Part shown: positions 1 through 20,000 of the stretch, one piece after another | Layout of the letters: every line of letters starts with the position of its first letter | Numbering within the stretch: the stretch's first letter is position 1 | Source of the DNA: an uncultured virus (IMG/VR IMGVR_UViG_3300032225_002272) | Taxonomy: Duplodnaviria; Heunggongvirae; Uroviricota; Caudoviricetes | Reading direction: 5' to 3' (one strand) | Length of the DNA stretch: 20,000 bases | Virus record (IMG/VR): IMGVR_UViG_3300032225_002272 | The notes under the pieces: model-generated | Database searches by the model: none | Told to the model about the DNA's origin: nothing | What the model saw: only the letters and a program-made list of their open reading frames with translations | Position numbers and translations under genes: made by a program

Positions 1-2
1 AA

Positions 3-341
3 GTTTATAATATAGAACCTAGAGATAATGCTGTTGATATAACAGGAGTTGAGTATTTAACTAAAGCTGATTCTTTAGGATTAGGATATAATATTATTGA
101 GTCAGAAAAGAGAATAATTGATTGGTTTACTTACACAGAAACTATTTCTGAATATACAGATATTCTTTTAGAAAGAATACCTAAATTAATTGTGAGATAT
201 AGTGATGTTTTAAATAATAAAGGTCAGTTACAACTTCAGTTCCAAGGTGAAGATCAACAAGAGTACAGAGGTAAGATTTATATTAACAGAGCACTTTGTC
301 AAGATAGATTAGAGAATTTAGAAGAAGAAACTTGGAACTAA
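3..341 (+). CDS. Hypothetical protein, 3' part (runs in from the window edge)
   Basis: Open frame VYNIEPRDNAVDITGVEYL...RLENLEEETWN* from position 3 to TAA at 339-341; not in the ORF track because there is no start codon in the window. Confidence 0.75.
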   Translation, partial: VYNIEPRDNAVDITGVEYLTKADSLGLGYNIIESEKRIIDWFTYTETISEYTDILLERIPKLIVRYSDVLNNKGQLQLQFQGEDQQEYRGKIYINRALCQDRLENLEEETWN

Positions 342-351
342 ATTTCAAGTT

Positions 352-1062
352 TTATCTTGCGATTAAAAGTTGAATCTTAATATTCTCTGATGTTGATGAA
401 CGGTGATAACCATCAATCAATCTATATTTATCATCTTTAACTAAAGCAATACCTCTAATACCTGTATAATTCTTATCAGAATAGTGTTGTAGATTTTTAG
501 TATTTACTTTTCTATAATGTTCATCTGAACCAAAAATGATACTGTCTCTTTCAACAGTTTCAATTGAATATTGACGACCTTGTAAAGCTGGTAGAATACT
601 ACCATACTCCAACATTAGAAGATATTCAATTCTTGATGTTAAATCAATTATTGAAAGAGCTTCATTAATTTGGTCTTCAATTTTTTGAGCAACAGAATTC
701 TCTAATAAAACATCATCAATTTCTTGACCATAGTACCCACCACAAACTTGAACTTCCCAATTAGTTGGTTCATATGCCTTATTAATTCTTAGAATTCTAT
801 CAATAGTATAAATATCAATTTCTTTTGAAACGCCACCTAATATAGAATTAATAGCAGAGTTTCTTTTTGAAGATAAAGAGTTATCAAAAATAGAGTTATA
901 TACCTCATTAACTATTGAAGGTATATCAACTGTTACAACATGAGCATTTTCTAAGGTCTCACAACGGCAAATACCTTCCTCATCACAACCATGAGCGCCA
1001 CAATCTCTGTAGGCATCATAATCATAATTAGTGTGATACTTAAAACTTACTCCAACTATCAT
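352..1062 (-). CDS. Hypothetical protein with Cys-rich N-terminus and C-terminal ParB/Srx-like motif
   Basis: 236-aa ORF; CGAHGCDEEGICRC near the N-terminus; YRLIDGYHR resembles the ParB-like DGxHR motif. Confidence 0.55.
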   Translation of the reverse strand: MIVGVSFKYHTNYDYDAYRDCGAHGCDEEGICRCETLENAHVVTVDIPSIVNEVYNSIFDNSLSSKRNSAINSILGGVSKEIDIYTIDRILRINKAYEPTNWEVQVCGGYYGQEIDDVLLENSVAQKIEDQINEALSIIDLTSRIEYLLMLEYGSILPALQGRQYSIETVERDSIIFGSDEHYRKVNTKNLQHYSDKNYTGIRGIALVKDDKYRLIDGYHRSSTSENIKIQLLIAR

Positions 1063-1361
1063 TTGTTTTTAATTCTTGTTTTGTAGCTTTTACCGTCTTC
1101 TAATTTCTTATAGATGTAAAACTGGTTATATTTTAGCTTCATATAAAGTTCTCTTAAAGAAGAACCATCTAAGGCATACCAAGTAGTTGGTAGAATTTCC
1201 TCCTTAGCAAAAGGATTCCACCTATTAACTCTATCAATTAATCTTTTACCATCTTTGATAGGTTCATCAAAGTAATAAAAATGATCATGCTTTAAAGTTG
1301 CTTGTTTCTTTTTAAGTTGTTCTTCAATTTTACCTATTAGATGTCTTCTAATAAAATTCAT
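1059..1361 (-). CDS. Hypothetical protein (start revised to MNFIRRH)
   Basis: ATG at 1361 directly follows the upstream stop at 1363; ATGA overlap with the next gene. Confidence 0.65.
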   Translation of the reverse strand: MNFIRRHLIGKIEEQLKKKQATLKHDHFYYFDEPIKDGKRLIDRVNRWNPFAKEEILPTTWYALDGSSLRELYMKLKYNQFYIYKKLEDGKSYKTRIKNK

Positions 1362-1362
1362 T

Positions 1363-1779
1363 TTATACAAATTTACCGTTAACAATTCCGTTGTGATAAT
1401 ATCTGAAGTCAGTAAGGTCTTTACCTTCAATTACTTTCAAATATCCATTAATAGCACCAATTATATTTTGACGACCAGAAGTATTGTCAGTATGAGCATA
1501 CCAATCTGGAAAGTGTTTTACATGGTCTAAACAATAGTTGATTAAATAATCAGCCGCATCTTTACCAGTCCACTCTTTACCGTCTTTATCAACACAAGCC
1601 AAATCGTGGTCAAATGAAACTAATTCAATTTCATCAAAATGTTTATTAACAATATCAACAAATTCAAAATAGTCACGAGCAATGGTCCACTTGTTAGTTG
1701 GTAAATAATCCAATCCTAAGCCCTTAACTGCGTTATGAGCCATTCCTGGAATTCTGATGTCGTCTAAAAATAAGTTCAT
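1363..1779 (-). CDS. Cyclic-phosphate-processing receiver-like domain protein (cREC_REC-like)
   Basis: Motifs LFLDDIR, VSFDHDL, TGKDAADYL, HTDNTSGRQNI match the family pattern LxLDDxR..SxDHDL..TGxD..HSxN. Confidence 0.7.
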   Translation of the reverse strand: MNLFLDDIRIPGMAHNAVKGLGLDYLPTNKWTIARDYFEFVDIVNKHFDEIELVSFDHDLACVDKDGKEWTGKDAADYLINYCLDHVKHFPDWYAHTDNTSGRQNIIGAINGYLKVIEGKDLTDFRYYHNGIVNGKFV

Positions 1780-1783
1780 TTTT

Positions 1784-1960
1784 TTAATTTAAGTACACTC
1801 CTTTGTTTATACAATAAAGATTTAAATATAATGCGATTGTAAACCAAGTTTCAAATTCTTGATTATCTTGTGATGTTTCTAATCTTTGGATTAAAAAGTC
1901 AGCCATTGGTTGAGCCCAACTCATAATAAATCTAGATCTTAGTTCTTTTAATTTTTTCAT
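1784..1960 (-). CDS. Small hypothetical protein, 58 aa (MKKLKELRSRFIMSWAQPMADFLIQRLETSQDNQEFETWFTIALYLNLYCINKGVYLN)
   Basis: Fills the gap in the minus-strand operon; ATGA overlap with the upstream stop at 1957-1959; stop 4 nt before the next ATG. Confidence 0.65.
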   Translation of the reverse strand: MKKLKELRSRFIMSWAQPMADFLIQRLETSQDNQEFETWFTIALYLNLYCINKGVYLN

Positions 1961-2412
1961 ACGTTATAATTATTATTAAGAAATTCTTTTTCTATTTTAG
2001 TAAGTGAGTCTAAACCCACTTGACTTATTCTATCTAATATAGTATCAATATCCAAATTGTTGTATATCCAATCATTTAAATCATCAATAAAAAAAGAATA
2101 TTTTATTGAATCAGTAGGATATACTTTATCACCAACTTCTAAATCCATATTAAATTTTCCTTTTAATATATCTTCTGTTAAATCTGTTAGTTCAAATTTT
2201 ATTAAATTCTCTGCTAATATACCTAAATATCTTTTAACTTGTATAGGTTCGGCAATAGCAAAAAATGTATATACTCTATCTTCTTCATACTCAAAATAAG
2301 AATCTGCCTCCATATCATCAAGTTTTTCTTTATCTATGTCAGAAAGTCTGTCATAGTCTTCAGTTAGATCAAAAGAAGATTTAGAAAATTTAATTTTATA
2401 AACGCAGTACAT
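1957..2412 (-). CDS. Hypothetical acidic protein (start revised to MYCVYK)
   Basis: ATG at 2412 lies just after AATATATA and TATATTTG promoter-like motifs. Confidence 0.65.
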   Translation of the reverse strand: MYCVYKIKFSKSSFDLTEDYDRLSDIDKEKLDDMEADSYFEYEEDRVYTFFAIAEPIQVKRYLGILAENLIKFELTDLTEDILKGKFNMDLEVGDKVYPTDSIKYSFFIDDLNDWIYNNLDIDTILDRISQVGLDSLTKIEKEFLNNNYNV

Positions 2413-2521
2413 ACAATATATATTCACAAATATAATACTTATTTTACAATATAGGAAATTTAAATTCATGAAACATCATGATATCCTTTATAAACATTAT
2501 AATTATTATTAGTATAATTGT

Positions 2522-2905
2522 ATGGAACAAAAGAAAAGACCTGATAGCTTTGTAGAAAACAGATTATCTAAGAGATATCCAACGGAAATTGGCGCACCAA
2601 AATTTGAACCTGATAATATTTCTCTTTTTAAAATTGAAAAAACTTCTAAAATAAAAAAATACTATTCTTCAAGATTTGAAGAGATGACTAAAGAGTATGA
2701 AAAGTTAATGTCAGAAATTCAAATGAATGAAAGACTTTATACGGCTTCACACAACTTTGAACCAATCTCTGGCGAAACTTACCACTTATATAAAAAGGAA
2801 TCCGGTCAAGAATTTCTTTCTTTAATATCTCCGGAACAATGGGCAAAATTTGATTTCATCGGATCTTATAGATTCTTATCAGACGGTAGATGGGAGGCTA
2901 TTTAA
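2522..2905 (+). CDS. DUF2452-like protein
   Basis: YPTEIGAPKFEP...FEPISGETYHLY...FLSLISPEQW resembles Bacteroidota DUF2452 proteins (recognised by eye). Confidence 0.6.
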   Translation: MEQKKRPDSFVENRLSKRYPTEIGAPKFEPDNISLFKIEKTSKIKKYYSSRFEEMTKEYEKLMSEIQMNERLYTASHNFEPISGETYHLYKKESGQEFLSLISPEQWAKFDFIGSYRFLSDGRWEAI

Positions 2906-4506
2906 CCTACCCACCCTTCTTTCAAACTTACAGTCTTATTGAAACTTTTACCGTCAGTGTCTAAAATATAATACCCTTTTCTCATCATTTGAACTGGTGC
3001 CTTGACTTTTAAAACATGAGGTTCAAAGATTGCCTTATCATTAATTATAAGTGAATCTGGGTTGATATAATTGATAAAATCATCTTCATTTTTATCAGGT
3101 GATTCATCATTGAATAATCTATCATATTCATTTACATTCATTCTAACTCCGTGTTCAGCAGATACCCAGTGAATGGTTCCTTTAATCTTTCTTTCAATAA
3201 ACATACCTGATCTTGTTAAAGGATCGTAAGTACATCTAATCTCAATGATTTCTCCGAATTCATCTTTGATAACTTCATTAGCCATAATAACATAAGCACC
3301 TTTTAATCTTACTTCACCACCTAATTTCAATCTATGAAATTTATTATTAGCTTCTTCTCTAAAATCTTCTCTTTCAATAAATAATTCTCCATTAAAAGGA
3401 ATCATTCTAGTACCAGCACTTTCATCACCAGGATTATTTTCAACTTCAACCATTTCAGTTCCGTTATCCCAATTAGTAATAACTAACTTAACTGGATCCA
3501 TGACACCCATTAATCTGTTGGTAACTATATTCAAATCAGTTCTTAAACATTCTTCTAAAAGTAAATAAGAAACAACCGATTCTTTTCTGGTAACAGAAAT
3601 TCTATCACAAAAATCTTTAATAGCATTTGGTGTAAAACCTCTTCTTCTTAAACCGGAAATAGTAGGCATTCTTGGATCATCCCAACCATCAACATAAGAT
3701 TCTTCAACCAATCTTTTTAATTTTCTCTTTGACATAACTGTATAGTCAATGTTCAAACGAGCAAACTCAGTTTCTTCTGGAAGTGGATTTTCTAAATCAC
3801 AATTTTCTAATACCCACATATATAAAGGTCTATGAACTTCAAATTCTAAAGTACATAAAGAATCAGTGATACCTTCTTTATAATCTGAAAGTGGATGAGC
3901 AAAGTCATACATTGGATAAATCTTCCAAGTATCACCAGCTCTGTGGTGTGACTTAGATATTATTCTATAAAGAACCGGATCTCTTAAAATCATATTAGGA
4001 GAAGTCATATCAATATTGGCTCTTAAAATTTTAGAACCTTCAGAGAATTCACCTAATCTCATTCTATTAAATAAGTCTAAGTTTTCTTCTATACTTCTAG
4101 ATTTATAAGGTGAGTCTTTACCAACTGAAGTTGGAGTTCCTTTTAAGTTAGCAATTTCTTCACTGGTTGAATCATCAACATAAGCTAATCCTTTCTTAAT
4201 TAAAGTAACAGCACAATCATAAAGAAAATCAAAATAATCAGATGTATAGAAAATGTTGGCTGGTTTGTAACCTAACCATTCTATATCTTTTATAATTGAT
4301 TCAACAAAGTGAGTATCTTCAGTAGTTGGATTTGTATCATCAAATCTCAAGTTACAAGGTCTATTATATTTTTCAGCCAAGCCAAAATTTAGTATAATGG
4401 ATTTAGCGTGACCCAGGTGTAGCAGACCATTGGGTTCAGGAGGAAATCTTAATGTTAGTTTATCAAGATTGTCTTTTTCTAATATTTTATCTTCAATGAA
4501 ATTCAT
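2902..4506 (-). CDS. glnS: Glutaminyl-tRNA synthetase
   Basis: RFPPEPNGLLHLGHAK (HIGH), LRFDDTNP, YPMYDFAH, SLCTLEF, MSKRKL (KMSKS-equivalent), WDDPRMPT; GlnRS C-terminal beta-barrel motifs (LKLGGEVRL, KGTIHWVS). Confidence 0.95.
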   Translation of the reverse strand: MNFIEDKILEKDNLDKLTLRFPPEPNGLLHLGHAKSIILNFGLAEKYNRPCNLRFDDTNPTTEDTHFVESIIKDIEWLGYKPANIFYTSDYFDFLYDCAVTLIKKGLAYVDDSTSEEIANLKGTPTSVGKDSPYKSRSIEENLDLFNRMRLGEFSEGSKILRANIDMTSPNMILRDPVLYRIISKSHHRAGDTWKIYPMYDFAHPLSDYKEGITDSLCTLEFEVHRPLYMWVLENCDLENPLPEETEFARLNIDYTVMSKRKLKRLVEESYVDGWDDPRMPTISGLRRRGFTPNAIKDFCDRISVTRKESVVSYLLLEECLRTDLNIVTNRLMGVMDPVKLVITNWDNGTEMVEVENNPGDESAGTRMIPFNGELFIEREDFREEANNKFHRLKLGGEVRLKGAYVIMANEVIKDEFGEIIEIRCTYDPLTRSGMFIERKIKGTIHWVSAEHGVRMNVNEYDRLFNDESPDKNEDDFINYINPDSLIINDKAIFEPHVLKVKAPVQMMRKGYYILDTDGKSFNKTVSLKEGWVG

Positions 4507-4524
4507 AATGTTTATATTTTTTAG

Positions 4525-4596
4525 TTGTCTCGCCAGGATTCGAACCTGGACTCTTTCCGTTCAAAGCGGCTTGTGTTGCCCTTACACCACGAGACA
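4525..4596 (-). tRNA. tRNA-Gln(UUG), weak anticodon stem
   Basis: TGTCTCG/CGAGACA acceptor (U1-A72), loop CTTTGAA, T-arm CCAGG TTCGAAT CCTGG. Confidence 0.85.
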
Positions 4597-4602
4597 TTGT
4601 TG

Positions 4603-4674
4603 TTGCTCCACTTGGACTCGAACCAAGCTCATCTGTTTCAAAGACAGATATGATCACCCATATACTATGGAGCA
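4603..4674 (-). tRNA. tRNA-Gln(UUG)
   Basis: TGCTCCA/TGGAGCA acceptor, TCTGT CTTTGAA ACAGA anticodon arm, CTTGG TTCGAGT CCAAG T-arm. Confidence 0.88.
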
Positions 4675-4676
4675 AT

Positions 4677-4710
4677 AAAAAACCCGAATCAATTAGATTG
4701 ATTCGGGTTT
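4677..4710 (-). terminator. Intrinsic terminator (attenuator) of the Gln leader
   Basis: AAACCCGAATCAAT-CTA-ATTGATTCGGG-TTTTTT, ending 2 nt before tRNA-Gln. Confidence 0.9.
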
Positions 4711-4738
4711 GTAAAGTTTAGACAATACGATACCATTA

Positions 4739-4789
4739 TCAATCTGTTGGATTAATTTGTTGTTGTTGGTATTGTGATGTTGTTCTCAT
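4739..4789 (-). CDS. Putative Gln-sensing leader peptide MRTTSQYQQQQINPTD
   Basis: 16 codons with five CAA; AATATATA motif 9 nt upstream; AGATTGAT across its stop is complementary to ATCAATCT in the terminator 5' arm and loop. Confidence 0.85.
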   Translation of the reverse strand: MRTTSQYQQQQINPTD

Positions 4790-4817
4790 AGTTCTATTTA
4801 TATATTTTGTTTCCTTG

Positions 4818-4895
4818 TCGAGATGGCAGGATTCGAACCTGCGAAATTCTCCTGCTCCCAAAGCAGGCGGGGTGACCTGGCTCCCCAACATCTCG
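4818..4895 (-). tRNA. tRNA-Pro(UGG)
   Basis: CGAGATG/CATCTCG acceptor, A73, CCTGC TTTGGGA GCAGG, GCAGG TTCGAAT CCTGC. Confidence 0.9.
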
Positions 4896-4904
4896 TTATT
4901 TTAG

Positions 4905-4977
4905 CGGTCCATACCGGATTCGAACCGGTACCACACACCGTGACAGGGTGGTATTGTAACCATTCAACCAATGGACC
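4905..4977 (-). tRNA. tRNA-Asp(GUC)
   Basis: GGTCCAT/ATGGACC acceptor, G73, CACC CTGTCAC GGTG, ACCGG TTCGAAT CCGGT. Confidence 0.9.
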
Positions 4978-5039
4978 ATTTTGAGAATTCTTTTACTCTA
5001 TTCTCTAAAGAGTATCTTTCGCTCCAAAGCTACTTTTTG

Positions 5040-5113
5040 TCGGGAAGGTCGGAATCGAACCGACTAACTGAAGCCTCCAGAGCCCCCGTGCTTAAAACCT
5101 TAGTCACTTCCCG
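5040..5113 (-). tRNA. Atypical tRNA-Pro(UGG)-like (C33, poor D stem)
   Basis: CGGGAAG/CTTCCCG acceptor with A73 (Pro-like), GGGGC TCTGGAG GCTTC anticodon arm, GTCGG TTCGATT CCGAC T-arm. Confidence 0.6.
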
Positions 5114-5128
5114 GTTTTAATATAAAAC

Positions 5129-5161
5129 AAAAAACCCAGTTAATCTTTCGACTAACTGGGT
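5129..5161 (-). terminator. Intrinsic terminator (attenuator) upstream of the Pro/Asp/Pro tRNAs
   Basis: ACCCAGTTAGTC-GAAA-GATTAACTGGGT followed by TTTTTGTTTT. Confidence 0.9.
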
Positions 5162-5185
5162 AATGTTTCATAGTTAATATTTTCT

Positions 5186-5284
5186 TTAACTTAAAACCAC
5201 ATAGTTAGCCTCTTTCGAACCAGGATCCTGATCGATTACAACTTGCGGTTGCGGGTTAACGATATTTAAGTTTAAGTTTTTCAT
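5186..5284 (-). CDS. Putative leader peptide MKNLNLNIVNPQPQVVIDQDPGSKEANYVVLS (Pro/Gln/Asp-sensing)
   Basis: 32 codons; 8 of codons 11-21 are Pro, Gln or Asp; GGCTAACT (5203-5210) can pair with AGTTAGTC of the terminator 5' arm; AATATATA 5 nt upstream. Confidence 0.75.
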   Translation of the reverse strand: MKNLNLNIVNPQPQVVIDQDPGSKEANYVVLS

Positions 5285-5289
5285 TTCTT

Positions 5290-5434
5290 TATATATTAAA
5301 AAGTTTTTCTTCCTTTTGTTCTTATTTTATACAAATATACAACAAAGTTTTAATTTGTCAAATATTTTTTTAATTTATTTTATTTTTTCTCTTTTGTGAC
5401 TACAAAGATATGTAGTTTATTTTAGATTGCCAAA
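5290..5434 (-). promoter_or_regulatory. Tandem Bacteroidota-type promoters plus AATATATA motif for tRNA array 1
   Basis: TTTG(5431-5434)-N20-TATCTTTG(5403-5410); TTTG(5359-5362)-N19-TATATTTG(5332-5339); AATATATA(5290-5297). Confidence 0.7.
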
Positions 5435-5796
5435 TTTTCTTTTGATTTATAATCTAAAATTTCAATGTTAAAAGCCGATGATAGTTTATGACCTAATTCA
5501 TCAACTATAGCAAATATTTCTTTTTCATTATAAACAGTAATATTAAAGTGGACAACAGCATCTATTTCAACAGCACCATCTGCTAATTCAGCAACAGTTC
5601 CTTCTTCAAGAATGTTAACTTCAATAGATTCAGGGTTATAAACCAACTCACTAACTTTAGATAATCCTAAGTTTATTTTATCTTCTGTGATGTCTTCACC
5701 TTTACATAGAATATCTATGTTATAAGATTCTTTTGGGGCAGAATATCTGAATCCTACGGTTCTTTGATATTCATTTATTGATTTTAAATGCTTCAT
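5422..5796 (-). CDS. Hypothetical protein with MKHLKSINE N-terminal motif
   Basis: 124-aa ORF preceded by AATATATA. Confidence 0.75.
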   Translation of the reverse strand: MKHLKSINEYQRTVGFRYSAPKESYNIDILCKGEDITEDKINLGLSKVSELVYNPESIEVNILEEGTVAELADGAVEIDAVVHFNITVYNEKEIFAIVDELGHKLSSAFNIEILDYKSKENLAI

Positions 5797-5821
5797 ATAT
5801 TATATATTAATTTTTACAAAC

Positions 5822-5850
5822 AAAAAAACCCTCAGATAAATCTAAGGGTT
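5822..5850 (-). terminator. Intrinsic terminator after the cold-shock gene
   Basis: AACCCTTAGA-TTTA-TCTGAGGGTT followed by a T run. Confidence 0.8.
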
Positions 5851-5872
5851 AATTAATTAGTGTTAAAATATA

Positions 5873-6064
5873 TTAAGCGTTAACTGATACGTTAACTGCG
5901 TTTAATCCTTTTTTACCTTCTGTTACTTCAAAGCTAACTGAATCTTTTTCTTTAATCTCATCAATTAATCCTGTAGCGTGTACAAACACGTCTGTTCCGT
6001 TTTCGTCTGTGATGAAACCAAATCCTTTAGCTTCATTGTAGAACTTTACTGTTCCTGTTTTCAT
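5873..6064 (-). CDS. cspA: Cold-shock protein (CspA family)
   Basis: GTVKFYNEAKGFGFI (RNP1), DVFVHATGL (RNP2), GKKGLNAVNV. Confidence 0.95.
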   Translation of the reverse strand: MKTGTVKFYNEAKGFGFITDENGTDVFVHATGLIDEIKEKDSVSFEVTEGKKGLNAVNVSVNA

Positions 6065-6126
6065 TTTTTATTCTTGTTTATTTTTAATTTGGTATTCTTA
6101 CCAGTTGTTATATTTTTTATTTGTAT

Positions 6127-6546
6127 TTAGTTTATACCTAAATCATTTAATATTTTATCTCTTATTTTAGAAGGATTGTGAATAGCATAAACCGAATTTC
6201 TTGTGATTAGAATATCTTCATCAATTATTTTATTAACAGTTGAAGTATACCAATTTCCTATACCATAGGATTCACCTATCTTCGGTTCTTTATTTTGTAT
6301 TCCTTTTAATGTATCAGATGGCTTATCAAATCTAGAAAATCTATCAGGTCGGTTATTTGGTGTACCAACAATAGACTTATCAGTTTTTAAATATTTATAT
6401 TCATCACCACATTTTTCTTTTAGAATGTTGATATAGTGATCAAAAATAGGCCCACCATTATAAACAACCATAATAGTGAATTCTCTACCGCCTTTTATAT
6501 CAGGTAGAATAGTTCCTATCTTTAATATTTCAACTTCTTTATTCAA
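6127..6546 (-). CDS. Hypothetical protein
   Basis: 139-aa ORF overlapping the upstream stop; ends IRDKILNDLGIN. Confidence 0.7.
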   Translation of the reverse strand: MNKEVEILKIGTILPDIKGGREFTIMVVYNGGPIFDHYINILKEKCGDEYKYLKTDKSIVGTPNNRPDRFSRFDKPSDTLKGIQNKEPKIGESYGIGNWYTSTVNKIIDEDILITRNSVYAIHNPSKIRDKILNDLGIN

Positions 6547-6784
6547 TTATTTTATTTATTTTTTTATTTCTTATGAATGACTTAACCCAATGTTCTGGTA
6601 TCTCAAGATATCCAAGTTCAGATTTATTTGGTTCAGAAAATTCTGTTTTATAAAATCCTTCAGTTAAATGTATGTTTGTTATATTAGGAATACCATCAAC
6701 AGTTTTACAATTCTTTTTCAAAAGAAAAGAGTTTATGGCTTCAATTACATCTTGTGATAAGTATCTTCCTTCTATATCTCTCAT
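6539..6784 (-). CDS. Hypothetical protein (start revised to MRDIEGRY)
   Basis: ATG at 6784 immediately follows the peptidase stop; ends IRNKKINKIIE. Confidence 0.65.
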   Translation of the reverse strand: MRDIEGRYLSQDVIEAINSFLLKKNCKTVDGIPNITNIHLTEGFYKTEFSEPNKSELGYLEIPEHWVKSFIRNKKINKIIE

Positions 6785-6785
6785 A

Positions 6786-8042
6786 TTAGTCAAAATCAGA
6801 TAAATCTGAAGCGTAGCCTCTGTATAAATCTTCGCCTTTTGTTTTTTCCAGTTCTCTTTGATAATCAACTGTGTTAAAGTAGTTGTCTAAATCATCACTA
6901 CCTAAATCATCACCTTTTGAGTAATCTAACTCTGGCAAGTATTCTAATAAGTCGTTACGGTTACACTCAGTTGTGTGGTCACCAGCATCTTGTTTGTAGA
7001 ATACATTTAACTTAAATCCATCCCAAGTAAAATCATTGTATTGTAAGTCTAATGAGACTAATAAATCATTAATCATCATTTTTTCATAAGCAATGCGTTC
7101 TTTACATAAGTCAACTGATACAACTTTCTTAGTTAAAGAATCAATCTCTACATTAGAAACGTAGTTGTATTTTTTATCGTGAAACCAAACTTTATCAGTT
7201 TTAGCTTCTGGTTTTTTCCAACTGTTAATTCTTGAGCTTGATGAATAGCCGTAGTAATCATCCCAAGCATCCCAACCATATCCACCGTAACCTCCGTATG
7301 ATTTGTATTCAGTTTTAGAAGGGTCTCTATCTACTGGTAATCCATTCCAATCAACTAACAAACAAGCCTCAGCTAATTTAGTTAAGTGTTCAATATCTTG
7401 TTGTTCAGTAAATGTGTGTTCTGAACGATAACCTACAGAAATATTAGTACACTCAGAGTAGATTTTAATAAATTGAACAGAGTCAGTTAAGATGCCTGTT
7501 GGGTCATTTTTGTATGAGAATGTATCATCAGCCAAGTTTAATTGTTTTGATAAAGCCTCACCAAAAACATCTGAACAACATCTTTGTGAAGATTGGAAAG
7601 TAATAACTGAATCAGTGCCTCTACGGTCAAATGAAATTACTTTATTGATACCTTCAATCTTTTGGTCTTTTTGTACATTAGCAACTTTTCTTGAACCAAC
7701 ACAACCAACTTCTTCACCTAAGAAAAAGTAGTAAAGTCCAGGGATTTTATTTTCAATCATATAAAGCATAATTGTAACACCTGCTTTATCGTCAGCACCT
7801 AAAATAGATTTACCATCAGTCTTAATTATGTTACCATCAAAAACGTGAGTAACAGCAGTAAGTGCTGATGTTGCAGTATCTAAGTGCGATGTAAACATCA
7901 CATCACTCTCTCCAATTTTAATGAAAAGGTTACCAAATTCGTCTTTCTGTAATTCTGGATTCAACAAAGGGAAAACATCTTCCTCAGTACCGTGAGGATA
8001 TGTTCTACTTGTTAACTCAAGAAATTTCTCTTTTATGTTCAT
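6786..8042 (-). CDS. M28/M20-family zinc peptidase-like protein (start revised to MNIKEKF)
   Basis: Metal-binding motifs SHLDT, LGADDKAG, GEEVGCVGS, ISFDRRG, TD, NISVGY..EH; promoter TTTG(8108-8111)-N20-TATATTTG(8080-8087) upstream. Confidence 0.85.
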   Translation of the reverse strand: MNIKEKFLELTSRTYPHGTEEDVFPLLNPELQKDEFGNLFIKIGESDVMFTSHLDTATSALTAVTHVFDGNIIKTDGKSILGADDKAGVTIMLYMIENKIPGLYYFFLGEEVGCVGSRKVANVQKDQKIEGINKVISFDRRGTDSVITFQSSQRCCSDVFGEALSKQLNLADDTFSYKNDPTGILTDSVQFIKIYSECTNISVGYRSEHTFTEQQDIEHLTKLAEACLLVDWNGLPVDRDPSKTEYKSYGGYGGYGWDAWDDYYGYSSSSRINSWKKPEAKTDKVWFHDKKYNYVSNVEIDSLTKKVVSVDLCKERIAYEKMMINDLLVSLDLQYNDFTWDGFKLNVFYKQDAGDHTTECNRNDLLEYLPELDYSKGDDLGSDDLDNYFNTVDYQRELEKTKGEDLYRGYASDLSDFD

Positions 8043-8163
8043 CGCTATAAGTTTATAGTGTTTTTTCTTCTTCTTCATACAAATATACAAAAGTTATTAA
8101 CATTATCCAAATTAATTGAAATTTAATTTAATAATCTGGAATTGTTTTTTTAATATATAAATC

Positions 8164-10446
8164 ATGCAACAAATAGTTTCAAGTTTAGAAAATGGCACAG
8201 TTAATCTTTCTGATAAGTTTGATATAAATGTCGGTGCATACTCAGTTGATGCGACTCCATATTTTAACTCAATCGGTAGCGAATATACAATAAGTTTTCT
8301 TAATTTACAAGATGTTAGTCAATTAACTACATTTAAGTATGATACTTTAGGTATGACTGATACTAGATTTTTGAAAAACTATTATCGAATCTCAAGAGAT
8401 AATGTTGCTTGGACAGAATGGTATGACCTTAAAAGAGCTATTGATAACTTTCCAACAATTGATTCTAAAGATCCTCTTTATTTAGATGTTAAATGGGTAA
8501 GAGCAGGTTCATCAGCTGTTGGTGCTATTCGTCTTTTAGAATATTCAATTGGTGGTAAAGTTGAAAGAAACTTAGTTGAAACAGCCGGTGATGGTGTAAG
8601 TACTGTTAATTTAGTACCAGGTGAAACATCTATTTGGAAAGCTCCTTTTATTTATAAGGTATTTAGTGTGACCGATATAGAAATTATATCAGCTGGTGAT
8701 CTTACGGGTGTTGATATTAAATATAGATTTTCTCAAGATAATTCTAGAACTTGGTCTAATTGGGAACCATTCACAAAAGAAAATATAACAACAGTTAGAA
8801 TTAACCCTGTTAGATTTTTTCAAATTGAATATTCAATAACAAACAATTCCCAATCAAATAAAAGTGTTCAAGATATTAATATAATAGGAGATTTTCAAAA
8901 TGTTAGTAAAGATTACTTCAAAACTAACTTATATGGTATCAGAGAATGTTGTCAATCTAACTTAGTTGGTTATGTTGATCCAAGTGGTAATTTTGTACCT
9001 GCTGATAATACAAATGGTTCAGGTACAGGTGCTGGCGGTGGTATATCTGGTTCGGGTGGTTCTTGTGATACAACTGGTAATGGTTCAACTTTACCAGAAT
9101 TAAATTCTCAAGATAAGGCTAATTTGTTTAATCCTTATAAACAAAATACAGCTATGGACTTATTGAATAAACTAAGTGCAGATGCTGAACAAATGTTTGG
9201 TCATAGAGTTATTTACTTTGTTACTGATCCGGATAAGAAAGGTCAAGATCATACAATGCATGAATATCAATTATATAATGTTGTTTGTGAAGGTAATATT
9301 AAAGTAGCGGTTGATGGTAATAATTTTCCAGATTCTCAGATAGTAATGAATCAATTTGATTTAAGTCTTTTTGAAGCAATGACCGTTCACATCACAAAGA
9401 AACAGTTTAAGGAAATATTTGGTCCGCAAAGAAGACCATCAAAAGAAGATTTTTTATATTTCTGTGATGTTAATAGAATGTTCCAAGTGGACCATGCTCA
9501 ACAGTTCAGGAACTTTAACAACTCAGCTATCTACTATAAATTGGTTCTTAAAAAATACAGTCAAAAAGCCAATGTCAAAGCTGGTACTCAAGAGATTCAA
9601 AATAAGCTTACACAGCTTACTAAGAACTCCACCATTGATGAATTATTTGGTATTGAGAATAATCAGGATAAAGCTTCAATTGCTAATAAACAACAGTTTA
9701 CTCCTTTAACCAAAGATCCAATTAGATTGGAATATAAAGCTACTATTGATAAAGAATTGATTGAAAACTCATCAACTATTATCAGTAAGGCACATTATGA
9801 TTTATCAACTGTTGACTATCAACAAGTTGCTGTTAAATATAAAAACTTCGATCCAGTTCTATCAGTATCTGATAACATTGGATATATGCTTTGGTTTAAT
9901 ATCAATAACTACATTACAGATGAAGTTTATAACTTTATGAACTATTATGATGCTAATACTAATTTAGGTTGGAAAGTTAATTTAAGCAATGATGCTATTC
10001 AAGTTATATTAAATTCAGATACTTATAATTTTGATTTAATGGGTTCACCTTCTACCGATAACATAGCTCTTGAAGAAGACACTTGGTATTGTTATGTTCT
10101 CAACATTAATCAAAGACAAAGAAATATGCAACAATATATTTATAAGAGAAATGTAGATGATGAAACAGATGCTGCTAATTTAAGTTCAACAATTCTTAGA
10201 AAAGTTTATAATAATTCTCAAAGTATTAAACCAATTGCTTATCAAATTGAAGGTGATGCAACTTGTGAAATACTTGCTTCTGATATGAAAGTAACTAATA
10301 TTAGAATGTTTACAGATGTTATACCTGCTGACCAACATAATAAAATATTGAATCAGTATGTTATTCGAGACGATTCCAAATATCTGGTGTTTGCAGATAA
10401 TGCCACTACTCGTCTCTACCTCCCTCGTTTTCCGCTATTCGAATAA
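8164..10446 (+). CDS. Putative virion structural protein: T4 gp14-like neck/head-closure domain with N-terminal beta domains and a C-terminal LamG-like domain
   Basis: AEQMFGHRVIYF...RRPSKEDFLYF..NRMFQV resembles gp14-type neck proteins; Gly-rich linker; C-terminal WF..DTWYCYVLN..NIRMF LamG-like pattern; AATATATA upstream. Confidence 0.55.
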   Translation: MQQIVSSLENGTVNLSDKFDINVGAYSVDATPYFNSIGSEYTISFLNLQDVSQLTTFKYDTLGMTDTRFLKNYYRISRDNVAWTEWYDLKRAIDNFPTIDSKDPLYLDVKWVRAGSSAVGAIRLLEYSIGGKVERNLVETAGDGVSTVNLVPGETSIWKAPFIYKVFSVTDIEIISAGDLTGVDIKYRFSQDNSRTWSNWEPFTKENITTVRINPVRFFQIEYSITNNSQSNKSVQDINIIGDFQNVSKDYFKTNLYGIRECCQSNLVGYVDPSGNFVPADNTNGSGTGAGGGISGSGGSCDTTGNGSTLPELNSQDKANLFNPYKQNTAMDLLNKLSADAEQMFGHRVIYFVTDPDKKGQDHTMHEYQLYNVVCEGNIKVAVDGNNFPDSQIVMNQFDLSLFEAMTVHITKKQFKEIFGPQRRPSKEDFLYFCDVNRMFQVDHAQQFRNFNNSAIYYKLVLKKYSQKANVKAGTQEIQNKLTQLTKNSTIDELFGIENNQDKASIANKQQFTPLTKDPIRLEYKATIDKELIENSSTIISKAHYDLSTVDYQQVAVKYKNFDPVLSVSDNIGYMLWFNINNYITDEVYNFMNYYDANTNLGWKVNLSNDAIQVILNSDTYNFDLMGSPSTDNIALEEDTWYCYVLNINQRQRNMQQYIYKRNVDDETDAANLSSTILRKVYNNSQSIKPIAYQIEGDATCEILASDMKVTNIRMFTDVIPADQHNKILNQYVIRDDSKYLVFADNATTRLYLPRFPLFE

Positions 10447-10560
10447 ACTTGGATAATTCAACAAGGTAAGTATAAATATTTTAATGTTATAAATGTGTGT
10501 AATGGTAAAAGAAAATCTCACAAGGGATATAAATGGATATATAAATCAAAATTTGAATAA
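10447..10560 (+). pseudogene. NUMOD1-like remnant of a homing endonuclease
   Basis: ATG-less frame TWIIQQGKYKYFNVINVCNGKRKSHKGYKWIYKSKFE*; CxGKRKxxxGYKWxY is NUMOD1-like. Confidence 0.55.
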
Positions 10561-10563
10561 AAT

Positions 10564-10598
10564 AAAAAAAGCCTCTGATTTTAGAGGCTTTCTTTTTT
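10564..10598. terminator. Bidirectional intrinsic terminator between convergent genes
   Basis: A7-GCCTCT-GATTTT-AGAGGC-TTTCTTTTTT. Confidence 0.8.
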
Positions 10599-12222
10599 AT
10601 AGAGTATTTTGAATTCTTATCATTGTTTCATCCTTACCAAGGATTTCCATTGTTGATACCAAGTCTGGACCTGGCATACCACCTGTAATAGCAACTCTTA
10701 AAGCCGGCATTACTTTACCCATCTTAACACCCATTTCTTGACAAAGGTCGTGAATAGTTTGTTTAATAGTTTCAGCATTCCAATCAATTGATTTAGTTAT
10801 GAATGAACTAAATACTTTTTTATAATCATCAGTTAATAACTTAACATCAGCTTCTTTAATCACAATTGGCTTAAAGAATATATCAGCAACAACTTGTAAA
10901 TCTTTTGTAAAGACTGCTCTCTTTTTACAGATGTCAACAATCTTAGAAATATTTTCCGGTGAATACTGATATTGGTCACCCATATCAATATGTGAAAGAA
11001 TTTCTTCATCACTTCTGTAAGTGTTCAAATGTTGAGCATTAAAGTGTTTAGCTTTTTCAACATCAAAACGAGCACCAGCTTTATGAACATGTGATAAGTC
11101 AAACTTAGAAATCATATCAGCCATTGTCATTACTTCGGTAGTATCAGTTGGAGACCAACCTAAAAGAACTAAGAAGTTCAACATAGCTTGTGGTTCAAAA
11201 CCTTCATCTTTGAAACCAAGATACTTAACAGTATTTCCTTTATCATCTTCACCTTCACCACCCATCGGGAAAGCAGGAATACCCATAGAAAGAGCTTTAC
11301 GTTTAGACAACTTGCCTTTACCATCTGGATTTAGAATCAATGGTAAGTGAGCAAAAGTAGGAGCAGTCCAACCAAATGCTTCATATAACATTAAATGAAG
11401 CGGAGTTGAAGGCAACCATTCTTCACCACGAATAACGTGAGTTGTTCCCATATCATGGTCGTCACAAACATTAGCCATATGATATGTTGGAATACCATTT
11501 GATTTAACTAAAACTTTATCATCAGTTTGATTTGTGTTCAAACTAACTTCGCCACGAATTACATCAGTAACAGTGATTGTTCTATTTTCTGGTGTTTTGA
11601 AACGAATTACAAATGGAGTTTTATTAGCAAGTAAAGCATCAACTTCTTCTTCAGATAAAGAAAGTGAGTTCCTCATTGACATACGAGTTTTAGTATCGTA
11701 AGCAAAGTGAGCATTTTCGGTTCTTACTTTAGCCATATCTTCTTCTGTATCAAAAGCATAGTAAGCCATACCTTTATCTAAAAGAGTTTGAATATGACCA
11801 GAATAATCTCTTTCTGATTGACGGTAAGGACCATTAGGACCACCTTTCCAAGGCGCATAATCTGGTTCGATACCACACCATTCTAAAGAGTCTTGGATGT
11901 ACTTTTCAGCATCCCCAACAAAGCGTTTTTGGTCAGTATCTTCAATGCGAACATAAAATATACCATCGTGTTTTTTAGCAAACAGATAGTTGTAAAGGGC
12001 AGTACGAACTCCACCGATATGTAAAAATCCTGTTGGTGAAGGAGCAAAACGAGTTACTACTTTACCTTTCGGTGTAATAGAATCTAAAGCATCTAAACTT
12101 TTTTGAACATCAGGAGATTGACCATCATCATTTGTAGCAAGTGTATGAAGAGCGTTGTCTTTCATTTCACCTTTTGATTCAGTAAGAAATTTATCTCTAT
12201 TTTTAATGTATTTCATGTCCAT
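10597..12222 (-). CDS. gltX: Glutamyl-tRNA synthetase with an N-terminal extension of about 50 aa (start 12222 or 12216)
   Basis: VVTRFAPSPTGFLHIGGVRTALYN (HIGH), RIEDTDQ, PYRQSER, THVIRGEEW, KLSKRK, LRVAITG..GPDL. Confidence 0.95.
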   Translation of the reverse strand: MDMKYIKNRDKFLTESKGEMKDNALHTLATNDDGQSPDVQKSLDALDSITPKGKVVTRFAPSPTGFLHIGGVRTALYNYLFAKKHDGIFYVRIEDTDQKRFVGDAEKYIQDSLEWCGIEPDYAPWKGGPNGPYRQSERDYSGHIQTLLDKGMAYYAFDTEEDMAKVRTENAHFAYDTKTRMSMRNSLSLSEEEVDALLANKTPFVIRFKTPENRTITVTDVIRGEVSLNTNQTDDKVLVKSNGIPTYHMANVCDDHDMGTTHVIRGEEWLPSTPLHLMLYEAFGWTAPTFAHLPLILNPDGKGKLSKRKALSMGIPAFPMGGEGEDDKGNTVKYLGFKDEGFEPQAMLNFLVLLGWSPTDTTEVMTMADMISKFDLSHVHKAGARFDVEKAKHFNAQHLNTYRSDEEILSHIDMGDQYQYSPENISKIVDICKKRAVFTKDLQVVADIFFKPIVIKEADVKLLTDDYKKVFSSFITKSIDWNAETIKQTIHDLCQEMGVKMGKVMPALRVAITGGMPGPDLVSTMEILGKDETMIRIQNTL

Positions 12223-12240
12223 ATATATTATTTTTAAAAA

Positions 12241-12378
12241 TTAATCTTTGATTATCAATCCAATTATAAAATACCAAAGTAAGGCCCATCCACTATAGAA
12301 GAACCAGATTACAAAAAATAATCTAAACCAAAAACGGTCAATACCGGTTTTATTTTGTAGTCTTGTACAAGTACTCAT
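12241..12378 (-). CDS. Small membrane protein, PspC-domain-like (45 aa)
   Basis: MSTCTRLQNKTGIDRFWFRLFFVIWFFYSGWALLWYFIIGLIIKD; GID...RLxFV......G..LLxY.I pattern; promoter TTTG(12426-12429)-N20-TAAATTTG(12398-12405). Confidence 0.55.
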   Translation of the reverse strand: MSTCTRLQNKTGIDRFWFRLFFVIWFFYSGWALLWYFIIGLIIKD

Positions 12379-12439
12379 ATTTATCTTAATTAGATTACAA
12401 ATTTAAGAAAAAGAATTCTAATAAACAAATATATACTTT

Positions 12440-13018
12440 ATGAAATACTTAAAAAGATTTAACGAAGATATTGAGGCTACTATTAAAGCCAATAGTAATA
12501 TAAGTGCCAATATCGATACTAAATTTAATGATATCAATACTATCTATGATAAAAGATGGGAAAGTGAATTATCTGAGTATTTTACAATTAACTATCACGG
12601 TAAATTATACAAGTTCAAGAAAGATAACATAATGTTACATTCTGATATGGTTCAGATAACTTATGCTTCTACACCATTAAATAGTAATCAGGAAGGTGAA
12701 ATATGGGGCGTTCCAGACACTTTAGAGTTTGATGTTTACTTTGCTAAAGACGATCAAACTGATAAAATAAGAATGACTATTGATATTACTTATGGTGATT
12801 TAGTAGCTTGTGAATTTACAGTTGAACCACCTAATAAAGTAAAAGTGGTAGAATATACATCCTACCACTCTAAATTTGATCCTAGCAATACTGTGTTTGC
12901 TTTAGTAGATGACTCTCTACAATCCTTCATAAACTTCCTCAATAGATTTGAAGGAATGAAACTTAAAAAAGAGGATTTTAAGTTTTTGGATCAATATGAC
13001 AATTACTTGCCTAACTAA
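12440..13018 (+). CDS. Hypothetical protein with MKYLKRFNE N-terminal motif
   Basis: 192-aa ORF, AATATATA just upstream. Confidence 0.75.
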   Translation: MKYLKRFNEDIEATIKANSNISANIDTKFNDINTIYDKRWESELSEYFTINYHGKLYKFKKDNIMLHSDMVQITYASTPLNSNQEGEIWGVPDTLEFDVYFAKDDQTDKIRMTIDITYGDLVACEFTVEPPNKVKVVEYTSYHSKFDPSNTVFALVDDSLQSFINFLNRFEGMKLKKEDFKFLDQYDNYLPN

Positions 13019-13325
13019 TTTTAATAAATTCGGATTTATCAATTGATTTACCAATCCATCTATTTAGGAAAGATGCTTTGATCTCGTTATCAAATCTGGT
13101 TGTTCCTAAATCAGAAGATAATACTATTGTATTAACTTCATACATAGATAGACCACTTTCATCGTCATTAAATGTTGGTCCTTCTTCTACCGTTTCAATT
13201 GGAAACTGATAAATAGAATTTTCAATTTTTACATTGTAATATAAATTACCATGTGAGTAATGACTAAAATAAGCCATTAATTCTTTGTTTTTGAATAAGT
13301 ATTTTGTTACTTCATTCTTTTCCAT
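13011..13325 (-). CDS. Hypothetical protein at the end of the tRNA array
   Basis: 104-aa ORF starting about 24 nt after the last tRNA. Confidence 0.7.
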   Translation of the reverse strand: MEKNEVTKYLFKNKELMAYFSHYSHGNLYYNVKIENSIYQFPIETVEEGPTFNDDESGLSMYEVNTIVLSSDLGTTRFDNEIKASFLNRWIGKSIDKSEFIKIS

Positions 13326-13348
13326 AATTATGATTTTATTTTATCGAG

Positions 13349-13429
13349 TATCAGAAGAGAGACTTGAACTCTCATACCGTTAGGTGCTGGCTTTTGAGAC
13401 CAGTGTGTATACCATTCCACCATTCTGAC
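13349..13429 (-). tRNA. tRNA-Leu(CAA)
   Basis: GTCAGAA/TTCTGAT acceptor, CTGGT CTCAAAA GCCAG, long variable arm, A73. Confidence 0.9.
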
Positions 13430-13434
13430 ATTTG

Positions 13435-13506
13435 TAGCGATACCAGGAATCGAACCTGGTCCTCAAGGATATGAGCCGAGTGAGCTTGCCGTTACACCAT
13501 ATCGCC
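13435..13506 (-). tRNA. tRNA-Met(CAU) (or Ile2), weak anticodon stem
   Basis: GGCGATA/TATCGCT acceptor, loop CTCATAT, CCAGG TTCGATT CCTGG. Confidence 0.75.
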
Positions 13507-13511
13507 ATTTG

Positions 13512-13572
13512 TACCCAAAGAGAGACTCGAACTCTCACTCCTTTCAGAACTTGCTTCTTACACCATCTGGGC
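13512..13572 (-). pseudogene. Internally deleted tRNA-Leu
   Basis: Acceptor GCCCAGA/TTTGGGT, Leu-type variable arm and T-arm intact; D-loop and 5' anticodon stem missing (61 nt total). Confidence 0.7.
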
Positions 13573-13579
13573 ATTGTTG

Positions 13580-13666
13580 TAGCGGGGGCAGGATTCGAAC
13601 CTGACGTGTCACTTGCGCAACCCTGGGTTATGAGCCCAGTGAGTTTGACCTCTACTCTACCCCGCG
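13580..13666 (-). tRNA. Initiator tRNA-fMet(CAU) with a long variable arm
   Basis: C1:U72 mismatch, CTGGG CTCATAA CCCAG (three G-C pairs), variable hairpin GTTGC GCAA GTGAC. Confidence 0.85.
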
Positions 13667-13673
13667 ATGTTTG

Positions 13674-13745
13674 TGTCGATACCTGGAATCGAACCAAGTC
13701 CTCAGGAACATGTCCCCCTGCACCCTACCAATAGGCTATATCGAA
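13674..13745 (-). tRNA. Degenerate tRNA-Met-like, 8-nt anticodon loop
   Basis: TCGATA/TATCGA acceptor similar to 13435-13506; CAGGG GGACATGT TCCTG; normal T-arm. Confidence 0.55.
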
Positions 13746-13751
13746 GTTTAG

Positions 13752-13836
13752 TACCTGGAGAGGGACTCGAACCCTCACGGGCATTTCTGCCCACTGGATT
13801 TTAAGTCCAGCGTGTCTACCATTCCACCACCCAGGC
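13752..13836 (-). tRNA. tRNA-Leu(UAA)
   Basis: GCCTGGG/TCCAGGT acceptor, CTGGA CTTAAAA TCCAG, long variable arm. Confidence 0.92.
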
Positions 13837-13852
13837 AGGTGATTTTATTTTG

Positions 13853-13936
13853 AGCCGATGGAGGGACTCGAACCCCCGTTGGACTATTCGTCTCTGGTTT
13901 ACAAAACCAGTGCTGTCGCCACTGAGCCACATCGGC
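13853..13936 (-). tRNA. tRNA-Thr(UGU) with a long variable arm
   Basis: GCCGATG/CATCGGC acceptor, CTGGT TTTGTAA ACCAG, variable region AGACGAATAGTCCAAC. Confidence 0.85.
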
Positions 13937-13955
13937 ATATAATGGAGGAAAGTCT

Positions 13956-14042
13956 AAAGAGTGATTTTACTGAAGGACTTGAACCTTCAAAAGTTTGTTT
14001 TTAAGACAAATGTGTATACCATTTCACGAAGTAACACTCTTA
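13956..14042 (-). ncRNA. tRNA-Leu(UAA)-like element with an extended, closed acceptor stem
   Basis: D-arm GTG AAATGGTATA CAC, TTTGT CTTAAAA ACAAA, GAAGG TTCAAGT CCTTC; acceptor TTACT/AGTAA continued by AAGAGTG/CACTCTT. Confidence 0.55.
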
Positions 14043-14061
14043 ATCACCATCCATTATTTTG

Positions 14062-14133
14062 TTGTCCTGGTCGGTAACGATCCGACTACCTCTTCCATGT
14101 CACAGAAGCGCTCTCCCATTGAGCTACAGAACA
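14062..14133 (-). tRNA. tRNA-Val(GAC)
   Basis: TGTTCTG/CAGGACA acceptor, CTTCT GTGACAT GGAAG, T-loop ATCGTTA. Confidence 0.85.
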
Positions 14134-14139
14134 ATTTAG

Positions 14140-14211
14140 AGCTTCTTACCGGTAACGATCCGATTTCTCTAGTTTACAAGACTAGCGCATCACCATTAAT
14201 GCTTAAGAAGC
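14140..14211 (-). tRNA. tRNA-Thr(UGU)
   Basis: GCTTCTT/AAGAAGC acceptor, CTAGT CTTGTAA ACTAG, T-loop ATCGTTA. Confidence 0.87.
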
Positions 14212-14216
14212 GTTTG

Positions 14217-14299
14217 AGGTACTGACTGGGTTCGAACCAGTGTGACAGATTTTGCAGATCTGTGCCTCTCGTCTTTCGACACCACTCGGCCACAGTACC
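14217..14299 (-). tRNA. tRNA-Cys(GCA) with an extra hairpin in the D-loop
   Basis: GGTACTG/CAGTACC acceptor, U73, CAGAT CTGCAAA ATCTG; D-loop contains GTC GAAA GAC. Confidence 0.85.
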
Positions 14300-14309
14300 A
14301 TATGTTTTG

Positions 14310-14383
14310 TTGGACTGGTCGGTTACGATCCGACCACCTCCACGGTATCAGCGTGGCGCTCTGACCAAATGAGCTACAGTCCA
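14310..14383 (-). tRNA. tRNA-Ile(GAU)
   Basis: TGGACTG/CAGTCCA acceptor, CCACG CTGATAC CGTGG, T-loop ATCGTAA. Confidence 0.88.
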
Positions 14384-14391
14384 ATTTTTTG

Positions 14392-14464
14392 TAGTCCCGG
14401 TCGGTTACGATCCGACTCCCTCCACTATGTAACAGTGGCGCTCCCCCGATTGAGCTACAGGACT
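14392..14464 (-). tRNA. tRNA-Val(UAC)
   Basis: AGTCCTG/CGGGACT acceptor, CCACT GTTACAT AGTGG, T-loop ATCGTAA. Confidence 0.85.
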
Positions 14465-14478
14465 ATTCTAAACATTTG

Positions 14479-14553
14479 CTCCCCGTAGTGGATTTGAACC
14501 ACTGACCCTTCGCTTAACAGGCGAACGCTCTAGAACCGCTGAGCTAACGAGGA
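14479..14553 (-). tRNA. tRNA-Asn(GUU)
   Basis: TCCTCGT/ACGGGGA acceptor, G73, TTCGC CTGTTAA GCGAA. Confidence 0.92.
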
Positions 14554-14566
14554 ATTTATAATTTTG

Positions 14567-14649
14567 TACCGAAGGTGGGACTCGAACCCACACACCCTTT
14601 CGGGTACCAACTTCTAAGGCTGGCGTGTCTACCATTCCACCACTTCGGC
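14567..14649 (-). tRNA. tRNA-Leu(UAG)
   Basis: GCCGAAG/CTTCGGT acceptor, CCAGC CTTAGAA GTTGG, long variable arm. Confidence 0.92.
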
Positions 14650-15459
14650 ATTTATTTTTCTTTTATAACAATTTTTATAAAATTCTGGATCGATTTCTTT
14701 TAATAGTTTATTTACATTTTTAACTTTTAATATCTCAGATGCTAGTTTAACCCATCCAATCTTTTTAAAATCTATACTACTACTTTTTAATTTATTTAAT
14801 CTTTCACTATAACTATCCAGTTTATTAATTTTTCTTTTATTCCAGTACTCTTCCCTATTCTTATATTTTTTTTCTTTCTTATTTTTTATATAAAATGGTA
14901 TATCGATTTTATTATTATTTTTAATATTTTCTAAAATAGAATCACACATTTCTAAATTATAAACAATTGAGTAGTGTACTTCATATATCGACCATCCTTT
15001 ATTTTTTATAAAACTATTTCTTTCACTATAGTAATCTTTAAGTTCTCCATTAGATTTATAATGTTGATTACCATTAATTTCTACAACCGAAGTGAACTCA
15101 GGTATTAAAATATCAACCGAATAGAATCTTTCTTTTGAAATCATAACCTCTTCCAAAAAGAAAATATTTCTACTTTTTAAGAATTTCTTAAACTCCTCAC
15201 AAGGCTTAGATTTATTTCCGTTTCTCCAAGGATGTTTAGATGTATTTTCTTTCAACCATTTTTTTCTACCTTCTGATATTAACTTTTTTGTTTCTCTTTT
15301 TACTTCATATTTTTTTAATTTCCAATTTTCTTTATTCAATAAACCTTTTTTTACAAAAGTTCTTAATTTTTTAATTGATATACTATACTTAATTAGTATA
15401 TCTTTTTGATAAAAAAGACCACTTTCAAAGTCTTTTTGAATATTTTCAAAGTCTAACAT
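14629..15459 (-). CDS. DUF559/Vsr-like PD-(D/E)xK endonuclease, probable free-standing homing endonuclease
   Basis: SKPCEEF..L...FYSVDIL....VVEINGNQHY...ERNSFIKNKGWSIYEV; NUMOD3-like ETKKLISEGRK; lies inside the tRNA array. Confidence 0.75.
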   Translation of the reverse strand: MLDFENIQKDFESGLFYQKDILIKYSISIKKLRTFVKKGLLNKENWKLKKYEVKRETKKLISEGRKKWLKENTSKHPWRNGNKSKPCEEFKKFLKSRNIFFLEEVMISKERFYSVDILIPEFTSVVEINGNQHYKSNGELKDYYSERNSFIKNKGWSIYEVHYSIVYNLEMCDSILENIKNNNKIDIPFYIKNKKEKKYKNREEYWNKRKINKLDSYSERLNKLKSSSIDFKKIGWVKLASEILKVKNVNKLLKEIDPEFYKNCYKRKINAEVVEW

Positions 15460-15512
15460 AATACAAACCTACATTTTACTTATATATTAATAAGACCAGT
15501 GTCCCTTTTTTG

Positions 15513-15591
15513 TACCCCAGGTAGGATTCGAACCTACATTTTCAGTTCCGTTACGATTAGTCGCTTAGAAGGCGACCTCGGCTACTGAGGC
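15513..15591 (-). tRNA. Atypical tRNA-Arg(UCU) lacking a D-arm, with a 22-nt variable region
   Basis: GCCTCAG/CTGGGGT acceptor, only TAGCCGAG before GTCGC CTTCTAA GCGAC, GTAGG TTCGAAT CCTAC T-arm. Confidence 0.7.
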
Positions 15592-15597
15592 GTTTTG

Positions 15598-15669
15598 CTC
15601 ACTGGGGGAATTACGATATCCCGACCTAACGGTTAACAGCCGTTTGCTCTGCCTCTGAGCTACCAGTGA
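15598..15669 (-). tRNA. tRNA-Asn(GUU)
   Basis: TCACTGG/CCAGTGA acceptor, G73, AACGG CTGTTAA CCGTT, T-loop ATCGTAA. Confidence 0.87.
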
Positions 15670-15675
15670 ATTTTG

Positions 15676-15760
15676 TCGGTAGGGTGGGATTTGAACCCAC
15701 GTTGTGATTTCTCACCTAGTGTATCAGACTAGTCCCTGAAGACCGCTCGGGTACCTACCG
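15676..15760 (-). tRNA. tRNA-Ile(GAU) with a class II-like long variable arm
   Basis: CGGTAGG/CCTACCG acceptor, A73, CTAGT CTGATAC ACTAG, variable hairpin GTGA GAAA TCAC. Confidence 0.82.
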
Positions 15761-15775
15761 TTATTTTTTGAACAT

Positions 15776-15808
15776 AAAAAAACCCTCAGATTTTGTGTCT
15801 GAGGGTTT
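15776..15808 (-). terminator. Intrinsic terminator (attenuator) upstream of the 18-element tRNA array
   Basis: AAACCCTCAGA-CACAAAA-TCTGAGGG-TTTTTTT, 15 nt before the first tRNA. Confidence 0.9.
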
Positions 15809-15838
15809 CGATTATCCTTTATTAAAATTTGTTACATA

Positions 15839-15949
15839 TTAACTAACAAATCGTTTAGATATGACGAAGCCCTCAGAGCGTCTAATACATAACGTATTAT
15901 TCACCACTGTCAGTGTATTCATGTTCATATTTAAATTCATTGTTTTCAT
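15839..15949 (-). CDS. Putative multi-amino-acid leader peptide MKTMNLNMNMNTLTVVNNTLCIRRSEGFVISKRFVS
   Basis: 36 codons; 23 of the first 24 residues are M/T/N/L/V/C/I/R, the specificities of the downstream tRNAs; TCTGAGGGCTTCG (15865-15877) pairs 12/13 with CGAAACCCTCAGA of the terminator 5' arm. Confidence 0.85.
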   Translation of the reverse strand: MKTMNLNMNMNTLTVVNNTLCIRRSEGFVISKRFVS

Positions 15950-15954
15950 TGTTG

Positions 15955-16127
15955 TATATATTAAAAAGTTTTTGTCCCTTTTGACTTATTTTATACAAAT
16001 ATAGATAAAAGTTTTAAGTTTGCCTAATTTTTTTCTAAAAATTTGTAAAACAATTGAAAGTTGTATCTAAATCGTTGCCTCTCTCAATTGTTATACAAAC
16101 ATAAGGAGATATTTTCATATCACCAAA
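15955..16127 (-). promoter_or_regulatory. Tandem Bacteroidota-type promoters plus AATATATA motif for tRNA array 2
   Basis: TTTG(16124-16127)-N20-TATGTTTG(16096-16103); TATATTTG(15996-16003); AATATATA(15955-15962); 15955-16034 closely resembles 5290-5370. Confidence 0.7.
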
Positions 16128-16132
16128 TTATT

Positions 16133-16390
16133 TTAATTTAATATTGATGGTGATACCCACTCGCTACTATTTAAGATCACTTCTATTTCTTCATAAGTAT
16201 AAGGACCTTCACTAGTAGTTAAGGTTTGTACAGAATCTGGAATTATATTCCCATCCCATTTAACTAATGTTTTTTGATTATTAACTGATTTTTTTAACCA
16301 TTGAGCAGATGTCTCTAATACTTCATCAAAGTTAATTTTATTTATTTCTGATACATTAAATATCATAAAGTTTCTGTCTGTGTAATCCAT
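16133..16390 (-). CDS. Small phage protein (fibre-gene associated)
   Basis: 85-aa ORF co-oriented downstream of the LamG protein. Confidence 0.7.
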   Translation of the reverse strand: MDYTDRNFMIFNVSEINKINFDEVLETSAQWLKKSVNNQKTLVKWDGNIIPDSVQTLTTSEGPYTYEEIEVILNSSEWVSPSILN

Positions 16391-16414
16391 TTTTTATTTG
16401 TATTTTTTTAAGGT

Positions 16415-16657
16415 TTAGATATTATCAGGTTTTGGATTATATACTATTAAATTCAAATCTTTGACCCAGATAAAGTTATTATTTACACAATTAATAATTT
16501 GTTGTGTTGAGATAAACCAATTATTATTAGCATCCTGTACAGGATTAAAATAATTATCATTGGTAAGTAATTGACCAACTAATTGATTTTTTTGATTCTC
16601 GGTTAAAATACCAACATAAATTGTTGGATCGTTTGGTGTTATATCTGTTATTTTCAT
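16415..16657 (-). CDS. Small phage protein (fibre-gene associated)
   Basis: 80-aa ORF starting 4 nt after the LamG gene stop. Confidence 0.7.
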   Translation of the reverse strand: MKITDITPNDPTIYVGILTENQKNQLVGQLLTNDNYFNPVQDANNNWFISTQQIINCVNNNFIWVKDLNLIVYNPKPDNI

Positions 16658-16661
16658 ATTA

Positions 16662-18416
16662 TTAAACGTTTCTTCCTAATGTTGTTTGAAATTTTTGTAC
16701 CGCGGTGTAAAAATTAGCAGCATCGGTTGCGGTTAATGCACCACCTAAAGAAGCAAAAGCAATGTTTGTTGTGTTATAATTTGTTGGTGAGCCATTTTGA
16801 TTTACCGCACCTAAATAATAATTGTAATTTGTAGTCATTGATGATGGTGAGGTGGTAAATATAGATGAGCCACTCTTATATAAAACAGCATTAGAATTAC
16901 TTGTAACAGTACCGTTAATAAATCCGGTAGTACTTGCAACTCCTGTTGTGATAAACGATTGTAGACCCATGAAAAAATTAGCTCCCGAACCGCCATTCCA
17001 TCCAAATAATTGAAATACACCTAAATCTAAAATACCATTATACTTAGAAGTGGATGGTAATGTTCTATTATATGAACTCCAGTGATTTAATCTATTAGGA
17101 ATTGCCGTAGTATTCATTGCTGCCATAGTATCTGCGTATCCTGATGTACCATCACCTGTAATACCGTTTGAATTATATGTCCATCCACCGTAGAAATTTA
17201 TTCTATAAGCCGCATCTAAATCTCTTGGATCTTTTAAGTTATATTTATTTGTCGTTGCAGAGCTACCAACAAAAGGATAAATTGCTGTCATTTTAGTCCA
17301 CAGCGAATAAGCTTTCAAATCAACAACTAATTGATTAACTGCTGTTTTTTCTGTTGCATTGGTTATACCAGCCGCAGTAAAGAAAGCAATAGCATCAGTA
17401 TCATAACCAAGATTAAATCTAGTTTGATATGCGGAATATAATTGAAGAACCTCAGTATCACTTAATTGTCTATTATACATTATTTGAACATATGAAACCA
17501 TTTTCAAATTATTAGCAGTATATCCATCTCTTCCCCATATTATTTCATGTTGAATAGCAGTTCTAGCAGCACTTGTTGAGCTGGTGACTGGAGATCCATT
17601 ATCAACATATCCTTTATGTGAATTACTACCATTACTTGATATAACATACATGTGTGGTACTGTTATATCTGTGGGTGTGATAGTACCTATATTAACCGCA
17701 TAAGAAAGAGAAGTATTACCCATATAAAAAGTTACGTTTTTAGTTGCCGTTACATTATTAATTAACCATCCAGTTCCGTCGTTATATTTATTATTTGCTA
17801 TTCCGCCAGTATTAGACCATATGGCTTGTGTACTTCTACAAATCATTACCCAAGTAAATGCCGCAGTATTAAATATTCCAAATCCAGATACGGTAGCACT
17901 ACAATATGATACATCATCTACTCCGTCAAACTGAAACCCTCCACCATATTCATTGACATAATAGGTACCATTTTGATATACTGAATATCCACCATTAGTA
18001 GTTGGATCCATAGTAGATGCCGTAAATCCACCTAAAGGATAAGAAAGAGTTGTTCCTATATCGGATATAAATGTAATACCATTAGTAGGAATTGCGGGAT
18101 AGTCAATGTTAAAAACAGTTTTATCAGTTTGTGTACTAAAGTAATAAAGACAATCATAAACCGTAGTATATGAAGACCCAACAATTTTATTTGTTAAAGA
18201 TATTAATTCAGCATCACTAGCCGCAACAAATATGCTTGGTCCTCCAGTAGCTTTACTAAGATATATTGCATATCCACCACTTGGAGGAGTTATTCCGTTC
18301 CAATAATCAGTATTTGTAGTTGTGCCTTTTGGAACATCACCGGTTCCAATCCAAAAGTTACCTTCTTTTAAGGCTAGTGTTTGAGCAGATGTACTATATT
18401 TAATTGCGTTTGGCAT
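16662..18416 (-). CDS. LamG/concanavalin-like domain virion protein (tail-fibre or decoration-like)
   Basis: Thr/Gly/Asn-rich; GGFQFDGVDD...YNRQLSDTEVLQLY LamG pattern; second beta-rich module LVVDLKAYSLWTKM..IYPFVG. Confidence 0.7.
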   Translation of the reverse strand: MPNAIKYSTSAQTLALKEGNFWIGTGDVPKGTTTNTDYWNGITPPSGGYAIYLSKATGGPSIFVAASDAELISLTNKIVGSSYTTVYDCLYYFSTQTDKTVFNIDYPAIPTNGITFISDIGTTLSYPLGGFTASTMDPTTNGGYSVYQNGTYYVNEYGGGFQFDGVDDVSYCSATVSGFGIFNTAAFTWVMICRSTQAIWSNTGGIANNKYNDGTGWLINNVTATKNVTFYMGNTSLSYAVNIGTITPTDITVPHMYVISSNGSNSHKGYVDNGSPVTSSTSAARTAIQHEIIWGRDGYTANNLKMVSYVQIMYNRQLSDTEVLQLYSAYQTRFNLGYDTDAIAFFTAAGITNATEKTAVNQLVVDLKAYSLWTKMTAIYPFVGSSATTNKYNLKDPRDLDAAYRINFYGGWTYNSNGITGDGTSGYADTMAAMNTTAIPNRLNHWSSYNRTLPSTSKYNGILDLGVFQLFGWNGGSGANFFMGLQSFITTGVASTTGFINGTVTSNSNAVLYKSGSSIFTTSPSSMTTNYNYYLGAVNQNGSPTNYNTTNIAFASLGGALTATDAANFYTAVQKFQTTLGRNV

Positions 18417-18432
18417 CTAAATAGTTAATTTT

Positions 18433-19746
18433 TTAAGCTACAGGAGCTGGACTAGCAGGTGATTCACCACCTTCTGGTTTAGCTCCTGGCTTTTCTTCAG
18501 TAGGTTTAGCTTCTTCTTCGTGACCTGGCTTAGCAGCATGAACTAAGTGTTCTATTTCTTTACAAACTTCATAAACAGTCATTCCTAAACAAAAAGCTGT
18601 TAAAGTAAATGATATTATTTTATACCAGCCTACTAAATCACCAGCATGTTCTAAAGTATGTGCAACCCAAGAAACTGTTGAGTGCATAGCACCTGAACCT
18701 GGGAACTCAATATGATTCAAAAGAGCACCTTCAGCAACTATACCAATAAGACCGGCTACTACACCACCCATTACCGCAAACTCATAAACACCTGGCCCAC
18801 CAGTTTGTTTAGTTACCCAACTAACACCTTGAAGTATTTTATTACCTTTATATTTAAGAACCGCTTCAAGTAATTTAACTAATGGAGAAAATACTAAACC
18901 TAATACTTTTAAGAAGAATTTACCCCACCATAAAAGTTTCTTACCTGTAGCAACTTCTGGATCTAAACCTTTTTGTCCTAAGAATTTCAAAATCCAATCC
19001 CAAACAGATTTCTTTTGTTCTTCTTCACCTTCTGCAGGTGCTGCCGCTTCTTCAGCTTCATTAATATTATAAAAATGTACTAAGATATCTTCTTCAACTC
19101 CAAAGAAAATACTTTCTTCAAGAGCTTCTGCTTCTTTCAAATTATCAGTTGCTTGTTTTTCAGCATCAGCTTGAGCTTTAACAAATAAATTACTAACAGC
19201 AACACTTGCTTTAGATTGTGTTACTTGAGCAACAGTAGTAGATAGTAATCCCCAATGTTGTAAAGTAGATTTTAATTGATTCAATTCATCCATTCTTTCT
19301 TTCTCTGGTGCTTTTTCAATCAAACCTTTAGCTTTTTCTTTATGTGTAGTTGATAATTCTTTAGCAAACTTTTGAATACTTGTAATCATACCTGACCAAA
19401 GATTCTTTGCCATTTCAACCATTGAAGCAACAAATTGCTTAATACCACCGGCTAACTTTTCAATTCTACTTTTAATAGTGTCTAATACTTTACCACCTTT
19501 ATCTTTAGCATAAGTAACGGCTTTATCTAACCATTCCCATTCTTCGTTTAATTTAACTTCTTCTGATATTAAATTCTCAGTGATAAATTGTTTTTCTTCT
19601 TCAGTAAAGATTGTAGACTTTATACAAAGATTCCAGAAATCTTTAGAGAAGTCATTAAGAATTTGCTTTTCAACTATGATAGCATTTTTCTCAAGTAACT
19701 GTTTAGATTCTTTTACAAATCTATTATATCCTTTTACATATTTCAT
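18433..19746 (-). CDS. Hypothetical membrane protein with MKYVKGYNRFVKE N-terminus (start revised to 19746)
   Basis: AATATATA just upstream of ATG 19746; amphipathic helices and hydrophobic segments (FAVMGGVVAGLIGIVA, IISFTLTAFCLGMTVY). Confidence 0.7.
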   Translation of the reverse strand: MKYVKGYNRFVKESKQLLEKNAIIVEKQILNDFSKDFWNLCIKSTIFTEEEKQFITENLISEEVKLNEEWEWLDKAVTYAKDKGGKVLDTIKSRIEKLAGGIKQFVASMVEMAKNLWSGMITSIQKFAKELSTTHKEKAKGLIEKAPEKERMDELNQLKSTLQHWGLLSTTVAQVTQSKASVAVSNLFVKAQADAEKQATDNLKEAEALEESIFFGVEEDILVHFYNINEAEEAAAPAEGEEEQKKSVWDWILKFLGQKGLDPEVATGKKLLWWGKFFLKVLGLVFSPLVKLLEAVLKYKGNKILQGVSWVTKQTGGPGVYEFAVMGGVVAGLIGIVAEGALLNHIEFPGSGAMHSTVSWVAHTLEHAGDLVGWYKIISFTLTAFCLGMTVYEVCKEIEHLVHAAKPGHEEEAKPTEEKPGAKPEGGESPASPAPVA

Positions 19747-19756
19747 AATGTATATA

Positions 19757-19954
19757 TTAAGATTGATTATTATTTTTTTGCCTTTGTATTTGTTGTTGAA
19801 GTTTTTTAGCTCTATATCCTTCAAGGTCTCTTTCAATAAACTTTCTTAATCTCATAGAAATATTAATAGAATTTTCTTCACAAAATTCTCTATATTCATT
19901 TAAGAGTTTTTCAGGAATTCGTAGTGAGAACATCTTGTCTTTAGGAGCTGACAT
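19757..19954 (-). CDS. Ribbon-helix-helix (Arc/CopG-like) DNA-binding protein
   Basis: KMFSLRIPEKLLNEYREFCEENSINISMRLRKFIE has the beta-strand/helix/helix RHH pattern. Confidence 0.7.
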   Translation of the reverse strand: MSAPKDKMFSLRIPEKLLNEYREFCEENSINISMRLRKFIERDLEGYRAKKLQQQIQRQKNNNQS

Positions 19955-20000
19955 ATTAAGATTATATTTTTATGTATATATAAAATGTATATACATCCCA

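Follow-up and report, generated by a model that had tools for sequence, protein, structure and literature searches.

The 20,000-nucleotide stretch of viral DNA analysed here (the window) probably comes from a huge phage of Bacteroidota, and its organisation suggests that tRNA-Gln and the product of glnS are made only when charged tRNA-Gln is short. The switch would be a ribosome-mediated, or leader-peptide, transcription attenuator specific for Gln-tRNA(Gln), which gates the tRNA-Gln(UUG) genes and, in this phage, a co-transcribed glnS. The probability of this reading can be put at roughly 0.8. It is supported in that every testable sequence-level prediction agrees with what is found; leader translation, ribosome stalling, the kinetic competition of alternative pairings and the co-transcription of glnS are steps that we infer. 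All window features located below lie on the (-) strand.

The Gln leader and the genes behind it

The leader is a 16-codon ORF (MRTTSQYQQQQINPTD and a stop codon; 4739..4789) that begins with an ATG at 4789 and ends with a TGA at 4741-4739. As the earlier note had it, five CAA codons lie within these limits, and both the coordinates and the sequence are confirmed: one CAA is codon 6 and the other four form an uninterrupted run at codons 8-11, the putative regulatory codons together spanning 4757..4774. A run of four CAR codons occurs nowhere else in the 20 kb of the window on either strand, and Gln makes up 2.6 % of the codons in the 17 window ORFs counted. What appears in front of the tRNA-Gln genes is a cluster of their cognate codons. 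The sequence 5' of the ATG is A/T-rich and has no Shine-Dalgarno sequence; passages of PMC7366714 describe Bacteroidetes mRNAs as having an A-rich upstream region, likewise without a Shine-Dalgarno sequence. The leader can be regarded as a short translatable ORF with a usable start context, which would be translated in the infected cell.

A predicted intrinsic terminator follows at 4710-4680, with a stem of 14 pairs, a loop of 3 nt and a T-run that extends to 4677. Its 5' arm (4710-4697) and loop (4696-4694) will be called region 3 (4694..4710), its 3' arm (4693-4680) and the T-run region 4 (4677..4693). Only 2 nt separate the T-run from the first of two tRNA-Gln(UUG) genes (4602..4674), and the second copy (4524..4596) is followed after 17 nt by glnS (2902..4506), which encodes a glutamine--tRNA ligase of 534 aa. 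The two tRNA-Gln(UUG) after the terminator (4674-4602 and 4596-4524) and a glnS less than 20 nt past the second had both been claimed before, and both claims hold. The glnS product scores 656.2 bits against NCBIfam TIGR00440 (cut-off 425.8) and carries the class I E/Q catalytic domain tRNA-synt_1c (Pfam PF00749) as well as both C-terminal domains (PF03950, PF20974), so that by sequence it qualifies as a GlnRS. Its closest enzymes are those of Bacteroidota. Neither a terminator nor a promoter motif is found in the gap between the second tRNA-Gln and glnS.

An independent promoter between terminator and tRNA had been named as the arrangement that would speak against attenuation. None is detected by motif, and the 2-nt gap is too small to hold one. 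The motif scanned for was TAnnTTTG, which PMC9723704 and PMC7366714 give as the -7 consensus of sigma-A; from the leader ATG to the tRNA it is absent in 22 of the 23 sequences introduced below. An intrinsic terminator, with no motif for a bypass promoter, appears to stand between the leader and the genes it would regulate.

Conservation of the leader among related phages

A search of related phages for Q-rich mini-ORFs, which the earlier note had proposed, yields 23 distinct versions of the leader plus terminator in related huge-phage genomes and contigs, every one directly before tRNA-Gln, in addition to a degenerate variant (locus L031) with just 4 scattered Gln codons. A relaxed pattern search contributed one of them (L009), and another hit (L010) was excluded as false because it lies inside a coding region. 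Each of the 23 leaders has an ATG in frame with its 4-7 Gln codons, which include a run of 3-7 and over the whole set total 115 CAA and 23 CAG. In an alignment of 20 sequences the ATG is invariant and the run varies solely by CAA/CAG changes in the third position. The ATG is always in frame with the run and is the only one 5' of it in 21 of 23 cases, and insertions or deletions before or within the run are multiples of 3. The C-terminal part behaves differently: its frame shifts freely (L026, L018, L014, L027, L034), and neither its sequence nor the length of the peptide (14-26 codons) is conserved across subfamilies.

This variability bears on whether the translated leader merely loads ribosomes that shield the tRNA transcript from Rho or nucleases, or yields a functional Q-rich peptide. 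Since tRNA arrays are long untranslated transcripts, protection of this sort would make sense, and trans-acting leader peptides do exist, as a paper on peTrpL indicates. A peptide whose C-terminal sequence, length and frame drift in this way is nevertheless not what a functional product would lead one to expect, and shielding has no need of a strong terminator with a matched antiterminator. Both versions of the idea appear highly improbable.

The gene that follows the element is tRNA-Gln(UUG) in 23/23 cases, and in 21 of them it begins 2-13 nt past the T-run. Nearly all tRNAs called in the arrays behind a Gln leader are Gln, the lone exception being a four-base anticodon call that contains TTG (L025). 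By comparison, only 11 of 21 loci have glnS close behind, at 17-33 nt, and glnS loci that have no upstream tRNA-Gln (L017, L032, L037) lack the leader. The link to the tRNA-Gln array drawn by the earlier note is borne out, whereas a link to glnS as such is not. The Q-run leader is absent from 80 cellular glnS loci, and a Q-run leader with terminator from 60 bacterial-like metagenome glnS loci; an origin of the Gln leader in the host finds no support in these two sets.

The relatives also bear on a simpler explanation, namely that the terminator is the ordinary end of the Asp/Pro tRNA transcript, that the mini-ORF arose by chance and that tRNA-Gln and glnS are expressed from elsewhere. In the window the element does begin 27 nt after a tRNA-Pro, and strong terminators are frequent there (21 vs 7.8 expected). 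In eight loci, however, the Gln leader and its terminator stand alone behind a TAnnTTTG box of their own, with no upstream tRNA whose transcript might end there. The T-run ends 2 nt from tRNA-Gln in the window, no promoter motif separates leader and tRNA in 22/23, and conservation of the ORF, its fixed spacing and the complementarity of each leader to its own terminator arm would all be unexpected. Comparison with the relatives largely refutes the ordinary terminator, which by now is scarcely credible.

Alternative pairings of the leader RNA

The attenuator reading calls for a strand that can change partners. In the window this would be region 2 (4732..4745), made up of AGAUUGAU, which spans the stop codon, and the GGU that follows. 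Upstream of it lies region 1 (AUUAAUC, codons 12-13 plus 1 nt; 4750..4756), with which it is predicted to pair when free of ribosomes. Downstream, a conserved spacer motif, GTATTGTCT (4720..4728), would pair with codons 4-8 as the 3' side of an outer helix. The minimum free energy (MFE) structure of the full-length RNA consists of the terminator and the 1:2 hairpin (4756-4750 with 4744-4738). When the 3' arm of the terminator is omitted, the MFE structure becomes the 2:3 pairing, in which AGATTGAT (4745-4738) pairs with ATCAATCT (4702-4695) and GGT (4734-4732) with ACC (4708-4706). The pairing claimed earlier, with its GGT/ACC flank, is thus recovered as the MFE of a nascent RNA that lacks the 3' arm, whereas the CAA/TTG flank proposed with it would draw on that arm; of the earlier fold scheme, 2:3 and the terminator are borne out, and the 1:2 hairpin was missing from it.

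The 1:2 hairpin and the terminator are each predicted independently by RNAalifold. Within the alignment 92.9 % of the cells of the 1:2 helix are paired and 2 pairs are changed on both sides, while compensatory changes affect 4 pairs of the terminator helix. For the two structures together, 84.4 % of cells are paired and 9 pairs are changed on both sides, values that none of 500 shuffles reaches on four of five measures and that 25 of 500 reach on the fifth. The outer helix is 71 % paired, with 3 pairs changed on both sides, and T65, T66 and G67 of the spacer are invariant. Region 2 is paired upstream in 23/23 sequences.

The 2:3 pairing has a different kind of record. Its core of 6 bp is paired in all 20 aligned sequences, but within the main family only one pair co-varies and the shuffles are not significant on any measure (the observed percentage of pairing is reached by 193 of 500), because the helix hardly varies there. 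The support for 2:3 therefore rests on diverged members. Three of these (L019, L035, L036) have terminators of unrelated sequence, and in each the best partner of the leader is the 5' arm of its own terminator (-12.8, -11.5 and -13.1 kcal/mol), which no combination with the 22 others equals in either direction. The antiterminator pairing is retained throughout the 23 relatives and, judged from these sequences, three diverged members have re-invented it with a different sequence. It counts against the reading that the antiterminators are short and AU-rich, ranging from -9.6 to -15.9 kcal/mol, with the terminators at -10.7 to -15.8. For the window the duplex between leader and arm is equalled by 0 to 2 of 500 shuffles. 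The same control applied to the 22 properly parsed sequences (L006, with a T-run in the loop, was left out) gives at most 10 matches in 500 for 18 of them and at most 38 in 500 for all 22. Two gene-end terminators of the window, taken as controls, give -4.2 and -3.8 kcal/mol, no better than shuffles. Folding hence predicts an antiterminator that competes for the 5' arm of the terminator, together with an upstream 1:2 hairpin, either an anti-antiterminator or a pause hairpin, that is less stable than 2:3.

Such conserved structure might be read without any ribosome. If the RNA switch worked independently of translation, its CAA run and hairpins would bind tRNA-Gln, much as a T-box does, or a protein, and the ORF would be incidental. 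In its favour, CAA could base-pair with the UUG anticodon, the spacer shows strong conservation and AGATTGA is kept even where it falls in another reading frame (L018, L026). The last point has another explanation, since pairing with the terminator arm accounts for the conservation of AGATTGA and GG. The invariant ATG, a run that is always in frame, indels in threes and variation confined to third positions are marks of translation, which this kind of switch would not require. The T-box model (RF00230) has no match in the window at its gathering threshold, nor up to an E-value of 10 over 4600-5350, and models of glutamine-binding RNAs are likewise missing among the 26 matches listed up to E 10 over the same interval. 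At gathering thresholds Rfam returns only tRNAs in the window and no family for the leader element. A Thr_leader match of the permissive Rfam scan (E 4.1 over 4677-4789) is sub-threshold noise and is not counted as evidence. A direct RNA switch is, on these grounds, very unlikely.

Ribosome position and the proposed mechanism

If ribosome position sets the choice of pairing, the distance between the Gln codons and region 2 should be constrained. Counted from the first base of the final Gln codon, region 2 begins after 12-15 nt in 21 of 23 leaders (range 11-17); its distance from the stop codon varies from -22 to +2. When a ribosome is simulated by masking, placing it on codons 8-11 lets 2:3 form and placing it at the stop abolishes this pairing. 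Modelled in this manner, the spacing would let a stalled ribosome free region 2 and a ribosome at the stop codon cover it, which fits the logic put forward in the earlier note. Four loci with long leader ORFs (L014, L019, L035, L036) have their stop codon 9-14 nt past region 2, which a terminating ribosome would cover only in part.

The simulation makes two further points. At equilibrium the terminator always wins, with an occupancy of 0.97 in every masked state, so that read-through must be kinetic. In the ribosome-free nascent RNA, 2:3 (-12.4) is preferred over 1:2 (-9.8), and an untranslated leader may therefore read through instead of terminating.

The following sequence of events is proposed. 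Transcription would enter from the upstream Pro/Asp tRNA array, itself behind a Pro/Asp/Gln leader and terminator, because no promoter motif is found between the tRNA-Pro(UGG) gene of that array and the Gln leader. A ribosome would then initiate on the 16-codon leader. With charged tRNA-Gln in good supply it would reach the UGA and mask region 2 (4745-4732), the terminator arms would pair and RNA polymerase would halt at the T-run, 2 nt before tRNA-Gln. With charged tRNA-Gln scarce it would stall on the CAA codons 8-11, where its footprint would take in region 1 together with the outer helix's 5' strand and end just short of region 2. The free region 2 could pair with the apical part of the 5' arm and the loop (about -12 kcal/mol) before the 3' arm is made, and once 2:3 has formed the polymerase would read into both tRNA-Gln genes and glnS. 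As the stall would be relieved by the products, Gln tRNA and the enzyme that charges it, the arrangement would constitute a negative-feedback loop on the very molecule that is sensed. Clues for leader-peptide attenuation in a flavobacterium are given in part of PMC9723704.

A putative nested gate and a family of modules

The earlier scheme omitted that the Gln gate is nested. It seems to have no promoter of its own and to sit behind a Pro/Asp/Gln gate. The candidate promoter of the operon is a Bacteroidota-type -7 box (TAnnTTTG, 5332..5339), a motif match 55 nt 5' of the ATG of the first-gate leader. That leader (MKNLNLNIVNPQPQVVIDQDPGSKEANYVVLS and a stop codon; 5186..5284) contains Pro, Asp and Gln codons, and a homologue in the relative LR745206.1 carries PVNPQPQDQDP. 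An intrinsic terminator of 12 pairs is predicted at 5134..5161, with a 5' arm complementary to GGCTAACT within the leader; the duplex amounts to -10.2 kcal/mol in one computation (matched by 75 of 500 shuffles) and to -11.2 in a second (21 of 500). The Pro/Asp array that follows opens with a tRNA-like gene (5040..5113), which scores 27.9 bits with the Rfam tRNA model (gathering score 29) and is not called by ARAGORN in the window; at the matching place of L001 (1370-1444) ARAGORN calls a tRNA-Pro(UGG). Then come tRNA-Asp(GUC) (4904..4977) and tRNA-Pro(UGG) (4817..4895), the latter ending 27 nt before the ATG of the Gln leader.

The same design recurs beyond this operon. The window has two modules of this kind besides the Gln gate, one for Pro/Asp/Gln and one for Asn/Met/Leu/Thr/Val/Ile. 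In LR745206.1 all seven tRNA arrays have a leader of this design and each leader best matches its own array (7/7), the true assignment ranking first of 5040 permutations. Leaders that stand free have TAnnTTTG boxes upstream. A Glu module before gltX (12222-10597) was considered and ruled out, as this gene is preceded by just a 45-codon hydrophobic ORF, with no codon-matched leader or terminator.

The mixed-codon leaders that precede other arrays with the same architecture raise the question of whether these elements sense translation capacity in general, that is, whether read-through reports any slowdown of ribosomes, as during host shut-off or a ribosome-targeting defence, instead of Gln-tRNA. 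Because the antiterminator is favoured whenever region 2 is uncovered, such a gate would open whenever ribosomes fail to arrive at the stop codon. A general sensor does not, however, call for the run of 3-7 consecutive Gln codons, which is the most conserved coding feature, nor for the fixed distance between this run and region 2, and the match of leaders to their own arrays also argues against it. Sensing of overall capacity is accordingly a very unlikely account.

Taken with the Gln attenuator, the other modules point to a broader proposal, the chances of which appear evenly balanced: a genome-wide, codon-addressed network in huge Bacteroidota phages, in which the leader of each tRNA array spells the amino acids of that array. 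With the Gln gate nested in the Pro/Asp/Gln gate, control would proceed in two stages, so that tRNA-Gln and GlnRS would be supplied strictly on demand. Because what is sensed is the speed of decoding at phage-preferred codons, the network could also register the depletion or cleavage of host tRNAs and replenish just the missing species. The modules form a family of putative codon-matched gates across one phage genome. If they work as inferred, huge phages control the translation machinery they have imported at the level of individual codons, and the purpose of phage tRNA arrays becomes testable as demand-driven supplementation, possibly as a response to host tRNA depletion. Such elements would also provide compact, amino-acid-specific, ribosome-read switches usable with Bacteroidota-type signals.

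Comparison with known systems

Leader-peptide attenuation belongs to textbook knowledge for operons of amino-acid biosynthesis and is also known from a few synthetase genes. The attenuators of amino-acid operons (trpL, hisL, leuL and pheL, and the multivalent thrL and ilvL) resemble the phage element in several respects: a short ORF contains consecutive cognate codons, an intrinsic terminator is present, and ribosome position selects among 1:2, 2:3 and 3:4 pairings that exclude one another; the helix energies of the trp attenuator are comparable. They differ in that they govern biosynthetic enzymes, whereas the phage element would govern a synthetase and tRNA genes and would sense the molecule that these genes directly yield. 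Unlike them, the element is phage-encoded and has Bacteroidota-type expression signals. Neither Gln ('glutamine codons') as the specificity of a leader attenuator nor a published description of a Gln-codon attenuator before phage tRNA-Gln or glnS was found in the literature searched, and the main text of the huge-phage paper that defines the clade contains none of 'attenuat', 'leader' and 'terminator'.

In the E. coli pheST attenuator, with its pheM leader, a synthetase gene lies behind a leader rich in its own amino acid. A His leader precedes hisS paralogues in bacilli, according to a portion of PMC2965389. Both resemble the phage element in placing a synthetase behind a leader of its own amino acid, but they control only the synthetase, whereas the phage element is tied to the tRNA array (23/23) and carries glnS along in about half of the loci. 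T-box riboswitches are alike in that tRNA charging gates read-through of a terminator before aminoacylation genes; they read the uncharged tRNA directly and without a ribosome, whereas the sensor of the phage is a putative translated ORF. If the element works as proposed, a leader attenuator has here been applied to tRNA genes together with their cognate synthetase, and the loop closes directly on the charged tRNA.

Organization of the proposed Gln gate

All features of the element lie on the minus strand of the window. Downstream of tRNA-Asp(GUC) (4977-4904) and tRNA-Pro(UGG) (4895-4817), a 27-nt A/T-rich gap leads to a 16-codon leader ORF, MRTTSQYQQQQINPTD* (4789-4739), and a 28-nt spacer separates this ORF from a terminator stem of 14 pairs (4710-4680, T-run to 4677). 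Two copies of tRNA-Gln(UUG) come next (4674-4602, beginning 2 nt past the T-run, and 4596-4524), followed by glnS (4506-2902). The earlier note had described a leader with five CAA codons, a complementarity between AGATTGAT and ATCAATCT with a GGT/ACC flank, and a glnS start less than 20 nt after the second tRNA-Gln. The window sequence bears out the first, sequence and a fold without the terminator 3' arm the second, and the third distance is 17 nt. No second run of (CAR)x4 is present in the window on either strand, and Gln makes up 2.6 % of codons across 17 window ORFs (CAA 115, CAG 16). Judged by its profile matches (TIGR00440 score 656 bits vs a cut-off of 426; Pfam matches to the catalytic and the two C-terminal domains), the glnS product is a bona fide glutamine--tRNA ligase.

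Distribution and coding signatures of the leader

Further copies were sought by strict and relaxed DNA pattern searches of viral contigs and by GlnRS-based searches, which carry no bias toward the leader. Once identical copies were merged, 23 distinct leader-plus-terminator sequences were obtained; a further locus, L031, has a degenerate variant, MKTNTQYQQFRIQLKG*. The closest phage-collection records, LR745206.1 (77 % identity at 95 % query coverage) and LR756502.1 (75 % at 86 %), are genomes of uncultured phages, 635 and 642 kb in size, and both retain leader, terminator and tRNA-Gln genes ahead of glnS. Twenty phage-like metagenome glnS loci (GlnRS identity 61–94 %) were examined: the leader is present in 12 and the degenerate variant in one, four end short of the upstream region, two have neither tRNA-Gln before glnS nor leader, and the last (L038, 61 % GlnRS identity) has tRNA-Gln(CUG) but lacks the leader. 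A single one of 60 bacterial-like metagenome loci contains a Q-run mini-ORF, MIQQQFW*, without terminator, and the element was found in 0/80 cellular genome glnS loci. The window GlnRS shares 54–57 % identity with its best 80 cellular relatives, whose names we take to be those of Bacteroidota (Chryseobacterium, Flavobacterium, Elizabethkingia and Lentimicrobiaceae among them). Genomes >634 kb are placed in the ‘Mahaphage’ clade, with Bacteroidetes as predicted hosts, in the text of Al-Shayeb et al. 2020 (PMC7162821).

The leader ATG is unchanged throughout a 20-sequence alignment, shares the frame of the Gln run in 23/23 leaders and is the sole ATG 5' of the run in 21 of them. Each leader has 4–7 Gln codons (115 CAA and 23 CAG in total), and the only changes within the aligned runs are CAA/CAG exchanges. 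Since indels come in multiples of three up to the end of the run, and single-base indels that shift frame and stop codon position occur 3' of it (L026, L018, L014, L027, L034), selection holds the path from ATG to Gln run in frame, not the peptide tail. These coding signatures disfavour an RNA switch operating without a ribosome, as does the lack of a T-box or glutamine-riboswitch match.

Genes downstream of the terminator

In all 23 cases the first gene past the terminator is tRNA-Gln(UUG). It lies 2 nt from the T-run in 15 cases and 6–13 nt in six; the two longer gaps, in L006 and L005, measure 57 and 495 nt. The tRNAs called in the downstream arrays are nearly all Gln(UUG or CUG), the sole exception being an L025 tRNA called with an ambiguous four-base anticodon in which TTG is contained. 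In 11/21 loci, the window included, glnS lies 17–33 nt past the last tRNA-Gln without terminator or promoter motif between them; in the remaining ten this gap is 229–1400 nt, usually with another ORF inside. Because tRNA-Gln is next in 23/23 and glnS close in 11/21, the element is to be assigned to the tRNA array; glnS is probably co-regulated where it is adjacent.

On the L005 minus strand, the 495 nt between Gln terminator and next tRNA-Gln hold a second hairpin, an arrangement that could reflect an insertion or a module in decay. Some tRNA-Gln(UUG) copies measure 82–85 nt (L001 2462-2543, L002 2030-2114, L014 2151-2232), which suggests a long variable arm, an unusual trait for tRNA-Gln.

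Alternative RNA structures

Folded at full length, the leader forms the terminator and an upstream hairpin (total -27.9 kcal/mol, z = -4.5). In the latter, AUUAAUC (4756-4750, codons 12-13) pairs with GAUUGAU (4744-4738), and around it codons 4-8 form an outer helix with the conserved spacer (GGUAU...GUAUUGU). When the 3' arm is omitted, the MFE structure joins AGAUUGAU to AUCAAUCU and GGU to ACC (-10.2 to -12.1 kcal/mol). As modelled, these folds correspond to the 1:2 (upstream hairpin), 2:3 (antiterminator) and 3:4 (terminator) alternatives of a classical attenuator, region 2 being the strand that spans the stop codon.

For 20 sequences, RNAalifold predicted the 1:2 hairpin and the terminator each independently. 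Together they have 84.4 % of cells paired (28–44 % in slid controls) and both-side changes at 9 pairs; the observed value was reached by 0/500 shuffles on four of five measures and by 25/500 on the fifth. The 2:3 helix is 83.2 % paired, its core six pairs are retained in 20/20, and the few changes in this core are all one-sided switches to G-U. One 2:3 pair co-varies (CG 5, UA 5, UG 3, unpaired 7), and the shuffle control within these 20 aligned sequences is not significant because the helix scarcely varies. Three loci (L019, L035, L036) have terminators unrelated in sequence, and in each a different leader segment is complementary to its own 5' arm (-12.8, -11.5 and -13.1 kcal/mol); in a 23 x 23 leader/arm matrix these own pairings are unequalled (0/22 each way). 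As a control, two ordinary gene-end terminators in the window were matched against the 60 nt that precede them; at -4.2 and -3.8 kcal/mol, these pairings did not surpass those of shuffled sequences. When the leaders are folded alone, region 2 is bound to upstream leader sequence in 23/23, in most to the codons immediately past the Gln run.

Ribosome position and proposed switching

Counted from the start of the last Gln codon, region 2 begins to pair after 12–15 nt in 21/23 leaders (range 11–17). Relative to the stop codon, region 2 starts anywhere from -22 to +2. Since the former spacing is near-fixed and the latter varies, the conserved distance is that to the regulatory codons. A ribosome stalled on the Gln codons would have to just expose region 2 while hiding region 1, and the spacing fits this demand. 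In a masking simulation (28-nt ribosome footprint, nascent RNA folded), a ribosome on codons 8-11 lets 2:3 form (-12.1), and one at the stop codon blocks 2:3 and leaves the 5' arm unpaired; with no ribosome, nascent RNA favours 2:3 (-12.4) over 1:2 (-9.8), so an untranslated leader may not terminate by default. At equilibrium the terminator dominates in every masked state (occupancy 0.97), so in this model the switch must be kinetic, a view also taken of the trp attenuator. Read-through would, on the proposed reading, depend on Gln-tRNA.

Candidate promoters and nested modules

The candidate promoter box TAnnTTTG corresponds to the -7 consensus for sigma-A in Bacteroidetes (PMC9723704, PMC7366714), whose mRNAs are described as devoid of Shine-Dalgarno sequences and A-rich 5' of the start codon (PMC7366714). 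Hints of leader-peptide attenuation in a flavobacterium are given in PMC9723704. In the window, this motif is absent between tRNA-Pro and the Gln leader, and also between leader and tRNA-Gln, a stretch that includes the interval for which the earlier note had considered a bypass promoter. The Gln gate is nested behind a first module, composed of a TAnnTTTG box (5339-5332), a 32-codon leader with Pro/Asp/Gln codons that contains NPQPQVVIDQDP (5284-5186), and a terminator (5161-5134) with an arm complementary to GGCTAACT in this leader, all on the minus strand. Next in order are a tRNA-like gene, tRNA-Asp and tRNA-Pro. The tRNA-like gene (5040-5113, minus) scores 27.9 bits in Rfam vs a gathering score of 29 and has no ARAGORN call; at the equivalent position in L001 (1370-1444) ARAGORN calls tRNA-Pro(UGG). 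Un-nested Gln modules carry their own TAnnTTTG, 43 nt before the ATG in five loci and 51–55 nt in three. A plain terminator accompanied by a chance ORF is excluded: free-standing copies have this promoter motif, the T-run ends only 2 nt from tRNA-Gln, and coding signatures, tRNA-Gln target, structure, own-arm co-variation and geometry all contradict it.

A third module on the minus strand has a 36-codon leader that begins MKTMNLNMNMNTLTVVNNTLCI (15949-15839; TAnnTTTG 54 nt before the ATG) and a terminator (15809-15779) whose 3' arm is copied by TCTGAGGG in the leader. By our own count, M, T, N, L, V and I account for 20/22 residues of MKTMNLNMNMNTLTVVNNTLCI, and these are the identities of the downstream tRNAs (Ile and Asn ahead of an ORF, and past it Leu, Asn, Val, Ile, Thr, Val, Leu, Thr, Leu, Met, Met, Leu). 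The interposed ORF (276 aa, 14629-15459, minus), which has no Pfam match, lies between the Ile/Asn tRNAs and a 15-tRNA array and looks like an insertion into the tRNA operon. Rfam also reports tRNAs at 14217-14299 and 15513-15591 (minus; 55.1 and 36.7 bits) without ARAGORN calls, and the second, by eye, seems to combine a long variable arm with an anticodon loop that reads UCU (Arg). The four-base anticodons called by ARAGORN (acat at window 13673-13745, gtag at L001 1865-1938) may reflect anticodon loops of eight nucleotides or erroneous calls. The window also encodes a second synthetase, a bacterial-type gltX (TIGR00464, 440 bits; within 10597-12378, minus), preceded by a 45-codon hydrophobic ORF (12378-12241) and devoid of a codon-matched leader or terminator.

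Codon-matched modules in a related genome

LR745206.1 has 61 tRNA matches and seven leader-plus-terminator modules in its tRNA clusters (341500-344500, 363800-369500, 386800-390600 and 405800-408400; L100-L103), and codon-matched modules stand at the head of all large tRNA arrays in this 635-kb genome. Leaders characterized by H, K, F, W precede His, Phe, Trp, Lys; S, R precede Arg, Ser; Y, E precede Glu, Tyr; I, G precede Ile, Gly, Met, Gly; P, D precede Pro, Asp; Q precedes Gln; and M, N, L, T, V, I, R precede a 19-tRNA array of the same identities. The own array is the best match for 7/7 leaders, and the true assignment ranks top of 5040 permutations. Every module has 6–9 bp in its leader complementary to its own terminator arm, and a conserved 5' UTR that closes with CTTTTTAATATATAAGAA before the ATG is common to several of them, with TAnnTTTG at -66. 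A general sensor of translation, a reading that overlaps with that of a Gln attenuator, leaves this matching of codons to arrays unexplained.

Relation to known attenuators

The words ‘attenuat’, ‘leader’ and ‘terminator’ are absent from the main text of the huge-phage paper (PMC7162821). In the parts of the literature covered by our search, neither leader peptides gating tRNA genes nor a Gln-codon leader were found. Among synthetase genes, the pheST operon is under leader-peptide attenuation. Such attenuation has likewise been described before hisS paralogues (PMC2965389).

Follow-up and report, generated by a model that had tools for sequence, protein, structure and literature searches.

In enterobacteria, the attenuators of amino acid operons (trp, his, leu, thr, ilvGMEDA and pheA) consist of a leader ORF carrying codons for the sensed amino acid, the alternative 1:2, 2:3 and 3:4 pairings, and a terminator. 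Some leaders are multivalent: the thr leader senses Thr and Ile, and the ilv leader senses Ile, Leu and Val. In the pheST operon of Escherichia coli, the leader peptide PheM senses charged tRNA and controls a synthetase operon. T-box riboswitches have no ORF; they bind uncharged tRNA directly and operate a terminator/antiterminator switch before translation-related genes.

The window analyzed here is a 20,000-nt stretch of DNA from an uncultured virus of the Caudoviricetes. Three units were located on its minus strand (4789-4677, 5284-5129 and 15949-15776), each arranged as a short ORF, a terminator and tRNA genes (Table 1), which bears out the three-fold layout described in a sequence-only reading of this DNA. 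An ORF of 16-36 codons precedes each terminator, and the gap between terminator and tRNA is 2-15 nt. In our judgment, the units are likely ribosome-mediated (leader-peptide) transcription attenuators of phage tRNA genes, one for each tRNA cassette.

Like the enterobacterial attenuators, the phage units have a codon-clustered short ORF, alternative pairings, an intrinsic terminator and multivalent leaders. Unlike them, they regulate tRNA genes instead of biosynthetic enzymes, and the product would therefore act directly on decoding rather than on amino acid supply; moreover, seven paralogous phage units jointly cover all amino acid classes. As with pheST, the phage leader would sense charged tRNA on behalf of a gene of the translation apparatus, and the Gln unit leads to a glutaminyl-tRNA synthetase (GlnRS)-like gene. 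However, the tRNAs themselves are the first and main cargo of the phage units. The T-box is similar in reading a specific tRNA state through a terminator/antiterminator switch, but the proposed sensor of the phage units is a ribosome translating the ORF. No Rfam leader family matched the phage units at gathering score, and Rfam gave no T-box match in the window. Neither a Phe-rich leader nor a terminator was found upstream of pheV in E. coli K-12; a part of one report describes pheU and pheV as monocistronic with leaders of 3-4 nt (PMC7049720). A literature search found no published description of attenuators controlling phage tRNA genes.

Table 1. Features of the three tRNA units in the window.
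Feature	Position	Strand	Remarks
Leader ORF 1, MRTTSQYQQQQINPTD	4739..4789	-	16 codons plus stop
Candidate antiterminator strand of unit 1, spanning stop codon	4744-4731	-	predicted pairing
Intrinsic terminator 1, 14 bp stem, dG -17.5	4710-4680, U tail to 4677	-	terminator scan and folding
Cassette 1: tRNA-Gln(UUG) 4674-4602, tRNA-Gln(UUG) 4596-4524, GlnRS-like gene	2902..4674	-	
Promoter-like site for leader 2, TTGACA-16-TATATT	5334..5361	-	11/12 sigma-70-like match
Leader ORF 2, MKNLNLNIVNPQPQVVIDQDPGSKEANYVVLS	5186..5284	-	32 codons plus stop
Antiterminator strand in ORF 2, AGGCTAACTATGTGGTT, pairing with terminator 5' arm ACCCAGTTAGTC	5195..5211	-	predicted duplex
Intrinsic terminator 2, 12 bp stem, dG -18.0	5161-5134, U tail to 5129	-	terminator scan and folding
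Cassette 2: tRNA-like gene 5113-5039, tRNA-Asp(GUC) 4977-4904, tRNA-Pro(UGG) 4895-4817	4817..5113	-	
Promoter-like site for leader 3, TAGGCA-17-TATATT	15996..16026	-	promoter scan
Conserved motif AACTTTTTAATATATA, ending 5 nt from leader 3 ATG	15955..15970	-	motif comparison across leaders
Leader ORF 3, MKTMNLNMNMNTLTVVNNTLCIRRSEGFVISKRFVS	15839..15949	-	36 codons plus stop
Antiterminator strand in ORF 3, CTCTGAGGGC, pairing with terminator 5' arm CCCTCAGA	15869..15878	-	predicted duplex
Intrinsic terminator 3, 11-12 bp stem, dG -15.3	15809-15779, U tail to 15776	-	terminator scan and folding
Cassette 3, first tRNA (Ile) 15 nt past terminator 3	13348..15760	-	ARAGORN, Rfam, own reading

A total of 21 terminator-like sites were detected in the window (7.8 +/- 2.8 in shuffled sequences). 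The top-ranked three were the terminators of units 1-3, in agreement with the strong U-tailed terminators claimed earlier. The upstream motif claimed 5-9 nt from the ORF starts was also recovered, as AATATATA at 5, 5 and 9 nt from the three ATGs; of the 33 leaders in the comparative set described below, 24 have a similar motif no more than 25 nt from the ATG. A TAnnTTTG box, which we take to be the Bacteroidota -7 consensus, was present 5' of the ATG in 22 of the 33. No SD sequence was visible at the leader ORFs.

Leader ORF 1 contains five CAA codons at 4774-4757, with AATATATA upstream at 4806-4799 (minus strand). Lacking a dedicated promoter and beginning 27 nt past tRNA-Pro, it would be an internal attenuator. 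A pre-terminator fold pairing AGAUUGAU with AUCAAUCU was predicted. The first tRNA-Gln begins 2 nt downstream of the U tail of terminator 1. The GlnRS-like gene starts 18 nt downstream of the second tRNA-Gln, and its 534-aa product is a class-I Glu/Gln-type synthetase with Gln-type C-terminal domains; a relative (G001) has a 553-aa ORF at the equivalent position.

The promoter-like site of leader 2 ranks in the top two of the sigma-70-like matches across the window, and a TAnnTTTG box lies at -55. The Pro/Gln/Asp codons of leader ORF 2 cluster at 5254-5222, and orthologues were found in G001, G005, G006 and LR745206.1. In their alignment, the stem of terminator 2 showed compensatory changes in three of 13 pairs. 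The first gene of the cassette, 15 nt past the terminator, is a non-canonical tRNA-like gene that was called as Pro(UGG) in relaxed ARAGORN only and gave only a weak tmRNA-clan match in Rfam.

The promoter-like site of leader 3 overlaps a TAnnTTTG box located 54 nt upstream of the ATG. Codons for N, L, M, T, V, I, C and R cluster at 15943-15884, and orthologues of this ORF occur in G001, G003, G005, LR745206.1, LR756502.1 and further contigs; the stem of terminator 3 carried compensatory changes in 4/12 pairs among seven orthologues. The cassette is ordered as tRNA-Ile(GAU), tRNA-Asn(GUU), a tRNA at 15591-15513, a 276-aa ORF (15459-14629) and 17 further tRNAs. These include Leu, Asn, Val, Ile, a tRNA at 14299-14216, Thr, Val, Leu, Thr, Leu, a tRNA having an 8-nt anticodon loop, Met, Met and Leu. 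ARAGORN called neither tRNA-Cys nor tRNA-Arg in the window. By our own reading of the sequence, the anticodon loop CTTCTAA of 15591-15513 gives UCU (Arg) and the loop CTGCAAA of 14299-14216 gives GCA (Cys); Rfam called both as tRNA.

The leaders had been said to be enriched in the amino acids of the tRNAs that follow. Against the amino acid composition of long ORFs in G001, this held for the Gln leader (own residues 5/15, P = 5.5e-5) and for leader 3 (22/35, P = 1.8e-3), while the Pro/Asp leader taken alone was not significantly enriched (5/31, P = 0.19).

The comparative set comprised 33 leaders from nine related huge-phage genomes, in which orthologues are not independent samples. Seven leader families divide the amino acids among them as Q; P/D(/Q); S/R; E/Y; G/A(/I); H/F/K/W; and N/L/M/T/V/I/C/R, and all leaders have an N-terminus rich in N/T/I/L regardless of the cassette. 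In the genomes with at least three leaders, permutation of leaders over cassettes, whose boundaries presuppose co-transcription through inserted ORFs, gave the real pairing as the unique maximum at both the amino acid and the codon level (1/5040 in G001, 1/720 in G005, 1/120 in both LR745206.1 and LR756502.1, 1/6 in both the window and G003). Leader composition thus tracks the tRNA content of the arrays in every genome permuted. Rearranged cassettes displayed the same correspondence. In G005 the big array is divided into two cassettes and the leader composition is divided likewise: the Leu/Arg cassette has a leader with six Leu and three AGA codons, and the Asn/Ile/Val/Cys/Thr cassette has one without Leu (22/28 own residues). 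In the same genome, the E/Y and G/A/I cassettes are fused behind a single leader containing ITIAIEAIGGYEAGYTI, and the Gln tRNAs are placed behind the P/Q/D leader, a separate Gln leader being absent.

Codon choice followed the anticodons. The Ser/Arg leaders before tRNA-Arg(ACG) used CGN in 8/9 Arg codons, compared with 15% CGN and 80% AGA in the long-ORF background, and leaders before tRNA-Arg(UCU/CCU) used AGA in 8/8. Before cassettes with Ile(UAU) only, ATA made up 11/15 Ile codons versus 33% in the background. The reading frame of the leader ORFs is kept across indels, gap runs being multiples of three in 15/18 cases inside the ORFs versus 4/12 downstream of the stop codon; this suggests that the ORFs are translated.

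All 34 distinct strong terminators in the tRNA regions examined had an upstream ORF of 16-38 aa, whose stop codon lay 16-33 nt from the stem. A scan of the complete 476-kb genome of G001 gave 60 strong terminators, and the seven located upstream of tRNAs each have a 17-35-aa ORF; just two non-tRNA terminators have a 15-45-aa ORF, both not leader-like. As an internal control, the same promoter and motif lead directly to tRNA-Met(CAU) without ORF or terminator in G001, L036/L136 and L154. Leaderless tRNAs comprise five in G001 (Cys, Met, Leu, Arg, Met), a Tyr-Asp-Asp-Pro group in G006 and all seven tRNAs in the part of G004 examined.

An antiterminator strand had been claimed in the 3' part of each ORF. 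It was recovered in unit 2 (-10.0 kcal/mol, matched by 8/200 shuffles) and unit 3 (-14.3 kcal/mol, equaled by 1/200), while the candidate in unit 1 lies over the stop codon and is weak (-6.7 kcal/mol, a borderline value reached by 10/200). Among the 33 leaders, the duplex was reached by at most 1/200 shuffles in 11 and at most 10/200 in 16, and was indistinguishable from shuffles in 17, among them every S/R leader and three of four Gln leaders. Covariation of the ORF-embedded strand with the terminator arm was seen in four leader families; in the Q and S/R families the strand is weak. In the orthologues of ORF 3, it changes in step with the arm in G003, L186 and G005c: the window pairs TCTGAGGG with CCCTCAGA, while G003 and L186 pair GTTCGGG with CCCGAAC, so that pairing is maintained despite the peptide change from RSEGF to GSGC/CSGI. 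Pairing was stronger between cognate arms than between swapped ones (-10.06 versus -7.54 kcal/mol), and the observed sum was met by 0/20000 random assignments. For the 1:2 pairing, a conserved partner GTTAAC was predicted in unit 2, where the pairs are invariant in the orthologue alignment and show no covariation.

When a ribosome was modelled along the leaders, its position on own codons reduced the advantage of the terminator relative to free RNA in 33/33 leaders and relative to a stop-codon ribosome in 31/33. The modelled permissive window holds 170/382 own codons versus 132/531 others (Fisher P = 7e-10). At equilibrium the terminator remains favoured in most modelled states, and antitermination therefore requires a kinetic argument. 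For the two longest leader families, with the antiterminator strand 25-38 nt upstream of the stop codon, a stop-codon ribosome would therefore leave that strand uncovered.

The proposed mechanism would operate as follows. A promoter, or read-through from an upstream cassette, would yield a transcript headed by an ORF of 16-38 codons, whose central cluster corresponds to the tRNAs encoded directly downstream. With fast decoding, the ribosome would lie over or past the ORF-embedded strand and the terminator would form 16-33 nt past the stop codon, stopping transcription 2-19 nt short of the first tRNA. When the matching charged tRNAs are scarce, conceivably through starvation or host anticodon nucleases, slow decoding would stall the ribosome on the cluster and break the 1:2 pairing; the freed strand could then pair with the terminator 5' arm as antiterminator, and RNA polymerase would enter the tRNA genes and, in the Gln unit of the window, also the GlnRS gene. 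Fresh tRNAs would end the stall, a codon-resolved negative feedback on their own supply. The huge phage would thus probably make each tRNA set only upon ribosomal shortage of those tRNAs. The direction of this switch, from stall to read-through, is suggested by the anatomy and by modelled equilibrium folding. The claim of ribosome-mediated attenuation itself is supported by the composition and codon match, the rearranged leaders, the conserved frame and the antiterminator covariation.

It is unlikely that the leader ORFs and terminators, though genuine and conserved, follow a different logic: a constitutive partial terminator giving fixed low tRNA transcription, a switch of opposite sign, leader translation serving mainly to couple ribosomes to RNA polymerase, or a terminated RNA or peptide acting in trans, as is reportedly the case for rnTrpL and peTrpL. 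Such a logic would fit the thermodynamic preference for the terminator in almost every modelled state and the weak antiterminator of the Gln and Ser/Arg families. It gives no account, however, of codon clusters that match the cassette of the same leader even in codon choice, nor of the placement of own codons at positions where ribosome stalling weakens the terminator most; and with the stop codon 16-33 nt upstream of the stem, a translating ribosome would be unable to melt the terminator itself.

Attenuation of tRNA genes also has to be set against coincidence, in which the ORFs go untranslated, the hairpins are ordinary terminators, insulators or structures for 5' processing of the tRNA precursors, and the match in composition arises by chance or as a by-product of RNA structure (e.g., GC-rich segments reading Gly/Ala). 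Short ORFs are frequent in AT-rich DNA, an SD sequence is not visible, and the Gly/Ala cluster is GC-rich within a genome of 30% GC. However, AT-rich clusters (Gln CAA, Asn, Lys, Tyr) match equally well, codon-specific matches include the rare CGN and TCG codons, indels preserve the frame, leaders track the splits and merges of cassettes, and the real pairing is the unique best among 5040, 720, 120 and 120 permutations; we regard coincidence as highly improbable. Just as improbable is that the units were captured from host biosynthesis or synthetase operons, with incidental placement before tRNAs. The GlnRS gene downstream of the Gln unit and sub-threshold Rfam similarities to the trpB motif (32.8 bits, gathering 59), His_leader (23.9, gathering 49) and Phe_leader (22.5, gathering 55) point that way, but all known leader families stay below gathering score, and the groupings E+Y, G+A+I, H+F+K+W, S+R and P+D+Q mirror the cassette tRNAs rather than biosynthetic pathways. 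The N-terminal pattern, upstream motif and terminator style are common to all leaders, suggesting that the units arose by duplication in the phage lineage.

Three units of the same layout were found on the minus strand of the window, and the coordinates proposed for them by the sequence-only reading were confirmed exactly. In each unit (n = 3), a AATATATA motif was followed after 5-9 nt by the ATG of a leader ORF (16, 32 and 36 codons). A spacer of 24-30 nt separated the ORF from a U-tailed hairpin, and the first tRNA or tRNA-like gene came 2-15 nt beyond the U tail. The hairpins were perfect 11-14-bp stems with dG from -15 to -18 and ranked as the top three among the terminator-like sites of the window (n = 21; shuffles, 7.8 +/- 2.8). 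A strong promoter-like site was located about 55 nt upstream in two of the three units, and one of these was a top-two sigma-70-like match of the window. The Gln unit had no promoter and began 27 nt past a tRNA-Pro gene; it is therefore internal to the same transcript.

The GC content of the window was about 30%. ARAGORN detected 19 tRNAs, all of them on the minus strand, and Rfam added two further tRNAs (14299-14217 and 15591-15513, minus strand) as well as a weak tRNA-like match at 5113-5037 (minus strand). The closest GenBank phages were LR745206.1 and LR756502.1, uncultured phage genomes of 634,780 and 642,428 bp, with an identity of about 79% over 11% and 4% of the window, respectively. 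The nearest relative used, the 476,236-bp IMG/VR virus record G001, was analyzed whole, and the IMG/VR contigs G002-G006 and the two GenBank genomes were compared by their tRNA regions.

Coordinates of leader units, tRNAs and ORFs in the window
Feature	Coordinates	Strand	Remarks
Leader unit 1 (Gln)	4789-4677	minus	
Leader unit 2 (P/Q/D)	5284-5129	minus	followed by Pro and Asp tRNAs; Gln in next unit
Leader unit 3 (N/L/M/T/V/I/C/R)	15949-15776	minus	followed by large array: Ile, Asn, Leu, Val, Thr, Met and others
GlnRS-like gene	2902-4506	minus	Pfam
434-aa ORF	6786-8090	minus	between tRNA cassettes; weak Peptidase_M28 match, E = 2.6e-6
GluRS-like gene	10597-12222	minus	Pfam
276-aa ORF	14629-15459	minus	between third tRNA of cassette 3 and 17-tRNA array
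Pro(UGG)-like gene	5113-5039	minus	below thresholds
tRNA with 8-nt anticodon loop	13745-13673	minus	
tRNA with Cys(GCA) anticodon loop	14299-14216	minus	expanded D region
tRNA read as Arg(UCU)	15591-15513	minus	long variable arm
Met tRNA	13581-13665		85 nt, length typical of long-variable-arm tRNAs
Thr tRNA	13852-13936		85 nt, length typical of long-variable-arm tRNAs
Ile tRNA	15675-15760		86 nt, length typical of long-variable-arm tRNAs

Every tRNA region was scanned for terminators and for ORFs in front of them. All of the 34 distinct strong terminators in these regions followed a 16-38-aa ORF whose end lay 16-33 nt before the stem. The near-identical duplicate in contig L046 was left out, giving a set of 33 leaders (16-38 codons) in seven families: Q, P/D(/Q), S/R, E/Y, G/A(/I), H/F/K/W and N/L/M/T/V/I/C/R. 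The leader MKTIMLTSKSSSSRSSKPSEVRSYS preceded tRNAs for Arg(ACG), Ser(UGA) (two copies), Ser(GCU) and Ser(GGA), MTTITNIAYYYEGERSS... preceded Glu and Tyr tRNAs, MKNLTNISTAIIGGGAGANV... Gly and Ala tRNAs, MRTNNTHKHFSKSNKWFSNQF... the series Phe, His, Phe, Trp, Trp and four Lys, and MRTTTQYQQQQQINPTD three Gln tRNAs. Genome-wide, G001 encoded 60 strong perfect-stem terminators. Seven of them preceded tRNAs, each with a 17-35-aa ORF in front, and among the 53 others only two had a 15-45-aa ORF in front, neither of which was leader-like. These two sites (G001 245868 and 274134) were rejected as leaders on inspection: at one, an ordinary terminator follows a gene for a small acidic protein, and the other lies in an antisense coding region.

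All leaders shared an N/T/I/L-rich N-terminus. Gap runs were divisible by three in 15 of 18 cases within the aligned ORFs vs. 4 of 12 past the stop codon. The leader ORFs behave as coding sequence and are probably translated. A scan of viral contigs with the AACTTTTTAATATATA motif returned 122 loci, only 13 of them with tRNAs in the locus; the remaining loci look like chance matches in AT-rich DNA. A scan with AATACNTTATGTATTAGA returned 27 loci, of which 13 carried a leader and a terminator, 11 lacked an in-frame ATG and three had a family-like ORF without terminator or a spurious ORF; one match was an unrelated long ORF. The contigs reached by the two scans measured 281-597 kb.

Leader composition tracked the tRNA content in the related huge phages, as would be expected from the claim that each leader is enriched in the amino acids of the tRNAs behind it. 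This comparison, proposed by the sequence-only reading, supports its interpretation. A leader residue was scored as a match if the cassette, i.e., the tRNA genes behind one leader, included a tRNA for its amino acid. The true pairing of leaders and cassettes was the unique best of all permutations in each of the six genomes with at least three leaders (rank 1/5040 in G001, 1/720 in contig G005, 1/120 in LR745206.1, 1/120 in LR756502.1, 1/6 in the window and 1/6 in contig G003); these genomes are related, so that they are not six independent tests, and G001 by itself gives 2e-4. The result was unchanged when only default-threshold tRNAs were used and also at the codon level with wobble rules. 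The modular, cassette-specific leaders carry their own internal control.

The match extended to synonymous codons. In the long ORFs of G001, Arg is encoded by AGA in 80% and by CGN in 15% of cases. Among the leaders ahead of tRNA-Arg(ACG), 8 of 9 Arg codons were CGN, and all eight Arg codons in leaders ahead of tRNA-Arg(UCU/CCU) were AGA. Ile codons were ATA in 11 of 15 cases in leaders of cassettes with UAU as the sole Ile tRNA (background 33%). TCG (background 3%) was abundant in the Ser leaders and would be read via wobble by tRNA-Ser(UGA).

Leaders also followed rearrangements of their cassettes, as seen in G005. In this contig the large array was divided into two cassettes, each with its own leader: Arg(UCU) and four Leu tRNAs were located behind MKTTNLNINLTLNVLCLRQR..., whereas MKTNTVNINVITITNCVNSTTSGNEICMV, a leader with two Cys and lacking Leu, preceded the tRNAs for Asn, Ile, Val, Cys and Thr. 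A single leader, MTTITNITIAIEAIGGYEAGYTI..., stood before the fused Tyr/Glu and Ile(UAU)/Gly/Ala cassettes, and the Gln tRNAs were located behind the P/Q/D leader, a separate Gln leader being absent.

Compensatory changes were detected in the terminator stems (4 of 12 pairs among 7 sequences and 3 of 13 pairs among 5 sequences). A strand in the 3' part of each ORF was able to pair with the 5' arm of the terminator. In 11 of the 33 leaders no more than 1 of 200 shuffles reached the best such duplex, and in 16 no more than 10 of 200 did; in the other 17, including all Ser/Arg and most Gln leaders, it was not distinguishable from shuffles. An antiterminator was recognized in the families N/L/M/T/V, H/F/K/W and P/Q/D and in part of G/A and E/Y. 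Pairing with the cognate arm was stronger than with swapped arms (-10.06 vs. -7.54 kcal/mol), and none of 20000 random assignments matched the observed sum. The antiterminator co-varied with the terminator arm, most clearly in window leader 3, where the arm CCCTCAGA is the partner of TCTGAGGG in the ORF (codons R-S-E-G-F). The arm reads CCCGAAC in G003 and contig L186, with GTTCGGG in the ORF (codons G-S-G-C and C-S-G-I). Three positions have therefore been altered in both partners, with the peptide left free to vary. For the families named above, the claim of an antiterminator in the 3' part of the ORF was upheld by the shuffles, the covariation and the swap test; the duplexes of the Gln and Ser/Arg leaders were weak, their energies being reached by 10 to 73 of 200 shuffles. 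The Gln leader of the window is predicted to be able to form an AU-rich pairing of 8 bp in which the terminator loop takes part.

Folding of the three window leaders predicted the textbook alternatives. In the modelled free RNA the antiterminator strand is engaged by the codon cluster (1:2) alongside the terminator (3:4), and with the 3' arm withheld the antiterminator strand is predicted to pair with the 5' arm of the terminator (2:3). No covariation was found for the 1:2 helix, its pairs being invariant in the 5-sequence alignment. For whole leaders, RNAalifold returned the terminator only in one alignment and the terminator plus the invariant 1:2 helix in the other. A possible long-range pairing of the conserved NTLCIR codons with the stop region, hinted at by a sub-threshold trpB alignment, was set aside, as its partner was not conserved in the 7-sequence alignment. 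In the two longest leader families the antiterminator strand lies 25-38 nt ahead of the stop codon; therefore, termination after full translation needs the 1:2 helix to be re-formed behind the ribosome.

Ribosome positions were scanned with an equilibrium model in which the ribosome was a 28-nt block, the footprint being assumed. In this model the free-energy advantage of the terminator was lowest with the A site on the cluster of own codons, i.e., those for the cassette's amino acids, and highest once the antiterminator strand was covered by the ribosome. With free RNA as the reference, a ribosome on an own codon was predicted to weaken the terminator in all 33 leaders; with a ribosome at the stop codon as the reference, it did so in 31 of 33. 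The terminator was still favoured in most modelled states, indicating that the switch must be kinetic. Known attenuators switch kinetically.

The leader units would work like classical leader-peptide attenuators, including the multivalent thr and ilv leaders, and pheST-type synthetase control is the closest to them in spirit. They fall outside every Rfam leader family and the T-box family. None of the Rfam leader families (His_leader RF00514, Phe_leader RF01859, trpB motif RF04312 and others) reached its gathering score, the best scores being 32.8 bits for trpB (gathering score 59), 23.9 for His_leader (49) and 22.5 for Phe_leader (55), and no T-box riboswitch was matched at E <= 1 across the whole window. 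No Phe-rich leader was found before the tRNA-Phe gene pheV of E. coli K-12. A full-text literature search returned no account of tRNA genes under attenuation, whether in phages or in cells. The words 'attenuat', 'leader peptide' and 'terminator' were absent from the available main text of a huge-phage survey (PMC7162821), and the accessible portion of PMC2965389 held no description of attenuation of tRNA genes.

The units probably function as attenuators that govern the transcription of tRNAs, a known type of switch put to a new use, whose sign and feedback we infer. If so, classical attenuation would be extended, as far as the literature was searched, to self-regulated stable RNA genes. A switch sensing how fast precisely those codons are decoded that the downstream tRNAs serve would also show directly that the supply of tRNAs is limiting and monitored during infection. 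The reasons for and the timing of phage tRNA gene use are still debated, the proposed reasons being codon-usage compensation, replacement of degraded host tRNAs and escape from anticodon nucleases; this debate would become testable per codon. For most amino acids, the leaders would also serve as naturally occurring, short and orthogonal 'codon-speed sensors', usable as tRNA-availability reporters.

A joint reading of all families is more tentative, and we consider it possible but somewhat doubtful. About seven paralogous leader-peptide attenuators would jointly sample codons of all amino-acid classes, and slow decoding would turn on only the cassette for those codons, the Gln cassette adding a synthetase. 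These huge phages would then possess a complete, modular, codon-resolved homeostat of tRNA supply, by which tRNA output could be fitted to demand across hosts and infection stages. It could also replace host tRNAs that are degraded in infection or cut by tRNA-targeting defences, and would therefore double as an inducible counter-defence.

Some tRNAs had no leader. These included five tRNAs in G001, a Tyr-Asp-Asp-Pro group in contig G006 and all seven tRNAs in the analyzed part of G004 (L158; a 171,766-bp contig), where the common motif precedes tRNA-Met and the other tRNAs stand singly between ORFs, without leaders or terminators. G004 gives a picture of an arrangement lacking the device. tRNA-Met(CAU) was located directly behind the common promoter/motif without ORF or terminator; the motif AAAAGGNA..AAACTTTTTAATATATA was followed by it after 9-22 nt at G001:231074 and in contigs L036/L136 and L154. 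This is as expected if these putative initiators are indeed initiator tRNAs. The common motif was also present ahead of internal leaders without a TAnnTTTG box; therefore, it may itself act as a promoter and yield leader mRNAs that are nearly leaderless, or it may provide a context for translation initiation. A similar AAAATATAAA is located 7 nt upstream of the GlnRS start at window position 4506.

Several tRNAs of the window were structurally odd and were missed or mis-called by default tools. In several relatives the first gene past the terminator was likewise a non-canonical tRNA-like RNA. The long Ile, Thr and Met tRNAs each had a normal-length twin in the array. The 276-aa ORF had no Pfam match. 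At its place the gap was 1027 nt in G001 and only about 110 nt in the close relative L046; it therefore looks like an insertion, possibly of a mobile gene.

No leader-like ORF was seen before the GluRS-like gene, which ends at a bidirectional terminator (10564-10595) common to a convergent 760-aa ORF (8164-10446). A further terminator of the same style as those of the leaders (AACCCTTAGA...TCTGAGGGTT plus U tail; 5827-5850, minus strand) is located behind a 63-aa ORF (5873-6064) and ahead of a 124-aa ORF, and is probably an ordinary operon end.

What the first reader, a model, noticed from the sequence alone, without database searches (positions are those of the whole stretch)
15776..15962. 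Eight-amino-acid leader acting as a table of contents for the 18-element tRNA array
Codons 1-24 give M4, T4, N6, L3, V2, C1, I1, R2, K1. The array encodes Met, Thr, Asn, Leu, Val, Cys, Ile and Arg tRNAs and nothing else, so all eight are represented and only Lys2 falls outside. Codons fit the anticodons (ACA/ACG-UGU, TTA-UAA, CTG-UAG, GTG-UAC, TGT-GCA, ATT-GAU, AGA-UCU, AAT/AAC-GUU); CGC is the exception. The bias ends exactly where the antiterminator strand TCTGAGGGCTTCG begins (codon 25). That strand pairs 12/13 with the terminator 5' arm, and an apical helix ATTTGTTA/TAACAAAT encloses the stop codon. Classical leaders sense one to three amino acids; this would be an eight-input OR gate. Caveat: stalls at codons 21-24 (C, I, R) may mask the antiterminator strand.
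Basis: partly seen in the sequence, partly recalled or inferred. Interest (0 to 1): 0.93.

Follow-up and report, generated by a model that had tools for sequence, protein, structure and literature searches.

The report
Leader-peptide attenuators gating phage tRNA operons
In this giant phage, each block of tRNA genes sits behind a tiny test gene written in the codons those tRNAs read, followed by a switchable transcription stop, so the phage probably makes a tRNA block only when ribosomes read those codons slowly.

Summary
It comprises a 36-codon ORF (15949..15839), an antiterminator strand (15878..15864), an apical helix around the stop codon, and a strong terminator (15807..15776) 15 nt before the first tRNA.

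The "table of contents" reading is supported. The window holds two more such leaders:
- A Pro/Gln/Asp-rich one (5284..5186) before Pro/Asp/Pro tRNAs.
- A nested poly-Gln one (4789..4739) before two tRNA-Gln genes and glutaminyl-tRNA synthetase.

An automated search found 50 leader/tRNA-unit pairs in 13 phage records. In each of three genomes with seven leaders, the true leader-to-tRNA-set pairing is the single best of 5040. No codon shuffle out of 100,000 reaches the observed match.

In 14 of 14 leaders tested, the cognate codons end where a ribosome would start to cover the antiterminator. Records with other tRNA mixes have matching leaders. A cultured Cellulophaga phage has three.

The mechanism is inferred; no expression data were available. 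Part of this leader's match is a composition shared by all leader N-termini.

Nine literature searches found no published account. Earlier notes of this scan report the same kind on other DNA.

The parts
15996..16003 (-). TAnnTTTG promoter-like motif, 54 nt upstream of the leader ATG
   Evidence: The same motif lies within 130 nt upstream of 38 of 50 leaders, typically at -54 to -66. That this is the Bacteroidetes -7 consensus is recalled knowledge, not a tool result.
15955..15973 (-). Conserved 19-nt element just upstream of the ATG, ending in TAATATATA; function unknown
   Evidence: an identical copy lies at 5290-5308 before the second leader. TAATATATA with at most 1 mismatch lies within 40 nt of the ATG in 41 of 50 leaders.
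15839..15949 (-). Leader ORF, 36 codons plus stop
   Evidence: It is conserved in 10 other records, with the same start and a similar distance to the terminator.
15890..15946 (-). Sensor zone, codons 2-20. A ribosome with its A site here leaves the antiterminator strand free.
   Evidence: 18 of 19 codons are read by the array's anticodons.
15864..15878 (-). Antiterminator strand, codons 24-29
   Evidence: -18.3 kcal/mol duplex with the terminator 5' arm; 0 of 200 shuffles as good; covariation.
15826..15852 (-). Apical helix of the antiterminator hairpin. Its loop holds the stop codon at 15841..15839.
   Evidence: Helix 3 has 5 of 9 pairs with changes on both sides.
15776..15807 (-). Intrinsic terminator: 10-bp stem, 7-nt loop, T-run
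   Evidence: 96% of cells are paired across 11 records.
13348..15760 (-). Gated tRNA array. It holds 17 detectable tRNA genes (Ile, Asn, Arg, Leu, Val, Cys, Thr, Met) and is interrupted by a 276-codon ORF at 15459..14629.
   Evidence: The ORF matches no family apart from a weak PHROG hit.
5186..5284 (-). Second leader ORF, 32 codons, with Pro, Gln and Asp codons in the last 11 codons of its sensor zone
5129..5161 (-). Terminator of the second leader. Downstream lie a weak Pro(UGG) tRNA (5113..5040), Asp (4977..4904) and Pro (4895..4817).
4739..4789 (-). Third, nested leader ORF of 16 codons, five of them Gln. It starts 28 nt after tRNA-Pro and has no TAnnTTTG motif.
4677..4710 (-). Terminator of the poly-Gln leader
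   Evidence: -16.9 kcal/mol.
2902..4674 (-). Unit gated by the poly-Gln leader: two tRNA-Gln(UUG) genes, then glutamine-tRNA ligase (4506..2902)
   Evidence: (TIGR00440, 656 bits against a cut-off of 426). The same order occurs in W01, W02, G001 and G002.

Best explanation
The stretch is a ribosome-mediated (leader-peptide) transcription attenuator that gates a phage tRNA operon.

Proposed sequence of events:
1. Transcription starts at a host-type promoter about 40 nt upstream.
2. A ribosome translates the 36-codon leader while RNA polymerase moves on towards the terminator.
3. Codons 2-20 use only codons read by the tRNAs encoded downstream.
4. If any of those charged tRNAs is scarce, the ribosome stalls in this zone and leaves the antiterminator strand (codons 24-29) free.
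5. The free strand pairs with the terminator's 5' arm before the 3' arm is made, and polymerase reads through into the array.
6. If decoding is fast, the ribosome covers the antiterminator strand and opens the apical helix. The terminator then forms and the transcript ends 15 nt before the first tRNA.

Because the product is the sensed molecule, this would be a negative-feedback loop on tRNA supply, with an OR logic over about eight amino acids.

The same device, rewritten in other codons, heads each tRNA unit of this phage and its relatives. Some are nested inside others. One also gates glutaminyl-tRNA synthetase.

Shown here: anatomy, conservation, codon-to-anticodon association, covariation, and the geometry of the zone boundary.

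Inferred: translation of the ORF, stalling, timing relative to polymerase, and the direction of the switch.
For: (1) Anatomy is as described.

(2) The window has two further leaders whose codons match their own units.

(3) An automated search flagged 53 terminators next to tRNA genes. It looked for a terminator of -9 kcal/mol or better with T5 no more than 330 nt before a tRNA, plus an ATG ORF ending before it. Fifty of the 53 yielded a leader/unit pair, across 13 records.

(4) The zone was defined from structure alone. Zone codons read by the leader's own (nested) tRNA set, against shuffling the pooled zone codons among leaders:
- W01: 53/109 against mean 18.1, max 34
- W02: 48/106 against mean 17.2
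- G001: 51/106 against mean 16.4
- G002: 56/91 against mean 19.4
- G004: 35/76 against mean 13.6
- G005: 32/68 against mean 15.5
- X040: 34/54 against mean 18.2
- In all seven, 0 of 100,000 shuffles reach the observed count.
- Window: 30/49 against mean 18.6, reached by 1 of 100,000 shuffles.

(5) The true leader-to-set assignment is the single best of all assignments: of 5040 in W01, W02 and G001, of 720 in G002, and of 120 in G004 and G005.

(6) Codons downstream of the zone match far less, for example 3/32 in the window.

(7) The structure-defined zone ends at the last cognate codons in 14 of 14 leaders examined. The modelled probability that the terminator 5' arm is already paired drops at that point in 13 of 14; the W02 Glu/Tyr-type leader shows no contrast.

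(8) The antiterminator fold on 11 aligned leaders of this type:
- 80.3% of cells are paired, against 37-51% when partners are slid.
- 12 of 26 pairs have changes on both sides; 2 of 500 shuffles reach this.
- The covariation score is 0.185 against 0.122; 0 of 500 shuffles reach this.

(9) In G002 the terminator stem has a different sequence, and the strand inside the ORF changed with it.

(10) Records with different tRNA mixes have matching leaders:
- G006: Pro/Cys/Phe/Thr/Gln and Leu/Tyr/Trp units.
- L076: a Cys/Val/Leu unit.
- Cultured Cellulophaga phage phi40:1: three units.

(11) Solitary tRNA-Met genes, and the tRNA-Met at the head of the Glu/Tyr cluster, have a promoter or terminator but no leader. 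That fits initiator tRNA, which elongation stalls cannot sense. Their identity as initiators was not checked; the initiator-like features belong to a different tRNA-Met, inside this window's gated array.
Against: There are no expression, translation or termination data.

At equilibrium the terminator always wins. Its probability is 0.94-0.98 without a ribosome, and it falls only partly with one. The switch must therefore be kinetic, which was not modelled.

Once the ribosome reaches the last three or four codons or the stop, the antiterminator strand is uncovered again. The modelled value returns to 0.87. The model thus needs ribosome-polymerase timing or steric hindrance that I did not show.

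Antiterminator complementarity is strong for all 11 leaders of this type (z -4.0 to -7.4). It is no better than shuffles (z above -1) in 11 of the 50 leaders. Only 28 of 50 have 10 or fewer of 200 shuffles as good.

Asn, Thr, Ile, Leu and Met codons also fill the first 5-10 codons of the other leader types. In the window's second leader, 8 of codons 2-10 belong to this set. Part of this leader's match is therefore a composition shared by all leaders.

Some leader codons have no tRNA called in their unit:
- Lys-2 and CGC-24 here.
- Met codons in the same-type leaders of W02, G004, G005, X040 and X090.
- The Trp codon in the His/Lys/Phe-type leaders of W02 and G004.

The records are related, so the per-genome tests are not independent replicates.
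Confidence: 0.8

Rival explanations
1. The leader is translated and attenuates transcription, but it reports general translation speed or ribosome availability, not the supply of particular tRNAs. Under this view the codon match is a by-product.
For: All leader types share a similar Asn/Thr/Ile/Leu-rich start. Equilibrium folding gives no codon-specific information.
Against: The later zone codons differ sharply between leader types and match each unit's own anticodons. The true assignment is the best of 5040, and 0 of 100,000 shuffles reach the observed match. Unit-specific rare residues (His, Trp, Cys, Gln runs) sit just before the zone boundary.
Confidence: 0.08
2. The RNA senses tRNAs directly, without a ribosome. 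Codon-like triplets in the leader would pair with the anticodons of free tRNAs, as the T-box specifier does, and so shift the terminator/antiterminator balance.
For: The codon-anticodon complementarity is the same signal a direct-binding model would need.
Against: No T-box or other tRNA-binding family matched, even at E-values up to 10. The triplets are in one open frame. That frame has an ATG, a conserved stop 19-37 nt before the terminator arm, and no in-frame stops in 50 of 50 cases. Synonymous changes make up 21-46% of changed zone codons.
Confidence: 0.04
3. The ORF is spurious or encodes a small protein of its own. The hairpin is then an ordinary terminator of an upstream unit, and the tRNAs are read from elsewhere.
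For: Ordinary gene-end terminators with a similar stem sequence exist in the window, for example after the cold-shock-like gene at 5850..5827. Six loci from other phages have the same terminator motif before mixed tRNA arrays without a codon-matched leader.
Against: A promoter-like motif lies between the upstream gene and the leader. Only 15 nt separate the T-run from the first tRNA, which leaves no room for another promoter. The peptide tail varies freely while its RNA pairing is kept. Composition tracks the downstream tRNAs.
Confidence: 0.04

Closest known systems
Multivalent leader-peptide attenuators of enterobacterial amino-acid operons: ilvGMEDA (Ile/Leu/Val), thr (Thr/Ile), ilvBN (Val/Leu). 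Recalled knowledge.
   Same: A short translated leader enriched in regulatory codons. An intrinsic terminator and a mutually exclusive antiterminator. More than one amino acid sensed. The ribosome's position decides the fold.
   Different: The gated genes here are tRNA genes, and in one case also a synthetase, not biosynthetic enzymes. Up to eight amino acids are listed. The host is a phage with Bacteroidetes-type promoters. Many paralogous leaders occur per genome, and some are nested. There is no sequence or Rfam relationship.
Leader-peptide control of aminoacyl-tRNA synthetase genes: the pheM leader of pheST (recalled), and the His-codon leader before hisS/hisZ in Bacilli (passages of PMC2965389 seen).
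   Same: A translation-machinery gene is gated by a leader written in its own amino acid. The window's poly-Gln leader gates glutamine-tRNA ligase in the same way.
   Different: Here the first gated products are the tRNAs themselves. The synthetase rides behind them.
T-box riboswitches
   Same: They sense tRNA status by codon-anticodon logic and switch between a terminator and an antiterminator.
   Different: A T-box binds uncharged tRNA directly, has one specifier codon and a conserved T-box sequence, and needs no ORF. No T-box match was found here.
Rfam leader families His_leader (RF00514), Phe_leader (RF01859) and the trpB motif (RF04312)
   Same: Sub-threshold matches over the terminator/antiterminator part: 23.9, 22.5 and 32.8 bits.
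   Different: All are far below their gathering scores of 49, 55 and 59. They show a likeness of shape only.

Membership tests
Leader-peptide (ribosome-mediated) transcription attenuators | A short ORF in the 5' leader, upstream of the regulated genes | tested here: met
   The ORF is 36 codons. The 50 leaders range from 16 to 43 codons, median 30.
Leader-peptide (ribosome-mediated) transcription attenuators | Regulatory codons that correspond to the regulated pathway's product | tested here: met
   18 of 19 zone codons are read by the array's anticodons.
Leader-peptide (ribosome-mediated) transcription attenuators | An intrinsic terminator between the leader ORF and the first regulated gene | tested here: met
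   The 50 terminators range from -12.1 to -21.5 kcal/mol.
Leader-peptide (ribosome-mediated) transcription attenuators | A mutually exclusive antiterminator whose availability depends on ribosome position | tested here: met
   for this leader type. It is weak or undetected in 11 of the 50 leaders (z above -1).
Leader-peptide (ribosome-mediated) transcription attenuators | Readthrough rises when the cognate charged tRNA is limiting | not testable with these tools
   This needs wet-lab work or RNA data.
Leader-peptide (ribosome-mediated) transcription attenuators | Regulated genes are amino-acid biosynthesis or synthetase genes (the classical scope) | tested here: not met
   The gated genes are tRNA genes. 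Only the poly-Gln unit also carries a synthetase. I therefore file it as a new variant, not a classical member.
T-box riboswitch | Stem I with a specifier loop and the conserved T-box sequence (Rfam model) | tested here: not met
   No match at gathering score or at E-values up to 10.
Rfam His_leader / Phe_leader / Thr_leader / trpB motif | Score at or above the family's gathering threshold | tested here: not met
   Scores against thresholds: 23.9 against 49, 22.5 against 55, 15.5 against 55, and 32.8 against 59.

The most novel reading that the evidence does not exclude
The leaders together form a genome-wide, partly nested tRNA-supply homeostat. Seven or more leader types would cover about all 20 amino acids. 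This would let phages of Bacteroidetes switch on individual replacement-tRNA operons, and a synthetase, only when the pool for those codons collapses. Such collapse could follow host tRNA degradation or attack by an anticodon-nuclease defence. On this reading the system is a ribosome-sensed, inducible counter-defence.
Probability: 0.35. Interest if true: 0.95.

Novelty: new variant of a known kind. Interest (0 to 1): 0.88.

Why it matters
Leader-peptide attenuation is a textbook mechanism, but it is known for genes that make or charge amino acids. Here the same logic appears to gate tRNA genes themselves. It does so in a modular way: one leader per tRNA unit, each rewritten to list that unit's codons.

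This bears on an open question, namely how and when phages express their large tRNA sets. It suggests demand-driven expression of single tRNA blocks.

It makes that question testable, because a cultured phage-host pair (Cellulophaga baltica with phage phi40:1 and its relatives) carries three such leaders.

It also gives annotators a rule. Short "hypothetical proteins" just upstream of phage tRNA blocks may be leaders.

Finally, the family offers a natural set of multi-input codon sensors.

Tried and rejected
- The whole genome of the window is not held, so genome-wide background tests used the window and fetched loci only.
- A short conserved 5' motif was too unspecific to find paralogues in the two GenBank relatives: 19 matches against 5 for the control pattern. 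I switched to tRNA maps.
- Whole-ORF composition tests were weak because the variable tail dilutes the signal, with p from 1e-6 to 0.4. I replaced them with a structure-defined zone.
- Equilibrium probability of the terminator does not discriminate between ribosome positions for most leaders.
- I looked for a leader before the glutamate-tRNA ligase gene (12222..10597). There is only a hydrophobic 45-codon ORF and no terminator.
- The terminator at 5850..5827 is the ordinary end of a cold-shock-like gene, not an attenuator.
- Relaxed ARAGORN called 14217-14299 Leu(CAG) with a poor fold. I rejected that in favour of the Rfam alignment, which gives Cys GCA and is conserved in three relatives.
- No 18th tRNA was found in the 74-nt gap at 13507-13580.
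- Six loci from the collection scan have the same terminator motif before mixed tRNA arrays but no codon-matched leader: L052, L058, L063, L069, L081 and L082. I did not follow them further.
- Nine literature searches and term look-ups in four papers found no account of leader peptides before tRNA genes.
- My vague memory of something similar at the E. coli tRNA-Phe genes found no support.

Full report
OBSERVATION

- The ORF at 15949..15839 has 36 codons, and its first 24 have exactly the stated composition.
- A strong intrinsic terminator (stem 15807..15781, T-run to 15776, -14.7 kcal/mol) ends 15 nt before tRNA-Ile at 15760.
That duplex spans nt 72-86, has 12 pairs and one mismatch, and scores -18.3 kcal/mol. 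None of 200 shuffles matches it.
- An apical helix (15852..15844 with 15834..15826) carries the stop codon in its loop.
- The 201-nt stretch folds far better than shuffles: z = -4.56, 0 of 200 as good. The minimum-energy fold shows the antiterminator and the centroid shows the terminator.

The array has 17 detectable tRNA genes, not 18.
- ARAGORN.
- Two more are seen only by Rfam.
- Their alignments give anticodon loops for Cys GCA and Arg UCU.
- The set of eight amino acids is as stated.

Among 70 short ATG ORFs in the window, the eight-amino-acid set is hit 11.8 times on average (sd 3.2) in codons 2-24. The leader scores 22 of 23 and the runner-up 18.

WHAT THE WINDOW IS

The DNA resembles two uncultured phage genomes of 634,780 and 642,428 bp (LR745206, LR756502). 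They align at 77-79% identity over the leader region. The nearest held virus record, G001, is 476 kb.

The leader is preceded by a TAnnTTTG motif 54 nt upstream. I recall this as the Bacteroidetes -7 promoter consensus; that is recalled knowledge, not a tool result. A conserved 19-nt element follows it.

Neighbouring genes include glutamine-tRNA ligase and glutamate-tRNA ligase.

THE DECISIVE FINDING: THIS LEADER IS NOT ALONE

The same promoter and 19-nt element recur at 5339..5290. They head a 32-codon ORF (5284..5186) whose zone carries Pro, Gln and Asp codons. A terminator (5161..5129) follows, then Pro, Asp and Pro tRNAs.

Twenty-eight nt after that last tRNA-Pro lies a third ORF of 16 codons, five of them Gln (4789..4739). 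Then come a terminator (4710..4677), two tRNA-Gln genes and, 18 nt later, glutamine-tRNA ligase. This tRNA-Gln-then-ligase order behind a poly-Gln leader recurs in W01, W02, G001 and G002.

COMPARATIVE EVIDENCE

I mapped tRNA genes in eight related records and fetched their tRNA regions. I added loci from a scan of viral contigs with the terminator pattern.

An automated finder needed only three things: a terminator next to a tRNA gene, an ATG ORF ending before it, and no overlap with a tRNA. It flagged 53 terminators and yielded 50 leader/unit pairs in 13 records.

The three flagged terminators without a leader were:
- one ordinary gene-end terminator;
- two solitary tRNA-Met genes.

The leaders fall into at least seven types, each before its own tRNA unit:
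1. His/Lys/Phe/Trp
2. Ser/Arg
3. Glu/Tyr
4. Ile/Gly/Ala
5. Asn/Thr/Leu/Val/Ile/Met/Cys/Arg (this finding's type)
6. Pro/Asp
7. Gln

General dimensions:
- ORFs have 16-43 codons.
- The stop lies 19-37 nt before the terminator arm.
- Terminators score -12 to -21.5 kcal/mol.

STATISTICS

To avoid choosing the region by its composition, I defined a "zone" from structure alone. It comprises the codons whose A-site ribosome, taken as covering -15 to +12 nt, does not touch the best antiterminator duplex.

Table 1 gives the zone codons read, under strict wobble, by the anticodons of the leader's own unit, including units nested behind it. The null shuffles the pooled zone codons among the leaders of the same genome, 100,000 times.

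| Record | Zone codons read by own set | Shuffle mean | Shuffles reaching observed | Rank of true assignment |
|---|---|---|---|---|
| W01 | 53/109 | 18.1 | 0 | best of 5040 |
| W02 | 48/106 | 17.2 | 0 | best of 5040 |
| G001 | 51/106 | 16.4 | 0 | best of 5040 |
| G002 | 56/91 | 19.4 | 0 | best of 720 |
| G004 | 35/76 | 13.6 | 0 | best of 120 |
| G005 | 32/68 | 15.5 | 0 | best of 120 |
| X040 | 34/54 | 18.2 | 0 | best of 6 |
| Window | 30/49 | 18.6 | 1 | best of 6 |

Codons behind the zone match far less, for example 3 of 32 in the window.

For this finding's type, own-set reading of the zone is 16/20 to 21/24 across 11 records, and 18/19 in the window.

These records are relatives, so the tests are replicates on diverged copies. 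They are not independent samples.

Arrays with different tRNAs do not keep the same leader.
- The fragment G006 has a unit of Pro, Cys, Phe, Thr and Gln tRNAs behind a leader rich in exactly those residues. It also has a Leu/Tyr/Trp unit behind a leader with Leu, Tyr and Trp codons.
- L076 has a Cys/Val/Leu unit behind a Leu/Val/Cys-rich leader.
- G002 joins Glu, Tyr, Gly, Ile and Ala tRNAs behind one leader that lists all of them.
- The cultured Cellulophaga phage phi40:1 (KC821612) has three such leaders before three differently composed tRNA blocks. Two of them are annotated as hypothetical proteins with other start codons.

MECHANISM

In 14 of 14 leaders examined, the structure-defined zone ends at the last cognate codons.

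I also modelled the transcript cut just before the terminator's 3' arm and masked a ribosome at each codon. The probability that the 5' arm is already paired upstream is high while the A site is in the zone. It then drops, in 13 of 14 leaders.
- In the window's leader it is 0.84-0.88 for codons 2-20.
- It falls to 0.79, 0.53, 0.46 and 0.39 for Cys-21, Ile-22, Arg-23 and Arg-24.

In the His/Lys/Phe/Trp type the value is also low for the first few codons. The sensitive window there coincides with the cognate codons, as in the classical four-segment design.

On the alignment of 11 leaders of this type, the antiterminator fold is paired in 80.3% of cells, against 37-51% for slid partners. Twelve of 26 pairs have changes on both sides (2 of 500 shuffles reach this). 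The covariation score exceeds all 500 shuffles. The structure was derived from the window's own sequence, which favours it somewhat.

The terminator itself is 96% paired and nearly invariant. The peptide tail encoded by the antiterminator varies freely while its pairing is kept. In G002 both the terminator stem and the strand inside the ORF have changed together.

CAVEATS

- Nothing shows that the ORFs are translated or that transcripts end at the T-run. RNA data could not be sought.
- At equilibrium the terminator always dominates, so the decision must be kinetic.
- The antiterminator strand is free again once the ribosome sits on the last codons. Timing with RNA polymerase, or hindrance by the terminating ribosome, has to be assumed.
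- The simple duplex test is convincing for this leader type but not for 11 of the 50 leaders.
- Asn, Thr, Ile, Leu and Met codons fill the start of all leader types. Part of this leader's match is therefore generic.
- The strongest evidence for specificity comes from the other types, with their His, Trp, Tyr, Glu, Gly, Pro, Asp and Gln codons.
- Some leader codons lack a called tRNA in their unit: Lys-2 and CGC-24 here, Met in five same-type records, and Trp in two records of another type.
- The share of synonymous changes among changed zone codons (21-46%) is higher than in the tail in five of seven types. This is supportive but not decisive.

COMPARISON WITH WHAT IS KNOWN

The device works like the multivalent leader-peptide attenuators of amino-acid operons. 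For the Gln unit, it works like leader control of synthetase genes.

It is not a member of any Rfam family. Nothing reaches a gathering score, and the best sub-threshold hits are other terminator/antiterminator leaders. It is not a T-box.

Literature checks:
- Nine full-text searches found no description of leader peptides or attenuation in front of tRNA genes, in phages or elsewhere.
- Term look-ups in four papers found none either. These were the huge-phage paper, the premature-terminator survey, the pheL paper and the phi38:1 transcriptome paper.
- For those four papers I saw only the matching passages. Subscription journals are outside the library.

Earlier notes of this same scan report the same kind of element in other genomes and likewise found no publication. 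These are unchecked AI notes, not independent evidence.

VERDICT

The finding is one member of a family of codon-matched, partly nested leader-peptide attenuators. These gate the tRNA operons, and one synthetase, of large phages with Bacteroidetes-type promoters. I class it as a new variant of a known kind. It is of high interest and is testable in a cultured system.

Noticed in passing
window 4789..2902 (-): A nested poly-Gln leader with no promoter motif of its own sits inside the Pro/Asp operon. It gates two tRNA-Gln genes plus glutamine-tRNA ligase. The same order occurs in four relatives.
   Followed up: yes
window 14217-14299, 15513-15591, 13580-13666 (-): Three oddly built tRNAs. (1) Cys(GCA) has a 13-nt insertion in the D loop and is conserved at the same array place in three relatives. 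(2) Arg(UCU) has its D region cut to 5 nt and a 19-nt variable arm. (3) A Met(CAU) has a C1/A72 mismatch and a GGG/CCC anticodon stem, both initiator-like, plus a 14-nt variable arm.
   Followed up: partly
window 13674-13745 (-); also L036 4118-4190 and L070: A tRNA whose anticodon loop is one base too long, giving an 8-nt loop. ARAGORN reads it as a four-base anticodon. It is conserved in two relatives. Whether it decodes four bases is unknown.
   Followed up: no
window 15955-15973 and 5290-5308 (-); L023 about 2310-2370; L035 about 1715-1775: The conserved element ending in TAATATATA also precedes a tRNA-Met that has no leader ORF, and precedes inner leaders that lack the TAnnTTTG motif. It may be a second, phage-specific promoter rather than a translation signal.
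   Followed up: partly
window 14629-15459 (-): A 276-codon ORF interrupts the tRNA array here and, judging by the gap, in G001, but not in W01 or W02. It has no Pfam or NCBIfam match and only a weak PHROG hit of unknown function.
   Followed up: partly
L113 (KC821612) 3071-3148, 4531-4620, 5773-5862: The cultured Cellulophaga phage phi40:1 has three codon-matched leaders before its tRNA blocks. Two overlap annotated hypothetical proteins (gp066, gp070) that were given other start codons. A Tyr-like tRNA at about 4720-4800 is not annotated (the Tyr reading is by eye).
   Followed up: partly
L052, L058, L063, L069, L081, L082: Other phages have the same terminator motif before mixed, all-amino-acid tRNA arrays but no codon-matched leader. 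A stretch upstream of the terminator is conserved between L058 and L081.
   Followed up: no
L027 (W02) and L107 (G004): The His/Lys/Phe-type leaders keep a Trp codon although neither ARAGORN nor, in W02, Rfam finds a tRNA-Trp in the unit.
   Followed up: partly
window 5873-6064 (-): A cold-shock-protein-like gene of 63 codons (read by eye from its sequence). It has an ordinary terminator whose stem resembles those of the attenuators.
   Followed up: partly
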